This document shows, in pieces, positions 1 through 54,442 of a DNA stretch of 54,442 bases. Where the stretch lies: the IMG/VR virus record IMGVR_UViG_3300013005_000022, positions 1-54,442 of that record. One strand, given 5' to 3'. The number at the start of each line of letters is the position of its first letter. Position 1 is the stretch's first letter. The position numbers and the translations under genes were made by a program. This DNA is from a virus (lineage: Duplodnaviria; Heunggongvirae; Uroviricota; Caudoviricetes). The notes beneath the pieces are model-generated. The model had not been told where the DNA came from and made no database searches. It saw nothing but the letters and a program-made list of their open reading frames with translations.

Positions 1-27
1 AGGAAATAACCCATTGAATTTTAGCTT

Positions 28-37
28 GATATATAAT
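28..37 (+). promoter_or_regulatory. Late-promoter-like motif
   Basis: GATATATAAT upstream of the tail fibre gene. Confidence 0.5.
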
Positions 38-98
38 CTACCAACAGACAAGCAAGTTTCAATTTCTTGCACGGTGACATTAAATAAAAAATAAGTAA

Positions 99-2645
99 AT
101 GGCTAACATTTCAATAAAAGAACTTTTTCCATCAGACTCTCTCTTAGATGCAGTTGAAAAGATAAATTTTAACTTCGATCAAGTAATTCTAGGTGGTGGA
201 GGTCCTCAAGGAGAAATCGGTGTAACCGGTAATGCCGGAGGACAGGGACCAATTGGAGATCGAGGAAACTATTGGTTTGCTGGATCTACTTATGGCGGAA
301 TAACAGGAGATTACTTCGGAAATCCATTAGAACTAGGTGATGGATTTGTGAGTACTGGTGGAACCGTGTTCATATACTCATATACTGGTGGATCTACCGG
401 ATGGTACAATACAGGAATTAATCTTGTTGGACCGAGTGGTCCGGTTGGTGCAACTGGAAGTTCATTCGAATGGCAATATTTTAGAGGAGCTACAGACATA
501 GGTGCTAACTCATGGGTTGCAGCTACTGCTGGAGGTGCCACTTCAATAACAAGTTCAAATAGAGATATTATTTCATATGTAGGCGCTGAGAAGAATATTG
601 TGTTTATGGGATCTACTGGTTGGGCTCAAAACGAGCTATCCGATTTTGGATTCTTTCCTACCGGATCTAACCTACAAAAACAGCTACCCACTCTAACGGT
701 TATTCAAAGATATATCGATGGAGATAGTGTTAGTGGAATTGCATTTGGTGCCGTTGGTTTAACTTCTGGCACTGCCGGAACACTTCCTACATCCGGAGAT
801 CTTAATGCATCAGTATCGGCTCTAGACTTTACGTATTATGGATTCGAAACTACAACAACAGATCCTTGGTTTAATGGAACTATAATACAAAGAGCAGTAG
901 TACATTCTCCTAAAATGCCAATGGCAATTAAGATTGGTGGAACTACTCCTTTAGAATCTCCGGCTAATTATTACCTAGAAGCCCAATATATGAAATTCAA
1001 TGATTATCTAAATGAGAAATCTTGGTTAACTGGTAATGATACAACTGGAAGTTCTAATATGGGGTTTCATCATATATTCTCAAAAAGTATTGGATTCAAT
1101 CCTCTTTCTACTGGAGTTGGAAAACAAGGTGCAGTAGTAATTCAAGGAGTTGAAGGATCCTATGCGGTTGGAACTTACCAACATAGATTAGGAAATACAA
1201 TTATCGGTTCAACCGCTGGTTTAGCTGGTAATATTGTAGCCGGGCTAATTATATCTAGAGGAAATACTGGAGGAATTAGTGCATCGAATAATTACGATTC
1301 ACATATATCATTACATGCCAATAATACATCAAATGCAATTGCTAAAATTATCGCATCAGTTGATTCAACTGGAGTTCCTAGAACCCAATTTGCATCATCC
1401 AGATTTGGTGTCGTTGGTCCAGTTCCAGGAGCTACTGGATCTACCGGTTTCTTAAATGGAGCGTGGAATTCAGAATCATATACTCCTAAAGTTCCTTTCC
1501 ACGTTATTCAAGATAGTGCAAATCTAAATACAATTAATGGATCCGGTGGTGGTATTAATGGTCTAACTCTTCCAATCAACTTGTCAAATTTAAGAGTATT
1601 ATCGATGAATGATGTTATTAATGCTCGTGGTGGTGGTCTTATTCAAGGACTTACTCCGGCATATAACATAACATCTTTTGTGAGTGGAGCTACTGTTGTT
1701 TATGGATTTGATGATATCGTTCTAAGAACTTTTGCTAGAGGAGCAACTAACCCATCGCCTAATATCTGGATTAATCCTGGTGGAACTGGTGTAAATGGTG
1801 GAGCGGTAGTCGTTGGATTAAACTTTCCAACCGGTAACTCTACTCTCGCTGGATCAACTGGTCAATACATTAGATCTAAGATGGCTATTGGAGGTCCAGT
1901 AACAATCGGTAGTAGTATTGATATACACCGAGATGCAGTTGCACCAACGGATGGAATAAGAATTCAAGGAGCAATATATCAAGGTCATGTAAAAAATTAC
2001 CCTGGAGCATCTGCCTCATATAACCTATTTGGTTATTATGGTGGAACTGGATCTTTCGGAAATGAAGGTATCTTAACTGTAGGTGATGAAATTTGGAATA
2101 GAGATGCTAATGCATCTTCACAATATTGGCAACAAAATGCTGGAAGTGCTGGAATGCCTTCGACATTTGCCGCTGCTTTTGGTGGAGCCGTTATAATTCA
2201 AGGAAAATCTCAAGCATCTGTACCGCTTGGTGGAAATATACAGAAGATAACAACTAAAGGACCTACTTCCGTAGATGCATCCCTTTTAGTTGGTGGATAT
2301 TCTATTTTTGGTGATGATGCATATGCACAATCATGGTTTGAAAAAGGACCTTGGTATACAGGAGGTATGGTTTCTAAGGTTGGTGTATTCGGAGATCCTA
2401 TTACAGGATATTCAACTCCGGGATACAATCCATTGGGTTTCCCTGATTCCGCAGTTCTATCTGCTAACTCAACCACTAAAGGTTTTGCTCCGCCGAGAAT
2501 GACTCACACCCAAAGAATAGCGATCGCTGGAGCTACAGTAGGTCTTATGGTATATCAATTAGGTGGAGGAACTGCTCCAATTGGTCAAGAAGGACTTTGG
2601 GTTTATCATTCAACTGGTTGGACTGGACCAGCAAGAATGGGATAA
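99..2645 (+). CDS. Gly-rich tail fibre / virion structural protein with short collagen-like repeats
   Basis: 848 aa. G-x-x repeats (GPQGEIGVTGNAGGQGPIGDRG; GPSGPVGATG), very G/S/T-rich body, C-terminal STTKGFAPPRMT...GLMVYQ...GLWVYHSTGW module typical of Bacteroidota fibre-like proteins. Preceded by a late-promoter-like motif. Confidence 0.7.
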   Translation: MANISIKELFPSDSLLDAVEKINFNFDQVILGGGGPQGEIGVTGNAGGQGPIGDRGNYWFAGSTYGGITGDYFGNPLELGDGFVSTGGTVFIYSYTGGSTGWYNTGINLVGPSGPVGATGSSFEWQYFRGATDIGANSWVAATAGGATSITSSNRDIISYVGAEKNIVFMGSTGWAQNELSDFGFFPTGSNLQKQLPTLTVIQRYIDGDSVSGIAFGAVGLTSGTAGTLPTSGDLNASVSALDFTYYGFETTTTDPWFNGTIIQRAVVHSPKMPMAIKIGGTTPLESPANYYLEAQYMKFNDYLNEKSWLTGNDTTGSSNMGFHHIFSKSIGFNPLSTGVGKQGAVVIQGVEGSYAVGTYQHRLGNTIIGSTAGLAGNIVAGLIISRGNTGGISASNNYDSHISLHANNTSNAIAKIIASVDSTGVPRTQFASSRFGVVGPVPGATGSTGFLNGAWNSESYTPKVPFHVIQDSANLNTINGSGGGINGLTLPINLSNLRVLSMNDVINARGGGLIQGLTPAYNITSFVSGATVVYGFDDIVLRTFARGATNPSPNIWINPGGTGVNGGAVVVGLNFPTGNSTLAGSTGQYIRSKMAIGGPVTIGSSIDIHRDAVAPTDGIRIQGAIYQGHVKNYPGASASYNLFGYYGGTGSFGNEGILTVGDEIWNRDANASSQYWQQNAGSAGMPSTFAAAFGGAVIIQGKSQASVPLGGNIQKITTKGPTSVDASLLVGGYSIFGDDAYAQSWFEKGPWYTGGMVSKVGVFGDPITGYSTPGYNPLGFPDSAVLSANSTTKGFAPPRMTHTQRIAIAGATVGLMVYQLGGGTAPIGQEGLWVYHSTGWTGPARMG

Positions 2646-2661
2646 TAAAATTAAATAAACT

Positions 2662-3441
2662 ATGAAATTTGATTACAAAAAATTGAAGCTTAATCAAGTC
2701 CTAATGATAGGATTCGTGATTATGTTACTTCTATTTTTAAGACAATGTTCAGTTACTGATGGTCTTAAAGATGAATTAATGATAGCCGGGCAAAATGAAA
2801 AAGCTCTACATGATTCAGTTAGAGTAACAACTAATAAATTAGGTGAGCAAGTTTTCTTAAAGAATACTTTTATTGCAGATGGTAAGAAGTTAAAAGAACT
2901 TAATGCCGAACTTTATAAAGAGGTTAAAAACCTAAAAGGAGATGTTAAGATGATTACTACGGCTAATGCCGGAATCAAATCTGATCCAATTTATCTAACA
3001 AATACCATCACTAAATATGCCGATGGAATTGTGGATATTGGTTGGAAATATGATACGATTTTTTCTAAGGGTAACTACAGGAAGTTGGCAGGGATATCTA
3101 AGATTCAATACGATTCAACGAATGTTCTAGATAAAGGAACCACTATAACAAACGATGAAATTGGCATCTCGGTGACCACTGGTTTGGTTAAGCTCGATGG
3201 ATCTTACCAAATTTTTGTAAAATCTAATTATCCTGGAATGTCAATATCTGATATTCAAGGATCTATACTTGATAAAGATATGATTCAATCAGACGAATCC
3301 TCTTGGGTATTTGGACCTTATGTTGGTGTTGGTGTTGGAGTAGATCCAATGAACAAAACAGTTGGTCCTAATGTATCCATAGGTCTAGGAATTACATATA
3401 ACTTGAATAAGAAGATTAAAAGGCTCTTTAAGCCCTTCTAA
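2662..3441 (+). CDS. Membrane-anchored protein, possible spanin-like lysis protein
   Basis: N-terminal basic plus hydrophobic segment ending LRQC, then a coiled coil and a C-terminal Gly/aromatic beta-hairpin (WVFGPYVGVGVG...SIGLGITYNL). Confidence 0.4.
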   Translation: MKFDYKKLKLNQVLMIGFVIMLLLFLRQCSVTDGLKDELMIAGQNEKALHDSVRVTTNKLGEQVFLKNTFIADGKKLKELNAELYKEVKNLKGDVKMITTANAGIKSDPIYLTNTITKYADGIVDIGWKYDTIFSKGNYRKLAGISKIQYDSTNVLDKGTTITNDEIGISVTTGLVKLDGSYQIFVKSNYPGMSISDIQGSILDKDMIQSDESSWVFGPYVGVGVGVDPMNKTVGPNVSIGLGITYNLNKKIKRLFKPF

Positions 3442-3454
3442 ATAATAAACGTAA

Positions 3455-6043
3455 ATGGCTACATCTTCAAAATTTGTTTTACTTAATGATGCCGTACTGA
3501 TGGAATACATCTATGCGGATCAAGATCAGATCAATGTACCCGGGAACGAGTTTCGTATCCCTACTACAACTGCAGCATTATGGAAGACACAAAATCTACA
3601 TACAGGAGAATATCAAATTCTAAATGATGATGCATCCGGAACAATTCAAGATGGTCTTCCAGTTGGAACCGCTAATATCAGGAATCATTCATATGCACAA
3701 ATATCTAAGTCTAAAATAGCAGACCTTGATATTAATCGTATTGTTTTCTATAACGATTACGATCCAGATTTAACACCATCTAACTTACTTCCAATAAGTT
3801 TTAACACAGCTAAATCTCCAGTATATGATACAATAAGATTCCATTTAGTACAAGGATTTAACTTTCAGGGAAATGAAGCTTTTGCTGCGTCAATTAAGGC
3901 AAAGAAAAGAGATGGAAAGAATTTAATTCTTGCAAACTTACTTTATTCAAAATCAGATTCATGGGAAACTCTTAACCCATCATCATTCTTATTTGGTGGT
4001 AGAGTTTATGATTCATATGTGGAAATTAGAGCACTTTCTCTATACAATCTAATATATGATTATTGGTATACTACACTTACTGGAGATTCGGTTGCAGAAA
4101 AAATAACTGATGGATCTGGACTTGTTCAATCACAAAATATTCAAATTGAATTTAGATGGTTGAATAACCCAACTTTTGTAGATGGACAAAATTACCTAAC
4201 CTTCTTTGAAGGTGTTCAAGTAGAAATACCTACTAAAGATCAATTTGAAGCTATTAGTGCTTATATTGCTGAATCGAATGATGGAGATTATGTTGAATTC
4301 TATGGTAAATTTGACGGAGATATCATCGAGAATTTCATCTTAGATATTAATAAGTCTGGATACGATTATATGTTACTACATGATTTAGTCGTATCTGAAT
4401 ATGTTTACGATCAAACTAGTGCAACCTATACATGGGTACAAACTGCCGATGTACAGCTTTCACAAACAGATAATTATGATTTGCCTAATACTTACCGTCC
4501 TGTAATTAAGAACGGTAATGCTATTTCGTTTAAGATTGATTATGTTCTTCGACTATACAACCGAAACGACAATTCACAGATTTGGAAAACCTCATCTATG
4601 ATTTCTGGTAAAGTTAATAGATATGGTAGAACACTTAAAGCAATTAACTTGGGATCTAATCCTATTCAACTTAAGGTATACAATCAAATTGTATCAAAAG
4701 AAATTAAGTTACAAAGAGTTATTGAGCCGGTAATTAGTAACGTTAAGTATTTGACTTCATTCACTGATAATAATGCAATATCTATTGCATGGGATAATGT
4801 TGCAACCGGAACCACTGCTGCTGCCGGAACTGTTGAAAGAGTAATTCAAAATGGAACGGTTCTAAGAATATTCCCACAGAGTTTAGGTCGAATAATGGTA
4901 TCTAAAGGAGTTTCGTATATCAGATTTACGATGTATCAAAATAAGAATAATGCAAATACTATTCTAGATTTATCTGGGCTCGGTGATCTTATTCTAGGAT
5001 TTGGATCTAATACAGACGAATCTATTTCGTTTGAAGAATTTCCAACTCCATCAGCCGATAAAGCTAGAGGTCAAGTTGTATTTCGTCTTAACGAAACTCA
5101 AGCAACTAATGTTCTTGGACTAAAAGATAGAGAATTTAATATCTACATCCGAAATGAGAAAGGAACTACTGCCGGTCTAACTGGAGCTACTTCGGTGGAT
5201 ATCACTAATACTGCACAAACCAATGCGGCTAATGCAAGAGGAGAAAAACAATTACTTTATACAGGTAAATTCTATTCATCGGCAGAATATGCTAAATTAG
5301 CAGAGCTAGACAAAATAGAAGAGTTGATTGGTACCATCAATGAAAAAGATGGCCAGATTAATAGACAAGAAAATATTATAGTTGAACGTAACTCAACAGT
5401 AGCTAATAAGGACAATATTATAGCAGATCTACAAACTAGATTATCTAAAGCTAATGCGGATTTAGTACAAGCACTCAAAGATCAAGCTACATTCTTGGCA
5501 TCAGATAACATAGAAGATGCTCAATTTAAAGCTACAATAGATTCGTTAACTGCTCAATTAAATGCTGCAACTACTTCAATAAACCAAATAAATACTCAAT
5601 TACAAAATCTAACTTCTGAGAAAGTTAGTTTAACTAATGAGAATAATCGTTTATTGGCCTTGATCAGTACTCTTAATGCAACTATCGCATCACTTCGAGC
5701 AACTCCAGTAAGAACAGACGTACTCCCATATAGTCCAATAACAATAAGAAATTTTGGAGAATTACCTCTCGTGAATCCAAACAACCCAAGATCTCTTTTA
5801 CCTCCGGCATCTTCAATAGTGAGTGTTAATGCATCTAATTTTGCAGTTAGTCCAGTAAGACCTAGTGGATCAAGCTTTGCAAATAACGTTATATCAGTTC
5901 CAAGTTTCACCAATTTTACTAATGTAACAATACCAGCTGCATTCCAATCAACTTCACCATCTAAAGGATCTGCTTCAAAAGGAACTAATGTTAGAAATTC
6001 AATAGTAGCTAGTAATTTTGGTGGAGGTGGTAGGCCATCATAA
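3455..6043 (+). CDS. Large hypothetical (probably structural) protein with C-terminal coiled coil and low-complexity tail
   Basis: 862-aa ORF in the tail-gene cluster. Heptad region around aa 610-745, then an S/P/N-rich tail. Confidence 0.55.
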   Translation: MATSSKFVLLNDAVLMEYIYADQDQINVPGNEFRIPTTTAALWKTQNLHTGEYQILNDDASGTIQDGLPVGTANIRNHSYAQISKSKIADLDINRIVFYNDYDPDLTPSNLLPISFNTAKSPVYDTIRFHLVQGFNFQGNEAFAASIKAKKRDGKNLILANLLYSKSDSWETLNPSSFLFGGRVYDSYVEIRALSLYNLIYDYWYTTLTGDSVAEKITDGSGLVQSQNIQIEFRWLNNPTFVDGQNYLTFFEGVQVEIPTKDQFEAISAYIAESNDGDYVEFYGKFDGDIIENFILDINKSGYDYMLLHDLVVSEYVYDQTSATYTWVQTADVQLSQTDNYDLPNTYRPVIKNGNAISFKIDYVLRLYNRNDNSQIWKTSSMISGKVNRYGRTLKAINLGSNPIQLKVYNQIVSKEIKLQRVIEPVISNVKYLTSFTDNNAISIAWDNVATGTTAAAGTVERVIQNGTVLRIFPQSLGRIMVSKGVSYIRFTMYQNKNNANTILDLSGLGDLILGFGSNTDESISFEEFPTPSADKARGQVVFRLNETQATNVLGLKDREFNIYIRNEKGTTAGLTGATSVDITNTAQTNAANARGEKQLLYTGKFYSSAEYAKLAELDKIEELIGTINEKDGQINRQENIIVERNSTVANKDNIIADLQTRLSKANADLVQALKDQATFLASDNIEDAQFKATIDSLTAQLNAATTSINQINTQLQNLTSEKVSLTNENNRLLALISTLNATIASLRATPVRTDVLPYSPITIRNFGELPLVNPNNPRSLLPPASSIVSVNASNFAVSPVRPSGSSFANNVISVPSFTNFTNVTIPAAFQSTSPSKGSASKGTNVRNSIVASNFGGGGRPS

Positions 6044-6060
6044 CAAATAAAATTAAGTAA

Positions 6061-6627
6061 ATGATACTCCAAAATAGAAATGACCTCTTTAAAGTTGAGT
6101 TACCTAGAATATTTGTACCTCAAGAAATTAAAGAGAGATATGCGCCATATCTTTTTAGGATGCCAACTCCGGTTACTGATGTAGCAGACATAATCAATTA
6201 TTCTATACAATCTATATCAATTCCTAATTTTAACTATCAACCAATTGAACAAGTTAAACCTGGGTATTATGCCGAAGCAAAAGGAACCACCAGAAGATTC
6301 CGTCAAGCACTTTCACCAGAGATGTTAATTGATCGTAATTTTACCATTACTTTTCAACTCTTAGACGGTAATGTTAATTACTGGATAATGTTAGAAACAT
6401 TCTTCCATTACTACAACTTCGATAATAGAGATCCTTATACATTTGATGTTCCTATTGGAATATTTGATGCTGAAGGAAATAAGATGTATTCATCAATTTT
6501 CAAAGATTGTTTGTTTACCGGAATGAATCAATTCACAATGTCATACTCTGAACTTACTCCAGAATTTAGAACATTCGAAGCTACATTTGCATTCAACGAG
6601 CTAAAGCTAGAATTTGAAGTTCAATAA
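6061..6627 (+). CDS. T4 gp3-like tail tube terminator / tail completion protein (tube fold)
   Basis: Pattern IQSISIP...FTITFQLLDGNVNYWIM...F.DC..T.M..F.MSYSE...F.ATF.F matches the gp3/gp19 tube-fold layout. 188 aa. Confidence 0.65.
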   Translation: MILQNRNDLFKVELPRIFVPQEIKERYAPYLFRMPTPVTDVADIINYSIQSISIPNFNYQPIEQVKPGYYAEAKGTTRRFRQALSPEMLIDRNFTITFQLLDGNVNYWIMLETFFHYYNFDNRDPYTFDVPIGIFDAEGNKMYSSIFKDCLFTGMNQFTMSYSELTPEFRTFEATFAFNELKLEFEVQ

Positions 6628-6641
6628 CCGAAATTTTATCA

Positions 6642-6655
6642 AATATATAATAAAA
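6642..6655 (+). promoter_or_regulatory. Late-promoter-like motif
   Basis: AATATATAATAAAA in the intergenic gap. Confidence 0.5.
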
Positions 6656-6668
6656 TCAACATAACAAC

Positions 6669-6971
6669 ATGGAAATACCTAATTTTGAAAATTTTATCAA
6701 CGAAGGAAAAGTTACCATCAATAAAATGAATTTCACCATACATGTATTCAACGATACTAAAGGGTTATCTGTTCAATTTATTCCGGATAGTAAAACTCTA
6801 GATAAATTTTCAAAAAATGAAATGGTTGAATCTATTAAAACAAAACTAACCTCAGCAATGCCTAAATTTGCGGATTCTCTATATTTTGCAATAGATAATT
6901 CAGCTGCTGGTTTAAGTTTCCGTGTTGATACATTTGAATTAAGTGAAATAATTACAAAAGCTATTAAATAA
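6669..6971 (+). CDS. Hypothetical protein with capsid-targeting-like N-terminus
   Basis: Starts MEIPNFENFINEG. Late-promoter-like motif upstream. Confidence 0.7.
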   Translation: MEIPNFENFINEGKVTINKMNFTIHVFNDTKGLSVQFIPDSKTLDKFSKNEMVESIKTKLTSAMPKFADSLYFAIDNSAAGLSFRVDTFELSEIITKAIK

Positions 6972-7336
6972 TGAAAACATTCAAAGAATATCTTATAGAA
7001 ACTAGCACTTTCTCTGAAGAAGAAATCAAGGCTCTTAATGAGAACCTTAAGACTGAGCTAACTGAAGAAGAAGAAGCTAAAGTAGACAAAGCTATAAAAG
7101 AATTTTGTAGTGAATACCTAGACAAAAATAAAGGAATGAAATCTTTCAATGAAGATCTAACTAATGAAGGTTTCTTGGGATCTATCTTAGGAGGTCTAAC
7201 CGGTTTTGCATTGGGTTCATCGGTTGGTAAAATCATTGCAAACGTATTGGGTATTGAAAAAGGTGTGATTTTCGATCTTCTAACTAGTAGATTAGTTGGT
7301 GCTGCATTAGGTGCTGCATTAGGAAAACGTCTATGA
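6971..7336 (+). CDS. Putative internal head protein with C-terminal glycine-zipper hydrophobic segment
   Basis: Starts MKTFKEYLIE (cf. T4 MKTYQEFIAE). C-terminal GFLGSILGGLTGFALG...LVGAALGAALG. Confidence 0.7.
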   Translation: MKTFKEYLIETSTFSEEEIKALNENLKTELTEEEEAKVDKAIKEFCSEYLDKNKGMKSFNEDLTNEGFLGSILGGLTGFALGSSVGKIIANVLGIEKGVIFDLLTSRLVGAALGAALGKRL

Positions 7337-7950
7337 TAATAGGAATTGACTTTTCAATTAATAGTACTGCCGTATCTATAAACGACGAAGGTAAATACAC
7401 ACTTTTCTCATTCGTTCCAAATTTCCAATCAGGTAAAGCGGCATTCCGTACTCATGATGCAATTGACAAAATTGTAACTATTGTTAGTTATGAAAAGACG
7501 GCAAATACCAAAGATAGTCTAGAGGATCAACGAATAAAACTTCGTAATGCCAATCGTTTATCCGACCAAATCATTGAACATATTAGACCTTACTTAGATA
7601 AAGCAGAATTTATCAATATAGAAGGTTATTCATTTGGATCTAAAGGAAATTCCTTTATCGATCTAATTACCTATAATTCATTTCTAAAAGTAAAAATTCT
7701 ACAAATCTGTGGAGAGAAGACTTGGGTTTGGCCACCTAAATCTATTAAGAAGATGTATACCGGTAATGGTAATGCATCAAAATGTATGATGGTTACCCGT
7801 TTCATGGAAGATTCTAGTCCTCTTAGAGATAAAATTTCTGAACTTGGATTTGTCCAAGAAGGCGAATTCGCAATCCCAAAACCTATCGATGATATCGTCG
7901 ATGCGGTAGCCCTATCTAGATTAAACCCTATCACCCAATCCATCATATAA
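7333..7950 (+). CDS. RuvC-like (RNase H fold) Holliday junction resolvase
   Basis: IIGIDFS, NIEGYSF, PKSIKKMYTGNGNASK and DDIVDA acidic catalytic motifs. Confidence 0.75.
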   Translation: MIIGIDFSINSTAVSINDEGKYTLFSFVPNFQSGKAAFRTHDAIDKIVTIVSYEKTANTKDSLEDQRIKLRNANRLSDQIIEHIRPYLDKAEFINIEGYSFGSKGNSFIDLITYNSFLKVKILQICGEKTWVWPPKSIKKMYTGNGNASKCMMVTRFMEDSSPLRDKISELGFVQEGEFAIPKPIDDIVDAVALSRLNPITQSII

Positions 7951-7971
7951 GTAGATAAAGACTGTATTTGC

Positions 7972-9801
7972 ATGAAAATTAATATCATAACTAGGCTCAC
8001 TCGACCTGAGTACATAAAAGACGTATGGAAGTCGATTGAAGCTTCTCGAATAAAAGATGTTCAAATAGATTGGTATGTTATAATTGACATACTAGGAAAT
8101 TTCTCTGTTTCATCGGAGATCTTTCGTTTCCTGGAAGATAAAGCGGATTCAGTTATTATTGAAAAGGGAAAACCTGATACATTCGGATATACCCTAATCA
8201 ATAAGCTAATAGATGTTTTACCTGACGATGAATGGATATACATTCTAGACGATGATAATGCAATACACTTAGATTTTTTCCAAACCGTCAAAGATCGAGT
8301 AAACAAACCAGGTATCTGGGTATTCGATCAATTAGTGGAAGGAAAAGACTTCACTGGTGTACATATCAGAGAAGCTAATATAGAAAATATGAGATGGCAA
8401 GGAGTTGACGTTGCCCAGTTACTTATACACAAAGGCTCAATGAATCCTCATAGATTCCACTCTCATTATAGTGGAGATGGATATTTCATAGATGCGATTA
8501 AAGCAGACAAACCAGAAGTATTCAATTTTATCAACGAAACTCTTACTCATTATAATTACTTTCAAAAACCCAAGCTCAATAAAAAACTTCCAAGAATCTT
8601 ATTGATACATGACCAAGATGTTGAGCTTTTATCTAACAACCCTCCTTATTTTGAATGTAAAGAACTTACCGTTAAACGTTGTGAAGCTTATGATGAAAAG
8701 GTTGTTTCTGAATTTAACCCTGATTGTATAGTTACTATCGGTGGTGATTGGTCAGATTATCCACAACTTTCGAGTTCATCATTTGACTTTAAACAAAGAT
8801 GGTTACATTTTTCTGAATACACTCCAGAAATAGGAGAAGAAGCCTATCAATGTGCAACATCATATATCCTTAATAGAAAAGATGATGAACCTCTTTTAAG
8901 TATCATCACTCCTATTTACAATACCGGAGATAAGCTAAGAAGAACTTACAACTCAATCAAATCACAAACCTACACAAATTGGGAATGGGTAATTGTAGAT
9001 GATTCAACTGATGAATATACCACTCGATTAGCTAAAGAAATAGAATCAGAAGATCCTAGAGTAACCGTGTATCGAATACTTCCTATTAGTGGTGGAATTA
9101 TTGGTGAAGCTAAATATCGAGCATTCATGCTTTCTCGAGGAGAAATCTTAATGGAAATGGATCATGATGACGAACTTCACCCAGAAGCAAATGAATACAT
9201 CGTTAAAGCTTACAGAAAATATCCTGATGCCGGTTTCTATTACTCTGATTGTGTTGAGATAAATGAACAACATGAATCTTTAACTTATGGACCAGATGGA
9301 ACATGGGCTTTAGGTTATGGTAAATATTATGACTTTACTCATAATGGAAGAGAATACAAATCCGTCGATCAACCAAACATCAATCCACTTACAATACGTC
9401 ACATCGTGGCAGTTCCAAATCACTTTCGTGCATGGCGAAGAGATGTTTATTTAGCAATAGGATCGCATAATAGAAGACTATCAATAGCCGATGATTATGA
9501 GTTAATTGTTAGAACTTTCTTACATACCAAAATGGTACACATCCCAAAACCTCTTTACTTCCAATATTATCATGGAGGAAATTCTCAGGATGATGGTAAT
9601 GCTAGAGCCGACATTCAAAGAAGAGTAAGATCCATTTCAGTATTCTACAATTGGGAGATACGTAATCGTTTTAAAGAACTAGGAGTAGAAGACTGGGCTT
9701 TTGTTGATACTAACTGGCCTTGGTACGAAAACCCTAGATTCGGTGAGGAAGAGAATTATGTTAATTACTTATTAGATATAAGTGAGAATGAAGGAGAATG
9801 A
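7972..9801 (+). CDS. Two-domain GT-A (family 2-like) glycosyltransferase
   Basis: N-terminal domain with WIYILDDDN. C-terminal domain LSIITPIYN...SIKSQTYTNWEWVIVDDS...MDHDDEL...ADDYEL. Confidence 0.85.
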   Translation: MKINIITRLTRPEYIKDVWKSIEASRIKDVQIDWYVIIDILGNFSVSSEIFRFLEDKADSVIIEKGKPDTFGYTLINKLIDVLPDDEWIYILDDDNAIHLDFFQTVKDRVNKPGIWVFDQLVEGKDFTGVHIREANIENMRWQGVDVAQLLIHKGSMNPHRFHSHYSGDGYFIDAIKADKPEVFNFINETLTHYNYFQKPKLNKKLPRILLIHDQDVELLSNNPPYFECKELTVKRCEAYDEKVVSEFNPDCIVTIGGDWSDYPQLSSSSFDFKQRWLHFSEYTPEIGEEAYQCATSYILNRKDDEPLLSIITPIYNTGDKLRRTYNSIKSQTYTNWEWVIVDDSTDEYTTRLAKEIESEDPRVTVYRILPISGGIIGEAKYRAFMLSRGEILMEMDHDDELHPEANEYIVKAYRKYPDAGFYYSDCVEINEQHESLTYGPDGTWALGYGKYYDFTHNGREYKSVDQPNINPLTIRHIVAVPNHFRAWRRDVYLAIGSHNRRLSIADDYELIVRTFLHTKMVHIPKPLYFQYYHGGNSQDDGNARADIQRRVRSISVFYNWEIRNRFKELGVEDWAFVDTNWPWYENPRFGEEENYVNYLLDISENEGE

Positions 9802-9810
9802 AGGAGAATT
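9784..9810 (+). repeat. 10-bp tandem repeat (GAGAATGAAG x2.7) spanning the glycosyltransferase stop
   Basis: GAGAATGAAG GAGAATGAAG GAGAATT. Confidence 0.85.
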
Positions 9811-9917
9811 ACCTAGTAACTTACTAGTACTGCCTGAAGAACTATATTATTTCCTCGATCACCTTAGATAAAGGTTATATGTAATTTTGATACGGTCAGA
9901 TTCAGTATTTTTATATT

Positions 9918-9928
9918 GAATATATAAA
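9918..9928 (+). promoter_or_regulatory. Late-promoter-like motif
   Basis: GAATATATAAA before the LamG gene. Confidence 0.5.
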
Positions 9929-9945
9929 GTGAATTAAGATATAAT

Positions 9946-10992
9946 ATGCCAACAACCAGAACATTTGCTTATAATACAGGATCTACATTTGCCGGTGCTG
10001 ATCAGGTTGGCTTTGTTGCTGCTGGAACACCAAATGCAGGTTTAACTGCGACTGGAGTAACTTGGCGATCTGGTCCGGATGAAGATCCTGGATATATTAT
10101 TGCCTATCCTACGTCTGGTCCTAGAACTGCAGGTGGTGGAACAGAAATAATATCTGTACCGGATATAGGTTATAAACGATCTTTATCTAAGACAGATAAT
10201 TCATTTATTGCATTATCTAATCAAGTAGGAAACCAATCATTTGCATCTTTATATTCTGCCAGAACCTGGTTAAATTCTAATGGATATTGGACATCTTGGC
10301 CAGGAATAGTTTGGTCTGGATTATCATTATATTTGAATCCTTCTAGTAGTATGTCTTATTCAGGAACAGGAACTTCTTGGTATGACCTGAGTGGAAGTAA
10401 TTTAACATTGACCTCATTCGGTACTCAAACTCCATTAACGACAATGGGAGGAGCTTCCGGATTTAGTTTCAATAACTCAGGTTATTGGCAGTGTACTTCT
10501 AATTCAAGTTTAGTTGATCTAGGAGGAGATTGTACTGTAATATTATGGATATATGGAGATCAAGGAGGTTCGAGACGAACAATATTCGAAAAGGCAGGGA
10601 CCATATATCAATCATATGAACAGGAATTAGCAATGACGTGGGAGGTTGGATCCGGATTAAGTTATTATAGTAGATATAGTAATTATGATTATGCTGGAAC
10701 TGAAGCAACTGTTGCAAATACCTGGACAATGATATCAATAAAAATGTCAACCGGGAAAACTTCCGCTGCTAGAACTGGATTTCGAAGCAAAAATGGGAGC
10801 GCTTGGATTCAAGATTATGTTTCAAGAAGTAGCACCGCATTAGTTGCAGCCGGTGATTTACGAATTGGTACAGGTTATTCCGGAACCTGTTATCAAGGAG
10901 GTATAGGCACAGTTCTATGTTACAATAGAATGTTATCCGATGCCGAAATACTTCAAAATTTTAACGCAACTAAATCAATTTACGGACTATAA
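9946..10992 (+). CDS. Tail-fibre-like protein with C-terminal concanavalin A/LamG-like domain
   Basis: GLSLYLNPSSSMSY.GTGTSWYDLSG and IGTVLCYNRMLSDAEILQNFNA motifs typical of phage LamG-like domains. Confidence 0.75.
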   Translation: MPTTRTFAYNTGSTFAGADQVGFVAAGTPNAGLTATGVTWRSGPDEDPGYIIAYPTSGPRTAGGGTEIISVPDIGYKRSLSKTDNSFIALSNQVGNQSFASLYSARTWLNSNGYWTSWPGIVWSGLSLYLNPSSSMSYSGTGTSWYDLSGSNLTLTSFGTQTPLTTMGGASGFSFNNSGYWQCTSNSSLVDLGGDCTVILWIYGDQGGSRRTIFEKAGTIYQSYEQELAMTWEVGSGLSYYSRYSNYDYAGTEATVANTWTMISIKMSTGKTSAARTGFRSKNGSAWIQDYVSRSSTALVAAGDLRIGTGYSGTCYQGGIGTVLCYNRMLSDAEILQNFNATKSIYGL

Positions 10993-10995
10993 AAT

Positions 10996-11142
10996 ATGAA
11001 AAAATTTATAAATATGGATTTTGATGGCACCAAATGGTGGGTTGAATATAACGAAGATGGAATAGATAAAAAAGATCTATTTGATACTAAATCAGAAGCT
11101 ACGGCTTTTTATGAAACTTTTTTTAATACACCGCACAATTAA
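10996..11142 (+). CDS. Small hypothetical protein (48 aa), not in ORF track
   Basis: ATG 3 nt after previous stop. MKKFINMDFDGTKWWVEYNEDG... fills the gap. Confidence 0.55.
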   Translation: MKKFINMDFDGTKWWVEYNEDGIDKKDLFDTKSEATAFYETFFNTPHN

Positions 11143-11172
11143 ATTTGGCATAAAATAGAAGATAAATATATT

Positions 11173-11799
11173 ATGAAACATATACAACATTTCGATGACT
11201 TCTTAAATGAAGTAAAAAATGAAGACCAACCTAAAAAGGAAAGACGTGTCGGACATACTGTAAAAAGAGGATATTACAAATCAGATCCACCAGATATTGG
11301 TCTTTATTCTAAAGGAGGAAGAGATGCAATCAAAGGAACTGGATATGCCAATAAAGAAAAAGCCGAATTTACCATAAAGGAGCTAGATAAACTTATGGAT
11401 AAAGGAGAAAGAGTTTGGGCTATGTCTATTGCAACCACAATGGAATCTCGTGCTAAAAAACACCAACATCAAACAGATGGAATGCGTGATGCTATGAAGA
11501 TATTCCGTGAATGGATCGATAAAAACAAGAAAAGCGAATCCATTGAAGAAGCTGAAAGTAAAACTCTATTCCATCCCGGTGAAGGAGATAAAGTTGAAGG
11601 TACCGGATATGCTGATGCGGAAGCGGCTAACAAAACAATCGCCATCATTAATAAGTTAAAGAAAACTGATCATAATCATGCTATGGCAATTGCCACTACC
11701 ATGGAAAACCGAGCTAAAACTCACAAGTACAGTACTCCTGATATGAAAGAGGCAGCTAGAATATTTAGAGAATGGATCGATAAAAACAAGAAATCATAA
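11173..11799 (+). CDS. Putative internal head protein with two tandem copies of an about 75-aa domain
   Basis: Starts MKHIQHFDDFLNE. The GTGYA...AM.IATTME.RAK.H...M..A..IFREWIDKNKK unit occurs twice. Confidence 0.75.
   Translation: MKHIQHFDDFLNEVKNEDQPKKERRVGHTVKRGYYKSDPPDIGLYSKGGRDAIKGTGYANKEKAEFTIKELDKLMDKGERVWAMSIATTMESRAKKHQHQTDGMRDAMKIFREWIDKNKKSESIEEAESKTLFHPGEGDKVEGTGYADAEAANKTIAIINKLKKTDHNHAMAIATTMENRAKTHKYSTPDMKEAARIFREWIDKNKKS
11509..11793 (+). repeat. Identical 24-bp direct repeat at the ends of two duplicated domains
   Basis: GAATGGATCGATAAAAACAAGAAA at 11509-11532 and 11770-11793. Confidence 0.9.
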
Positions 11800-11996
11800 T
11801 GAATTCATCTTGGCTATATAACAGAAACCGAATAATGAGACAGCAATCAGAAGAGATGTTGCAATTACAACAGCAAATAGCTAATTCTGAGCAAGTCTCT
11901 ACTGATCTACCTATTGAGCAAACAATGTTACTTTTATTGAATGACGATACAGTAACCACTCTATCTATAGGAACTGGTTTAACTGGACCTGCATAA
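11799..11996 (+). CDS. Hypothetical protein (65 aa)
   Basis: TAATG overlap with the upstream gene. Q-rich. Confidence 0.5.
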   Translation: MNSSWLYNRNRIMRQQSEEMLQLQQQIANSEQVSTDLPIEQTMLLLLNDDTVTTLSIGTGLTGPA

Positions 11997-12069
11997 TTTT
12001 TTGAAACTAAAAATCTCAAGTGAAGTGAGATACATATAATAACTATAACATCCAAAAAATGTTATAACC

Positions 12070-12183
12070 AAGTAAGTAGAACAAGCTTAGATTAGGTGAA
12101 ACTAATTTAATCCGGAGTAAGTAAGTGAATCTGTTATTTAAGTAAGTTCATATTAAATAAACAACGTAAATTAAAAAGTAAGT
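12070..12183 (+). repeat. Four AGTAAGT copies plus a hairpin in the gp32 leader
   Basis: Copies at about 12071, 12116, 12141 and 12177. Hairpin TTAGATTAG-GTGAAA-CTAATTTAA at 12087-12110. Confidence 0.75.
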
Positions 12184-12186
12184 AAA

Positions 12187-13116
12187 ATGGAAAACAATTT
12201 CGACATCTTCAATCTGTCTTTGGATGATTTCAAAACAGAAGAAAAACCAAAATCTGGTCAGGATCTTTACAAAACAGATCCTAAATTATCTAAAGACTCT
12301 ATCTACAGAGCAATCATTCGTTTCATACCGAATGTTAAGAATCCCAAAAAATCTTTCGTTAAAAAATTCTCATACTGGTTGGAAGACGCAGGTGGAAATG
12401 GCTTTTACGTAGATTGTCCTTCATCAATTGGTGACAAATCAATTATCCAAGACACATTCTGGAAATTATTCAAATCTGAATCTGCATTCGACAAGAAACA
12501 AGCAGAAAAGATTAAACGTAAAGAGTACTACTACTCTCTTGTTTATATCATGAAAGATCCACAACGTCCAGAATTCGAAAACACCGTACAAATTCTTCGT
12601 TACCCTCGTGCCGTTAAGAAATTAATTGATGCACAAATCCAACCAGATGTTACTGATTTGGAAATGGGAACAGAACCAACTAACGTTTTTGACTTCTTTG
12701 AAGGTAAAGACTTCTCATTAAAAGTTACAATGAAAGGTGGTTATTGGAATTATGACGAATGTAAATTCGCTCAAGCTAAAACTCCAATCGCTGTAAGTGG
12801 TGTTAAAATGGATAACAATGCTGAATCTCGTAAAATGATTATGGATCTTTACGAAGGTGCTGCTGATATCGAGGTTTATGACTTCAAACCATGGGATGAA
12901 GATATGCGCCAAAAAGTAAATGGTGTATTAGGTGAAATTACAGGAAATCCTGGTTCTGCTTATAATGCGGTATCTTCTCCTGCAAAATCTGCTCCAGCCC
13001 CACAACGAACCGAATCTGCTCCTGCTTCAATGAATGAATCAATGCCAGAAACTACTCAACCAGCAAATAACGATGAAAACATCGAAGATTGGTTGAAAGA
13101 ATTTGATATTAAATAA
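12187..13116 (+). CDS. gp32: Single-stranded DNA-binding protein (T4 gp32-like)
   Basis: AIIRFIPN...DCPSSIG...YYSLVYIMKDPQRPE...GKDFSLKV...NYDECKF and acidic tail (DENIEDWLKEFDIK). Confidence 0.9.
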   Translation: MENNFDIFNLSLDDFKTEEKPKSGQDLYKTDPKLSKDSIYRAIIRFIPNVKNPKKSFVKKFSYWLEDAGGNGFYVDCPSSIGDKSIIQDTFWKLFKSESAFDKKQAEKIKRKEYYYSLVYIMKDPQRPEFENTVQILRYPRAVKKLIDAQIQPDVTDLEMGTEPTNVFDFFEGKDFSLKVTMKGGYWNYDECKFAQAKTPIAVSGVKMDNNAESRKMIMDLYEGAADIEVYDFKPWDEDMRQKVNGVLGEITGNPGSAYNAVSSPAKSAPAPQRTESAPASMNESMPETTQPANNDENIEDWLKEFDIK

Positions 13117-13145
13117 TCAAATATCTTATTAACACATATTCAACT

Positions 13146-13172
13146 AAGGGGTTCTACGGGACCCCTTTTTTC
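13146..13172 (+). terminator. Intrinsic terminator after gp32
   Basis: AAGGGGTTC-TACG-GGACCCCTT hairpin (UNCG loop) plus T run. Confidence 0.85.
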
Positions 13173-13183
13173 TTATAATAAAT

Positions 13184-14257
13184 ATGGAACTAAAAGAATC
13201 TTCAAAGAATCATATCATATCGTTGCTGGATTCAATTCTACGTGAACAATTTACAGGAGAAAAGGCAAATGCCAAGCCTTACCTAGATCGTATAAATTTT
13301 GCTTGCCCTTATTGTGGCGATTCACATGGTGGAACTTTTAAGAAGCGAGGAAATATTTATTGGAAAAATCTAAAATTCCACTGCTACAATGGTGGATGTC
13401 CTAAACCACATACAACCGTAGTAGATTTTCTTAAAGATCATGGAAAATCCTTCAATCAGAAAGATGAACTAATCCATGTATTAGATTTTATTCAAGCAAA
13501 TACCATTGTTGTACCGACTAAAGATTATCTTCAAGTAGGTATCTTTAATGAATTACGTAAAGGTGCAATTCCTTTAGCTGAAGTAAAATCTAAACTTAAT
13601 CTAGTTGAACCTCATCGAAATATGCGTATTGAAGCTTATTTGAAAGCTCGATTCATGCATTACAAAATGGAATTTTTTGCATACGATCCAAAAAAAGATC
13701 AGCTATACATATTTAATTTAACCCCAGATAAACAACATGTGTTAGGTTGGCAATGTCGTAATTTCGGTAAACGAACCGATGAAGCAAAATATGTAAGTTA
13801 TAACATGGAAAAAATGCATCTACTTGTTCGAGAAAAACTACTCGAAGGTAGTGGTGAAACCGTAATGCGTTTGAATACTTTATCTCTATTCTTCAATATA
13901 ATGTTAACCGACTTTACCAAAACGGTTACTGTGTTTGAAGGTCCTATGGATGCATTCCTTTGTAAAAATGCAATAGCACTTTCGGGTATTGATAAACCTT
14001 TTGATATGTTTAATGAAATGCCAAATATGCGTTATCTATTTGATAATGATTATATTGGCAGAAAGAAAATGGAAGAAATACTGAAGAAAAAACGATCAGT
14101 ATTTATGTGGAACAAACTTGTTAGAGATTATAAAGTTCGTGAAAAGGTGAAAGATCTACAAGATCTATTCGCTTATTGTTGGAAAACTAAGAATGAAGCA
14201 ATTAAACATTATGGAGAATATTTTACAGACAACCCTCTCGATATCAGATCTGTATAG
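13184..14257 (+). CDS. gp61: DNA primase (T4 gp61-like)
   Basis: Zn finger FACPYCGDS...FHCYNGGC. TOPRIM VFEGPMDAFL and LFDND. Confidence 0.85.
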   Translation: MELKESSKNHIISLLDSILREQFTGEKANAKPYLDRINFACPYCGDSHGGTFKKRGNIYWKNLKFHCYNGGCPKPHTTVVDFLKDHGKSFNQKDELIHVLDFIQANTIVVPTKDYLQVGIFNELRKGAIPLAEVKSKLNLVEPHRNMRIEAYLKARFMHYKMEFFAYDPKKDQLYIFNLTPDKQHVLGWQCRNFGKRTDEAKYVSYNMEKMHLLVREKLLEGSGETVMRLNTLSLFFNIMLTDFTKTVTVFEGPMDAFLCKNAIALSGIDKPFDMFNEMPNMRYLFDNDYIGRKKMEEILKKKRSVFMWNKLVRDYKVREKVKDLQDLFAYCWKTKNEAIKHYGEYFTDNPLDIRSV

Positions 14258-14258
14258 A

Positions 14259-14471
14259 ATGGAAAATGAAGCTAAAAAAATTGAAGATTTTGAGGATCTA
14301 AACCTCAAAGCACCGGTAGATTTTACCGCATCTGAGAAATTAGTGTCCAAAGATCTAGGTAATCAATTAGAGATTCCAATCATAAAATATAAAGTTCGTC
14401 CCAAAAATAAAGGGAAAGCCATCGAAGTTAAACTTGGCAAAAAACAAAAGTCAACAAATAATCTATTTTAA
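14259..14471 (+). CDS. Hypothetical protein (70 aa)
   Basis: ATG directly after the primase stop and TAATG overlap with the next gene. Start trimmed from the track's 14193. Confidence 0.55.
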   Translation: MENEAKKIEDFEDLNLKAPVDFTASEKLVSKDLGNQLEIPIIKYKVRPKNKGKAIEVKLGKKQKSTNNLF

Positions 14472-14917
14472 TGACAACTGAAGAACAAAAAGTCGAAACC
14501 CTAGATACCGCATTGACATCCGAACGAGATGATTTTTCTGCAAAAATACTTGATCTAATCAAGAACATAAATGATGTATCTAAGATTGCAGAGGCTCAAG
14601 TTCTTATGTTATCTTATCGTCATATGATGGTAGATAAAATAACCAAATATAGAGTAGCCCTTTATAAAAAGAAAACCTCTGATACTAATTATCGAAAACT
14701 TCGATATGAATATTACAAAACACAACACGATGTTAGATTAGATAATCGAGAAATTAATCAATACATAGATTCTGATATGGCACTTAGAATTCGCCAAACT
14801 GAATTATTAGAATCTCAAGTAAACTTCTTTCAGCAATGTGTAGAAACACTTGATAAAATGGGGTTCTCCATTAAGAACCGAATTCAAATCGAGGAAATTA
14901 ATCAAAGAGCATATTAA
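14471..14917 (+). CDS. uvsY: Recombination mediator (UvsY-like)
   Basis: Helical 148-aa protein ending ...YIDSD...LDKMGFSIKNRI, immediately upstream of UvsW. Confidence 0.75.
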   Translation: MTTEEQKVETLDTALTSERDDFSAKILDLIKNINDVSKIAEAQVLMLSYRHMMVDKITKYRVALYKKKTSDTNYRKLRYEYYKTQHDVRLDNREINQYIDSDMALRIRQTELLESQVNFFQQCVETLDKMGFSIKNRIQIEEINQRAY

Positions 14918-16440
14918 TGGAATGGAACCTAACACATAACGACAAAATACTTACTCTCGTTTCAGCGACTGAAATGGAGATTGAGCAACTTAATATAACA
15001 TTTGAACGTGAAGTAGCAAATGCCAAATGGGATCCTAGAGTAAAAAAAGGATGGTGGAATGGTAAAATCTCATACTTCAAATCTAATCGATATCTCCCTG
15101 CTGGTTTATGGAATGAGCTAATGGAGCTATCTAGACAATATAACTTTGAATTAAAAATCAATGGTATTGAACGTAAGTTTGATCGTGATATATCACTAGA
15201 AGATTTGCAGCAATGGGTAGACGAACGTTGGGCAGATGCTAAAATGAAACCTAGAGATTATCAAGTTGAAGCCGTATTCAATATCATTAAGTATCAAAAT
15301 TGTTTAGCTGAACTTGCTACATCTGCTGGTAAGACTCTAATTACCTATATGGCAATTGCATATTTGTTAGAGACTAAGAAATCTCATAAGATTCTAATGA
15401 TTGTTCCTACTGTCGATCTAGTTGTTCAAGGCACTGAAGACTTTTATCAATATAATGAAGAATCATGTAGATTGAAATTAGATATTCAACAAATATTTGC
15501 CGGATCGATTATTCGAGAAAAATCAAATGTGGTCATAGGAACCTATCAATCACTAGTCAAAAAAGACAAATCCTATTTTGATGAATTTGATACAATTATT
15601 GTTGATGAAACTCACAAAGCTAAATCCGCATCTATTAAAACTATTCTTGAAAAATGCGAAAATGCAACAAGAAAATTTGGTTTATCTGGAACTATTCCCA
15701 AACCTGGAACTTTAGATAGATTAACTCTTATGGCATACACCGGCCCAGTTATATCAAATGTCCGAGCAGATTTCTTGATAGAACAAGGTCATATCACTCC
15801 ATGTGAAGTATATGTTGTTGAAATGAATTATGCTTCAAACGAAGTTAAAGAAGGATTCAAAACTCTGTTTCAAAGATCTGAAGATGATCGTAAGAAACTT
15901 CTTAACATGGAACAGAATTATGCAATTCAATCCGAAGAGAGACTAGATTTTATTACTGATCTGATTCTAAAGAACATGAAAAACTCTCTAGTTCTTTTTT
16001 ATCGTATTGAATATGGTCAAAAGATATACAACAAGCTAAGAGATAAAACCGATCGTCGAGTACTTTACATAGATGGAGGAATTGATAAAGATCTTAGAGA
16101 AACTCATCGTGAAGCATTAGAAGAGGGTGAAGGTAAAATTATGATTGCATCCTATGGTACCTTCTCTACTGGTATTAATGTAAAAAATATCCATACTGTA
16201 TACCTAACAGAATCCTTCAAATCTGAAGTCATTATTCGACAATCTATTGGTCGAGGTCTAAGAAAACACGAAGATAAAAAGAAGCTACTTATAGTTGACT
16301 TCGTGGATGATTATAGATCAGGTAAATTCCAAAACTATCTGTACAAGCACTCTCTAGCTCGACAAGCCATCTATGATGAGCAAAACTTCCCATACACGAT
16401 AAAAACAGTAGATCTTCAGAGAATATATAATAAAAAATAG
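14917..16440 (+). CDS. uvsW: SF2 DNA helicase UvsW
   Basis: PRDYQ, ATSAGKT, IVDETH, GLSGT, STGINVKN, QSIGRGLR motifs. Confidence 0.93.
   Translation: MEWNLTHNDKILTLVSATEMEIEQLNITFEREVANAKWDPRVKKGWWNGKISYFKSNRYLPAGLWNELMELSRQYNFELKINGIERKFDRDISLEDLQQWVDERWADAKMKPRDYQVEAVFNIIKYQNCLAELATSAGKTLITYMAIAYLLETKKSHKILMIVPTVDLVVQGTEDFYQYNEESCRLKLDIQQIFAGSIIREKSNVVIGTYQSLVKKDKSYFDEFDTIIVDETHKAKSASIKTILEKCENATRKFGLSGTIPKPGTLDRLTLMAYTGPVISNVRADFLIEQGHITPCEVYVVEMNYASNEVKEGFKTLFQRSEDDRKKLLNMEQNYAIQSEERLDFITDLILKNMKNSLVLFYRIEYGQKIYNKLRDKTDRRVLYIDGGIDKDLRETHREALEEGEGKIMIASYGTFSTGINVKNIHTVYLTESFKSEVIIRQSIGRGLRKHEDKKKLLIVDFVDDYRSGKFQNYLYKHSLARQAIYDEQNFPYTIKTVDLQRIYNKK
16421..16434 (+). promoter_or_regulatory. 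Late-promoter-like motif
   Basis: GAATATATAATAAA at the end of uvsW, ahead of the internal-protein cluster. Confidence 0.5.
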
Positions 16441-16450
16441 TAGACTCATA

Positions 16451-16651
16451 ATGGCTATACTAAAATTCAAACAATTTCGTAACGTAAGAAATGAAGCTAA
16501 AGTTCTTAAGCTAAAAGAGAAAGCTTCTAAGGCGTTTAAAGAAGCATATTATGCCAAGCTCGAAAACTACGGAGCTAAAGATGCATCTGAATTGAATGAC
16601 GAACAACTTACTCAATTCCTAGAAGAATTAAAAACCTACCGAAACCAATAA
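16451..16651 (+). CDS. Small protein in UvsW.1 position, capsid-targeting-like N-terminus
   Basis: MAILKFKQF... directly after uvsW. 66 aa. Confidence 0.6.
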   Translation: MAILKFKQFRNVRNEAKVLKLKEKASKAFKEAYYAKLENYGAKDASELNDEQLTQFLEELKTYRNQ

Positions 16652-16657
16652 ACCATA

Positions 16658-17884
16658 ATGGCAGAATTACAATCCCTAAAGACTATATTCCAGAGAGAAG
16701 GCTTAGAATTTATCCAAAAACTTTTCAACAATTTTGTGATTGTTTCGGAGAAAGTTGGTGGGACTAGATTTGCATTCGAAAAAACTGAGAATGGATTGAC
16801 TTTCTTTAAGAAGGAAGGAAAAATCACTAAGGTTGATAGATCTTTATCTCAGCTATATGAACAACCAATAAGATACATCGAGACTTTATCAAAAGCTATT
16901 ATCAAAGAACTTCCGGAAGGTTATCGCTATGGATTCAGATATTTCTTAAACACAAAACCCGAGACTATTCAATATGATAATATGCCTCTTAATGGTCTAA
17001 TACTGACAGATGTTCAACGAGTATCTGATGGTAAAATGATTGAGGATCCAAAAATTTTACAAAAGATATCCGATCTTTTAACGGTTCAATCTCCGCCAAT
17101 TATTTGGTATGGTAAATTAGATGATAAACAGAAAGATGATCTTTTGACGTTTATTAAGACTCCTGAAAGTGAATTAACTTTACTTTTCAAAACGAGCTCA
17201 TTTACGAAATATGTAATTTCCATCTTAAATCCCAAACTTAAGAAAACTGCTTTAAACAACGACTTAAGTAAACCCATCGATTCAATTATATTCAAATTCT
17301 TATCCGATGAAAATCGTGAAACGGTTTCTGCTAAAGTAATAGAACCTATTATTGCAGAAATCAATAGAGATACGAAAGTAGATAGAGAGCCAACCGATAT
17401 GTATGGAATTATTCTATCTGATATCGTTGAGTTTCTTAAGATCACTGGTCTTAATCAATACACTCTAAAAGAAACCGAAGAGGAAGACAGATTCCTTGAG
17501 TTAATGTGTCTTATTTTCAATGAATATATTAAGAAGAACGAATACAAATATCAAGGAGTAGAAATGGATCCTTTGTCTTTTAATGATGTTCCTCAATTTG
17601 ATCTTAATATCGGATTCATTATCAATCAAACTACTCGTGAATACTTAGAGAAATCCAAGATAAACAAAATCATCTTCCGTATATTGGTATCTTCTATCAT
17701 CAAACCCAAGAAGAAACCAACCGGAACTCTTACCGAACTTCTTCTAAGAGACCTAAAAGACATATCTACCAAAATCACTAATAAAATTCAAGGTAAAAAT
17801 GACCCAATCAAGAATGAAGGTCTAGAGACCTTTGAAGACTTCCTAAAAAGAAAACAGGAAGGGAAATATATAATAAAAGACTAA
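16658..17884 (+). CDS. Divergent ligase-type nucleotidyltransferase (RNA ligase 2-like), possibly inactive
   Basis: EKVGGTRF resembles Rnl2 motif I (EKIHGTNF). Later candidate motifs LILTDV, PPIIWYG, DSIIFK and SAKV. Confidence 0.45.
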   Translation: MAELQSLKTIFQREGLEFIQKLFNNFVIVSEKVGGTRFAFEKTENGLTFFKKEGKITKVDRSLSQLYEQPIRYIETLSKAIIKELPEGYRYGFRYFLNTKPETIQYDNMPLNGLILTDVQRVSDGKMIEDPKILQKISDLLTVQSPPIIWYGKLDDKQKDDLLTFIKTPESELTLLFKTSSFTKYVISILNPKLKKTALNNDLSKPIDSIIFKFLSDENRETVSAKVIEPIIAEINRDTKVDREPTDMYGIILSDIVEFLKITGLNQYTLKETEEEDRFLELMCLIFNEYIKKNEYKYQGVEMDPLSFNDVPQFDLNIGFIINQTTREYLEKSKINKIIFRILVSSIIKPKKKPTGTLTELLLRDLKDISTKITNKIQGKNDPIKNEGLETFEDFLKRKQEGKYIIKD

Positions 17885-17891
17885 ACTTCAT

Positions 17892-18149
17892 ATGAAAGCT
17901 ATTCCAGAATTCAACAAATTTAAAGAAGATGTAAATGAAGCACATGATAATGTCGAACATTACATGTTCTTTAAGAATATAGAAAATATCAAAGTAATGA
18001 TAGATGAATTGTTACAAATGAATCCTACTCAAGTAGATATGCTTTTGAACAATGGACATGATTGGGCAGCTGATCATATCACATCATCTAAAGACGATAT
18101 TCAAGAAGTTACCGACTTTCTTAAAAGTGAAATAAAACAACAATCATAA
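17892..18149 (+). CDS. Putative internal head protein
   Basis: MKAIPEFNKFKEDVNE leader. 85 aa. Confidence 0.7.
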   Translation: MKAIPEFNKFKEDVNEAHDNVEHYMFFKNIENIKVMIDELLQMNPTQVDMLLNNGHDWAADHITSSKDDIQEVTDFLKSEIKQQS

Positions 18150-18164
18150 AAATATCAATTTAAC

Positions 18165-18521
18165 ATGTCACAAGATCTAAACGAAGGGACACATCAAATA
18201 AAAAGAAAATACGGAGAATACACTGCTATTAACGTATATGAAAGAGGTCCTATCCGCAACAAAATCATTGAGTTTGTAAAAAACAAACACGTTACTGAAT
18301 CTGAGCTAAAAGAATTCGTTAAGAAATTAGCCGAAGAAAGAGGTGCTGATTTTGATTCTAATAAATGGTTCAAAAGAAACGAAAGATACTTTGAGGCTTA
18401 TCAAAATAGAGGTCAACAAGTTTATACTCTTTCTAAATTCGGTCAACGAGTTTATGAGTATATTGTTAAAAAAGCCGCACAAAAACAAATCAATGAATCA
18501 ATTGGTCTTTTTAAATTCTAA
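18165..18521 (+). CDS. Hypothetical protein, possibly winged-helix-like
   Basis: 118 aa. MSQDLNE leader, helices then Y.L..FG wing-like end. Confidence 0.6.
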   Translation: MSQDLNEGTHQIKRKYGEYTAINVYERGPIRNKIIEFVKNKHVTESELKEFVKKLAEERGADFDSNKWFKRNERYFEAYQNRGQQVYTLSKFGQRVYEYIVKKAAQKQINESIGLFKF

Positions 18522-18538
18522 ACAAAACAAACATAAAT

Positions 18539-19561
18539 ATGAAATTACTTAACTTTAATGAGTTTGTTACTCATTTAAATGAATCACAAGAACTTCTATT
18601 AGAAGCTTTCAATTCTAGTATCTTACAAAGCGTTGTAACCAAACAACGTGAAGGAGGAATTGATAAGAAATTCTTCGATGCTCTCTCTAAAATAGGAGTG
18701 GCTGCCTCTGAGGTAACTAATTTAGATATTACTACTCTTGCTCCAGCCGATGCAGCTAAATATGCTGCCGCAAACCCAAACCAAATTCTAATTTATTATT
18801 CAACAACAGAAAAACCAAATCCTTACGTATCACCAGACGGTAAATACTATTATGGAACTATTAAAGCTGATGTTCCTTTGGCAGTTGTTAAAGGTAAATT
18901 GTTCATGGGGTTGGCTTATGATCGTTGGGCTTCTAAAGGTGGAAAAGCCGAATATAAGATAGTTGCTGGTACTGATGCTGGTACATCATTAGGTCTTGGA
19001 AATAAAGATTCTCGCGGATATGGTTCTAGTGGAATTAATACACTTAAGAAAATGGCCGATGTTTCAGATGTAGTTTATGCTATTAATCCGGATACCGTTC
19101 CATCTTCTAAAGCTCTAAAAGCAGAAAGATCAGAATCTAGAGCTGGTGCAATCGCATACAAAACAGATAAAGAATTCAAAGCGGAAAATCAATCTCGATA
19201 TGAAGCTATTCTAAGAGATCGTGCTTCTAATGAAGATATTGATAAAATGGTTGGTGATGCTATTGATACTCTTACTCAACAAATTAAAGATGCAATCGCT
19301 AAAGGTGCTAAAACTTCATACGGAGATGTTCTTATTGGTTTAAATCCTAAAGGAAGAGAAGTTAAGATGTCCGATGCCGGTCACTTAATGAGTACTATCC
19401 TAAGAGATTATGGAACATATGCATCTGCTAAAAATGACGAAATTGAATCAGAAAAACGTCACGGTGAAACTGATAGATACTATCGTAATCGTTCAGCAGA
19501 AGCGGCAAAAGCTATTAAAGACGGTCTTAATAAAATTAAGAACTTAAATTACGCTTGGTAA
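18539..19561 (+). CDS. Putative internal head protein (340 aa)
   Basis: MKLLNFNEFVTHLNES...LLLE leader. Confidence 0.7.
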   Translation: MKLLNFNEFVTHLNESQELLLEAFNSSILQSVVTKQREGGIDKKFFDALSKIGVAASEVTNLDITTLAPADAAKYAAANPNQILIYYSTTEKPNPYVSPDGKYYYGTIKADVPLAVVKGKLFMGLAYDRWASKGGKAEYKIVAGTDAGTSLGLGNKDSRGYGSSGINTLKKMADVSDVVYAINPDTVPSSKALKAERSESRAGAIAYKTDKEFKAENQSRYEAILRDRASNEDIDKMVGDAIDTLTQQIKDAIAKGAKTSYGDVLIGLNPKGREVKMSDAGHLMSTILRDYGTYASAKNDEIESEKRHGETDRYYRNRSAEAAKAIKDGLNKIKNLNYAW

Positions 19562-19562
19562 T

Positions 19563-20219
19563 ATGCCATCAACCTCTATTGCACAACAAAGACTTATGGG
19601 TCAGGCTTACGCTCTCAAAACAGGAGAGCTTAAGTCTTCCGACTTAGATCCTAAATATCGTAAACAAATCGAAGATCTAGCCGCATCAATGTCCGAAAAA
19701 GACCTTAAAGATTTTGCTGAAACTTCACATAAAGGTTTACCACAAAAAGTAAAAGAAAATTATAAAATGAATAGACACGTTCCTACATTTGAATCATTTA
19801 TTAATGAATCAATTGATCGATTAGAACTTGACGAAGCCATTAAAATTAAATCAGGAACTGGACCATTCTATAAATACACCAGAGATCATAAATTAATCGA
19901 AAAGATTTTTAATGAGGCATTCAACGGTCAAGAAGATAAATTGCATAGTGCAAAATTCTTTAATACTGGTGCACCATGTATCAGATTTGAATTAAAAGAT
20001 AGAAGTGACTGGATGTTAATTTACTATCCAGGTCAAACTTATTTAGAAGATCATGGTTTAGGCAGTATTTCATTATATCCATACGGTCCACAAGAAAAAC
20101 GTTACGAAATTTTCTCGGTTGGTGTAAAAGGAAACCGAAAATTTGGTGATACCAAAATGACACCAGCTGAACTAAGAGATGCTACAAACGAACTTAAAGA
20201 TTGGGCATCTAAACAATAA
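19563..20219 (+). CDS. DUF3008-like domain fused to a second module with an internal capsid-targeting-like signal
   Basis: MPSTSIAQQRLMGQA...ASMSEKDLKDFAETSHKGLP is DUF3008-like. Internal MNRHVPTFESFINES at 19767. Confidence 0.65.
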   Translation: MPSTSIAQQRLMGQAYALKTGELKSSDLDPKYRKQIEDLAASMSEKDLKDFAETSHKGLPQKVKENYKMNRHVPTFESFINESIDRLELDEAIKIKSGTGPFYKYTRDHKLIEKIFNEAFNGQEDKLHSAKFFNTGAPCIRFELKDRSDWMLIYYPGQTYLEDHGLGSISLYPYGPQEKRYEIFSVGVKGNRKFGDTKMTPAELRDATNELKDWASKQ

Positions 20220-20229
20220 AAACTATACA

Positions 20230-20538
20230 ATGACAAATAACTACATACCTACATTCGAATCATTCGTTAACGAATCCATAGACGTTAAATATTGGACGGA
20301 TTATAACGACGAAGCCGGAAGAACTTTTGCGGCTACGGAATTTGCCGAAAAATCAAAAGATTTTGACGGAACCTTCGAAGAAGCGGTAGATGATTGGAAT
20401 AATGAAGCCGATGGTCCCGAAAATCGCATCAAAGGAGCTCAAATTAAGAAGATTGAAAAGTTAGCAAAAGAATTCTTCAAAAAAACCGGATGGATCTCGA
20501 TTAATATTGTTCAGGCAATGATTATGCAAGAATCTTAA
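20230..20538 (+). CDS. Putative internal head protein (102 aa)
   Basis: MTNNYIPTFESFVNES leader. Start trimmed from the track's 20179 to remove overlap. Confidence 0.7.
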   Translation: MTNNYIPTFESFVNESIDVKYWTDYNDEAGRTFAATEFAEKSKDFDGTFEEAVDDWNNEADGPENRIKGAQIKKIEKLAKEFFKKTGWISINIVQAMIMQES

Positions 20539-20540
20539 TA

Positions 20541-20777
20541 ATGAAACAAGTAAAAGAAAATACTGCTGCTGCGACACCTGCTTCTGTAAATGGAATGGGT
20601 GCTCCAGCATTGCCAGGAAATCCAGGAACTCAATCAGGTTTTGTTACACAAAAGACAGGATCTGGTGATATCCCTTATTCGTTGGTTAAAGGCCAACCGA
20701 AGAAAAAGAAGAAATCTTCGTTCAAGAAATTTAATGACTTCATTAAAGGAAGCGAAGAAGTTAGAACTGCCTTTTAA
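20541..20777 (+). CDS. Small G/P-rich, basic protein (probable head-associated)
   Basis: ATPASVNGMG...GSGDIP, then KKKKKSSFKKFNDFI. Confidence 0.6.
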   Translation: MKQVKENTAAATPASVNGMGAPALPGNPGTQSGFVTQKTGSGDIPYSLVKGQPKKKKKSSFKKFNDFIKGSEEVRTAF

Positions 20778-20813
20778 GTTTAGCAGTTCTCATTAAAAGT
20801 ACTAAAATGGATA

Positions 20814-21050
20814 GTGACAGTAGTAAAAAGACAATTCAGGAAATTATCGTGGAGGACGATCTGCCTGATCCTAGCAACCTTCTTCAACCCACTCGGATTC
20901 GACGCCTTATTTGCTTTGGTGACGAAGCTGACGGGTTCTTATCTAATAACAGATATCATCTTCTATTCCATTTCGGGATTCTTTTTTGGGTTATACTTTT
21001 TAACAAATCCAAATAGAAGACTTTCCAAGCACCCCAAATCCGACATATAA
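20814..21050 (+). CDS. Small two-TM membrane protein
   Basis: GTG start. Two hydrophobic segments (ICLILATFFNPLGFDALFALV; IIFYSISGFFFGLYFL). Confidence 0.55.
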   Translation: MTVVKRQFRKLSWRTICLILATFFNPLGFDALFALVTKLTGSYLITDIIFYSISGFFFGLYFLTNPNRRLSKHPKSDI

Positions 21051-21055
21051 TTTCA

Positions 21056-21063
21056 TATAAATA
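21056..21063 (+). promoter_or_regulatory. T4-consensus late promoter
   Basis: Exact TATAAATA 10 nt before dut. Confidence 0.5.
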
Positions 21064-21073
21064 TAAAATCAAT

Positions 21074-21565
21074 ATGAAATTTCTAAAAGTACGTAATGTG
21101 AAGTCTCCTATCCGAGGAACTTCGAAATCGGCTGGTATAGACTTCTTTGTTCCTGATGAATGGAATGATGGTCAACCATATTCTCTTGCCCCTGGAGGTA
21201 GAATCCTAATTCCGAGTGGAATCAAAGTAAATGTAATTGATGGACACGCTCTTATTGCTTTTAATAAGAGTGGAATTGCTACGAAGAAAGGTATCGTCGT
21301 TGGTGCTGAAGTGGTTGATGAAGATTACCAAGGCGAAATTCATTTACATATTATAAACACAAACCAACCATCAGAAACATTTGGTGATGCAGCATATTCA
21401 TCGGATCCTGGTTATGTTGATATTATCCCAGGAGAAAAACTAATGCAATTTATATTGCTACCAGTTAATTACTCAATGCCTGAGGAAGTTGAAACTATCG
21501 ATGATCTATTTGATGGTGTTACTGAAAGAGGTGAAGGCGGGTTTGGATCAACTGGATTAAAATAA
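21074..21565 (+). CDS. dut: Trimeric dUTPase
   Basis: SAGIDF, KSG, VVDEDYQGEI, KLMQ and RGEGGFGSTG motifs 1-5. Confidence 0.95.
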   Translation: MKFLKVRNVKSPIRGTSKSAGIDFFVPDEWNDGQPYSLAPGGRILIPSGIKVNVIDGHALIAFNKSGIATKKGIVVGAEVVDEDYQGEIHLHIINTNQPSETFGDAAYSSDPGYVDIIPGEKLMQFILLPVNYSMPEEVETIDDLFDGVTERGEGGFGSTGLK

Positions 21566-21573
21566 AAGAACTT

Positions 21574-21801
21574 ATGGACTTACAAAATTTAAAAGGACCT
21601 GGTGTCGATTTATCTATGACAACTGCAGTAAAGTGCGAAGCTGAAGGTTGTGAGAATGAACGTTTTCGTGAAGTATACATGATACGCAAAATATCAGCTA
21701 TCGTCACCGGAAGCTCTAAAGATTCTTACATGCCTATCCCAACTTTCGAGTGCACTAAGTGTGGTCATATAAATAAAGAATTCGCCATTAAAACAAAGTA
21801 A
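21574..21801 (+). CDS. Zinc-ribbon hypothetical protein
   Basis: CEAEGC and CTKCGH cysteine pairs. Confidence 0.65.
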   Translation: MDLQNLKGPGVDLSMTTAVKCEAEGCENERFREVYMIRKISAIVTGSSKDSYMPIPTFECTKCGHINKEFAIKTK

Positions 21802-23202
21802 ATGATATTAGACATCGAAAACAACTTCAACGAATTAACCGTTTCTTATTTCAATAAGGAAGGAAATATTCGCTTAAAAAAGTACAAATTGACCGAAGAG
21901 CAATGCTCAAATTGGCGAATCTGTTCAGAATCCGATTCAAAAAAATCCGATCAATTTCGTAATTGGGATGGTAAAGCAGTAAAGAAAGTTAAAGATAAAC
22001 GTCTTCAAAAATTCTCCATCTATGAATTTATTAACAATTTAGAAGACGAAGATAAAGACGAAATCATTGGTTTTCATCTACCAAAAATACAATCTGTCGA
22101 TATTGAAACAGAAGTAATTGATTCTTTCCCTGATCCTAATGTTGCTCGAGAAAGAATTACCACTATTGCAATATCTACCGAAACAAATAAAACTATTGTA
22201 CTCGGTTGGAAACAAATCAGTAAAGAACAAGAGAAAGAAATATTCGATAAACATCGTGAATACCTAAAGAACTTCGGTGATTGGGACTTTAAATATATCT
22301 GTTTTGAAGATGAATTCAATATGATGTACACCTTTGTTAATAAGTTTATTCCAAACTTCTCGGTAATGATCGGTTGGAACTTTATGAACTTTGACTGGAA
22401 ATACATCTATAATCGTTGCAAAAAGCTCGGAATAGATATAACTGCCGCATCACCTAGTAGAAAAGTACAAGGTAACGATAACATCTTAATGCACGTAGGT
22501 ATTATTGACTATCTTGACATCTACCGAAGATGGGATAGAACAGTAGCTATTAAAGAAAGTAATTCACTTGATTTTGTGGCTAATGCTGTTTTAGGAACAA
22601 CTAAATTAAAGTATAACGGTACACTACAAGAACTATACGATAATGATTATGACAAATATATTTTGTATAATGCCGTCGATGCTGCTTTGGTGTCTTTAAT
22701 ACACAGAAAATTAAAAACTCTTAATATGGTATTCTCCATTGGATGTATTTGTAGTATTCCCATCTATCGAGCTTCTTCGGCGGTGAATGTTACTGAAGCG
22801 CTTCTTTGGAAAGGTTATTATAAAAGAAATCAAGTAATTGCCGATGATAGAACGGAAAAGGTTAAAGGTTCTTACGAAGGTGCTTATGTTAAAGAACCTG
22901 AACCTGGAATGTTTAAAGCAGCAACCTGTTTCGATTATGCTTCTCTATATCCTTCAATTATGCGTCAATATAATGTTTCACCAGAATCATTCTTACGAAA
23001 AGAACAAAATCAACAAAATCTAGAAAAATATCGTCAAGATCCCAATTTCGTCGTATCAGTCACTGGTGCAATATATGATAACTCTAAGGTATCTGTGTTA
23101 AAAGAAATTCTAACCGACCTTTATACAGAACGTAAAACGAATAAGAATCGTGGTCTCGATATTGAAAGATCTCTAATTAAAATAACAAAGAAAAATGCCT
23201 AA
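21802..23202 (+). CDS. gp43: Family B DNA polymerase, N-terminal subunit (3'-5' exonuclease, motif A, first fingers helix; gp43A-like)
   Basis: DIETE, GWNFMNFDWKY, YNAVD (Exo I-III), CFDYASLYPSIMRQYNVSPE. Ends after L..ERK..K. Confidence 0.92.
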   Translation: MILDIENNFNELTVSYFNKEGNIRLKKYKLTEEQCSNWRICSESDSKKSDQFRNWDGKAVKKVKDKRLQKFSIYEFINNLEDEDKDEIIGFHLPKIQSVDIETEVIDSFPDPNVARERITTIAISTETNKTIVLGWKQISKEQEKEIFDKHREYLKNFGDWDFKYICFEDEFNMMYTFVNKFIPNFSVMIGWNFMNFDWKYIYNRCKKLGIDITAASPSRKVQGNDNILMHVGIIDYLDIYRRWDRTVAIKESNSLDFVANAVLGTTKLKYNGTLQELYDNDYDKYILYNAVDAALVSLIHRKLKTLNMVFSIGCICSIPIYRASSAVNVTEALLWKGYYKRNQVIADDRTEKVKGSYEGAYVKEPEPGMFKAATCFDYASLYPSIMRQYNVSPESFLRKEQNQQNLEKYRQDPNFVVSVTGAIYDNSKVSVLKEILTDLYTERKTNKNRGLDIERSLIKITKKNA

Positions 23203-24199
23203 ATTATTCGAAGAACGTATTGAATACAAGCCCTTTGAGTACCCTGTGTACTACAACGAAGGATGGTTAAAACAAATGCAAGCATTTTGGTTACATACTG
23301 AAATACAAATGCAAGGTGATGTAAAAGATTGGAAAGAACATCTACTTCCACACGAAAAACACCTTGTTGGAAATATCCTTCTTGGTTTTGCTCAAACTGA
23401 ATGTGCTGTTTCTGATTATTGGACCGGAATGGTAACCAAATGGTTTCCTAAACATGAAATCAAACAAATGGCTATGGCATTTGGCTCTCAAGAAACTATA
23501 CATGCTACTGCATACTCATATCTTAACGAGACTTTAGGTCTTGAAGATTTTGCTGCCTTTATGCATGAGCCTACTATCGCTGCCAAATTCGAATTCTTAC
23601 TTTCAACCGAATCTGATTATACCCACGAAGATTTACTAAAATCTGCTAAAGCTAGAAAAGATGCTGCAAGATCTCTTGCTATATTCTCGGGATTCGCTGA
23701 AGGAGTTTCTTTATACTCATCTTTTGCAGTTTTATACTCTTTCCAAATGAGAAATATGCTTAAAGGAATTGGTCAACAAATGAAATGGTCAGTAAGAGAC
23801 GAATCTCTACATTCGAAAATGGGTTGTCAATTATTCCGTCATATGTGTGAAGAATATCCAGAATTAAAAGAAGATGTTCGTGGAGAAGTTGAATATGCCG
23901 CGAAACTTATGGTAGAAATGGAGCATAAATTTATAGATAAAATATTCGAAAATGGAGATCTTCTAAATCTTAAAGCATATGATGTTAAAAACTTTATATC
24001 TCGTAGAGCTAACGAAAAACTTTTAGAATTAGGTTACGAACCAATTATGAATTATGATATCGAATCAGCTAACGAACTTGAATGGTTCGATCATTTAACT
24101 GGTGGAACTACTCACACAGACTTTTTTGCTATCAGATCTACTGATTATGCAAAAGCCGGTGAAAATGAAAACTGGTCAGATGAAGAATTATGGAATTAA
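23195..24199 (+). CDS. nrdB: Class I ribonucleotide reductase beta subunit
   Basis: YKPFEYP, QTECAV, ETIHATAY, EGVSLYSSF, RDESLH and DFFA..DY motifs. Confidence 0.95.
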   Translation: MPKLFEERIEYKPFEYPVYYNEGWLKQMQAFWLHTEIQMQGDVKDWKEHLLPHEKHLVGNILLGFAQTECAVSDYWTGMVTKWFPKHEIKQMAMAFGSQETIHATAYSYLNETLGLEDFAAFMHEPTIAAKFEFLLSTESDYTHEDLLKSAKARKDAARSLAIFSGFAEGVSLYSSFAVLYSFQMRNMLKGIGQQMKWSVRDESLHSKMGCQLFRHMCEEYPELKEDVRGEVEYAAKLMVEMEHKFIDKIFENGDLLNLKAYDVKNFISRRANEKLLELGYEPIMNYDIESANELEWFDHLTGGTTHTDFFAIRSTDYAKAGENENWSDEELWN

Positions 24200-24214
24200 A
24201 AATTAAGTAAATAT

Positions 24215-26023
24215 ATGGAAGAAAAGAAAGACAACGTAAATCATCACGGTTCCGAATTAGGATGGGAACTAGGAGTGGATTTTCCTATTTGGGGAAATAC
24301 CGAGATTTATGTAAAGACGATATCTAAAGGATATCTATTAAAAGGTGAAACTCCAAAGGACGCCTATTGGAGAGTGTGTACAACAGTTGCTAGACGATTA
24401 GGAAAGCCGGAAATGGCTTCCAAATTCTTTGATTATATTTGGAAAGGTTGGTTAAATTTAGCTACTCCTGTTTTATCTAATACTGGAACTGAACGCGGTT
24501 TACCTATCTCATGTTTTGGTATTGATGTTGCTGATTCAATTTTTGATATTGGTACCAAGAACCTAGAACTTATGTTATTAGCAAAACATGGTGGAGGTGT
24601 TGGTGTTGGAATTAACCAAATCCGTTCTGCCGGAACTGTAATTAAAAACAATGGAACTTCTGATGGAGTTGTTCCATTTTGTAAAATTTATGATTCAACG
24701 ATCTTAGCTACTTCACAAGGAAGTGTTCGTCGAGGTGCTGCTTCAGTAAATATCGATATTGAACACAATGACTTTTGGGAATGGTTAGAGATCCGTGAAC
24801 CAAAAGGTGACGTTAATCGTCAATCGCTAAACCTACATCAATGTGTTATTGTCTCTGATGCATTTATGCAAAAAGTTGAACAAGGTGACAAAGAAGCAAG
24901 AGCTCGATGGACTGCGGTAATTCGTAAACGTCGTACAACAGGTGAACCATATATCATGTACAAAGGAAATGTTAATCGCAACAATCCTGAAGCTTACAAG
25001 AATAATGGTTTGAAAGTTTACATGACTAATATCTGTTCGGAAATTACATTACATACCGACGAATCCCACTCATTTGTTTGTTGCTTATCTTCTATTAACC
25101 TTGCAAAATATGATGAGTGGAAAGATACTGATCTTATTTACACATCAACTTGGTTCTTAGATGGTGTACTTGAAGAATTCATTCAAAAGGCCAAATACAT
25201 GAGCGGATTCACTAATTCAGTTAGATCTGCCGAAAAAGGAAGAGCTTTAGGACTAGGAGTTTTAGGATGGCACACTTACCTACAAGATAAAGGAATTCCT
25301 TTTGAAGGTCTTCTTGCTCAATTTGAAACTCGTAAAATATTCTCTCAAATTAAAATTGAATCTGAACAAGCTTCTAGAGATATGGCAAGAGAATATGGCG
25401 AGCCACTATGGTGTATTGGAACTGGAATGCGTAATACTCACTTAAGAGCAATTGCCCCAACCGTTTCAAATTCTAAATTGAGTGGGAATGTTTCTGCTGG
25501 TATTGAACCATGGGCAGCAAACGTATTCACCGAACAAACTGCTAAAGGAACATTCATTCGTAAAAATCCTACACTAGAGAAATTCCTGAAACGTATGAAA
25601 CGTAACCAAAAAGAAGTTTGGGATCAAATACTTATTGATGGTGGATCTGTACAAGGGCTACAATTCTTAGATGATTGGTTCTTTCACGGAGATACCTTAG
25701 TAAATAAAGAAAAAGCAGAAACTCTATCTCAAATTGAACGTTCTGAGTTAATTCCTTTCAAAGATGTATTTAAGACATTCAAAGAAATTAATCAATTAGA
25801 ACTTGTTAAGCAAGCTGGTCTACGTCAACAATACATTGACCAATCCGTTTCTTTGAATCTTGCATTCCCTACGGAAGCTACTCCCAAGTTCATTAATCAA
25901 GTTCACATGGAAGCCTATAAACAAGGAATCAAAACGCTTTATTACATGAGAACCGAATCTGTTCTTCGAGGTGATATTGCCGCTAAAGCACTCGATGAAA
26001 ATTGTTTATCTTGCGACGGATAG
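24215..26023 (+). CDS. nrdA: Class I ribonucleotide reductase alpha subunit (no ATP cone)
   Basis: GLPISCF, TNICSEI, VCCLSS, IAPTVS, TLYY and C-terminal CLSCDG. Confidence 0.95.
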   Translation: MEEKKDNVNHHGSELGWELGVDFPIWGNTEIYVKTISKGYLLKGETPKDAYWRVCTTVARRLGKPEMASKFFDYIWKGWLNLATPVLSNTGTERGLPISCFGIDVADSIFDIGTKNLELMLLAKHGGGVGVGINQIRSAGTVIKNNGTSDGVVPFCKIYDSTILATSQGSVRRGAASVNIDIEHNDFWEWLEIREPKGDVNRQSLNLHQCVIVSDAFMQKVEQGDKEARARWTAVIRKRRTTGEPYIMYKGNVNRNNPEAYKNNGLKVYMTNICSEITLHTDESHSFVCCLSSINLAKYDEWKDTDLIYTSTWFLDGVLEEFIQKAKYMSGFTNSVRSAEKGRALGLGVLGWHTYLQDKGIPFEGLLAQFETRKIFSQIKIESEQASRDMAREYGEPLWCIGTGMRNTHLRAIAPTVSNSKLSGNVSAGIEPWAANVFTEQTAKGTFIRKNPTLEKFLKRMKRNQKEVWDQILIDGGSVQGLQFLDDWFFHGDTLVNKEKAETLSQIERSELIPFKDVFKTFKEINQLELVKQAGLRQQYIDQSVSLNLAFPTEATPKFINQVHMEAYKQGIKTLYYMRTESVLRGDIAAKALDENCLSCDG

Positions 26024-26044
26024 ACTTAAATTATTAACAATATT

Positions 26045-26074
26045 AAGGGATTCATTTATATGGATCCCTTTTTT
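26045..26074 (+). terminator. Intrinsic terminator after nrdA
   Basis: AAGGGATTCAT...ATGGATCCCTT hairpin plus T run. Confidence 0.85.
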
Positions 26075-26087
26075 CATATAATTAAAT

Positions 26088-26318
26088 ATGGCGATACTAC
26101 ATCACTTAAGAAAACCAAAGGCTAAATGCGACATTATCTTCGAAGAAGATTTAGCTATGGATGAAGATGGTTGGTTTATTACAGTCAAACATGTACAAAA
26201 GAACAACGGCAAAATTACCAGAGAATCTTGCATAATTCTAAAAAACGTAAGCTCTTGGTTAGATCCTTACTTACGTGAAGGATATGTAGATCTTACTACC
26301 GAAACAAATCAATCATAA
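26088..26318 (+). CDS. Hypothetical protein (76 aa)
   Basis: ORF after terminator with A-rich initiation region. Confidence 0.6.
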   Translation: MAILHHLRKPKAKCDIIFEEDLAMDEDGWFITVKHVQKNNGKITRESCIILKNVSSWLDPYLREGYVDLTTETNQS

Positions 26319-26340
26319 AATAATAAACAAAATCAATAAA

Positions 26341-27087
26341 ATGAAAATTAAAATCAAGAAGATTTCCGTAGCAAATCTATCAATGTTAGTAAGAAAAATG
26401 TTGCTAATGGATAATTCAATCTATTTGAATTTCGATAGCGAAAGAATTTGGTCAGATGTTTATACTCCAACTAAGGATGTTGTAAAATCTAATCATTTAC
26501 CTATTAATGACGTATTCGAATTCGAATCACCAGTATCTCAACCAATCAAATTATCTTTTTATTCAGGTGCCAAACTACTTGAATGTTTGAAATATTTCGA
26601 TGCCCATCATTTATCCGCTGAAGTATCTTGTTTTGAAGATCTAGAAGATAAATTAACTTATGCCGATAAAATAATCTTACAAGATCAAAAACTTAAAATT
26701 GAAATTGCTTGCCAAGATATATCATTAGGGTTTACTTCAATGACTCCGGATCAAACTGTTCGAGCATTCGATCTTGGTTCTGAAGAATATCAATTCACTC
26801 TAGCTGCCGAAGACTTTAATAAAATCGTATCTCTTCAAACATTCGATAAAAGCGAATTGTTATCTATTTACTCCGATGAAAATGGTGTTCATGTAAAAAC
26901 TGATGGTTTTGATATTATTGTAGATGATCGAGTAAAAATCAAAACAACTCCTAAAAATATCTTCAAATCATTCTTATCTAGAATTGATAAAGAAACATAT
27001 CGTATTCACGTTTGTTCTAATAAATTAATTCTTGATTCAACCGAAACAAACACAAAATTAGCTTTAAACCTAGCAATAACAGAATAA
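26341..27087 (+). CDS. Sliding clamp (T4 gp45 / PCNA-like)
   Basis: 248 aa with an alternating alpha/beta two-domain pattern, located between the polymerase halves. No diagnostic motif. Confidence 0.6.
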   Translation: MKIKIKKISVANLSMLVRKMLLMDNSIYLNFDSERIWSDVYTPTKDVVKSNHLPINDVFEFESPVSQPIKLSFYSGAKLLECLKYFDAHHLSAEVSCFEDLEDKLTYADKIILQDQKLKIEIACQDISLGFTSMTPDQTVRAFDLGSEEYQFTLAAEDFNKIVSLQTFDKSELLSIYSDENGVHVKTDGFDIIVDDRVKIKTTPKNIFKSFLSRIDKETYRIHVCSNKLILDSTETNTKLALNLAITE

Positions 27088-27091
27088 ACAT

Positions 27092-27268
27092 ATGTACAAC
27101 TTATACAGCAAATACATTCATTACAACGAATACACACAAAAATGGTACGTATTCGAGCGTTCAGAAGCTACTCATTATCTAAATGATTCTGCTAAGCTTA
27201 AAACATTAAAAGAATATAAATCAATCGAGGATCTATTAAAGGACCATAAAAAAGAAACAAATGATTAA
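27092..27268 (+). CDS. Small hypothetical protein (58 aa), not in ORF track
   Basis: MYNLYSKYIHYNEYTQKWYVF... Its stop overlaps the next start (ATGATTAA). Confidence 0.6.
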   Translation: MYNLYSKYIHYNEYTQKWYVFERSEATHYLNDSAKLKTLKEYKSIEDLLKDHKKETND

Positions 27269-28469
27269 TTTCAATCCAGAAAAAATTGCAATAGAAGATA
27301 TCCCAGCATTACTCGAATCGCTAACAGGTCAAGATCGAGAAGATGCTATTACCGCCCTTAAAGCCGAACAACTTCGATGCAGTACTCAGGAACAAGGAAT
27401 TAAGCTAATCATTAACTCAATTTACGGAGCCTTCGCGAATGAGTATTTTCACTTCTACAATATTTCAGTTGCAGAAACGGTAACTCTTCAAGGACAAGAT
27501 GCTATCAAATTTACTGAACGTATGGTTGATAAGTATTTCAAAGAATTCTTTCATCGCGATAAACCTTTACTCGAAGCATTATGTGTTGTTGAAGGTCAAG
27601 AAGTTCCTAGAATTAAAGGAAACGTTTGGAAATATACAGATACCGATTCAGGTTATCTAATATTTGAAGAATGTATGGAAGCGGTTCAATGGAAAGGAAC
27701 CGTAAAAGATTTTGTACTCACTCTTAATTCTTTTAGGTTATCTAATTACATTAAGAAAGTTCTTAATGATTATGCCGAAACATTCCATACCGAAAATTAT
27801 CTAGATTTCGAATTAGAAACTATTGCCGAAAATGCCATTTGGGTTGCTAAAAAGAAATACATCCAAAATATCATTTGGAAAGATGGTAAAGATTACGACA
27901 ATCTTTCATATATCAAAACAACTGGTCTAGAAATTATCCAATCTTCTACACCAGTATTTTGTCGAGGTAAACTTATCGATGCCGTAAAATACATGTTCGC
28001 AAAAGGTAAAATTACCGAAAAAGATATTGGCGATTTAGTTAAGCTAATCAAAGAAATCAAACGAGAATTTAAACTTTCGAATATCGAAAAAATCTCAATG
28101 GGTCGTTCGGTTTCAGATTATCAAAAATTTGTAATCAATGATAATGATAAACTAGAACTTCAAAAAGGTTGTCCTATTCACGTTCGAGCATCTGCATATT
28201 ACAATTATCTACTTAATCAAAATCCAAAACTTAAAGGTAAATATGAAATGATTCGATCTGGTGATAAACTTAAATGGTATCATTCAGACGATACATTTTG
28301 TGATGTATTCGCTTATAAAGCAGGAATGCATCCCATTGAATTTGCACCTAAGATGAATATTGAACGTCAATTTCAAGCTTCAATTTTGGATCCACTTAAT
28401 CGAATTATAACACCAACTGGTATTCCGGCTTTGAATCCATCATTGGCATATACAGTAAGCCTTTTCTAA
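27261..28469 (+). CDS. gp43: Family B DNA polymerase, C-terminal subunit (motif B, motif C, thumb; gp43B-like)
   Basis: QGIKLIINSIYGAF (motif B), YTDTDS (motif C), KKKYI, GLEIIQSSTP, PIHVRAS. Confidence 0.92.
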   Translation: MINFNPEKIAIEDIPALLESLTGQDREDAITALKAEQLRCSTQEQGIKLIINSIYGAFANEYFHFYNISVAETVTLQGQDAIKFTERMVDKYFKEFFHRDKPLLEALCVVEGQEVPRIKGNVWKYTDTDSGYLIFEECMEAVQWKGTVKDFVLTLNSFRLSNYIKKVLNDYAETFHTENYLDFELETIAENAIWVAKKKYIQNIIWKDGKDYDNLSYIKTTGLEIIQSSTPVFCRGKLIDAVKYMFAKGKITEKDIGDLVKLIKEIKREFKLSNIEKISMGRSVSDYQKFVINDNDKLELQKGCPIHVRASAYYNYLLNQNPKLKGKYEMIRSGDKLKWYHSDDTFCDVFAYKAGMHPIEFAPKMNIERQFQASILDPLNRIITPTGIPALNPSLAYTVSLF

Positions 28470-28499
28470 CATATAAATTAAAACAAAACAATATAAAAT

Positions 28500-29693
28500 A
28501 TGAGTAAAGAATTTTCAATTGGTGAGCTACAGAAAGAGCTTAGAAAAATAAATCCTTTTGGTGATGTTATCAGCAAATCGGATTTTTCAAAAATTACAGA
28601 ATGGATTGATACTGGAAACTATCACTTAAATGCAGTTTTTAGTGGAGACCTTTTTGGTGGTATTCCTAATAACCGAACAATATGTTTAGCTGGTGATTCA
28701 GGTACTGGTAAAACGTTTTTGCTTCTTAATATGGTTGCAAAAGCTCAGGAAATGGGTTATTACGTGGTGTATTATGATACTGAAGGTGCAGTCGATGTAG
28801 ATAACATTCAAGCATTCGGTGTTGATCCTGAAAAATTCGATCATCAACCAGTTTCAGATATCGCTAAATTCCGTACTTCAATTACCACATTATGTAAGAA
28901 GCTAATGGAAGCTAAAGAGAAAGGGTTTAAAACTCCTAAAATCTTTATTGCACTCGATTCATTAGGTATGCTTGCAACTCAAAAAGAAATTGATGATGCA
29001 ATCAGTGGAAATACCGCTGCCGATATGACTCGTGCAAAATCAATTCGTTCTTTATTCCGTATTATTACTTCTGACTTAACTGGTCTTGGAATTCCTTTCG
29101 TATTTACAAACCACACATATGCTTCTACTGGAATGTTCCCTACCGTGAACTTATCTGGAGGTGGTGGTTTAATCTACTCAGCTTCTGTTATCTTGGCTTT
29201 ATCTAAAGCACAAATTAAAGAAGGAACCGTACAAACTGGAATTATCGTTACTGTAAAAACTCTTAAAAATCGTTTCGGTAAACCTATTCCTATTAAGTTC
29301 CATATCCGTTGGGATAAAGGAATGAATCCTTACATCGGAATGGAAGAATATATGAATTGGGAAAATTGTGGTATTCAAAAAGGTAACTTAATTACCGACA
29401 AAGAATACGAGAAAATGAACGATAAAGATAAATCAACAGTACATACATTTGATTATCAAGGTGAAACTAAATACTTCGTTCCTCGAGAAACTGCTCGTAA
29501 TTATATCGTTAAGCATTTAGGAAAAGGTATTCCGGCTAACGAATTATTTACTCCCGAAGTTTGGACTCAAGAAGTACTTCAGTTAATTAATGAAAAATGT
29601 ATTAAGCCTAAATTCAGTTATGGAATTGATTCTGCTGAAGGTGAAGTTGAACAAATTTTCTTAAACGCTGAAGATAGTAACGATGCTGAATAA
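28500..29693 (+). CDS. uvsX: RecA-like recombinase UvsX
   Basis: WIDTGNY.LNA, AGDSGTGKT, YYDTE, LDSLGML, TNHTY, SGGGG motifs. Confidence 0.93.
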   Translation: MSKEFSIGELQKELRKINPFGDVISKSDFSKITEWIDTGNYHLNAVFSGDLFGGIPNNRTICLAGDSGTGKTFLLLNMVAKAQEMGYYVVYYDTEGAVDVDNIQAFGVDPEKFDHQPVSDIAKFRTSITTLCKKLMEAKEKGFKTPKIFIALDSLGMLATQKEIDDAISGNTAADMTRAKSIRSLFRIITSDLTGLGIPFVFTNHTYASTGMFPTVNLSGGGGLIYSASVILALSKAQIKEGTVQTGIIVTVKTLKNRFGKPIPIKFHIRWDKGMNPYIGMEEYMNWENCGIQKGNLITDKEYEKMNDKDKSTVHTFDYQGETKYFVPRETARNYIVKHLGKGIPANELFTPEVWTQEVLQLINEKCIKPKFSYGIDSAEGEVEQIFLNAEDSNDAE

Positions 29694-29994
29694 GGAACAA
29701 ATAAAAATCAAACATATTCTTGGTTCATTTCGAGATGAGTTAGATTTTCCTACGTATGAAGACTTCCTCTATCTAGTACAAAATTGGTACTGGGTAGAAG
29801 GCGGTCATAACTTCATTCATACCTATCGAGGTCTTGAAGAAACCGGAAATGTAATCTTTCCGGATTCGGTGTTAAAGGAGAAATTGAATGGAAATGCCGA
29901 GCAATATGCGGATCTAATAGAAACTCTTCTAAAAGATAACAAAATCAAAATAAACAAAGATACAAAATTCACAACTTACTATGAAGTTCTATAA
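29683..29994 (+). CDS. Hypothetical protein between uvsX and helicase (position of T4 gp40)
   Basis: 103-aa ORF overlapping the uvsX end. Only position suggests gp40. Confidence 0.55.
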   Translation: MLNKEQIKIKHILGSFRDELDFPTYEDFLYLVQNWYWVEGGHNFIHTYRGLEETGNVIFPDSVLKEKLNGNAEQYADLIETLLKDNKIKINKDTKFTTYYEVL

Positions 29995-30015
29995 CAACAT
30001 ATAAAAATAAAATCT

Positions 30016-31314
30016 ATGATTGGATCATCCGAATTTGAAAAGGCGTTTTACCTATATACCCGTAAAAACCCAGAATATTTAGCAAATATCGACGAAGGAT
30101 TTTATGATAGCGAAGAAATTGCAACTTTGCATAAAATCACAAAAGGTTTTAATCAAAGATTCTCACAAATTCCCACTAAAGATCAGGTTAAATTAATTGC
30201 CAGACAAGATCAATTTAAAGACCGTGTTACGGAATCTATTATCGATCTAGTATTCGATGAACCAGTTGATACATATGATCCTGATTGGTTAAGAGAAACA
30301 AGTGAAGCTTGGATTTTATGGAAATCTCTCGATAAATCTTTGATTGATACAATCGAATATGTAAAGACAGTAAAGGTAAACCCAGATAACGTAAAGGACG
30401 TAATTCAAAAAGTAAAATCTCTTATTAACGAACGAAACTCTATTTCGTTTGATAAGGACTTAGGTAAAGACTTCTTCACTGCAGAAAATCACATTCCAAC
30501 TGCCAATTCAAAAATTACAACATGTCATAATTTCGTTGATAATTTCAGTGGCGGTTATCGAACAAAATCTTTAATTGTATATGCCGGTGAACAAAATGTC
30601 GGTAAATCAATTTGGTTAGCTAATGATGCAGTAAATTATGTTCGTGCCGGTTTCGATGTTGCGGTGATTACTGCCGAAATGGCAGATATCGACTTTATCC
30701 ATCGTATTGGTTCAAATCTTCTAAATGTTAAAGTAAGTGAATATGAACGTAAATCAAAAGAATCCGGTTTCATTCAAAGTCGTTTATCATCTTTATCAAA
30801 TGGGGTAATTCCTACAGGAAATCTATTCGTTAAAGAATATCCAACTTCTCAAGTAACTGTTCCTGAAATTGAAACATATCTAAGAGAACTAGAATTAACA
30901 AAAGGTGTAAAACTCAAAGTAATCATAATTGACTATATTAATATCCTAGCAAATTATCGAAATCCAAACACGGAAAATACCTATATGAAGATTAAGCAAA
31001 TTGCCGAAGATCTTCGTGCTATGGCTGTTCGAAATGATTGGGTTGTAATAACTGCTACTCAAATTAATCGAAGTGGTTATGATTCAACTGAATTAAGCCT
31101 AGGAAATATCGCTGAATCTGCCGGTCTATCACATACTGCCGATATGATTTATGGTATTATCCAAGATACTTCAATGCATATGAATAACGAATATTGGTTG
31201 AAGATCTTAAAAATAAGAAACGGTTCCGGTAAAAACAGCCGAACCATGTATCGCATAAATTATGAATATATGAGATTAACAGAAAGCGATACAACAATAA
31301 CAGCAAGTATATAA
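30016..31314 (+). CDS. gp41: Replicative DnaB-like helicase (T4 gp41-like)
   Basis: AGEQNVGKS, ITAEM, IIIDYINI, TATQINRSG, ESAGL..TAD, KIRNG. Confidence 0.92.
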   Translation: MIGSSEFEKAFYLYTRKNPEYLANIDEGFYDSEEIATLHKITKGFNQRFSQIPTKDQVKLIARQDQFKDRVTESIIDLVFDEPVDTYDPDWLRETSEAWILWKSLDKSLIDTIEYVKTVKVNPDNVKDVIQKVKSLINERNSISFDKDLGKDFFTAENHIPTANSKITTCHNFVDNFSGGYRTKSLIVYAGEQNVGKSIWLANDAVNYVRAGFDVAVITAEMADIDFIHRIGSNLLNVKVSEYERKSKESGFIQSRLSSLSNGVIPTGNLFVKEYPTSQVTVPEIETYLRELELTKGVKLKVIIIDYINILANYRNPNTENTYMKIKQIAEDLRAMAVRNDWVVITATQINRSGYDSTELSLGNIAESAGLSHTADMIYGIIQDTSMHMNNEYWLKILKIRNGSGKNSRTMYRINYEYMRLTESDTTITASI

Positions 31315-31315
31315 A

Positions 31316-31774
31316 ATGAATACTCCAGAAAATGATCTTCCTGAAGAAGAACTAATAAAAAGAGACAAGATATTCGATAACGAATATGACCAAATTGAAC
31401 TAGAAAGTTCAAATAAAAGTTTTTCAATCGATGAATCTTACAAAGAACCATCTATCGAAGATTCTATCGATGTCGATCTTGTAAAAGAAAGAATATATGA
31501 AGAAATTGCTAAAGTTGAAAAATATCAAGCATATCTTCAACCACTCAATGGAGAATTTAAGAAAATTGGTAAAGCTGAAATTAATGAAATTTACAGTCAT
31601 TTGATTAAAGCAATCGGACCAGGACCTAGAATTGAAATTTATTCATGTATGTCTGAAATCTATGAAATATCACCTGACAAATTTTACGAATCTCTATCAA
31701 ATAAATTTAAAACGGAATTAGTTCACGATCTTAAATCAAGAGGATATTTACAAAACATTAAAGCACTATTCTAA
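31316..31774 (+). CDS. Acidic hypothetical protein
   Basis: 152-aa ORF coupled to neighbours. Confidence 0.65.
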   Translation: MNTPENDLPEEELIKRDKIFDNEYDQIELESSNKSFSIDESYKEPSIEDSIDVDLVKERIYEEIAKVEKYQAYLQPLNGEFKKIGKAEINEIYSHLIKAIGPGPRIEIYSCMSEIYEISPDKFYESLSNKFKTELVHDLKSRGYLQNIKALF

Positions 31775-32850
31775 TGAAGATAAACGCCAATAAAGCCATC
31801 ATTATATCAGATACACACTTAGGAGCAAGATCTAATTCGGCTGAATGGTTAACCACTATGACTGATTGGTTTCGTGAAGATTTTATACCAAGGGCAAAAG
31901 AGCTATATGAACCAGGAACTGTTCTAATACATACCGGTGACGTATTTGATAATCGTCAATCTATTAATCTAATGGTTCTTCATGAAGGAATGTCTTTATT
32001 CGAAGAACTTAGTCAGATATTTGATGCAATATACATTATAGCCGGTAATCATGATGTTATGAAGAAAACGTCTAATGACATATCTTCATTAGATTGTTTA
32101 AAGTACATTCCTAAAGTTCACATCATCAAAGAACCTACATTAGCTGATATTAATGGAACCAAAGCATTATTTATGCCTTGGAGAACAGATGTTAATGAAG
32201 AAAAATCTTGTATTGCCAATTTTGGTAAAGAAGATCCTAAAGTACTTTTCTGTCATACCAACATCTACTCTCTTAAATTCGACAATTCGAGAGATGTGGA
32301 AGAAGGTTTACAAGCGGATGATCTAAAAACCTACGAAAAAGTTTATTCTGGACACATACATTGGGGACAGAAAAGAGGTAATGTTACTATGGTCGGAAAT
32401 CCCTACCAAATGACCCGTTCCGATGCGGGAAATCCAAAAGGGTTTTACGAATTTAACTTTAAGACATTCGAAGAAACATTCCACGAAAACACTTATTCAC
32501 CTCGGTTCGTTAGAGTTCATCTTAATCGTTATTTAGAAAATACATTAGGTGATATACTAGATGAATGTAAGAATAACCGAGTTGATCTCTATGTACCGTC
32601 GCATTATATTCTTAAATACCAAGTTAACCCAATCATAGACGCCATCGCAGAAGTGTCTAGGAAGCTAGAGGTATTCCCTTTTGAAGAAGATCAGAATATA
32701 GAGATTGAAGGTTCTGAACTAGAAACTCTTTCTATATTTGAAATGTGTCAAAAATATATTACTCAAATGCGTAGTGTAGATGATTCAGTAAAGAAACGAA
32801 TCGAATCAAAAATATCTAAGCTATACAACCAAACCATCAAAGAAATTTAA
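31774..32850 (+). CDS. gp47: Recombination endonuclease, Mre11/SbcD-like (T4 gp47)
   Basis: SDTHLG, GDVFD, GNHD, SGHIH phosphoesterase motifs. Confidence 0.92.
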   Translation: MKINANKAIIISDTHLGARSNSAEWLTTMTDWFREDFIPRAKELYEPGTVLIHTGDVFDNRQSINLMVLHEGMSLFEELSQIFDAIYIIAGNHDVMKKTSNDISSLDCLKYIPKVHIIKEPTLADINGTKALFMPWRTDVNEEKSCIANFGKEDPKVLFCHTNIYSLKFDNSRDVEEGLQADDLKTYEKVYSGHIHWGQKRGNVTMVGNPYQMTRSDAGNPKGFYEFNFKTFEETFHENTYSPRFVRVHLNRYLENTLGDILDECKNNRVDLYVPSHYILKYQVNPIIDAIAEVSRKLEVFPFEEDQNIEIEGSELETLSIFEMCQKYITQMRSVDDSVKKRIESKISKLYNQTIKEI

Positions 32851-32851
32851 T

Positions 32852-34522
32852 ATGAGAATTCAAACAGTAGAGTGGAAGAATTTCAATAGTTATGGAAATC
32901 AAATCCAAAAAATAGAATTTGAAAAAGATTCAGGTGATCTGTATCTTCTTTTAGGATCTAATGGACATGGAAAATCCACAATATCTGAAGTAATAACATT
33001 TGCCCTTTATGGAAGAATTGAAAGAAAGAACAAATCCGATCTTCCTAATAGAATCAATAAGAATCTTTGGTGTCGAATAGTTATTCGTTCAAAAAACAAA
33101 ATTGTTGAAATTACCAGAGGAGTATCACCAAATCTATTTGAAGTAAAAATTGATACGGTTACTTATGATACTGCCGGTAATGCAAATGTTCAAGATTATC
33201 TAGAAACCGAAATCTTCGATATTCCATATCAGGTATTTAAGAATATTATTGTTCTATCCATTAATGACTTTAGGTCTTTCTTAACCATGTCAACCGGTGA
33301 TAAACGTAATATTGTCGATCGTCTATTTGGATTCACTATAATCAATCAAATGCGCGATCAGATTAGATCCGAAAGAAAAGATCTTCGAGACCGAATCAAA
33401 ACTCTCGGTGATGAGCTAAATATTATTCAAGAATCAATCGAATCAGTTAATCAAAAAATATCTACCCTCGAATCATCTAAAAAAGAAGATCGCCTTCGAT
33501 TAATTGAAGAGTACAAAGGAAAGATCAAAGATATGATCGAACAAAAACGTAAGATCTCTGATTCATTATCATTAGTAAAAACTAAAGAAACTGAATTCAA
33601 CGAAGCTATTCGATCAAAAGGAACTGAAAAAGAACAAGTATCTTTTGAACTTCGTAATGCCGTTAATTCTTTGAAGCTATACAATAATGCAAAATGCCCT
33701 ACATGTAATGCCGACCTAAACACAGAAGATCATCAACATCTTAAATCTCATTTAGAAGAAATAGTAAGAACCAAGCAAGAAGAGTATACTGATATTCAAG
33801 AAGAATATACCGATCTATCGAGCAAAATGAGTTCTTTGTCCAGTAAGATCAAAGATATGGATTCATCTTGTATCAAAATCAATCTACTTATCGGTCAATA
33901 CAAAAATGAAGCCGAAAGAATTGCTAAAGAAACCAAAGAAGAGGATATGGATTATCTTAATGAAATCCTATCAGAAAACGAAGGTAAATTACTAGAAAGA
34001 AAATCGTCTTTATCTAGCAATTCTACCGAAGATACTTTCTTAGATATCGTTGAAGGTGTTCTTGGTGATGATGGTGTTAAGAATCTAGCGATGAAAACTA
34101 TTCTACCTACAATTAATCAATCTATTCAGAATATGTCAAAGCAAATGCACTTGCCATATATGATTAAATTCGATGAAAAATTCGATTGTTCTATACAATC
34201 TTTAGGTGAAGAAATTAATGCTCGTAGTATGTCGACTGGTGAACGTAAAAAAGCAGATTTTGTAATTATCATATCTCTTCTTCGTCTACTTAAGATTCGT
34301 TATCCGTCATTAAACCTATTATTCTTAGATGAAATCTTCTCATCGGTAGATTCTGGTGGTATATATGAAATTCTTAAAATCCTAAAAGATGTATCGGTTG
34401 AAAATTCACTTAATACATGGGTAGTTAACCATACCGAACTTCCTATTGAGTTATTCGATAAAAGAGTTGAAGCGGTTAAAGAATCCGGTTTCTCTAAATT
34501 GCATATAGAGAATATCTCGTAA
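32852..34522 (+). CDS. gp46: Recombination ATPase, Rad50/SbcC-like (T4 gp46)
   Basis: GSNGHGKS, coiled coil with CPTC hook, MSTGE signature, FLDE, H-loop VNH. Confidence 0.93.
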   Translation: MRIQTVEWKNFNSYGNQIQKIEFEKDSGDLYLLLGSNGHGKSTISEVITFALYGRIERKNKSDLPNRINKNLWCRIVIRSKNKIVEITRGVSPNLFEVKIDTVTYDTAGNANVQDYLETEIFDIPYQVFKNIIVLSINDFRSFLTMSTGDKRNIVDRLFGFTIINQMRDQIRSERKDLRDRIKTLGDELNIIQESIESVNQKISTLESSKKEDRLRLIEEYKGKIKDMIEQKRKISDSLSLVKTKETEFNEAIRSKGTEKEQVSFELRNAVNSLKLYNNAKCPTCNADLNTEDHQHLKSHLEEIVRTKQEEYTDIQEEYTDLSSKMSSLSSKIKDMDSSCIKINLLIGQYKNEAERIAKETKEEDMDYLNEILSENEGKLLERKSSLSSNSTEDTFLDIVEGVLGDDGVKNLAMKTILPTINQSIQNMSKQMHLPYMIKFDEKFDCSIQSLGEEINARSMSTGERKKADFVIIISLLRLLKIRYPSLNLLFLDEIFSSVDSGGIYEILKILKDVSVENSLNTWVVNHTELPIELFDKRVEAVKESGFSKLHIENIS

Positions 34523-34530
34523 TTTCACGA

Positions 34531-34541
34531 GAATATATAAA
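34531..34541 (+). promoter_or_regulatory. Late-promoter-like motif
   Basis: GAATATATAAA before gp15. Confidence 0.5.
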
Positions 34542-34555
34542 ATAAAAGATCTTAA

Positions 34556-35497
34556 TTGTCTTACTACGACCTCCATTTTAACAAAGACGACGTTTATTTC
34601 AGAAACGTCATGGTTGGGCTACTAGCAACCCTTTATGATTCTATCCAATGGTATAATCAGACCGGAAGGGGTGTTAACGATAAAAGAGAAATTAGAGTTC
34701 CTTTTTATTTTAGTACAACGGGTACTGAACGTTATCTACAAGATAATTTCTTAAATAATATAGATTTCGATCCTCAATTACTTGAGGCAGAAGCCTTCTA
34801 TAACAAGATTCCTAGAGGAATTTGTGACTTTTCAGGGATATCAATTGAAACCTCGGCCATTGTCAATAAGTATGTTCGTATGAATAGACTTAAACAAGAA
34901 ACCGATGGAACTTTGAACACTTATAGCTACGAAACCTATATGGTTCCGATGATTATGAACGTTGATTGTACGGTATACCTAGATTCTATCCTAGATCAAT
35001 TCAAATGTTCAGAAGCTATTATCAAAACATTCTACAAGAATAAGGTTTATCAAGTAGATATTGGTTATACTAGAATCCCTTGCTTAATCATGTTTCCTGA
35101 TGAAATAACAAATGAAAGAACTGTAGAATTCTCTTTTACCGACAAGAAAGAATTTAAAGTAACATTCTCTCTACAAATAAAGAGTCATTTACCAATCTTC
35201 CGCCCAGAAACAGAAATCTTTGCTGGTTCTACTATGCAGAAATTCGCACAATCTACTATAGTTCCTCCATTTACTTTAGGTCCTACTGGTATAGTTGGAA
35301 ATACCGGAGTTGAGGCTGGATTTGGATCGACCAGTGCTAATGGTTCACCTACCGTAACCGGAGGTGGAACTGGCCAATTAACAACCGATCATAATGCAAA
35401 TGCAACTAGACTTATTGTTACTGAAAATGCAATTCCTTCGGAAGATCCTGTACCTTGGCCAAAACCAACTGATTCCCAAGGATCATTTAATACATAA
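34556..35497 (+). CDS. gp15: Tail sheath stabiliser / tail terminator (T4 gp15-like)
   Basis: TTG start. FRNVMVG...F/Y...IRVP......ERY...KIPR...VP..M.V.......Q..E.I...FY layout of gp15. Confidence 0.7.
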   Translation: MSYYDLHFNKDDVYFRNVMVGLLATLYDSIQWYNQTGRGVNDKREIRVPFYFSTTGTERYLQDNFLNNIDFDPQLLEAEAFYNKIPRGICDFSGISIETSAIVNKYVRMNRLKQETDGTLNTYSYETYMVPMIMNVDCTVYLDSILDQFKCSEAIIKTFYKNKVYQVDIGYTRIPCLIMFPDEITNERTVEFSFTDKKEFKVTFSLQIKSHLPIFRPETEIFAGSTMQKFAQSTIVPPFTLGPTGIVGNTGVEAGFGSTSANGSPTVTGGGTGQLTTDHNANATRLIVTENAIPSEDPVPWPKPTDSQGSFNT

Positions 35498-35504
35498 AAA
35501 CAAA

Positions 35505-35518
35505 GATATATAATAAAA
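35505..35518 (+). promoter_or_regulatory. Late-promoter-like motif
   Basis: GATATATAATAAAA in the intergenic gap. Confidence 0.5.
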
Positions 35519-35530
35519 TCAAGAAGTGAC

Positions 35531-36283
35531 ATGAGTATCAAATCTTACGATGAATTTGTAAACGAACATTTAATAGGAGCTTACTCTTATTATGGTCAAG
35601 GGTCCTTATACCCTATTGTAAAAAAATTAGCGGAAGAGGGTAAAACACCTCAACAAGTTTATACCTATCTTACAACTTTAGGTATTGACGAAGAACGTAA
35701 ACAACGTGTTCTTGGTCAAGTATTTGAAAGAATAAACGAAGGTTTATTTGAAGATGATGATATACTTACGGCTAGTACAAAAGATCTTACCAAAGGCGTT
35801 CCGCCATCAAAAGCTAAACCAGACGAAGACGTTAAAGCGGCTTTAGATAAGTTGAAGACTGGCGATGACGAAGACATGGAAGATAAAGAAGACGATGATG
35901 AAACTAAAACTGATGATGATTCAGATTCAGCTAAAGTTGCAGCATTACAATCTGCTCTTAAAGATGCAGAAAAACTAGAAAAAATCAAGAAAATCCTTGC
36001 AGAATCTATGGAAATGGAAATCGAAGGAATTGAAGACGAAGTACTAGTTGATGTATTAGATTATCATTTAGATGAAAAACTTGATCCTAAAGTTAGAGCT
36101 GCTTTAAAAGATACTGACTTCGTATTTCAAGATAAAAGATCATGGCCTATTCATGATGAAAAACACGCTAAAACTGCATTAGTTTGGGCAACTTGGCCAC
36201 AATATAAAGACCTTAAAAAAGATATTGTTAAAGCCGTTCTTAAAAAATATCCTAACCTTAAAGGTGTAGGTGCTGCAAAGTAA
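35531..36283 (+). CDS. Putative internal head protein with acidic linker and C-terminal DUF6582-like domain
   Basis: MSIKSYDEFVNE leader. D/E-rich middle. R.AL.D.DF.F...R.WPIHD..HA..AL end domain. Confidence 0.65.
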   Translation: MSIKSYDEFVNEHLIGAYSYYGQGSLYPIVKKLAEEGKTPQQVYTYLTTLGIDEERKQRVLGQVFERINEGLFEDDDILTASTKDLTKGVPPSKAKPDEDVKAALDKLKTGDDEDMEDKEDDDETKTDDDSDSAKVAALQSALKDAEKLEKIKKILAESMEMEIEGIEDEVLVDVLDYHLDEKLDPKVRAALKDTDFVFQDKRSWPIHDEKHAKTALVWATWPQYKDLKKDIVKAVLKKYPNLKGVGAAK

Positions 36284-36311
36284 AATCATTTAAACAAAAA
36301 AACATATAAAC

Positions 36312-37718
36312 ATGTCAAAATTACAAACCGCTTTCGAATCTGCTTCTTTGAAAGAGAGAGTTTCAACTCTACTTGAGAGCATTGATAGAAATAACACATC
36401 AAAATTTATTGCAGAGCGTATTCTTTCTAGATTTGCTACTGTAGAAGTTTCTGAAGGATCTTCAACTGCATCTGATGCTTATACTTATTTAATGGGTAAA
36501 GGTGTTGATCAGGCTAAAGCTAAAGGAGTTGCTAGTGCCTCTATCAATGAATCAACTTCAAGAGTTGCTAATCCTTACTTAATCGAAAAAGTAAACATTA
36601 TGAGAACTGCAATCAAAGAATTGTCAGCTTACTCATGGATGCCAGTTATTAACGATTACATCAAAGAATGTAATAACATACTAACTGAAAATGAATTTGC
36701 TATCTTAGTTGAATCCGTTATTTTCGATCTAGAAAACCACAGAGAATCTAAATTCTACTCAAAAGCAATCTCTAAACTTCGTGAATGTTCAAATGCTGAA
36801 AATCCAGTATTTGCAGTATCTGAAGATCTTGATTCAGAAAAATGGATTCCTCTAGTTAAACAATTAGTAGAATATGCTGAAAAATCTAAAGGATCTATCG
36901 GTGGAAGTGATAATAACTACAAAGTAAGCAAAGTTTACTCTCCGGTTATTGTTAACGAAGAAGAAAACACTTACACATTCTATTCAAATGGAAAAATGTT
37001 AACTCTTAATGGTGAAGAAATCACTGAATCGGAAGTTACACCAGATGAAAAATTCAAAAGCCTACTTAACTTAATGGAATCATCTACTATCGTTAAAAAC
37101 GGTATGAGATTCTACCCTAAAGCTGGATCTATATTAGACGTTACTTTCGAAGCAGAAGGAACTAAAATCACAGTTGATGGTAAATTAGTTGAGGCTGCTA
37201 ACTTAGAAACTCACTTACTTAAAACCGGTCTTTTCAAATTCAACGAAATCGAAAAAGTTAATGTTATTAACCGTGCAATCGCTGAAGGTGCAAATATCAA
37301 AGAAATGGATTTCGCTTACAGAGTTGAATCTAAAAAATTCAAAGGTGTTTCTACTACGGTATTCACTATTGCTGAAAATATCTTCATTCAAAAGGTTAAT
37401 CCTGCAATGAAAGTTAATGAATTCGTTAAAGCTGAAAGCGCTGAAGCTGCAGTTTCTATCGTTAAAGAATTTATGAACTATGATATCACTAATTCTTTAA
37501 CTAAATTGATCGAGGCTGAAGAAGTTGAGAAAGCTAAAATAGCTGAAGAAAATTCTAAAATTGAAAGAAAAATTCAATTCTTACAAGAGAAATTAGAAGA
37601 ACTAAATAGAATTGATAAATTATCAATTTACGATGTTGAGCATATAAATAAAGCGAAAGCTATCGTAGAGAGCGAAATTGCTACTCAAACCGAAGAGCTT
37701 ACAAAAAAAAACTCTTAA
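36312..37718 (+). CDS. Hypothetical (probably head-associated) protein ending in a slippery A9 run
   Basis: 468 aa, C-terminal coiled coil. Ends ACA AAA AAA AAC TCT TAA. Confidence 0.7.
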   Translation: MSKLQTAFESASLKERVSTLLESIDRNNTSKFIAERILSRFATVEVSEGSSTASDAYTYLMGKGVDQAKAKGVASASINESTSRVANPYLIEKVNIMRTAIKELSAYSWMPVINDYIKECNNILTENEFAILVESVIFDLENHRESKFYSKAISKLRECSNAENPVFAVSEDLDSEKWIPLVKQLVEYAEKSKGSIGGSDNNYKVSKVYSPVIVNEEENTYTFYSNGKMLTLNGEEITESEVTPDEKFKSLLNLMESSTIVKNGMRFYPKAGSILDVTFEAEGTKITVDGKLVEAANLETHLLKTGLFKFNEIEKVNVINRAIAEGANIKEMDFAYRVESKKFKGVSTTVFTIAENIFIQKVNPAMKVNEFVKAESAEAAVSIVKEFMNYDITNSLTKLIEAEEVEKAKIAEENSKIERKIQFLQEKLEELNRIDKLSIYDVEHINKAKAIVESEIATQTEELTKKNS

Positions 37719-37906
37719 CCGAAACGAGTGACAATTATGTTGTTGCTACTCTAGCTGAACCATTTAATGGATTGGTTAAAGGTGATTCAGTAAAGATGGA
37801 TGCTTTAGAATTTACCAAAAAGGGTGATGATGATATGATCGATATTATCTTGCCTGATGGAAGTAAATCTCAAGCGAAAAAAAGAATACTGTTCGCTAAA
37901 ATTTAA
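37712..37906 (+). other. Start-less 64-codon -1 frame, candidate frameshift extension of the 36312 gene
   Basis: Open frame LLTETSDNYVVATLAEPF...ILFAKI* begins right after A AAA AAC and stops 3 nt before the next ATG. No start codon in that frame between the stop at 37649 and the slip site. Confidence 0.7.
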
Positions 37907-37909
37907 GAC

Positions 37910-38266
37910 ATGGCAATATACGTAAAACCAAAAGAACTATACGAAGAAATTTGTATTTCACTAGAGCAAAAGAAATTGACGCCAAAGGCTGAAAAGATGC
38001 TCATATTAATAGCTGAAAGAGCTAATCAAAAGCTAAGATATGAAAATCCAATGGACCGAGAGGATTGCATTGCTTTTGCTCTTTTGGATTTGTTCAAATA
38101 CTGGGATCGATTCAAACCAGAGAAAACCACAAATGCATTTGCATTTTATACACAAATTGCAAAAAATGCATATGCTAAAGGATGGAATAAACTACATCCT
38201 GGTAAATACAAAGGAACATTATCGCTTGATGGCGGTATGGATCGTGAAGGTATTTACTCAATATAA
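37910..38266 (+). CDS. gp55: Late-transcription sigma factor (T4 gp55-like), unusually short
   Basis: RY....DREDCI..A..D..KYW.RF.PEK..NAFAFYTQIAKNAY matches gp55 region 2. Confidence 0.8.
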   Translation: MAIYVKPKELYEEICISLEQKKLTPKAEKMLILIAERANQKLRYENPMDREDCIAFALLDLFKYWDRFKPEKTTNAFAFYTQIAKNAYAKGWNKLHPGKYKGTLSLDGGMDREGIYSI

Positions 38267-38275
38267 ACTAACAGG

Positions 38276-38677
38276 ATGTACGCAATTAAAACATATTCTG
38301 AATTCATAAACGAAGGTAAGTCTTCAAACTTCAATAGAACTTATACTATGGGTTCTACCTGGTGGGCTTTATGGAAAAAAGAAAACAAAGAAGATTTTGA
38401 TATAAAGCAAGATGCTTTTACCAAAACTTTTGAGGTTTATACGAAAGATAAAGAACCCAAATTAAAATTTGTTTTTGATTACGGACGAAATGTAGTTTTT
38501 ACCAACGATTCTCCTAAAATGTTTGAATTGGGAAGAATTAAACCTGCTGCTAAAGCAAGTGCAGAAGAGACCGATGCAGAAACTGGTAAAAAAGAAGTAA
38601 TTCCTGGAGCTGAAACCCCTAAAGAGGCAGAAGCCGAAGGGGAATTAACTACTGATAAAACCGAAGAAGAAGAATAA
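38276..38677 (+). CDS. Putative internal head protein with acidic tail
   Basis: MYAIKTYSEFINE leader. Confidence 0.7.
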   Translation: MYAIKTYSEFINEGKSSNFNRTYTMGSTWWALWKKENKEDFDIKQDAFTKTFEVYTKDKEPKLKFVFDYGRNVVFTNDSPKMFELGRIKPAAKASAEETDAETGKKEVIPGAETPKEAEAEGELTTDKTEEEE

Positions 38678-38699
38678 ATAATAAAATACTACAATATCA

Positions 38700-39575
38700 A
38701 TGAATCATTTACCAACATACTCGGATTTTATTCTAGGTCCTCCAATTGCTTTTGACGGAAACGGATTAAGAGTTGGACAATCAATAGTTGCTGCCGATGG
38801 TTATTCCGGTATTATAGTTTCAAGAGAAATGGTTAACGGACAAATTATGTTCAGAGATCATTTAGGTGTACATCATTTAGTTGAGGCTTGTGATGTTGTT
38901 ATCGATGAAGCTATTAATGAAGACCTTCAATGGTGGGAAGTAACCAAAGGGATACTTGCTGCTGATGCAATTAAAAGCGGAATGGCTATTGCCGGTGGAG
39001 GACTTGCAGTTGCTGCATTAATGTTCTCTAATTGGTTTCATAATATCACTTCAAAAATGGCAACTGCTAGAAAAGATGCTAAATTAAAAGCTGCCGCTGA
39101 AGCAATTGCAGTTAAATTTAATGAAGATACTGAATTAAATGGAATGATGAAAAAACTTCAACAATTCCCTTATATGAAACCTCTTATGGCTTCGAAAAGA
39201 GAAGCTGCTAAGATTGCTGCCAATAACAAAGAAAGATCAAAAGTCTTAAGAGAAATTGCTAAATATGTAAAATCTAAATTAACTCCAGAAGAAACTGAAT
39301 TCTTTGTTGAAGTTAATAAAATACTTAAATCTCAACCACTAGCTACTAATGATGGAGAGAAAGTAGAAGAAGATTTGCAACAAATGGCTGATGCTGTTTT
39401 AGATCCATCTAATTCTAATGCAGAATCTTCTATTAATAAAGATCCAAATAGAACTGTTGGTACCGGAACTTATACTTCCACAACCTCAGATCCAAATCCA
39501 ACAACTAAAGGTTTATTCAAAACTACTGATTCTGCATCCGGTGGTTGGAGTCCTTTTTTGACTACTTCTAATTAA
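38700..39575 (+). CDS. Putative internal head protein with hydrophobic Gly/Ala segment
   Basis: MNHLPTYSDFI leader. AINE site followed by GILAADAIKSGMAIAGGGLAVAALMF. Confidence 0.65.
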   Translation: MNHLPTYSDFILGPPIAFDGNGLRVGQSIVAADGYSGIIVSREMVNGQIMFRDHLGVHHLVEACDVVIDEAINEDLQWWEVTKGILAADAIKSGMAIAGGGLAVAALMFSNWFHNITSKMATARKDAKLKAAAEAIAVKFNEDTELNGMMKKLQQFPYMKPLMASKREAAKIAANNKERSKVLREIAKYVKSKLTPEETEFFVEVNKILKSQPLATNDGEKVEEDLQQMADAVLDPSNSNAESSINKDPNRTVGTGTYTSTTSDPNPTTKGLFKTTDSASGGWSPFLTTSN

Positions 39576-39625
39576 TATTATCGAATAAAGATAAATATAA
39601 AAACAAAAATAAAAACAAACTAAAC

Positions 39626-39928
39626 ATGAAAAACTTAATGTCTTTTGACGAATATGTCGTTAACGAAGCTGCTAAGAATGATGCTGCTGGTTTCAACCCA
39701 GAAAAAGAAACTACTAGCGACGAATTCAACCAAGAATTAACTCCTGGTAAAAAATACAATGTTAAAAAAGGAGAAGAAACTTCTCTTTGCATTTATCAAG
39801 GAAACACTGATGGTGTTTATGTATTCAATCCAGAAGCTAAAGAAGAAGGTGTAGTTACTGCTCCATGTGAATACACTGAAGCTGAACTTGATGCTGCTAT
39901 GAAAGCTGGTGAAATCACTGCTGCTTAA
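39626..39928 (+). CDS. Putative internal head protein (one copy of L.PG..Y...YQG..G..IFN domain)
   Basis: MKNLMSFDEYVVNE leader. Confidence 0.7.
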   Translation: MKNLMSFDEYVVNEAAKNDAAGFNPEKETTSDEFNQELTPGKKYNVKKGEETSLCIYQGNTDGVYVFNPEAKEEGVVTAPCEYTEAELDAAMKAGEITAA

Positions 39929-39949
39929 TTAAAAACTAAAAAATTCTCT

Positions 39950-40522
39950 ATGAAGAATCTTAAAACATTTGCTGAATTCGTATTAGAATCTCAGGAATTT
40001 GATCCTGCTAAAACGACTGATATTGATGTTCTTTTACCTGCTATTAAATCTGCTTCAGAGCTAATGCCTGGTAAAGAATACGTTATCAATCTTGACGGTA
40101 AGACTCATGCCAATATGATGTATCAAGGTGTATCTGATGGTAATTACATCTTCAACTCTGAAGATATGAAAACCACATTAAACCTTAATACTGAACAAAT
40201 CAGTGGTGCCGTTTCAGTTGGAGGAGTTCAACAAGTAAACGAATCTAAATCTTATAAAGGAAGAGAAGTTTTCCCTAATTGGATTAATCCTAGTAGAGAT
40301 TTTGGTGCTCCAGTTAGTAAGACAAAAGATCTTAAACCTGGTGCTGAATATATCCTTTGGGAACCTGGAATGGACGTTTGGCAAGCTGAATGGATCTATC
40401 AAGGTTATACCGGTGGAAAACATATATTCAATGATTCTAATAAAGAAGCAGATCCTATGGTATTCACTCAATCTGAATTAGAAGAATACATTACAAGTGG
40501 TGACGTTATAAAGCAAAACTAA
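39950..40522 (+). CDS. Putative internal head protein (two copies of the same domain)
   Basis: MKNLKTFAEFVLE leader. LMPGKEY...YQGVSDGNYIFN and LKPGAEY...YQGYTGGKHIFN. Confidence 0.7.
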   Translation: MKNLKTFAEFVLESQEFDPAKTTDIDVLLPAIKSASELMPGKEYVINLDGKTHANMMYQGVSDGNYIFNSEDMKTTLNLNTEQISGAVSVGGVQQVNESKSYKGREVFPNWINPSRDFGAPVSKTKDLKPGAEYILWEPGMDVWQAEWIYQGYTGGKHIFNDSNKEADPMVFTQSELEEYITSGDVIKQN

Positions 40523-40537
40523 TAACGTCTAACATGT

Positions 40538-41017
40538 ATGCGCTCAATAAAAGGAAACAAACCAACTAAGAAATCAGGTTTCGTTCAAGGATATTTCCCT
40601 ATCCTAGAGTGCAAGAAATACTTCGGTAATGGACCAATCATTTACCGATCATCATGGGAAAAGAAATTTTGCTTATATTGTGAAAGGAATCCGGAGATCA
40701 TACAGTGGTCTTCGGAATCGCTTTCTATTAAATATTTCAATCCTCTCGACGAAAAATATCATACATATTTCCCAGATTTCGTTGTTAGAACAGCAGATGG
40801 AAGAACCATCATTGTTGAGGTTAAACCTAAGGCTCAATTAAAGAAGCCTAATCCTCCTAAAAGAAAAACTCCAAAACAAATTGAAAGTTATAAATGGGCA
40901 TATTCGGCATTTGTTACGAATATGTGTAAGAAGAAGTATGCTGAAGAGTTTGCTAAAAATAGAGGTTGGGAGTATATGTTGGTAACTGAAGATTTTTTCG
41001 CAAAAACTATTAATTAA
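40538..41017 (+). CDS. gp4: Head completion nuclease (T4 gp4-like, TnsA-type fold)
   Basis: IYRSSWE, WSSE, YFPDF, EVKP and GWEYMLVTE motifs. Confidence 0.9.
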   Translation: MRSIKGNKPTKKSGFVQGYFPILECKKYFGNGPIIYRSSWEKKFCLYCERNPEIIQWSSESLSIKYFNPLDEKYHTYFPDFVVRTADGRTIIVEVKPKAQLKKPNPPKRKTPKQIESYKWAYSAFVTNMCKKKYAEEFAKNRGWEYMLVTEDFFAKTIN

Positions 41018-41745
41018 TGAAAGCGCTTATAGATGTATTTGAAATGCTCATTGGTCTTATCAGATTACAAGGGAATGAGAATCCAGAGACACCTCAATCA
41101 GAAGGTATTGATGATGCGTATCAATGGTTTCTAAATACTCTAAAAGACGTTCGAAATAAGAGAGTATCAGAAACAAACGATAATGCACTTAAGCCCGGAA
41201 AGATTTATGTTTTTCGATACGATCCGAAATTTAAGAATGTATTAGATTATTATGACATGAATCCAATCGTTATTGCTTTAGGTCAAGTGATGACAGAAAA
41301 TGGAAAGTTAGAAGTTGGTTTAAATATTAGTTGGTATCCACCTAAAGCTAGAAAATATATTATTGGAAAGATACGAGAGATGTATAAACCCATATATGAG
41401 GCTGCCATTAAAAGATCACCATACAATGGCCAAGAGCAAGCATTCGTTCCTATTGATCTTTATGCACTTAAAGTTGCATTAGATAAAGCTGGACTTTCAT
41501 GGGCAATACGAACATATATACCAGATCTTATAAAGACAAAAGTTGTTGTTTGTTATGAAGACTGGGAAATCGTTTCTCGAATGGATAAACCGAAAATTAT
41601 CCCTCAATTTCAAGGTAAAATTTCTTTATTTGATGTATATAAAGGATTCGAATTATATGTGAGAGATCAAACTACTAATGCCGCTAAGAATGCACAGAAA
41701 AGAGAGAAGGCGAAAAAACTAAATAGATATAAATTCATAAAATAA
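41017..41745 (+). CDS. gp2: DNA end protector protein (T4 gp2-like)
   Basis: PGKIY.F.YDPK...L.YYD..P.V....GLN...PP..R, next to gp4. Confidence 0.8.
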   Translation: MKALIDVFEMLIGLIRLQGNENPETPQSEGIDDAYQWFLNTLKDVRNKRVSETNDNALKPGKIYVFRYDPKFKNVLDYYDMNPIVIALGQVMTENGKLEVGLNISWYPPKARKYIIGKIREMYKPIYEAAIKRSPYNGQEQAFVPIDLYALKVALDKAGLSWAIRTYIPDLIKTKVVVCYEDWEIVSRMDKPKIIPQFQGKISLFDVYKGFELYVRDQTTNAAKNAQKREKAKKLNRYKFIK

Positions 41746-41776
41746 TTAGTTGAAGCTAATATGGCTAACTATCAGC

Positions 41777-41795
41777 GAATAAATAATAAAATACT
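41777..41795 (+). promoter_or_regulatory. Late-promoter-like motif before portal (identical 19-mer at 38672-38690)
   Basis: GAATAAATAATAAAATACT occurs at both sites. Confidence 0.55.
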
Positions 41796-41808
41796 CAAAT
41801 AAACTAAT

Positions 41809-43425
41809 ATGGCAGGATTCGTAAATAGAGAGGAGACTTACGCAGGTAAACCATCCGCATCTTCAAGAAATGTCGTTTCTAAAGCTCTTAAATCGTTATC
41901 ATCTTTTGGGATGATGTACGATGATATGGTGCTTAGAAACTCAAAAGCCATAGGTATCAATGAAGACCGATTCGGTTGGAGACTAGATCCAAGAAATGCA
42001 GCCGGTGGTGAATATGACGATTATGCTCTATTTGCTAACCTTTCAATGACAGATATTAATCTGCGTAAAAGTATTTCTATTTTTGACAAATCTTATATTA
42101 AAAAGAGAGAAGATCTTAGAAAATTCTCTATCCAAGATGAAATTGAAGAGATTCTCGATACCTTATGTGACGAATGTATCGTCTATGACGAAAAAAATTA
42201 CTTCTGTACACCATTAACTTTTGATGATCAGACACTAGAACCAGAAACTTTAGAGGCTGTTAAGTACGCTTTAGATACAAACTTTAAAAGAGTTTACCAG
42301 TACTTTGGCTTCAATAATGATATTTCTGCTTGGTCTTATTTTCGTAAATGGTTAATTGATGGATATCTCGCATTCGAGATTATCTATAATAAAGAACAAA
42401 CAAGAATTATCGGTTTCAAAGAACTTGATCCAGTATCTTTAGAACCAGGTCTTGATAAAGAAGGTAAGAAAATTTGGAAACAATTTAAAGCTCAACCTGG
42501 TAAAGAAAGAGTTATTTATGACTCACAGCTAATCTACCTTTCATATGCACATGCCAATACCGTAAGTCGTGTTTCTTATGTAGAACGTCTTATTCGTGCA
42601 TTCAACTTGCTTCGTATTATGGAGCACTCAAGAGTTATTTGGGCTACTGTTAATGCCTCATTCAAAACTAAATTCGTTATTCCTGTCGGTGGTAAATCTA
42701 AAACCAGAGCTCGTCAAAGCTTAGGTGTTCTGATGCAAAATTACCGAGAGAATATTGATTTTGATACTGAATCCGGAGAACTTAAAGTTAATGGTAAACC
42801 AATGATGCCTTTCAACAAAGAGTATTGGTTACCTTCTGGGGAAGCTGGTGAACCTACTATCGAGAATATTGGTAATGATGGTCCAGACTTATCAGATACA
42901 GATGCTCTTAAATATTTCCGTGAGAAACTAATTAAAGTATCTAAAATTCCACTTTCTCGTTTTGATATGGAATCTCCTCCATCATGGGAAATGAATGCTG
43001 AAGGTATGACAAGAGATGAAATTAAATTTGGTCGTTTTGTTAATCGTATGCGTTCAGTTTATCAAGAAATCTTGGTAAAACCTTTATGGATTCAAATGTG
43101 TTTAGACTTTCCAGAACTTAAAGATGATGATGCTTTTAAGGCACAAATTGGAATTAAGTTCAATAAATATAACATCTTTGAAGAGATGAAAGAGATTGAA
43201 ATCCTTCAAAAACGATTAGATTTTGTTACTTCAATGAAAGATGGTCTTGTAGAAACCGATGCTAATATGAACGAAATTAAATACTTTGCTTCGGAATTCT
43301 TAATTCAACGTTTCCTTGGTTTATCATCAGATGATATCCGAACCAACAAGAAAATGAAAGAATTAGAAGACGAAGAAAAACTAGCAGCCGCTAAGAAAGC
43401 CGCTGAAGCAACTGGTGGATTCTAA
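41809..43425 (+). CDS. gp20: Portal protein (T4 gp20-like)
   Basis: FR.W.IDG.L.F, ELDP..L, LR.ME...I....A......IPVG, YWLP, DALKYF.EKL.....IP.SR, RDE.KF..F. Confidence 0.95.
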   Translation: MAGFVNREETYAGKPSASSRNVVSKALKSLSSFGMMYDDMVLRNSKAIGINEDRFGWRLDPRNAAGGEYDDYALFANLSMTDINLRKSISIFDKSYIKKREDLRKFSIQDEIEEILDTLCDECIVYDEKNYFCTPLTFDDQTLEPETLEAVKYALDTNFKRVYQYFGFNNDISAWSYFRKWLIDGYLAFEIIYNKEQTRIIGFKELDPVSLEPGLDKEGKKIWKQFKAQPGKERVIYDSQLIYLSYAHANTVSRVSYVERLIRAFNLLRIMEHSRVIWATVNASFKTKFVIPVGGKSKTRARQSLGVLMQNYRENIDFDTESGELKVNGKPMMPFNKEYWLPSGEAGEPTIENIGNDGPDLSDTDALKYFREKLIKVSKIPLSRFDMESPPSWEMNAEGMTRDEIKFGRFVNRMRSVYQEILVKPLWIQMCLDFPELKDDDAFKAQIGIKFNKYNIFEEMKEIEILQKRLDFVTSMKDGLVETDANMNEIKYFASEFLIQRFLGLSSDDIRTNKKMKELEDEEKLAAAKKAAEATGGF

Positions 43426-43439
43426 TCATAATAAACATA

Positions 43440-43450
43440 GATATATAAAA
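43440..43450 (+). promoter_or_regulatory. Late-promoter-like motif
   Basis: GATATATAAAA before the protease-scaffold gene. Confidence 0.5.
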
Positions 43451-43466
43451 AAATCAACTAAGTAAA

Positions 43467-45371
43467 ATGAGTCAAAAATATTTGCTCGTACTGGAAAGAT
43501 CCTCTTCTGAATTAGACATCAAAACAGAAGGTGATAATTACGTTCTAGAAGGAATCTTTACAGAGATCGGCGTTAAAAACAAAAACAATCGTATTTACGA
43601 TGAAAAAGAAGTTCTTCCTCACATAGATGAACTTTTACAAAAGGTAAAAGGGAGTAAACTTTTAGGAGAATTAGATCATCCAAAATCTTTTGAAGTTTCT
43701 TTAAAAAATGCATCACATGTTATTGAAGCATTAGATTACGACAAAAACACCAAAAAAGTAATGGGTAGAATTCGTCTACTTAATACTAGTGCTGGTAAAG
43801 AAGCAAAAGCATTAGTTGATGCTGGTATTCCTTTACATATTTCTAGTCGTGCTGCTGGTGTAGTTGAGAATAATGGTCACGTTAAAATCAAAAAAATGTT
43901 TACTTACGATTTAGTTGCAGATCCTGGATTTGCTAATGCTGAATTATCAAGAGTAAATGAAGCATTTGGATTTGAGATGGATGATACATTAGGACTTTAT
44001 GAAATACCTTATGATTCTAAGTTAGCTGAGTCTTTCGAAGATCATGATAAAATTGATGAAAACAAACAAACTCAAAACATAAACAAATCTTCAAAAATGA
44101 ATACAACGGAGAACATTTCAGTTGAAGATTTTAACGAATATACAAAAATCGTTAAAAACGAAATTGAAAACCTTAAAAAACAAATCGCTGAGAGTAACAC
44201 TGATGCTGTAACAGAGAGTAATGAATCTTTGGTTAAGTATACCGAAACTATCGCAAAAAGAGTAAATCAAATCCAAGAAAACCTAGGTTCTTTAAAAGAG
44301 AATTTCGATCACTTGGTATCACACAATGATTACATCGTAGAAAACCTTGAAAAGGTTAAAGATTACGCTGAAATGGTTGGTGAGAAATCAAATCAAGGAA
44401 TTAACTATTCAGAAAAACTTGCTGAATCAGTTGACCACTTAATTGAGTACACTAAAATGGTTGCTGAAAAAGCAGATCATGGAATCTCTTATACTGAGAG
44501 AATCGCTGAATCTCTTGATTCTTCAATCGAATATCAAAACCACGTTACCAAAGAAGTTAATGAGCGTTTTGCTTACCAAACTTACATCAACGAACAAGTT
44601 GATAACATCATTTCCCATACAGATTATATCGTTGAAGGTTGTGATTCTATTATCAAGTACACTGAGTACTTAAAAGAGAACCAATCAAGTTTAACTGGTT
44701 ATATGGACTATGTAGTTAAAGGAATTAACGAAGGAAAAGTTATTACTAACGATCCTACAGACGATAATAAATCAGAAAACGGAAACGAAGATGATTCTAA
44801 AGTAAATGAAGGTGCTGATGCTACTGCTTCTACTGCTACAACTGCTGACGAATTTGAAAAAGAAATTAACTCTAAAGTTGATGCTATTTTAGAATCCGCT
44901 AAAGCTCAAAAAGATGAAGTTAAAAAATCTAAAATGCATTTCTTTAATTTCTTAGCAGAATCAAAAAGAAACGAATTTGAAGCGTTAAATCCTGAAATGC
45001 AAGAAAAAATCGTTGGTCTTTTCGAGTCTACTAAATGGTACGGTTCAACTGATGCTAATAACATTTGGGAATCTGCTTTCGCTAAACCAGTTGCTAAAAA
45101 TGATTGGTTAGCTAATATGCCAAATCGTTATGCTGAAGCTTGGAATTCATTAAACGAATCACAAAAGAATGCTATTAAAGCTCAAGCTTCGGTAAGAGTT
45201 CTTGATACACAATATCAAATCGATTCTTTCTGGTCATCTAGAGATTTAAGAGTTACTAAAGTAGAATCTACTACTCCTGTTGCTCCAATCAACGAATCAT
45301 CTAAGTACGAAACTCCAACTGAATACATGGATACTGTAGCTGCTGAATTAAAAAGAAGATTCAAAAGATAA
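43467..45371 (+). CDS. gp21: Prohead protease (gp21-like) fused to scaffold/core protein (gp22-like)
   Basis: LEGIF...N.NNR.Y, GELDHP, ISSRAAG, YDLVADP protease motifs, then about 470 aa of acidic coiled coil. Confidence 0.88.
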   Translation: MSQKYLLVLERSSSELDIKTEGDNYVLEGIFTEIGVKNKNNRIYDEKEVLPHIDELLQKVKGSKLLGELDHPKSFEVSLKNASHVIEALDYDKNTKKVMGRIRLLNTSAGKEAKALVDAGIPLHISSRAAGVVENNGHVKIKKMFTYDLVADPGFANAELSRVNEAFGFEMDDTLGLYEIPYDSKLAESFEDHDKIDENKQTQNINKSSKMNTTENISVEDFNEYTKIVKNEIENLKKQIAESNTDAVTESNESLVKYTETIAKRVNQIQENLGSLKENFDHLVSHNDYIVENLEKVKDYAEMVGEKSNQGINYSEKLAESVDHLIEYTKMVAEKADHGISYTERIAESLDSSIEYQNHVTKEVNERFAYQTYINEQVDNIISHTDYIVEGCDSIIKYTEYLKENQSSLTGYMDYVVKGINEGKVITNDPTDDNKSENGNEDDSKVNEGADATASTATTADEFEKEINSKVDAILESAKAQKDEVKKSKMHFFNFLAESKRNEFEALNPEMQEKIVGLFESTKWYGSTDANNIWESAFAKPVAKNDWLANMPNRYAEAWNSLNESQKNAIKAQASVRVLDTQYQIDSFWSSRDLRVTKVESTTPVAPINESSKYETPTEYMDTVAAELKRRFKR

Positions 45372-45389
45372 AATATCCAAGAGATCTTA

Positions 45390-45397
45390 GATAAATA
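45390..45397 (+). promoter_or_regulatory. Late-promoter-like motif for major capsid gene
   Basis: GATAAATA about 80 nt upstream of gp23. Confidence 0.55.
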
Positions 45398-45479
45398 GAT
45401 TATAATATTCCGCAACACTAAGATGCAAAAAGTGTAAAGGAAAACAAAACAATAAAACAACAAAAATAAACATTTAAAA

Positions 45480-47099
45480 ATGTACTTAATTAACGAAAGT
45501 GAAATTTTTTCAAAATGGGCTCCAATTATCGAGTCTAATACTGGAATCACTGAGCGTTCTAGAGTTGAGTGGATGTCAAAATATTGCCATAACCACGAAT
45601 TATATGAGAACAACTCATATGCTCAACTAGGCGCTGTGAACGGTATGGGTGCTACTCGTTTCCCTGGAAACCCTGGTACTCAAGATGCTTTTGACACTCA
45701 AACTACAGGTTCTGGTGATAAAGCTCACACATTGCTACCTCTTGCTATGCAAGTTGCAGCTCAAACAATCGGATTGGACTTAGTTCCAGTTGTGCCAATG
45801 CCTGGTCCAATGGGTGTTTTAACTTATTTGGATTTCGTATATGCTGGTGGTAAAACTGCTGGTACTGGTGCTGATGTTCCTTTGATGGTTAAATTGAACT
45901 ACGGTTCTAACACAATCCCAGGATTCACAGTAGGTGGTTCAGGTGCTTCAGGTGGTGCTACTTTCTACATGGTAGGTTCTTCTCGTCTTGACGGTATGCC
46001 AATCTTACGTGTTGCTGGTACTCTAACAGGTTCTAACACAATCGTAGATTGCTTAACTAACATCACAATCGGTGGAGCTTCTGCTGGTACTACTTCTAAC
46101 TATTCAGTTGAATTAGTTAAAGCTCTAGAAGATCACATCACTGGTTTCTCTGGTCAAGCTCTTGCTAACAACGACTACACTGGATTCGATATTAACGATC
46201 CATATAGCCGTAACGAAGGTGAAAGTACTGCAGATAACGTAATGAACTTAAGTCTATTCAACAAATCAGTTGAAGCTAAGACTTTCCAAGTTGCTGCTGC
46301 TGTTACTCGTGAGCAAGTTCAAGACTTGAAACAATTCGGTATCGATGCTGTATCTCAAGTAGAAGCAGTTCTTATCAACGAATTAACTCAATCAATCAAC
46401 AAGAACATTCTTGCTCGTATCTTCGCTCTAGGAGAAAGAAACCACGAATACGTAATCCGTACTCAAGGTCAAAACTTCTTCTTGAACTTAGGTGCTACTG
46501 CTGCTCTAGTTTCTTCAACTAGCACTAACTCTCCTGCATCTAACTTCGGTGCTTACATTCAATCAACTACTTTACGTGGTGCTACTATGGCTGCGACTGA
46601 AAACGTTAACTCTGCTTCAGAAAACTTACATACTCGTCAACGTAAAATTATGTCTAAAGTATTAGCTATCGCTAACTTAATCGCTATTAGAGGTCGTCGT
46701 GGACCAGCTACTTTCGTAGTTACTAACGGTCAAGTTTGTTCAGCTTTACAAGACGTTGCTGGATTCGTACCTGCTCCAATGGCTAACACAATTAACCAAA
46801 TGAGTGGTTCACTTTACCCAATCGGTACTTTAGCTGGTTTGGCAGTGTATAACGATCCAAACATGAACTGGTCAGATACTCGTATGTGTATCGGACGTAA
46901 AGGTGACGGTAACTCTCCAGGGTTAGTGTTCATGCCTTACTTAATGGCTGAAAGTGTTCAAACTATCGCTGAAGGTACTATGGCTCCTAAAGTTGCGGTT
47001 AAATCTCGTTACGCTTTAGTTGAAGCTGGTTTCCACCCAGAAACTATGTACTTAACTTCAGGTGTATCGTTGAACAACGCATTCGGTTCACTTGCTTAA
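45480..47099 (+). CDS. gp23: Major capsid protein (T4 gp23-like)
   Basis: KWAP.IE, GLDLVPV.PM.GP.G.L..L, VEAKT, E..QDL...GID, E..Q.IN, PY........G...PK.A.KSRY. Strong high-expression codon bias. Confidence 0.96.
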   Translation: MYLINESEIFSKWAPIIESNTGITERSRVEWMSKYCHNHELYENNSYAQLGAVNGMGATRFPGNPGTQDAFDTQTTGSGDKAHTLLPLAMQVAAQTIGLDLVPVVPMPGPMGVLTYLDFVYAGGKTAGTGADVPLMVKLNYGSNTIPGFTVGGSGASGGATFYMVGSSRLDGMPILRVAGTLTGSNTIVDCLTNITIGGASAGTTSNYSVELVKALEDHITGFSGQALANNDYTGFDINDPYSRNEGESTADNVMNLSLFNKSVEAKTFQVAAAVTREQVQDLKQFGIDAVSQVEAVLINELTQSINKNILARIFALGERNHEYVIRTQGQNFFLNLGATAALVSSTSTNSPASNFGAYIQSTTLRGATMAATENVNSASENLHTRQRKIMSKVLAIANLIAIRGRRGPATFVVTNGQVCSALQDVAGFVPAPMANTINQMSGSLYPIGTLAGLAVYNDPNMNWSDTRMCIGRKGDGNSPGLVFMPYLMAESVQTIAEGTMAPKVAVKSRYALVEAGFHPETMYLTSGVSLNNAFGSLA

Positions 47100-47124
47100 T
47101 CTTTAAACGATTAACATATTTCTT

Positions 47125-47154
47125 AAAGAGCTTCCTTCGGGAAGCTCTTTTTTT
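47125..47154 (+). terminator. Intrinsic terminator after major capsid gene
   Basis: AAAGAGCTTCC-TTCG-GGAAGCTCTTT plus T run. Confidence 0.92.
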
Positions 47155-47171
47155 GTTTGTTGTCTTTTCAT

Positions 47172-47184
47172 GAATATATAAATA
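47172..47184 (+). promoter_or_regulatory. Late promoter after gp23 terminator
   Basis: GAATATATAAATA contains exact TATAAATA (47177-47184). Confidence 0.6.
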
Positions 47185-47205
47185 AAATACGATCATATAA
47201 TTGAA

Positions 47206-47781
47206 ATGATATATCCTAGTCAAGCAATACAAATCAGACCTGATCTAAAGGATTATAGAGATCTTTGTTCTAAATTCGGTTATCAACCGACTAAAGAGGA
47301 ATATGAAGAAACTCTTAAATTCCTTTTGCTATTCCATACAGGAATCGGTCATACATGTGAATCCCATGAAGTAGATTTTTTCTATCATGAAATGGAGATG
47401 CATTTATTAGAAAACAATCTTAATCAAGATCTTTTTGAATCCGCAGTTTTAAATGAAGAGCCTCATGCATTTGCAGATCCTGCTTCGGAAAAAGATACTG
47501 CTTTAGGTCTTATAACTGCTGCCGGAGTTGGTGCTGCTGGTCTTGGTGCTGCCGCCGCTGTTGGTGTTGGAATGTTTATTTCCTACCTTATGAAAAAAGG
47601 TAAAGTGAAATCTGCAGTTAAAACTGAATTAGCCGGTATGATGAAGAAATTAGAGCCTTACCAATTAATATACAAAAAGAGAGAAGAACTTTCCAAATTA
47701 AAAGGAGAAACTTTCGATGGAATTGGTAAGTTACCTGGTGTTTCTGAAGCACCGCCAATGGAAGAAAAGCCAGAAAAATAA
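47206..47781 (+). CDS. Hypothetical protein with glycine-zipper hydrophobic segment
   Basis: LGLITAAGVGAAGLGAAAAVGVGMFISYLM after a VLNE site. Confidence 0.65.
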   Translation: MIYPSQAIQIRPDLKDYRDLCSKFGYQPTKEEYEETLKFLLLFHTGIGHTCESHEVDFFYHEMEMHLLENNLNQDLFESAVLNEEPHAFADPASEKDTALGLITAAGVGAAGLGAAAAVGVGMFISYLMKKGKVKSAVKTELAGMMKKLEPYQLIYKKREELSKLKGETFDGIGKLPGVSEAPPMEEKPEK

Positions 47782-47799
47782 TTCAAAAAGAGCTTATAA

Positions 47800-50277
47800 A
47801 TGATGACTAAAAATCTAGAAAATCTTATTAGAGAAGAGTATCTAAGTGCTCTGTATGAACAACAAATAATAGAGAATTTATCAAATACTGAAATCGATAC
47901 ATTATTCAATGAATTTATTTCTGAAGTATCTGAACAATTCGATTTTGAAATTCCTGAAGAATCAACTATCGAGGAGATTTTAGAATCTTTCGAAGATTGG
48001 GATCTTACGGAAAATGAATCATACACAAAACTAATAGAGGCTATTGGTAAACGTCCGAGTGCTACAAAAAGAAAGCCGACAAAACCAAAAAGACCTATGG
48101 CGAATAAGCCAAAACCTAATCAGAATAAACCTAAGCCAAAACCTAAGGCTAAACCTGAACCTAAGGCTAAACCTGAACCTAAAAAAATGGATGTTAAACC
48201 TAAAGGGGAAAAGCCAGAAGGTAAAAAACCTGAAGGTCCTACTAAGGCTGAAAAGGAAGAAAAGATATCAGCCGAGAAGCAAAAGATTAAAGATCAAATT
48301 GATTCTCTTAATACTCAAAAGGATTCTCTTCAAGGAAAAGATGATAACAAATCTCGTGAATTAGAAACGAAGATTAAATCTCTAGATGCAGAAAAAACTA
48401 AATTAACTGCAGTACAAAAGAAAGAATCCGGAGATGAAAAGGCTGGTGATTATGCCAAATTATCCTCTCTCAAAAAAGCAGAAGCTGATGCATATGCTGC
48501 ATGGACTAAAGTTAAGAACGAAACATCGGAATCTGTAACTGAAGCAGAAGATGAAGAAGTTGAAGCTAGTACCAAAGAAGCTAAAATTAAATTCTTAAAT
48601 GCTCGTATTGCAACTCTTAAACAACAAGAGGCAATGGCCGATTCCCCTGAAGGAAAAACTAAACAGAAAGAAGCCGTTGCTAATGCAGAAAAAGAACTTG
48701 TCGCTTTAGGTGCTGAATCTACTGACGGTGAATCTACCGAAGAGAAAGAGAAATCTCTTAAAGATGTTAAGAAGGAAAATGCAGAACTTAATAAACAACT
48801 TAATACTGCAAAAACCGAAAAACTTAAAGCTGATAATAAAGTAAAAGAGATCAAAGATCAAATTGCTAATGAACAAGATCCGGCTAAGAAAACCGAACTT
48901 AATAAACAACTTAATGCTGCTTCAGAAGAGGCATCGATAAAAGGTAATGAAGTATCTGAACTTCAACCAAAGGTTGATGATTCTGATGAAGAATTAGAAG
49001 CCGCAAAAGAAAAAAGCGGTGGATCTGATAAAGATAAGAAAGAGAAGATATCTGCTGCCGAAAAGAAGATTGAAGATATTAATTCTAAACTAGAATCAGA
49101 AGAAGATCCGGAAAAAAGAGATATTCTTAAACAAAAACGAAAAGAAGCAAAGGCAGAACTTGCTAAACTCACTGGTAAAGAAGCAGAAGAAGATACTGAT
49201 TCTGAATCTGATAGAATGCAAGATGAATTAGTCAATAAGAAAAAAATTGAGGCAATTCAAACTAAAGTTGATGAACTTAACGATCAATTAGCTGCAGAAA
49301 AAGATCCAGCTAAAAGAAAGTTAATTAAAGATAAAATCAAAAAAGAGAAAGCCGAAATATCTAAACTTAAAGGCGAAGAACCCACTGAAGAAGAACCTAG
49401 TGATGATGAAAAGGCTGCTGATACTGAAGCGGAAAATGCAGATAAAATTGCAAAACTTGAAGCTGAACTTGAAAAACTAGAATCCGATGCCGATTCTAAA
49501 GTGTCCGCTCATGAAGAAGCAGTACAGGCTCAAATGAAAAAAACCAACGATATAGTTGGTTGGAATTTAATGCTTAAGAGACTTGCTACTCGTATGAGAA
49601 TGGAAAATATGGTTGAGTATAACAACGCTAAAATTCAACTTGCTTCTCCTGATCTAAAAGACAAATTAGAAGAAAAAGATAAAGAACTTGAAAAACTAGT
49701 TTCTCAAGCAGATGAAGATCTTAAAAAGGCAGAAGATGAAAATAATAAAGAGCACGCTAAAGATCCAGAAGTTAAAGATGCTCAAGCAGTTGCTGATACC
49801 GAAGAAGCTGAAGGAGATACTCAAAAACCGAGCGGATCTTCTAAATCTAGTGAAGATGACGTTGAAGCTAAATTTGCTGCACAGAAAAAAGCTAGAGAAG
49901 ATGCCGAAAAGGCTGCTCAAACTAAAGGAAGAAATGCCGATATTGAAGCTAAAGGAAATACTCCACAAGAAAAGGCCAAAGATTACTCTATTAAAAAATT
50001 AGAAACTAAAATATCTGCTATTTCAACTGCATGGCAAAAAATGCAAGATGATGCTAGTAAAGCTAAAGGTAAAGATAAAGAAAAATTAGATATGAAAGCT
50101 TCGGCAATCGAGAAAAATCTTAATCTTGCTAAGGAAGAGTTAACCAAATTAAAAAGTGGATCTTCTACACCAAATGAATCATTTGAAGATTTTGAATCTG
50201 GTGTTTGGGCAATCGACTTTATCCTAGAAAGAGTTGAAAACCAAATGAATGAATATCAATTCTTAATTAGCGAATAA
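47800..50277 (+). CDS. Very K/E-rich coiled-coil protein with Pro-Lys linker and internal repeats
   Basis: 825 aa. KPKPKPKAKPEPKAKPEP and three E.DP.K helical-hairpin repeats. Confidence 0.7.
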   Translation: MMTKNLENLIREEYLSALYEQQIIENLSNTEIDTLFNEFISEVSEQFDFEIPEESTIEEILESFEDWDLTENESYTKLIEAIGKRPSATKRKPTKPKRPMANKPKPNQNKPKPKPKAKPEPKAKPEPKKMDVKPKGEKPEGKKPEGPTKAEKEEKISAEKQKIKDQIDSLNTQKDSLQGKDDNKSRELETKIKSLDAEKTKLTAVQKKESGDEKAGDYAKLSSLKKAEADAYAAWTKVKNETSESVTEAEDEEVEASTKEAKIKFLNARIATLKQQEAMADSPEGKTKQKEAVANAEKELVALGAESTDGESTEEKEKSLKDVKKENAELNKQLNTAKTEKLKADNKVKEIKDQIANEQDPAKKTELNKQLNAASEEASIKGNEVSELQPKVDDSDEELEAAKEKSGGSDKDKKEKISAAEKKIEDINSKLESEEDPEKRDILKQKRKEAKAELAKLTGKEAEEDTDSESDRMQDELVNKKKIEAIQTKVDELNDQLAAEKDPAKRKLIKDKIKKEKAEISKLKGEEPTEEEPSDDEKAADTEAENADKIAKLEAELEKLESDADSKVSAHEEAVQAQMKKTNDIVGWNLMLKRLATRMRMENMVEYNNAKIQLASPDLKDKLEEKDKELEKLVSQADEDLKKAEDENNKEHAKDPEVKDAQAVADTEEAEGDTQKPSGSSKSSEDDVEAKFAAQKKAREDAEKAAQTKGRNADIEAKGNTPQEKAKDYSIKKLETKISAISTAWQKMQDDASKAKGKDKEKLDMKASAIEKNLNLAKEELTKLKSGSSTPNESFEDFESGVWAIDFILERVENQMNEYQFLISE
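48142..48180 (+). repeat. 18-bp in-frame tandem repeat (PKAKPE x2)
   Basis: CCTAAGGCTAAACCTGAA twice, plus CCT. Confidence 0.9.
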
Positions 50278-50765
50278 TGGAAATCATTAGACAAAATCTA
50301 GGAAAACGTCCAACCAAGTTCGGTATAGTTCTAGATCGACTTAAACCTAGATATCAAAGAATATTAAAGAAGAATCCTATCATTCGTAATTACTCAACGG
50401 ATGATAGGATCCTTAAATGTATCTTCAAAATAGAAGATAGATTAATACAAGTATCTCATCTCAAAAGAGTTTTTATTGAACCTAAAAGCAGAGAAATATC
50501 CACTTTTAAAATCATCAGAGAATCATATCATCAATTCGATTGGAATTGTACTTTTTGCAATAAACCAATCAAATCTCGAATAGATAATTATGAACCAGGA
50601 AACTTTACTTGCACGAAATGCGAGAATACATATATTAAAGGAACTCGAAAAATTCCTAGACGAATAATCGAGGAATCTTTAAGATTCACAGAACATGTGA
50701 AAACTTTAATGAAGACTGATCAAAAGAAAATTATAAAATATATCAAGAAAAATGATGAATCTTAA
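50277..50765 (+). CDS. Basic zinc-finger hypothetical protein
   Basis: CTFC and CTKC pairs. Confidence 0.65.
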   Translation: MEIIRQNLGKRPTKFGIVLDRLKPRYQRILKKNPIIRNYSTDDRILKCIFKIEDRLIQVSHLKRVFIEPKSREISTFKIIRESYHQFDWNCTFCNKPIKSRIDNYEPGNFTCTKCENTYIKGTRKIPRRIIEESLRFTEHVKTLMKTDQKKIIKYIKKNDES

Positions 50766-52257
50766 GTACTTCAGTGATTTTGTTAATGAAGCAAAAACTA
50801 CTGACGCAAAAACTGTTAAAAATCCGAGAGTTAAACTAGTACTACTAACGAATGCTAGTAAAGAATCTCATACCGTTCCTTCGTTCGAAGCAGAATGTAA
50901 AAAAATGGGTGTTGAATTCATCGTTATTGATATCAGTACAGCAATGATTGCTGATGGTAAAGACGGTAACTTCTTCATCAGTGATAAAGAAAATCCAAAA
51001 GGCCTTAAGATCAATGCAGATAATACTGCAGTTTTAACTCGTCGTGGAGTTGTTAGAAATACTTATACAAAATCACTAGTTGAGAAGTTAGAAGATAATA
51101 ACTTCTTTGTTGTAAATACACTTGAAGCTATTATGGCTTGTGAGAACAAATATGTTACTACAAAAATCCTTAAAGAAGCTGGACTTCCAGTTCCTAAAAC
51201 TGCTATTGTTGATGGAGAAGACTCTATTGAAAGAGCGGTTAAAGATGTTGGTGGTAAATTCCCAGTAGTTTGTAAAATCCTTTCTGGATCTCAAGGAATT
51301 GGAGTTTCTATTGTAGATTCTCTTGCCTCTCTTAAATCTGTTTTACAGACCATATGGAAAGTTGATCCCTCTGTTGAAATCTTGATTCAAGAGAAGATCG
51401 AATCTGAATACGATTTAAGAATACACGTTTTGACGAGAAAATTCAACTCGCCAACACCAGAAGACACCGATTCGGTACTTCTTGGTTACATGAGAAGAAA
51501 TCGTGTTAAAAAAGACTTCCGTACTAATTACTCTTTAGGCGGAACCGTTGAAAAAACTAAAGTAACACCAGAACAAGAGAAAATAGCTATCGAATCAGCT
51601 AAGGCTGTTGGTTGTAATTGGTGTGGAGTTGATATTATCGTAGATAAGAAAACTGGTGCTAATTACGTTCTAGAAGTTAATGCTTCTCCAGGAACTACTG
51701 GTTTGAAAAAAGCTACTGGTGTTAACGTTGTTAAAGATATCGTTCAATTCTTAATGGATAAAACCAACTGGATTCGTTCTAGAAAACGTGTTGGTTTCCG
51801 TGAAGTAATTCAGATCCCTAATCTTGGTGATGTGGTTGCTAAATTTGATACTGGTAATGGATCTCTTTCTTGTACACTTACATACGATAAAATAGATGTT
51901 AATGAAAAAGAAAAACTAGTTAAATGGACTTTAGGTAAAAGAGATTTTGAATCTAAATTTGTCGGATTCACCGAAACCGAAGTTGGTGATACTGTAGAGA
52001 AACGTCCAGTTATTGAAATGGATATTCAATTTGCTGGTAAAGTATACAAGAAAGTTCCGGTTGCATTAGATGATCGTTCTACCAAAAGTACTAAATTCCT
52101 TGTGAATCGTAAATTCATGGAGAGAATTGGTTGTTCAGTAGATCCAATGAGAACTTTCGTGGTAACTTCATTTCCTGAAGATTATCATGGTGGAGAAGCT
52201 AAAAAGGATCCACATGCAGGAATTATCTTTGAATGGGATAAAAAGAAAACTAAATAA
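50752..52257 (+). CDS. rimK: RimK-family ATP-grasp ligase fused to a retropepsin-like (RimB / PF05618-type) protease
   Basis: NKY.T...L..AGLPVPKT, K...GSQGIGV, IQE.I...YD.R, FRTNYSLGG, GVDI, LEVNASPG; then GFRE..., AKFDTGN, RPVI, DRS..., L..R.F. Confidence 0.85.
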   Translation: MMNLKYFSDFVNEAKTTDAKTVKNPRVKLVLLTNASKESHTVPSFEAECKKMGVEFIVIDISTAMIADGKDGNFFISDKENPKGLKINADNTAVLTRRGVVRNTYTKSLVEKLEDNNFFVVNTLEAIMACENKYVTTKILKEAGLPVPKTAIVDGEDSIERAVKDVGGKFPVVCKILSGSQGIGVSIVDSLASLKSVLQTIWKVDPSVEILIQEKIESEYDLRIHVLTRKFNSPTPEDTDSVLLGYMRRNRVKKDFRTNYSLGGTVEKTKVTPEQEKIAIESAKAVGCNWCGVDIIVDKKTGANYVLEVNASPGTTGLKKATGVNVVKDIVQFLMDKTNWIRSRKRVGFREVIQIPNLGDVVAKFDTGNGSLSCTLTYDKIDVNEKEKLVKWTLGKRDFESKFVGFTETEVGDTVEKRPVIEMDIQFAGKVYKKVPVALDDRSTKSTKFLVNRKFMERIGCSVDPMRTFVVTSFPEDYHGGEAKKDPHAGIIFEWDKKKTK

Positions 52258-52730
52258 TGCCTTTACCAAGTAGTGGTCCTATAGGAGTAGGTGCAATCTA
52301 TCAAGAACTTACTGGATCTGCGGTAGAAGGTCCTACACAAGTACAGAAGTGTTTTAATGGAGAATATGCAACAATTAACCCTAATAGCCCAACTCAACCG
52401 AGTGCATCCACTCCTTATTCTCTAGGATCATTTCATGGATATGATCAGAATGCTGGTGGATTAAAGTTATTCTTCAGATCACAAGATTCTCAATCGTTTC
52501 CTCAAGATTCCTGCTATACTCAATGTCTTGTACCACAATGGCATAACGGAGCAGGTACATTACCTACTATAGGCGATACTGTATATAATGATTCCAGCGG
52601 CAATCAACCTATTCCATCTAATGGAAATTATTTTGGAATGAGTGAAGTAGAAGGAAATCCAGCATATTCCGCTTTTTTAACTTTCAAACAATCTGGTAAT
52701 GTAACAGATGTTTATTTCTGTGGTTTTTAG
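52257..52730 (+). CDS. Small virion/fibre-associated protein
   Basis: MPLPSSGPI...IN..S...P....PYSLGSFHGYD N-terminus typical of phage minor structural proteins. Confidence 0.55.
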   Translation: MPLPSSGPIGVGAIYQELTGSAVEGPTQVQKCFNGEYATINPNSPTQPSASTPYSLGSFHGYDQNAGGLKLFFRSQDSQSFPQDSCYTQCLVPQWHNGAGTLPTIGDTVYNDSSGNQPIPSNGNYFGMSEVEGNPAYSAFLTFKQSGNVTDVYFCGF

Positions 52731-52752
52731 TAATAAATTTGTTAATATTTCT

Positions 52753-52780
52753 AAAGTCGAGAGCAATCTCGACTTTTTTT
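52753..52780 (+). terminator. Intrinsic terminator ending the late head operon
   Basis: AAAGTCGAGA-GCAA-TCTCGACTTT plus T run. Confidence 0.9.
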
Positions 52781-52865
52781 GTCGGAATATACAGATTAAC
52801 ATCAAAATGTTAATAACTTTTTTAAAAAAAATGACTAAAAATTTTTTTATTTACGAAAAATGTAT

Positions 52866-52873
52866 TATATTTG
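52866..52873 (+). promoter_or_regulatory. Bacteroidota-type -7 promoter element (TAnnTTTG)
   Basis: TATATTTG 24 nt upstream of the ATG at 52898, just after a terminator. Confidence 0.7.
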
Positions 52874-52897
52874 TTATAACCAATTAAATATAAACAT

Positions 52898-53092
52898 ATG
52901 AAATTAACTATCGATCTTAAATTCTTTACCTATTCAGTAATCGCATTCACAATTGCATATTCAATCATCTCAGGATTTGCGCAAAAATTCGTTAAATTTG
53001 CTGCGGTGGAAAACGAAATGGGTTGCTTTTTCTTAGCCTCTACAATGGGTGTAATTTGTTTATTTGCTTCTTTCGAACGAATTAAAAAGTAA
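52898..53092 (+). CDS. Small two-TM membrane protein, first gene of a host-RNAP transcript
   Basis: Two hydrophobic stretches. Follows a TATATTTG promoter. Confidence 0.6.
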   Translation: MKLTIDLKFFTYSVIAFTIAYSIISGFAQKFVKFAAVENEMGCFFLASTMGVICLFASFERIKK

Positions 53093-53129
53093 TTTTCAAT
53101 CATATAATTAAAACAATTCAAATCTTAGT

Positions 53130-54083
53130 ATGAAGGTATCAAATATGTTATGGACCGAGAAATATCGTCCAAAAGTTATCGAAGAACTTATTCTTCCTGA
53201 ACGAGTTTTTGCCAAAGTTCAAAATGGCGTATATCAAAATTTGCTTTTTTATGGTGGTCCAGGAAGTGGAAAAACTTCTACCGCAAAGGTGCTTTCTAAA
53301 GATCACCCAACCATGTATATCAATTGTTCATCAGAAACTGGTGTCGATGTGGTTCGTACAAAAATCACAGAATTCTGCTCAACTCTTTCAGTAATCGACG
53401 GTGAACGTAAAATGAAAGTGGTTATTCTCGATGAGTTCGATGGTGTATCGGATCAATATATGAAAGCTCTTCGTGGAACTATCGAACAATTTCATAAAAC
53501 TGCTCGTTTCATTGCAACCTGTAATTACTTCAATAAAATTCCAGATAACATTCAATCACGTTTTGAATGTATTAACTTCGACTTCTCCGACGAAGAATCT
53601 AAAGAAATCGAAAAGAAATATCTTCGTCGAGTATTTGATATCCTTAAAACCGAAGGTATGGAAATCGAAAAAGATGCTTTACTCGAGTTAGTTCGTCGTA
53701 AATTCCCAGATCTTCGTGCTACCATCTCAATTCTTCAAGGTTATCATGCTGAAGGAAGAACTAAAATTACATCTGATGATGTTAAGAAATTTCATGGTGT
53801 ATTTCGTGATCTTTATGAACACATCTTTACAACTAGTGATGAAATAAAGAATTATCAATTTTTAGTTTCTAATTACTCAAATCGAGTTGAAGATGTTATT
53901 CAAGCATTAGGAACGGATTTTATCGAATACATTCAACTTGAAAAACCTCATCTAATGCGTAAAGTTGGCGAAATCTGTTATGAAACAAATAAACATTCTT
54001 ACGAACAAAGATTTGTAATTGATCCTGTAATTACCATGCTTTCATTGGTTTATAAAATACAAGCAATCGTACGAACAAATTGA
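53130..54083 (+). CDS. gp44: Clamp loader large subunit (T4 gp44 / RFC-like)
   Basis: W.EKYRP, GGPGSGKT, ILDEFD, IQSRF, PDLR. Confidence 0.92.
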   Translation: MKVSNMLWTEKYRPKVIEELILPERVFAKVQNGVYQNLLFYGGPGSGKTSTAKVLSKDHPTMYINCSSETGVDVVRTKITEFCSTLSVIDGERKMKVVILDEFDGVSDQYMKALRGTIEQFHKTARFIATCNYFNKIPDNIQSRFECINFDFSDEESKEIEKKYLRRVFDILKTEGMEIEKDALLELVRRKFPDLRATISILQGYHAEGRTKITSDDVKKFHGVFRDLYEHIFTTSDEIKNYQFLVSNYSNRVEDVIQALGTDFIEYIQLEKPHLMRKVGEICYETNKHSYEQRFVIDPVITMLSLVYKIQAIVRTN

Positions 54084-54090
54084 TAAATAA

Positions 54091-54192
54091 ACTATAATAG
54101 TCCGGGAAGATTCTTAGAAATCTTCACTTTTAGGACCGGTATAGTTACAACTATAAAAGGCTGAGGATTCGCTACCTCAGCCTTTATTTTTT
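54091..54192 (+). ncRNA. Candidate small structured RNA (three hairpins)
   Basis: Nested stems GTCC/GGAC and GAAGATT/AATCTTC, then TATAGT/ACTATA, then the terminator. GATAAATA just upstream. Confidence 0.4.
54156..54192 (+). terminator. Intrinsic terminator downstream of clamp loader / candidate small RNA
   Basis: AAAGGCTGAGG...CCTCAGCCTTT plus T run. Confidence 0.88.
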
Positions 54193-54246
54193 GATAAATT
54201 GTTAATAACTTTTTGCAAAAAGATTTTTTTATCCAACTATTTTTAT

Positions 54247-54254
54247 TATATTTG
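54247..54254 (+). promoter_or_regulatory. Bacteroidota-type -7 promoter element (TAnnTTTG)
   Basis: TATATTTG 30 nt upstream of the ATG at 54285, just after a terminator. Same context as 52866. Confidence 0.7.
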
Positions 54255-54284
54255 TATAATCAATTTAATTAAAAATAAAAATCA

Positions 54285-54442
54285 ATGGCAACATTCTTTA
54301 TCAATCGCTTTCCTATTTGTACAATGGTTTACAAGGAAGCTGCAGAAATGCAAAATCATGAACCTCAATTTGCAAAATCACTTGCAGTCGCTAGAGCAGT
54401 ATTCTTCGCTGCTGCCAAGAAAGGGTTTACTAATAAAAATGG
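54285..54442 (+). CDS. Hypothetical early protein, truncated by window end
   Basis: ATG after A-rich leader and TATATTTG promoter. Open to the end. Confidence 0.55.
   Translation, partial: MATFFINRFPICTMVYKEAAEMQNHEPQFAKSLAVARAVFFAAAKKGFTNKN

Follow-up and report, generated by a model that had tools for sequence, protein, structure and literature searches.

A shared N-terminal leader resembling the T4 capsid targeting sequence on some 28 proteins of a large uncultured phage

The DNA analyzed here, called the window, is a stretch of 54,442 nucleotides from the 160-kb record of a large, uncultured phage with a Bacteroidota-type host and a genome G+C content of 33%. A megablast search of the 35-52.5 kb region against GenBank phages returned no near-identical match. 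As judged from sequence comparisons, the phage has a head module of the T4 type, with a portal, a gp21-like protease-scaffold fusion, a Gp23 capsid protein and a gp55 late sigma factor, together with gp2- and gp4-like proteins. The window also contains genes for proteins that carry a common N-terminal leader. In the following, a slash marks the end of the leader, and bit scores refer to a leader HMM.

6669..6971, + strand: leader gene, 100 aa; MEIPNFENFINE/G; 15.6 bits; L-type motif at 6643
6971..7336, + strand: leader gene, 121 aa; MKTFKEYLIE/T, with T4 spacing (compare T4 IPI, MKTFKEF); C-terminus hydrophobic and Gly/Ala-rich
11173..11799, + strand: leader gene, 208 aa; MKHIQHFDDFLNE/V; 15.7 bits; mature part an internal duplication
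16451..16651, + strand: weak candidate, 66 aa; MAILKFKQFRNVRNE/A; 1.9 bits; L-type motif directly upstream at 16423
17892..18149, + strand: leader gene, 85 aa; MKAIPEFNKFKEDVNE/A; non-canonical spacing
18539..19561, + strand: leader gene, 340 aa; MKLLNFNEFVTHLNE/S
19563..20219, + strand: DUF3008 (residues 4-63) and an in-frame internal leader from Met69 (nt 19767), MNRHVPTFESFINE/S; 18.7 bits
20230..20538, + strand: leader gene, ~102 aa from the probable true start; MTNNYIPTFESFVNE/S; 21.2 bits
35506..35519, + strand: L-type promoter-like motif, ATA[AT]ATAATAAAAT
35531..36283, + strand: leader gene, 250 aa; MSIKSYDEFVNE/H; L-type motif at 35506; mature part very acidic
37910..38266, + strand: gp55-like late sigma factor
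38276..38677, + strand: leader gene, 133 aa; MYAIKTYSEFINE/G; 16.9 bits
38700..39575, + strand: leader gene, 291 aa; MNHLPTYSDFILG, aromatic core without closing Glu; L-type motif at 38674; hydrophobic Gly/Ala-rich segment
39626..39928, + strand: leader gene, 100 aa; MKNLMSFDEYVVNE/A; paralogue of 39950
39950..40522, + strand: leader gene, 190 aa; MKNLKTFAEFVLE/S; 10.7 bits
41809..43425, + strand: portal protein (gp20-like); L-type motif upstream at 41779
43467..45371, + strand: gp21-like prohead protease (residues ~1-167) fused to scaffold, 634 aa
45480..47099, + strand: Gp23-type major capsid protein, starting MYLINE/S
50752..52257, + strand: leader gene, 501 aa; MMNLKYFSDFVNE/A; RimK-like ATP-grasp ligase plus Zn_protease-like (RimB-type) domain
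Other L-type motif starts: 6643, 16423, 17866, 34533, 38674, 41779, 43441, 47178

Thirteen window genes start with M-K-x-[IL]-x-x-[FY]-x-[DE]-[FY]-[ILV]-N-E, to which the weak case at 16451 is added, and 14 further carriers lie outside the window, elsewhere in the record. A preliminary description had proposed such a motif on about 15 proteins as the mark of an unusually large cargo set. Examination of all 14 positions that it cited confirmed the motif, but the number was too low: the record holds ~28 carriers (13-14 in the window), about one gene in eight or ~12% of its genes. Clear leaders stand at the annotated or obvious starts at 6669, 6971, 11173, 17892, 18539, 35531, 38276, 38700, 39626, 39950 and 50752. 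The leader claimed to lie internally at 19767 does so, at Met69 behind the DUF3008 domain, and ORF 20179-20538 probably starts at 20230, 11 nt beyond the previous stop. Position 16451 holds up only weakly, given its HMM score. At 38700 the aromatic core stood and the closing Glu did not; lacking this residue, the product may be targeted but uncleaved. As had been noted, the leader is absent from the recognized replication proteins, which here are SSB, primase, helicases, both DNA polymerase B halves, RNR and the UvsX-like, Mre11/Rad50-like and dUTPase proteins.

To place the motif against chance, we counted it over all 160 kb of the record. Of 232 ORFs, 26 have the core [FY]xx[FY][ILVM] beginning at residues 3-8, compared to 3.1 +/- 1.7 (maximum 8) in composition-matched random N-termini (binomial p = 5e-15). 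The full motif is found 24 times within the first 13 residues and 17 times in ~47,700 internal positions. An independent leader HMM, trained only on leaders from other IMG/VR contigs, matches 17 proteins of the genome at i-E < 0.05, all of them at the N-terminus or at two internal Mets. The conserved leader core is [FY]-x-x-[FY]-[ILVM]-x-E; ~11 carriers have non-canonical core-to-Glu spacing and weak HMM scores. Synonymous codons within the leader vary freely (TTT/TTC, AAT/AAC), and the mature parts show no BLAST similarity to one another, except 39626 with 39950. Thus, the leader is a signal at the protein level.

The predicted end of the leader matches the putative cleavage motif of the scaffold and of the capsid protein propeptide. 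The protease, of the gp21 family (S77), matches phrog_207 (E = 4.6e-43) and T4 gp21 (BLASTP, E = 8e-11), and its motifs LGELDHP and ISSRAAG align with the His and Ser motifs of T4 gp21. The scaffold part consists of ~12 tandem 14-residue repeats. A search of 50,741 residues gave 43 occurrences of h-N-E-[SAG], 20 of them at leader ends. There are five such sites in the 634-aa protease-scaffold, against 0.5 expected, and one in the capsid protein, at residue 4. The RVNE/A that closes the protease domain is conserved in LR756500, and the capsid protein has L-Y-E/N at the position aligning with the T4 gp23 maturation site.

The leader is close to the capsid targeting sequence (CTS) of the T4 internal proteins IPI, IPII and IPIII (Mullaney and Black 1996, reviewed in PMC9026906 and PMC3012670). 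IPII and IPIII start MKTYQEFIAE/A and IPI starts MKTFKEF; the ten-residue length given for all three in the preliminary description is right for IPII and IPIII and wrong for IPI, whose leader is longer. In IPIII genetics, targeting was assigned to Y4 and F7, and processing to I8 and E10 (PMC9026906). The four best-conserved positions of the phage leader ([FY], [FY], [ILV] and E) correspond to exactly these residues. In both systems, otherwise unrelated proteins bear an N-terminal leader of 10-19 residues that reads M-K-T-[FY]-x-E-F-h-x-E before a small residue, and a Gp23 capsid protein, a gp21-family protease and a gp55 late sigma factor occur alongside. In the canonical leader here, however, MKxIxx precedes the first aromatic, which adds three residues, and the closing pair is N-E where T4 has A-E; protease and scaffold form one fused protein, the host is of the Bacteroidota type, and the carriers include enzymes of 190-507 aa. 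T4 has three IPs, whereas the 160-kb record has ~28 carriers, known from their sequences. The identical leader scan run on T4 recovered IPII, IPIII and gp61.1. A variable-gap DNA pattern, applied without regard to reading frame to PTm1, pT24, PAU, Lak-B5 and T4, yielded only noise, with the T4 IPs missed at the gap used.

Many carriers had been said to follow late-promoter-like motifs, and this was borne out. Upstream of 27 of 28 leader genes, the closest promoter-like element is of the L class, compared to 81 of 197 other genes (Fisher p = 8e-9), and none of the 28 is directly preceded by an element of the M or E class. The L motif also precedes the portal, protease and tail tube genes. Its putative late character is suggested by these genes and by its likeness to the T4 motif TATAAATA.

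The carriers of this genome include four predicted enzymes: a RimK-like ligase, an Acb1-like phosphoesterase, a GT2 glycosyltransferase and an NMNAT-like cytidylyltransferase. The 50752 product matches the RimK ATP-grasp family PF08443 over the curated cut-off (117 bits, E = 8.7e-34) and is a predicted ligase; its Zn_protease-like C-terminal stretch scores below its own cut-off. The predicted Acb1/2H phosphoesterase at 139599, outside the window, matches PF23474 at 31.8 bits (cut-off 27) and has two HxT motifs, HCTL at residue 63 and HMTI at residue 138. PHROGs and Pfam searches assigned no family to most carriers, and ESM Atlas feature searches with the 18539 and 35531 products gave best scores of 0.87 and 0.85, below a meaningful level. 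Judged from their domains, the cargo types would fit injected effectors. The glycosyltransferase (79523) and the cytidylyltransferase are odd cargo, since their substrates would be absent within the capsid; they would need to act after ejection or on prohead contents.

The leader is also kept in relatives with the head module. In LR756500, whose capsid protein shares 55% identity, at least 21 leaders of the form MKYIxxYxEF[IL]NE are present, and >116 IMG/VR loci carry the leader, with 251 leader ORFs among them. Among leader-bearing contigs sampled, the Gp23 capsid protein and the same protease-scaffold fusion were present in 5 of 5. The leader is kept in orthologues, as in 123815 and its LR267941 counterpart, and the same leader peptide is found in a relative of 24% G+C. 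Leader-tagged proteins in relatives include Tad3, Acb1, ART-PolyVal, NUDIX and LRR proteins; no ART was found among the carriers of this genome. PTm1 has a protease-scaffold fusion of the same type without the leader, so the head module alone does not imply the tag. Sphingomonas phage PAU falls within the same clade of capsid proteins (33% identity), and its head-core proteins are gp149, gp150, gp152 (scaffold), gp153 and gp154 ('internal capsid protein'). A related leader, MKT[LI]xQLYE...KLNE/A, is common to its scaffold and annotated internal capsid protein. Unlike the leader described here, it lacks the double aromatic and, within the PAU region read, is found on only ~5 clustered head genes.

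Taken together, we consider it likely that these proteins share a T4-type capsid targeting sequence at their N-termini, as the preliminary description had suggested; each expectation of this reading at the sequence level is borne out. Since the tag matches the T4 head-loading tag at the conserved positions, about 28 different proteins, including several enzymes, are probably packed with the DNA in the head of this phage. We infer the steps of docking, cleavage, head retention and ejection as follows. The T4-late-like promoter and the gp55-like sigma factor would transcribe the leader genes together with the head and tail genes. The amphipathic leader of 12-16 residues would dock each protein onto the assembling prohead core, a function that its two aromatic residues, three apart, may carry. 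The scaffold half of the protease-scaffold fusion, whose 14-residue Y-x-E-x-h-x-E repeat the leader appears to resemble, would make up this core. Once active within the prohead, the gp21-like protease would cut after the Glu of h-N-E, usually before S/A/G, and set the mature protein free within the shell; sites of the same kind would be cut in the scaffold and in the propeptide of the capsid protein. The freed proteins would stay beside the DNA in the head and probably pass with it into the next host, as T4 internal proteins are ejected into the host with the DNA (PMC12373910, PMC9026906).

A more speculative extension, which we hold tentatively and do not favor, is that the leader is a detached copy of the 14-residue scaffold repeat, with which tagged proteins would co-polymerize with the prohead core, pre-loading a large and fast-evolving enzyme kit that acts in the next host before phage gene expression. 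The kit would comprise the cyclic-nucleotide-degrading Acb1-like enzyme, NMNAT-like cytidylyltransferase, RimK-like ligase and glycosyltransferase in this genome, and Tad3, ADP-ribosyltransferase, NUDIX and LRR proteins in relatives. No other protein of the genome is as enriched in [FY]xxx[ILVM]xE as the scaffold (8 vs 1.3 expected, p = 7e-5), in which it has a 14-residue period. The leader HMM has no significant match to the scaffold repeats (0.6 bits), so the likeness rests on the loose heptad pattern. Complex prediction of a leader (residues 1-40 of the 38276 product) with the whole protease-scaffold scored 0.00, with the partner at a pLDDT of 32, and has no bearing either way. Copying of scaffold repeats is suggested as a route by which cargo loading could evolve.

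The leader could also target proteins to the prohead core with most carriers being transient core or inner-body parts that aid head building or filling and are then degraded or stay on as DNA-organizing filler, instead of next-host effectors, which we regard as unlikely. Many carriers are indeed small (66-135 aa), acidic and without recognizable domains; the T4 core proteins gp22, gp67, gp68 and gp21 also bear short N-terminal propeptides ending h-x-E, and both the leader on the PAU scaffold and the likeness to the scaffold repeat would suit such a role. However, the RimK-like, Acb1-like and cytidylyltransferase carriers have intact catalytic motifs and no plausible structural role, relatives tag known anti-defense families and an ADP-ribosyltransferase of the kind that T4 injects, and the mature parts are highly diverse, as arms-race cargo would be. 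Residue-for-residue agreement with the T4 CTS at functionally mapped positions makes it very unlikely that the leader is instead a non-capsid tag, be it for docking to another phage machine or chaperone, a degron, or an activation propeptide cut in the cytoplasm. Such a tag would suit a generic short amphipathic acidic helix and the GT2 and cytidylyltransferase carriers, which would be more natural in the cytoplasm, and the carriers are placed in the head by analogy with T4. Against it, the leader-end site is overrepresented in the prohead protease-scaffold and occurs in the capsid protein as well, and the tag co-occurs with the head module in relatives and follows the promoter class of structural genes. 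No hydrophobic stretch was found in the leader, which rules out a Sec, Tat or lipoprotein signal. An artefact of A+T-rich chance, a start-codon nucleotide signal or simple paralogy is refuted by the composition controls, codon variation, unrelated mature parts and recurrence of the peptide at 24% G+C, even though 33% G+C makes F, Y, N, K, I and E common and some carriers are tandem neighbors (74070-75438 and 126364-127951).

As a capsid targeting sequence, the leader would have wider use. Phage-injected proteins act before any phage gene is read and are prime candidates for first-strike counter-defense; outside T4, they are hardly predictable from sequence. If the tag works as in T4, ~12% of the genes of this record and hundreds in related uncultured phages would encode head cargo, including families known to disarm CBASS and Thoeris. 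It would then allow injected proteins to be listed from sequence across hundreds of uncultured large phages, provide many small uncharacterized proteins to screen for anti-defense activity, and offer a possible packaging tag for engineering Bacteroidota phages. No published account of an expanded CTS-like leader in Bacteroidota phages or mega-phages was found in the literature searched.

Head-loaded proteins are found in other systems. T4 Alt is a packaged ADP-ribosyltransferase with the leader MELITELFDE, and injected multi-enzyme 'polyvalent proteins' were reportedly proposed by Iyer et al. in 2017. These likewise are head-loaded enzymes with a short N-terminal propeptide cut by the prohead protease and delivered with the DNA, and relatives of this phage tag ART-PolyVal domains with the leader; here, in contrast, each enzyme is a separate protein with an IP-type leader. 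The cleavage motif in SPN3US and phiKZ-like phages is S/A/G-x-E. Their ejection and inner-body proteins bear propeptides (PMC5694885, PMC7411985, PMC10052503), and many different head-packaged proteins are cut after Glu by a gp21-related prohead protease; unlike the leader, these propeptides are long and dissimilar (often >100 residues), without a shared address tag readable from sequence in the SPN3US work. Encapsulin cargo-loading peptides also send unrelated enzymes into an HK97-fold shell by a short terminal peptide, but they are usually C-terminal and involve no protease removal, DNA or ejection, and are an analogy only.

The RimK-like carrier has counterparts in other phages. Its homologue in a distant phage, YerA41_066, is annotated as structural, a hint of presence in virions that is weak given that the same record also flags RNR in particles. 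The RimK-like gene of Pelagibacter phage Mosig keeps the leader, MQVQPFKNYLEE/A.

An N-terminal leader of consensus M-K-x-[IL]-x-x-[FY]-x-[DE]-[FY]-[ILV]-N-E begins approximately 28 of the 232 ORFs in the whole record, with S, A or G directly after it in 21 of 27 cases. The preliminary description had placed leaders at 14 sites in the window and estimated about 15 tagged genes (carriers, named here by start nucleotide). All 14 sites were checked: eleven are plain N-termini and one is weak. The tag set was confirmed, but its size was underestimated. The scan of the whole genome and of relatives proposed there gave the figure of approximately 28 and found leaders in the phage LR756500 and in IMG/VR contigs.

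Leaders in the window and carriers elsewhere in the record
6669, 6971, 11173, 17892, 18539, 35531, 38276, 38700, 39626, 39950, 50752: plain N-terminal leaders (11/14)
20230: likely true start of ORF 20179
19767: internal leader, Met69 of ORF 19563, downstream of the DUF3008 domain
16451: weak leader candidate
74070, 74487, 74705, 75181, 79523, 123815, 125780, 126364, 126649, 127004, 127951, 128853, 130416, 139599: 14 carriers outside the window

The core [FY]xx[FY][ILVM], beginning at residues 3-8, occurs in 26 ORFs of the whole record, compared with 3.1 ± 1.7 (maximum 8) in composition-matched random N-termini (p = 5e-15). A leader HMM, independent of the present genome because it was trained on 166 distinct leaders from other IMG/VR contigs, detected 17 proteins at i-E < 0.05, with matches located exclusively at N-termini or at two internal methionines. 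Another 11 carriers, in which the spacing is altered, obtain weak scores. Applied to T4, the core test returned the internal proteins IPII and IPIII together with gp61.1; Pelagibacter phage Mosig showed no excess of the core, and PTm1 yielded no coherent motif. T4 gp61.1 is a 54-residue hypothetical protein encoded among early genes (gene 61.1, T4 18966-19130); its N-terminus, MKTFKEFIKE, appears to be a leader resembling the T4 capsid targeting sequence (CTS). To our knowledge, gp61.1 has not been called a T4 internal protein. A full-text literature search covering Bacteroidota and mega-phages found no published account of an expanded CTS-like leader.

The best-supported reading, already proposed in the preliminary description, is that the leader directs capsid targeting and is then cleaved off, as in T4. 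The evidence comprises conserved T4 positions, a shared predicted cleavage tetrapeptide and the L class of promoter-like elements. T4 IPII and IPIII begin MKTYQEFIAE|A (bar, predicted cut site) and IPI begins MKTFKEFTS..., while window gene 6971 begins MKTFKEYLIE|T. According to a review (PMC9026906) that summarizes Mullaney and Black 1996, the N-terminal 10 residues of IPIII are enough for encapsidation. Targeting relies chiefly on residues 4 and 7 and processing on residues 8 and 10; an Asp placed at position 10 prevents cleavage and leaves targeting intact. The T4 residues at these positions, Y, F, I and E, correspond to the conserved [FY], [FY], [ILV] and E of the leader. Since 38700 keeps the aromatic pair but lacks the Glu, its product would, on the T4 reading, be targeted yet uncut. 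We infer that the carriers are encapsidated, cleaved and ejected. The set is expanded approximately ninefold relative to T4, in a distant T4-superfamily lineage.

A T4-superfamily head module is encoded in the window.

Head-module and associated genes in the window
37910: gp55-like late sigma factor
40538: gp4-like head closure protein
41017: gp2-like DNA end protector
41809: portal
43467-45371: gp21-like prohead protease fused to scaffold, single 634-aa ORF
45480: Gp23-type major capsid protein

Alignment of the protease domain (approximately residues 1-167) to T4 gp21 (E = 8e-11) places LGELDHP and ISSRAAG opposite LGELNHP and VSSRGLG of T4. The nearest relative of the capsid protein is that of the uncultured 462-kb phage LR756500 (55% identity), followed by those of Lak megaphages, Tenacibaculum phages pT24 and PTm1/PTm5, and Sphingomonas phage PAU. 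The tetrapeptide h-N-E-[SAG], where h is hydrophobic, occurs 43 times in 50,741 residues, 20 of them at leader ends. It is found five times in the protease-scaffold protein (0.5 expected) and once in the capsid protein, at residues 4-7 (N-terminus MYLINE|S). Conserved in LR756500 are RVNE|A at the end of the protease domain, LINE|[SA] of the capsid protein and capsid HELYE|N, which aligns with the T4 gp23 maturation site.

The scaffold half consists of approximately 12 tandem 14-residue repeats, Y-[TS]-E-x-[ILV]-[AV]-E, with the same period in the LR756500 scaffold, and tops the proteins of the genome in [FY]xxx[ILVM]xE enrichment (8 vs 1.3 expected, p = 7e-5). Because YTEYLKEN, YQTYINEQ and similar units resemble the leader core, the leader might mimic the scaffold repeat and by this imitation join the prohead core. 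We keep this as a hypothesis, since the leader HMM gives the scaffold only 0.6 bits and the resemblance is thus not supported statistically. In PAU, the scaffold (gp152) and an annotated internal capsid protein (gp154) have one leader in common, which fits a scaffold-plus-leader logic, as does T4 gp22, starting MLKEQLIAE|A.

The record contains three promoter-like classes. L, ATA[AT]ATAATAAAAT, lies 14-38 nt upstream of starts and is similar to the late promoter motif of T4, TATAAATA; M, TCATATAAT, has 14 sites, often downstream of a terminator; E is a Bacteroidota-type TAnnTTTG cassette with 13 sites.

Example M/E-class sites in the window
26074, 47193, 53100; 52865, 54246

Seven of the 15 strict L matches are upstream of leader genes; the remainder precede the portal, protease-scaffold, tail tube and lysin-like genes and a few unknowns. 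When the motif is relaxed slightly and operons are taken into account, L is the nearest upstream element for 27/28 leader genes and 81/197 other genes (Fisher p = 8e-9). L stands directly upstream of 11 leader genes, M or E of none. The late-promoter-like motifs described earlier before many carriers are borne out, and the proposed enrichment in late genes would correspond to this association with L, a class predicted to be late.

Among the window carriers, the only recognizable fold is in 50752, identified by sequence as a RimK-type ATP-grasp ligase that has a Zn_protease-like tail. Its homolog in Yersinia phage YerA41, the product of gene 066, has no leader and carries a structural-protein annotation; this is weak evidence, because the same record also flags RNR in particles. 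Elsewhere, sequence comparison identifies 139599 as Acb1-like, with both HxT motifs present, 79523 as a GT2 glycosyltransferase and 125780 as a cytidylyltransferase-like enzyme (GRFQPFHNGH motif). The product of 125780 probably acts together with that of 123815 (437 aa, no family found), because their homologs are fused into one 639-aa protein in Microcystis phage Mel-JY01; here the genes are separate (123815-126364). Pfam searches of 132 leader proteins from relatives recovered Tad3, Acb1, ART-PolyVal, NUDIX, cREC_REC, a Zeta-toxin-like kinase, RimK, cytidylyltransferase, AAA_5 and LRR proteins. Apart from these enzymes and 123815, the carriers of the present record are small proteins, often acidic. 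In the main rival explanation, many carriers would serve as core or filler proteins and not as effectors. Circumstantially, the cargo mix fits delivered proteins acting early in the next host, as T4 Alt and the T4 IPs do; all three IPs block GmrSD restriction enzymes (PMC12373910).

Other explanations of the leader fare worse. BLAST of the 28 carriers without their first 18 residues found, at E <= 1e-3, only a resemblance of 39626 to 39950; a single gene family was thus rejected, and the leader is a portable tag. Synonymous codons at its conserved residues vary freely (TTT/TTC 11:8, AAT/AAC 9:8) and the peptide is retained in LR756500, which has 24% G+C, so that the constraint acts on the protein. 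An export signal was rejected since the leader lacks a hydrophobic stretch.

The tag extends well beyond this record. At least 21 LR756500 proteins begin MKYIxxYxEF[IL][NL]E. Searching IMG/VR with an exact degenerate DNA pattern of the leader gave, among the matches listed, more than 116 stretches, in whose loci 251 of 1,660 ORFs carry a leader; approximately 135 of these 251 are neighbors unused in finding their locus. All five sampled carrier contigs (166-640 kb) encode a Gp23 capsid protein and a protease 48-77% identical to the present one within a 606-808-aa ORF, the same protease-scaffold fusion. The tag is retained in the 123815 ortholog LR267941 (32% identity) and in cultured Pelagibacter phage Mosig, whose RimK-like gene begins MQVQPFKNYLEE|A. 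PTm1 has the protease-scaffold fusion, and the tag was not found there.

Several other genes near the leader set were observed. The gene at 19563-20219 joins DUF3008 in frame to a complete leader from the internal Met (nt 19767), and in relatives DUF3008 precedes other C-terminal parts, which are unrelated. Either DUF3008 could itself be a portable N-terminal module or two products could arise from the gene. The 78-aa ORF at 20541-20777 contains a copy of capsid segment 39-86 (52% identity over 48 residues, E = 3e-14), spanning the presumed maturation site and the VNGMG...PGNPGTQ stretch and followed by a Lys run and a leader-like SFKKFNDFIKG. Its product might imitate the N-arm of the capsid protein. 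The protein of 125320, outside the window, is laid out similarly, and one IMG/VR relative joins DUF3008 to the VNGMG motif. The proteins of 47206-47781, 6971-7336 and 38700-39575, in or near the leader set, have common Gly/Ala-rich hydrophobic segments of the type GLITAAGVGAAGLGAAAAVG and could be membrane-active ejection proteins. Just downstream of the capsid gene, 47800-50277 encodes an extremely K/E/A/D-rich protein of 825 aa (AT skew 0.37) with five overlapping [FY]xxxhxE units in its first 53 residues; this protein may reside inside the head and carry a long propeptide.

The record, of which the window forms the first 54 kb, is a single contig of 160,448 bp with 33% G+C and almost all genes on the + strand; it may be incomplete, as related IMG/VR contigs of approximately 170 kb are rated approximately 60% complete. 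Start codons have no Shine-Dalgarno sequences and one promoter class has the Bacteroidota -7 box TAnnTTTG, two features pointing towards Bacteroidota as the host. Two genes approximately 4 kb apart (21802-23202 and 27261-28469), with the RNR subunits and other genes between them, encode a split family B DNA polymerase.

Follow-up and report, generated by a model that had tools for sequence, protein, structure and literature searches.

A conserved nine-A run near the end of a gene in T4-like phages is very probably a recoding site that gives two proteins

For coding sequences, the length criterion for slippage is an A or T run of ~8-9 nt or longer (PMC3711429, PMC5009743), and bacterial slippage on runs of nine A or T is described for the A9 of Thermus dnaX and for Shigella spa13 (PMC5009743, PMC3711429, PMC4256274). 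In tssM1 of Citrobacter rodentium and tssM3 of Yersinia pseudotuberculosis (PMC4256274), a poly-A run lies directly before a premature stop, and slippage reopens a C-terminal domain that is in frame in homologues, each gene giving two length variants. In Thermus thermophilus dnaX (cited in PMC5009743 and PMC3711429), polymerase slippage on A9 gives the tau and gamma products in a set ratio with no RNA structure, the long form being the zero-frame product that slippage truncates. Two phage structural-module genes, T7 gene 10A/10B and lambda G/GT (PMC5009743), gain a minor C-terminal extension through a ribosomal shift near the stop, at G GUU UUC or G GGA AAG. Lastly, T4 internal proteins carry a 10-residue N-terminal leader that directs them to the prohead (PMC9026906, PMC3012670), where the site recognized by T4 gp21 is L/I-X-E, after which it cleaves (PMC9026906). 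The locus described here has a likeness to each of these systems and a difference from each. As in tssM1 and tssM3, a poly-A run stands directly before a stop, but it is A9 instead of A11, the gene belongs to a phage and not to a bacterial secretion system, and the evidence is comparative where theirs is experimental. It shares the A9 length with dnaX, whereas slippage here would extend the product; it resembles the T7 and lambda genes in the position of the shift and the nature of the extension, but the site is a nine-A homopolymer in an unrelated gene family. The likeness to the T4 internal proteins lies in the relatives, where the extra domain sits behind a leader, and in an L-T-E motif and a gp21-like protease gene in the DNA studied; in contrast to those proteins, the domain here is leaderless and would be attached to the upstream protein through a frame change. 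To our knowledge, programmed frame changes in head-module genes of T4-like phages lie outside the textbook picture.

The window, by which we mean the whole 54,442-nt stretch analysed, covers the opening 54 kb of a contig (160,448 bp, 34% G+C) from a large uncultured lake phage, and the host is presumably a member of the Bacteroidota, given that the protein studied here has structural relatives in Tenacibaculum phages. All window genes lie on the + strand, beginning with replication and recombination genes, followed by a gp15-like gene and a block of small proteins, and then by the portal, the gp21-like protease (43467-45371; phrog_207, E 4.6e-43) and the major capsid protein. The gene under study is a 468-aa ORF (36312-37718, + strand), whose product belongs to a protein family conserved in T4-like phages. 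Its 3′ end reads ACA AAA AAA AAC TCT TAA, so that the zero-frame short form has the C-terminus ...TKKNS. The proposed slip site is the A9 run at 37703-37711 (+), in which the final A of the Thr codon is counted and whose nine nucleotides lie in the length range of ~8-9 nt or longer. Within it begins a zero-frame X XXY YYZ heptamer, A AAA AAC (37706-37712, +), an alternative site for a ribosomal -1 shift that lies just ahead of the TAA stop (37716-37718, +), as a preliminary description of this DNA had read it. The -1 frame is free of stops from 37652 to 37903 and closes at 37904-37906; 3 nt separate it from the ATG of the next gene, which codes for a gp55-like late sigma factor (118 aa; 37910-38266, +; phrog_234, E 7.8e-12). 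The earlier reading of a frame open for 64 codons up to that gene is thus borne out. Read from CTC at 37712, this frame encodes a 64-residue extension (LLTETSDNY...LFAKI; 64 codons and TAA at 37712-37906, +) without a start codon, and the long product would have 531 aa. No ATG, GTG, TTG, CTG or ATH occurs in the -1 frame from 37652 to the TTG at 37772, in agreement with the earlier remark that the frame has no upstream start. The sigma gene is the downstream neighbour and stands outside the recoded gene; all relatives have it in this place too, and it served as a synteny anchor.

The 16-nt sequence formed by A9 and CTCTTAA is invariant in seven diverged lineages from many samples (68-98% protein identity), CTCTTAA being the same in every clade relative, and the flanks vary. 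The lineages compared were L001-L004, L009 and L010 (~90% protein identity), L021/L022 (93%), L020 (78%), L006-L008 (72%) and L029/L030 (68%). At least 25 distinct full-length proteins end in ...KKNS in cluster listings that comprise JGI, ENA, Logan and NCBI samples. Across lineages Lys-Lys follows a Thr, Ser or Ala codon (ACA, TCA or GCA) that ends in A every time; since only 27-39% of the codons used for these families in the phage genome end in A, it appears that the whole nine-A run is kept and not the heptamer alone, the conservation of the ninth A covering three codon changes in total. The run at 37703-37711 is also the single run of nine or more A in the 160,448-bp contig, where a third-order Markov model gives an expectation of ~14, and A8 runs number five, with ~37 runs of eight or more expected under the same model. 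These counts indicate that long A-runs are avoided in this genome, the slip site excepted. Taken from sequence comparison, the A9 run is very probably a selected recoding site through which the gene gives two proteins.

We then considered the extension itself. In the -1 frame its dN/dS was 0.08-0.24 at dS 0.4-2.0 for the six lineages compared, on a level with the main ORF over its last 200 codons (0.07-0.43), and reading these nucleotides in either of the remaining frames gave ~1-2. Substitutions in the extension fall mostly in third codon positions (e.g. 8, 5, 26), and the sole indel is of 3 nt. In the -1 frames of the genome's long ORFs stops occur at a frequency of 0.119 per codon, and stop-free runs reaching 84 codons, as at this locus, numbered 0/4642. 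A conserved A-run and stop followed by a conserved -1 frame had been named in the preliminary description as the sign of programming, and the alignment of homologues revealed both, the run and stop being kept in seven lineages and the -1 frame being under purifying selection. These observations bear on the reading of the locus as an artefact or a product of decay, that is, as an A10 gene whose homopolymer was misread in sequencing or as a dead piece of a neighbouring gene left by a deletion. Such a reading could draw on the existence of one A10 contig and on the fact that in relatives the domain is a separate gene, whose start and leader are lost in the window; it is nevertheless very improbable, given that numerous independent assemblies of different origin have A9, that an 84-codon open frame is unexpected by chance, and that the extension is under strong purifying selection. 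Finding A10 and an uninterrupted ORF in a relative had earlier been taken as the mark of a homopolymer error. That pattern is indeed seen in one contig, L011, but at least 25 distinct sequences, drawn from many samples, have A9, and for the window a homopolymer error is thereby ruled out.

As a protein domain the extension is real, and its AF2 model (pLDDT 88) predicts an SH3-like barrel fold. In this model residues 1-6 are disordered and the small beta-barrel occupies residues 9-64 (37736-37903, +), with strands at residues 9-14, 26-30, 42-46 and 52-56; the top PDB matches were all SH3 domains (TM 0.6-0.69, E 0.17 or worse). Searched with phmmer, a set of 1.84 billion representatives gave 28 matching proteins, the matches covering extension residues ~3-64, and the AF2 model was built with this alignment. 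Most of these proteins (134-355 aa) carry the domain at the C-terminus or a few residues from it, and five long ones (634-4057 aa) carry it as repeated internal stretches; a narrower search with the domain alignment returned the known loci and one new locus. The contig holds one copy of the domain. The sole stand-alone phmmer entry, of 44 residues, is the gene callers' TTG-start call (P0034). Gene callers annotate ORFs of 44 or 36 aa at this place, and Met29 of the extension is invariant across the clade, as would fit a separate small gene translated either from TTG 37772 (44 aa), the first near-cognate start and residue 21 of the extension, or from ATG 37796 (36 aa), residue 29. Against this, the TTG is replaced by TTA in L001/L009, selection and the 3-nt in-frame indel reach upstream of the TTG as far as the A-run, and homologous domains align starting at extension residue 3-7. 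In the AF2 model, moreover, both codons come after beta-strand 1 (residues 9-14), and a product of either start would be a barrel without its first strand, which leaves a separate gene with very little probability. No terminator or promoter scoring above shuffles was found within the extension. The sequence TATAAATA at 37644-37651 was considered as the promoter of an independent transcript and rejected, being conserved in neither L006 nor L020 and having its first following ATG, at 37737, out of frame; termination-reinitiation was likewise rejected because a start codon is absent near the stop.

Given these results, it is likely, on sequence grounds, that two isoforms are produced at the RNA level, whether by the polymerase or by the ribosome. 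Standard decoding would give the 468-aa form. In some transcripts, we propose, the host RNA polymerase would slip on the nine A's and add one A (A10), which would shift the ribosome to the genomic -1 frame and yield the 531-aa form, ...TKKK-LLTE-TSDNY..., bearing the 60-residue SH3-like domain. For the specific claim that the 468- and 531-aa products arise through RNA-polymerase slippage on A9, we would put the chances at about even. The preliminary description had suggested products of 468 and about 531 aa by frameshift or slippage, and the conserved run, the selected frame and the presence of the domain in other proteins lend support to this. The alternative at the level of translation is that tRNAs slip in tandem at A AAA AAC (37706-37712), which would likewise give 531 aa, with the junction ...KKN-LLTE. 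The heptamer is in the zero frame two codons from the stop and is invariant in all lineages, the site-to-stop geometry is like that of T7 gene 10 and lambda G/GT (PMC5009743), and ribosomes reportedly slide on homopolymeric AAA codons (PMC4363877). However, no stimulatory structure that is conserved or significant lies at 5-9 nt. The weak hairpin pointed out earlier does exist, but it begins ~14 nt downstream, folds no better than shuffled sequence (z -1.31; 24/200 shuffles fold equally well) and shifts its register between relatives; it was therefore discarded as a frameshift stimulator. Some bacterial -1 frameshift sites need no stimulator. In E. coli, A_AAA_AAC has been described as much less prone to shifting than A_AAA_AAG (PMC5009743), and the A's upstream of the heptamer are kept across three preceding codons, for which the ribosomal model has no need. 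A pairing of AAGAG with CTCTT around the A-run was also tried and found to be broken in L006, and the contig contains no phage tRNAs able to affect Lys or Asn decoding. We therefore regard a ribosomal shift as rather unlikely. RNA-polymerase slippage is favoured since the whole nine-A run is conserved across ACA, TCA and GCA, the downstream structure is neither significant nor conserved, the heptamer reportedly shifts much less than A_AAA_AAG in E. coli while nine-A/T runs are established slippage sites, and long A-runs are otherwise depleted in the genome.

A change in run length could also take place in the DNA. Contig L011 (Ga0256341_1006331, IMG 3300024556), of the 72% lineage, has A10 and a continuous 509-aa ORF. 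Phase variation at the DNA level would make A9 genomes produce the short form and A10 genomes the fused form, with the extension expressed from A10 genomes only; the uninterrupted ORF of L011 fits this, and poly-A tracts are slippery for DNA polymerases as well (PMC3711429). However, A10 occurs in 1 of ~30 distinct sequences, and every lineage has A9 as its consensus, over a divergence of dS ~1, with the extension as constrained as the main ORF. The dominance of A9 together with strong selection on the extension makes expression from rare A10 genomes alone unlikely, and phase variation is accordingly improbable as the explanation. The status of the A10 contig is itself uncertain owing to a single-A insertion in a contig of a sibling sample: over 1896 nt the contigs of Ga0256337 and Ga0256331 show 99.9% identity, and one of them has a single A added to an A6 run, an insertion that disrupts the small leader-plus-domain gene. 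The single-A insertions in this project could be RNA-derived, erroneous or real, and no mention of sample IMG 3300024556 was found in the literature. The one A10 contig thus implies that a length change at the DNA level happens too, or is mimicked. In its structural model the L011 fusion has a low-confidence linker at residues 450-452 followed by the barrel, and by this model the fused form is coherent.

The 509-aa relative provides a naturally fused protein, for which the AF2 model had a pLDDT of 87.8. In the family of the 468-aa protein the N-terminal part is helical and the middle domains are rich in beta structure, and an antiparallel helical hairpin forms the C-terminus. Pfam and PHROGs contained no family for the 468-aa protein, nor for the extension, and Foldseek of the 509-aa model against the PDB gave no meaningful match (TM 0.18 or less). 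With VIA-align the match was limited to the generic helical hairpin at residues 381-451, and the BFVD matches were to uncharacterised phage proteins only, for example of Tenacibaculum phage PTm1. A head location of the 468-aa protein is inferred from genomic context. We also observed a conserved L/M-K-E/D at family residues 13-15, which could be a propeptide site.

Comparison with more distant relatives showed where the domain stands outside the window's clade. In relatives of ~45-50% identity, the homologue of the 468-aa protein has a different in-frame C-terminal domain (GKEYxIxG...YQGxxDGxHIFN), present also in window ORFs 39626 and 39950, and a separate gene between the homologue and the sigma gene encodes a capsid-targeting leader, sometimes a middle domain, and the SH3-like domain. 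This leader-plus-domain gene has 74 aa in L016 and L019 (MKLPSFEQWLNE-AKAPDSYVNATV...), 169 aa in L012 and 194 aa in L015; in L017, a 33% relative, a 442-aa homologue is followed by a leader-plus-domain gene of 75 aa. The leader in these relatives is T4-type, of 10-12 residues (MKLPSFEQWLNE|A...), and ends in L-N-E. A search of phage GenBank found LR756500.1, a 462-kb phage, as its sole match; there the domain is fused in frame within a 617-aa protein and the sigma gene comes next. By comparison of these sequences, the domain in the window's clade has lost its start and leader, and it is accessible only via the upstream ORF across the A-run.

The junction between the two parts of the long form carries an L-T-E at extension residues 2-4 (37715-37723, +), a predicted prohead-protease site of the T4 gp21 L/I-X-E type. 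All clade members have LTE or LIE at these residues, and in paralogous proteins V/I/L-N-E stands directly before the same domain and aligns with L-T-E, which fits the earlier proposal of a gp21-type cleavage site. From these alignments, the L-T-E at the junction is probably a prohead-protease site, cut by the phage's gp21-like protease. About 18 ORFs of the contig bear capsid-targeting leaders. The window extension has no N-terminus of its own and hence no such leader, and packaging of the upstream protein would be needed for it to act like T4-type cargo. The 468-aa protein would then act as a carrier that takes the small domain into the prohead, replacing the lost leader, and the protease would free the 60-residue domain inside the head. 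As a tentative suggestion, which we hold to be possible but on balance doubtful, the slip site may be a dosing device, in which the cargo would be loaded only as the slippage-made extension and then released by the protease, the frequency of slippage setting the number of copies per virion.

We found no description of this gene family, or of a leader replaced by a frame change, in the literature searched; the class of mechanism is well known. Gene callers yield at this locus the 468-aa gene together with a meaningless ORF of 36-44 aa, or a 190-nt 'gap', and because they split the locus in this way, the real long product would be missing from the annotations of this phage group. One junction peptide could tell polymerase slippage from ribosomal slippage here, the two predicting ...KKK-LLTE and ...KKN-LLTE. 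For the T4-like phages, the finding would add a head-module gene with a conserved recoding site of nine A's, and the comparison of relatives points to a route by which a separate, leader-bearing capsid protein may become the frame-shifted appendage of its upstream neighbour.

The 160-kb contig from which the window is taken is probably only part of the phage genome, which is likely to be well over 200 kb, since relatives with about 90% identity lie on contigs of 254 kb (IMGVR_UViG_3300009158_000031) and 266 kb (Ga0209500_10000005). Long A-runs are strongly depleted throughout this contig, where about 37 runs of at least eight A would be expected and 6 are present. Five of these are A8 runs, and two of them, at window 52824-52831 and at contig 55323-55330, directly adjoin an ATG start codon and may reflect A-rich translation-initiation leaders. 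A single-A difference was seen between two sibling-sample contigs that are 99.9% identical, L016 (2877-3101) and L018 (984-1217), where a further A inserted into an A6 run shifts the frame of the small leader-plus-SH3-like gene. The only contig with an A10 run comes from the same project series as these two.

Within the 468-aa ORF, about 55 nt 5′ of the A9 run, TATAAATA (window 37644-37651) matches the T4 late-promoter consensus. This match is probably incidental, as judged from the relatives' sequences, because its counterparts differ, being TATAACTA in L006 and TATAATTA in L020.

The head-maturation-protease ORF (634 aa; window 43467-45371) matches protease families over only its first ~378 residues; its C-terminal 250 residues have no assignment and could be a fused scaffold. 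In the 462-kb phage LR756500.1, the 617-aa fused homolog is immediately preceded on its 5′ side by a 411-aa ORF (L005:1191-2426) whose cysteine-rich C-terminus resembles, by eye, a TnpB/IS605 OrfB-type protein.

A second small shuffled domain, GKEYxIxG...YQGxxDGxHIFN, is present in one or two copies in two leader-bearing ORFs (window 39626-39928 and 39950-40522); it also forms, in frame, the C-termini of P0008-P0033, the ~50%-identical homologs of the 468-aa protein. About 18 ORFs in the contig open with a T4 internal-protein-like capsid-targeting leader of the pattern M-K-x-I/L-x-x-F/Y-x-E-F-V/I-N-E, those in the window starting at 6971, 11173, 35531, 38276, 39626, 39950 and 50752, with 11 more outside the window in the same contig. 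Because so many ORFs carry these T4-like leaders, the sequence pattern suggests that the set of packaged cargo proteins of this phage is unusually large.

What the first reader, a model, noticed from the sequence alone, without database searches (positions are those of the whole stretch)
50752..52257. RimK ligase and RimB-type protease in one polypeptide carrying a capsid-targeting leader
Seen: leader MMNLKYFSDFVNE, a full ATP-grasp RimK-like domain, and a C-terminal retropepsin-like domain (AKFDTGN), encoded in the late operon after the capsid gene. Established: RimK poly-glutamylates ribosomal protein S6 (RpsF), and Pseudomonas RimB (PF05618-type) is reported to cleave poly-glutamate in the rimABK system. 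Inference: a fused writer/eraser for peptide tagging that is packaged in the virion and could modify host ribosomes, or another target, immediately after injection and before any phage transcription. Phage rimK genes alone are known. The injection angle is the new hypothesis.
Basis: partly seen in the sequence, partly recalled or inferred. Interest (0 to 1): 0.8.

Follow-up and report, generated by a model that had tools for sequence, protein, structure and literature searches.

The report
Capsid-tagged phage RimK–RimB fusion enzyme
A T4-like phage of Bacteroidota makes one protein that joins a glutamate-adding enzyme (RimK) to a glutamate-trimming protease (RimB). It starts with the short tag T4 uses to load proteins into its head, so it is probably carried in the virion and delivered to the next host. 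The fusion has been known from phage metagenomes since 2008; only the tag is new.

Summary
ORF 50752-52257 (+) encodes 501 aa in four parts:
- a 13-residue leader ending VNE|A;
- a complete RimK-family ATP-grasp ligase (TIGR00768 above its cut-off; best fold match is RimK);
- a RimB-like retropepsin domain with an invariant D-T-G;
- a conserved C-terminal tail.

The leader aligns with the T4 capsid-targeting sequence MKTYQEFIAE|A. It heads 14 otherwise unrelated ORFs of this 160-kb genome: 14 of 17 six-frame matches lie at ORF starts. It is kept in RimK-RimB homologs down to 43-50% identity, whatever their genomic neighbourhood. The phage encodes a gp21-type (Peptidase_S77) prohead protease. 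Here the gene sits in a terminator-bounded five-gene unit just after the capsid gene.

Packaging, cleavage and ejection are inferred, not shown. The only experimental hint is that the Yersinia phage YerA41 homolog was detected in purified particles. Ribosomal protein S6 is a doubtful target: Flavobacterium-like S6 ends in basic residues, and part of RimK's poly-Glu pocket is changed.

The fusion is not new. Monier et al. (2008) saw phage RimK with a C-terminal DUF785, and a bacterial RimBK hybrid was described in 2025. This scan has also flagged the fusion on several other phage genomes. The new element is the packaging tag: a new variant of a known kind.

The parts
50752..50790 (+). Leader, residues 1-13 (MMNLKYFSDFVNE). 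T4-CTS-like propeptide; predicted cleavage after Glu13, before Ala14.
   Evidence: Disordered in the AF2 model, pLDDT below 50 for residues 1-25.
50791..50829 (+). Variable Lys/Thr-rich linker, residues 14-26.
   Evidence: Poorly conserved and of variable length in the alignment; low pLDDT.
50830..51771 (+). RimK-family ATP-grasp ligase, residues 27-340. K175, R223, R257, D294, E308 and N310 align with RimK K141, R189, R211, D248, E260 and N262.
51778..52167 (+). RimB-like (PF05618) retropepsin-type domain, residues 343-472.
   Evidence: all-beta in the model; homodimer prediction.
51847..51855 (+). D366-T367-G368, the predicted catalytic Asp motif (AKFDTGN).
   Evidence: Invariant in 43 homologs. 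Lies at the predicted dimer axis. RimB D31 of the DTG motif is catalytic (PMC11957791).
52168..52257 (+). Conserved C-terminal tail, residues 473-501 (...H-A-G-I-x-F-E...), plus the stop codon. Function unknown.
   Evidence: Y478, K484, G490 and F493 are invariant; C-termini listed.
47125..47150 (+). Intrinsic terminator after the capsid gene; upstream boundary of the unit.
   Evidence: A terminator at the same place in relatives L005 and L007.
47206..50765 (+). Three upstream ORFs of the same unit: 191 aa with a hydrophobic segment; 825 aa, Lys/Glu-rich and scaffold-like; 162 aa with a CxxC...CxxC motif. The last overlaps the start of the fusion gene.
   Evidence: no family matched; synteny.
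52257..52776 (+). Last ORF of the unit (157 aa; its start overlaps the fusion's stop) and the terminator at 52753-52776.
43467..45371 (+). gp21-type prohead protease (Peptidase_S77, 634 aa), the presumed enzyme that removes the leaders.
   Evidence: PF03420 49 bits against a cut-off of 27; phrog_207.
45480..47099 (+). T4 gp23-type major capsid protein.
   Evidence: PF07068 on orthologs.
38276..38677 (+). Leader-bearing 133-aa ORF ending in ...TEEEE. A candidate co-packaged substrate; a lead only.
6669..6971 (+). Another leader-bearing ORF (MEIPNFENFINE|G).
11173..11799 (+). Another leader-bearing ORF (MKHIQHFDDFLNE|V).
35531..36283 (+). Another leader-bearing ORF (MSIKSYDEFVNE|H).
39950..40522 (+). 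Another leader-bearing ORF (MKNLKTFAEFVLE|S).

Best explanation
The gene encodes a bifunctional enzyme: a RimK-family ATP-dependent amino-acid (most likely L-glutamate) ligase fused to a RimB-type retropepsin-like aspartic endopeptidase. A T4-type capsid-targeting propeptide precedes both domains.

Proposed course, all steps inferred:
1. The protein is made with the head-core genes.
2. Its 13-residue leader docks it into the scaffolding core of the prohead.
3. The gp21-type S77 protease cuts after Glu13 (V-N-E|A) and frees a 488-residue enzyme inside the head.
4. At the next infection the enzyme leaves the head with the DNA, as T4 Alt and the internal proteins do.
5. In the new cell the ligase domain uses ATP to add Glu to a protein C-terminus. 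The dimeric protease domain trims or cuts Glu runs, and may stimulate the ligase as RimB does. A single tag thus delivers a writer and an eraser in 1:1 ratio before any phage gene is expressed.

Shown here: the domains, the conserved catalytic motifs, the leader family, the protease gene, and the operon structure. Not shown: packaging, cleavage, ejection and activity. The target is open. Host S6 is possible only if it ends in Glu.
For: Domains:
-;
- AF2 model pLDDT 83.5 with residues 1-25 disordered;
- best fold match is RimK 7qys, TM 0.88 normalised to the target.

Protease domain dimer: ipSAE 0.58 against a best control of 0.00. That mark was reached by 20 of 30 proteins solved as pairs of one chain and by 1 of 23 solved as single chains. 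The runs agree in at least 90% of contacts, pLDDT is at least 86, and the interface centres on K364-N369 with Asp-Asp apposed. The pass may reflect likeness to solved retropepsin dimers.

Leader:
- Aligned from the cleavage Glu, ours K-Y-F-S-D-F-V-N-E|A against T4 IPII/IPIII K-T-Y-Q-E-F-I-A-E|A.
- Aromatic residues stand at the T4 targeting positions 4 and 7; an aliphatic residue and Glu stand at the processing positions 8 and 10 (PMC9026906).
- 14 of 17 genome-wide motif hits are at ORF N-termini.
- The other ten carriers tested have no known family, like the T4 internal proteins.
- In 82 related loci a PWM finds 77 N-terminal hits against 3 in internal control windows.
- The leader is kept on the fusion in nearly all of 120 close homologs, in many of 54 RimK-then-RimB cluster representatives below 50% identity, and in IMG/VR lineages where the gene is not near head genes.
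- Cyanophage S-RIM8 RimK lacks it, so it is a portable module and not part of the enzyme.

Context: S77 protease present. Head-module synteny, gp2-portal-protease-capsid-...-fusion, holds at 54-66% identity.

Experiment: the YerA41 homolog ('ribosomal protein modification protein', g112/gp066) was detected by LC-MS/MS in purified particles (PMC7354516; annotation).
Against: - There is no direct evidence of packaging, cleavage or ejection for this protein or any close relative.
- The YerA41 particle proteome also contains DNA polymerase, RNR alpha and helicases, so its specificity is moderate. The YerA41 gene is listed before the late class, and its N-terminus does not resemble the T4 tag.
- The head-operon position holds for only about 20 of 80 IMG/VR loci. 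In marine relatives such as Mosig the gene lies among replication genes, next to regA, gp44 and DNA polymerase.
- No late promoter could be identified.
- RimK acts as a tetramer and retropepsins act as dimers. How such an oligomer would be packed and ejected is unknown.
- Poly-Glu pocket residues R8, S68, H215 and R216 of RimK are N, V, S and L here, so the chemistry may differ from S6 glutamylation.
Confidence: 0.55

Rival explanations
1. The enzyme is an ordinary intracellular phage enzyme (an auxiliary gene). It is made during infection and acts in the producing cell on host translation or other proteins, as Monier et al. proposed in 2008. The N-terminal motif is not used for packaging of this protein.
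For: - Phage RimK genes without a leader exist (S-RIM8).
- In Mosig and Melnitz the gene sits in the replication cluster.
- The YerA41 homolog falls in the pre-late expression class.
- PMC2530865 proposed a T7-kinase-like role in translation.
Against: - The leader is conserved on the fusion across lineages below 50% identity, while the following linker is not.
- The same leader heads 13 unrelated ORFs.
- It matches the T4 CTS determinants.
- In this clade the gene is translationally coupled to head-core genes.
Confidence: 0.22
2. The enzyme is packaged, but its substrate is phage cargo rather than a host protein. Candidates are the co-tagged 133-aa protein ending in EEEE (38276-38677), or core fragments left with C-terminal Glu by the prohead protease. 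It would build or trim poly-Glu tails on them inside the assembling head or just after ejection.
For: - The only ORF of the genome ending in three or more Glu carries the leader.
- All 7 of its homolog clusters keep a ...(T/D)EEE(E) end.
- gp21-type proteases cut after Glu, and so create Glu C-termini.
- The 825-aa core-like protein ends in ...LISE.
Against: - The EEEE-tailed family is narrow: 7 clusters, against more than 1000 homologs of the fusion.
- A PWM test on 82 related loci found no enrichment of Glu tails among leader ORFs, 2 of 77 against 14 of 1564.
- No phage ORF has a run of five or more Glu, whereas RimB needs about six.
Confidence: 0.13
3. The ATP-grasp domain acts on a small molecule or on modified DNA rather than on a protein. 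Precedents are the RimK-family cofactor ligases MptN and CofF, or a step in base hypermodification.
For: - MptN and CofF models score next best after rimK_fam.
- YerA41 has hypermodified thymidine.
- In Mosig and Melnitz the gene is next to DNA polymerase.
Against: - The equivalog cut-offs of MptN and CofF are missed by far.
- The fused partner is a peptidase whose only known substrates are poly-Glu peptides.
- A CTS tag makes little sense for a biosynthetic enzyme.
Confidence: 0.05

Closest known systems
Putative phage RimK with C-terminal DUF785 (PF05618) from GOS marine metagenomes (Monier, Claverie and Ogata 2008, Genome Biol 9:R106, PMC2530865)
   Same: Same architecture (ATP-grasp then PF05618) in T4-like phage contigs next to regA, clamp loader, gp17 and gp18. 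Same family as Mosig_00005, which is 34% identical over 94% of the protein.
   Different: That work did not know what DUF785 does and did not notice an N-terminal tag. It proposed an intracellular role. Here the gene lies in the head module, and the tag is shown to be shared with other ORFs.
Pseudomonas RimK + RimB (rimABK) and the bacterial hybrid RimBK of Desulfotalea psychrophila (PMC11957791, PMC7343187, PMC10092738)
   Same: RimK fold and ATP/Mg ligands. RimB-type retropepsin domain with a catalytic DTG. Ligase and poly-Glu endopeptidase work as a pair.
   Different: - Domain order is RimK then RimB, not RimB then RimK.
- There is no RimA and no c-di-GMP control.
- An N-terminal propeptide is present.
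- Part of the poly-Glu pocket is changed.
- Only about 25% identical to RimK.
- No close relative in 185,579 bacterial genomes.
Phage T4 capsid-targeting sequence cargo: IPI, IPII, IPIII and the ADP-ribosyltransferase Alt
   Same: A 10-13-residue N-terminal tag ending in Glu-Ala. A gp21-type protease. Many unrelated tagged proteins per genome. For Alt, a packaged enzyme that modifies host machinery on arrival.
   Different: The cargo enzyme is a ligase-protease fusion, which is not known as T4 cargo. The host is Bacteroidota. Nothing has been tested experimentally.
Yersinia phage YerA41 gp066 (g112, 'ribosomal protein modification protein') and phage GN1 homolog
   Same: Same two-domain architecture, 33% identity over 85% of the protein. 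Detected in purified particles by LC-MS/MS.
   Different: The N-terminus is not T4-CTS-like. The gene sits beside RNR and dUTPase genes and is listed before the late class. The particle proteome also includes many replication enzymes.

Membership tests
RimK family alpha-L-glutamate ligase (TIGR00768 / PF08443) | Score above the curated family cut-off | tested here: met
   TIGR00768 156.2 bits against 143.4; PF08443 117.2 bits against 21.
RimK family alpha-L-glutamate ligase (TIGR00768 / PF08443) | ATP-grasp fold closest to solved RimK | tested here: met
   AF2 pLDDT 83.5. Foldseek top hits are 7qys, 5zct, 7qyr and 4iwx, with target-normalised TM 0.83-0.88.
RimK family alpha-L-glutamate ligase (TIGR00768 / PF08443) | ATP/Mg2+ ligands (RimK K141, D248, E260, N262) | tested here: met
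   K175, D294, E308 and N310 align with them and are invariant in 43 homologs.
RimK family alpha-L-glutamate ligase (TIGR00768 / PF08443) | Poly-Glu contact residues of RimK (S7, R8, S14, R64, S68, R189, N262; H215/R216 loop) | tested here: inconclusive
   R64, R189 and N262 are kept as R97, R223 and N310. R8, S68, H215 and R216 are N34, V101, S261 and L262. The N-terminal part was aligned by eye.
30S ribosomal protein S6--L-glutamate ligase (equivalog NF007764) | Score above the equivalog cut-off | tested here: not met
   96.8 bits against a cut-off of 331.
30S ribosomal protein S6--L-glutamate ligase (equivalog NF007764) | Host S6 offers a C-terminal Glu-Glu acceptor | tested here: inconclusive
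   The host is unknown. Of 34 Bacteroidota S6 proteins, 4 end in EE, and the Flavobacterium-like type ends in ...KSTKA.
RimB-like retropepsin (PF05618) | Pfam gathering score | tested here: not met
   23.4 bits for the full protein and 25.7 for the domain alone, against 27. Marginal.
RimB-like retropepsin (PF05618) | Profile-level homology to solved or annotated family members over the whole domain | tested here: met
   Profile against PDB: 9g59_A E 6e-7 (residues 347-470 against 8-147 of 152), 9g58_A 3e-5, 2pma_A. 22 of 27 members hit PF05618, best E 9e-9, and no other family.
RimB-like retropepsin (PF05618) | Catalytic Asp in a hydrophobic-hydrophobic-D-T/S-G motif | tested here: met
   K-F-D366-T-G-N-G is invariant. 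The equivalent RimB D31 is essential.
RimB-like retropepsin (PF05618) | Homodimer that brings two DTG motifs together | tested here: met
   Prediction only. ipSAE 0.58 against a best control of 0.00; the mark was reached by 20 of 30 solved homodimers and 1 of 23 single chains. Contacts agree at 90% or more, pLDDT at least 86, D366-D366 apposed. The pass may stem from likeness to solved dimers.
RimB-like retropepsin (PF05618) | Endopeptidase activity on six or more contiguous Glu | not testable with these tools
   Needs an enzyme assay.
Bacterial RimBK hybrid (DP2392 type) | RimB domain N-terminal to RimK | tested here: not met
   The order here is RimK then RimB. Of the 150 best cluster representatives, 54 have RimK then RimB and 4 have RimB then RimK.
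T4-type CTS-tagged head cargo | N-terminal tag of about 10 residues resembling MKTYQEFIAE, ending in Glu before a small residue | tested here: met
   KYFSDFVNE|A against KTYQEFIAE|A. The determinant positions match.
T4-type CTS-tagged head cargo | The same tag on several unrelated proteins of the phage | tested here: met
   14 ORFs; 14 of 17 motif hits are N-terminal. No shared family among them.
T4-type CTS-tagged head cargo | gp21-type (Peptidase_S77) prohead protease encoded | tested here: met
   ORF 43467-45371, PF03420 49 bits against 27.
T4-type CTS-tagged head cargo | Physical presence in the head, removal of the tag, and ejection | not testable with these tools
   Only indirect: the YerA41 homolog is particle-associated.

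The most novel reading that the evidence does not exclude
The virion carries a self-contained polyglutamylation system. The tagged RimK-RimB enzyme travels together with a tagged substrate, the 133-aa protein at 38276-38677 whose conserved end is ...TEEEE. After ejection the enzyme uses host ATP and glutamate to grow, and the protease domain to size, a poly-Glu tail on that cargo. This would turn the cargo into a polyanionic effector, for example a nucleic-acid mimic or a decoy. Protein tailing would then serve as a post-injection activation step.
Probability: 0.07. Interest if true: 0.85.

Novelty: new variant of a known kind. Interest (0 to 1): 0.58.

Why it matters
If the tag works as it does in T4, large T4-related phages of aquatic and gut Bacteroidota and of marine heterotrophs deliver a protein-tailing enzyme pair into the cell together with their DNA. 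After the ADP-ribosyltransferase Alt, that would be a second, chemically different way for a phage to modify host proteins before any phage gene is expressed.

It would also make the injected cargo of uncultured phages predictable from sequence. And it would give the RimK/RimB field, where the role of the hybrid enzymes is open, a natural case with a defined time and place of action.

The hypothesis can be tested in cultured carriers: Mosig, Melnitz (RimK only, with leader) and YerA41.

Tried and rejected
1. T4 late promoter. TATAAATA occurs 6 times in the window against 8.9 expected. One copy lies 22 nt before the first ORF of the unit (47177), but relatives L005 and L007 lack it. No timing claim is made.

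2. Sigma-70 promoter scan: not above the shuffled controls.

3. Bacterial origin or prophage copies. A scan of 185,579 genomes with the family alignment gave one distant Acidobacteriota RimK only.

4. General link between Glu-tailed proteins and the tag. A PWM-defined test on 82 related loci was negative, 2 of 77 against 14 of 1564 with two or more terminal Glu. Three EEE-tailed ORFs whose N-termini looked vaguely tag-like by eye scored negative.

5. Poly-Glu runs of five or more in phage ORFs: none.

6. Families for the other tag-bearing ORFs and for the four operon neighbours: none in Pfam or PHROGs.

7. Foldseek with the full model listed only ATP-grasp hits in the top 50, so the C-terminal domain rests on profile searches.

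8. Tag family in pelagiphage Mosig. In the first 50 kb only the fusion carries a tag-like N-terminus.

10. A literature search for RimK together with virion or packaging found nothing specific.
Full report
**What is there.** ORF 50752-52257 on the + strand encodes 501 residues.

The ligase part:
- Residues about 27-340 are a complete RimK-family ATP-grasp ligase. PF08443 gives E 8.7e-34. The NCBIfam subfamily model TIGR00768 scores 156.2 bits against a cut-off of 143.4.
- The nearest solved sequences are Pseudomonas and E. coli RimK.
- The AlphaFold model, built on 43 homologs, has pLDDT 83.5 and pTM 0.79. It superposes best on RimK, with target-normalised TM up to 0.88.
- The ATP/Mg ligands K175, D294, E308 and N310 align with RimK K141, D248, E260 and N262 and are invariant in the family.
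- The equivalog model for the S6 ligase is missed by far, 96.8 against 331 bits.
- Of the RimK residues that contact poly-Glu in 7qyr, R64, R189 and N262 are kept. R8, S68 and the H215/R216 loop are replaced.
- The domain is therefore a RimK-family ligase, but not demonstrably an S6 ligase.

**The C-terminal domain.**
- Residues about 343-472 score just below Pfam's cut-off for PF05618, 23.4-25.7 against 27 bits.
- A family profile hits the solved PF05618 proteins 9g59_A (E 6e-7 over the whole domain), 9g58_A and 2pma_A.
- PF05618 is matched by 22 of 27 members and is the only family matched.
- K-F-D366-T-G-N-G is invariant.
- PF05618 is the RimB family. RimB was shown in 2025 to be a retropepsin-like aspartic endopeptidase whose DTG aspartate is essential. 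It cuts runs of about six or more Glu and stimulates RimK (PMC11957791).
- A two-copy prediction of the domain passes. The ipSAE is 0.58 against a best control of 0.00. That mark was reached by 20 of 30 solved homodimers and 1 of 23 single chains. Runs agree in at least 90% of contacts, and pLDDT is at least 86.
- The two DTG loops face each other across the axis. This fits a retropepsin-type active dimer, but it may simply reflect likeness to solved dimers.

**The leader.**
- Residues 1-13, MMNLKYFSDFVNE, are followed by Ala and a variable Lys/Thr-rich linker. Residues 1-25 are disordered in the model.
- T4 IPII and IPIII, read from NC_000866, begin MKTYQEFIAE|A. Aligned from the cleavage Glu, ours has aromatic residues at T4 positions 4 and 7. 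Those are the targeting determinants. It has an aliphatic residue and Glu at positions 8 and 10, the processing determinants (PMC9026906).
- In the 160,448-bp genome a strict 7-mer motif occurs 17 times in six frames, and 14 of these lie in the first 12 residues of + strand ORFs.
- Of the 13 other carriers, the ten tested have no Pfam or PHROG family. This matches the diversity of T4 internal proteins.
- The phage encodes a gp21-type Peptidase_S77 prohead protease, a gp23-type capsid protein, a T4-type portal, gp2 and gp4.

**Conservation.**
- More than 1000 metagenomic homologs exist. The best 120 are all full-length (484-577 aa, apart from one of 468 aa; 53-94% identity). Nearly all keep the leader core (Y/F-F-x-D/E-F-...-N-E-A), the DTG motif and a conserved C-terminal tail.
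- A profile of the protease domain, searched against 1.84 billion cluster representatives, gives 729 hits. Among the best 150, 54 have RimK then RimB, 4 have RimB then RimK, and 69 are short. Many of the RimK-then-RimB representatives below 50% identity start with a tag-like motif.
- In 80 IMG/VR loci the head-module neighbourhood holds only for about 20 loci of this sub-clade. The group at 43-50% identity has other neighbours, and marine relatives place the gene after gp44 and regA, as in pelagiphage Mosig. The leader is kept in all of these lineages.
- Cyanophage S-RIM8 RimK, which has no protease domain, lacks the leader. Melnitz RimK has it.
- The leader is thus a portable module under selection on this enzyme, independent of gene position.

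**Transcription unit.** A strong terminator follows the capsid gene (47125-47150). Five tightly packed or overlapping ORFs come next: 191 aa, 825 aa (Lys/Glu-rich), 162 aa, the fusion, and 157 aa. A second terminator lies at 52753-52776. The terminator after the capsid gene recurs in relatives. Late timing is plausible but not shown.

**External evidence.**
- The YerA41 homolog (33% identity, same architecture) is annotated as a structural protein.
- The paper lists g112, 'ribosomal protein modification protein', among 63 particle-associated proteins found by LC-MS/MS (PMC7354516).
- That list also contains replication enzymes, the gene is listed before the late class, and its N-terminus differs. 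The support is moderate.

**Target.**
- The host is unknown. Earlier notes of this scan call it Bacteroidota, Flavobacterium-like; I did not test this.
- Among 34 Bacteroidota S6 proteins only 4 end in Glu-Glu. A recurrent type ends in ...RRAKLKSTKA; from memory, this is the Flavobacterium type. S6 is therefore a weak candidate here.
- A lead: the only ORF of the genome ending in three or more Glu (38276-38677...TEEEE) carries the leader, and all 7 homolog clusters keep that end.
- That family is narrow, and a PWM-based test in related loci found no general enrichment.

**Prior art and novelty.**
- Phage RimK with a C-terminal DUF785 was reported from GOS contigs in 2008 (PMC2530865).
- The bacterial RimBK hybrid and the RimB mechanism were reported in 2025.
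- CTS cargo, and Alt as an injected enzyme, are classic T4 biology.
- I found no paper that links RimK to a capsid-targeting tag.
- This scan has flagged the same fusion on several other phage genomes.
- The finding is a new variant of known kinds: a known phage fusion enzyme predicted to be head cargo.

**Verdict.**
- Observation confirmed; interpretation partly supported.
- Odds: domain identity about 0.97; packaging and processing about 0.65; delivery of active enzyme to the next host about 0.5; S6 as the target about 0.15.

Noticed in passing
window 38276-38677: A leader-bearing 133-aa ORF with an acidic disordered tail ending ...TDKTEEEE. The 3-4 terminal Glu are kept in all 7 homolog clusters (71-93% identity). 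It resembles an S6-like RimK acceptor.
   Followed up: partly
window 44574-44594 (residues 370-376 of the protease ORF 43467-45371): An internal copy of the leader motif (YQTYINE) lies just after the S77 protease domain of the 634-aa protease-plus-extension protein. It may be an autoprocessing site.
   Followed up: no
window 99-2645, residue about 300: The only other internal occurrence of the strict leader motif (FNDYLNE) in a long ORF.
   Followed up: no
window 47800-50277; L005 4537-7530; L007 6491-7498: A Lys/Glu-rich ORF between the capsid gene and the fusion varies from 335 to 997 aa among relatives and has no known family. It has many aliphatic-x-Glu motifs and ends in ...LISE. It is probably a scaffold or core protein.
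   Followed up: no
P0083, P0102, P0104 (515 aa homologs): Some homologs carry a short C-terminal extension that ends in a second leader-like string (...FPNFDSFLNESI). It looks as if the fusion gene were read through into the start of the next tagged gene.
   Followed up: no
P0008, P0011, P0012 (570-571 aa) and P0094, P0105, P0106, P0109 (573-577 aa): Longer variants of the fusion exist. One set has a C-terminal extension of about 70 aa (PF18905 hit). The other has an insertion of about 80 aa before the ligase.
   Followed up: no
IMG/VR loci L127-L206: The genomic position of the fusion differs by lineage: head module in this clade, unknown neighbours in the group at 43-50% identity, and after gp44 and regA in the marine clade. 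The leader is kept in all of them.
   Followed up: partly
L093-L126 (Bacteroidota rpsF loci): S6 C-termini in Bacteroidota range from basic tails (...KSTKA) to genome-encoded runs of 4-7 Glu. Encoded poly-Glu tails therefore exist in some lineages.
   Followed up: partly
window 50277-50765: A 162-aa ORF with a CxxC...CxxC motif is translationally coupled to the fusion. It is conserved upstream of the fusion in about 20 related loci and has no known family.
   Followed up: no
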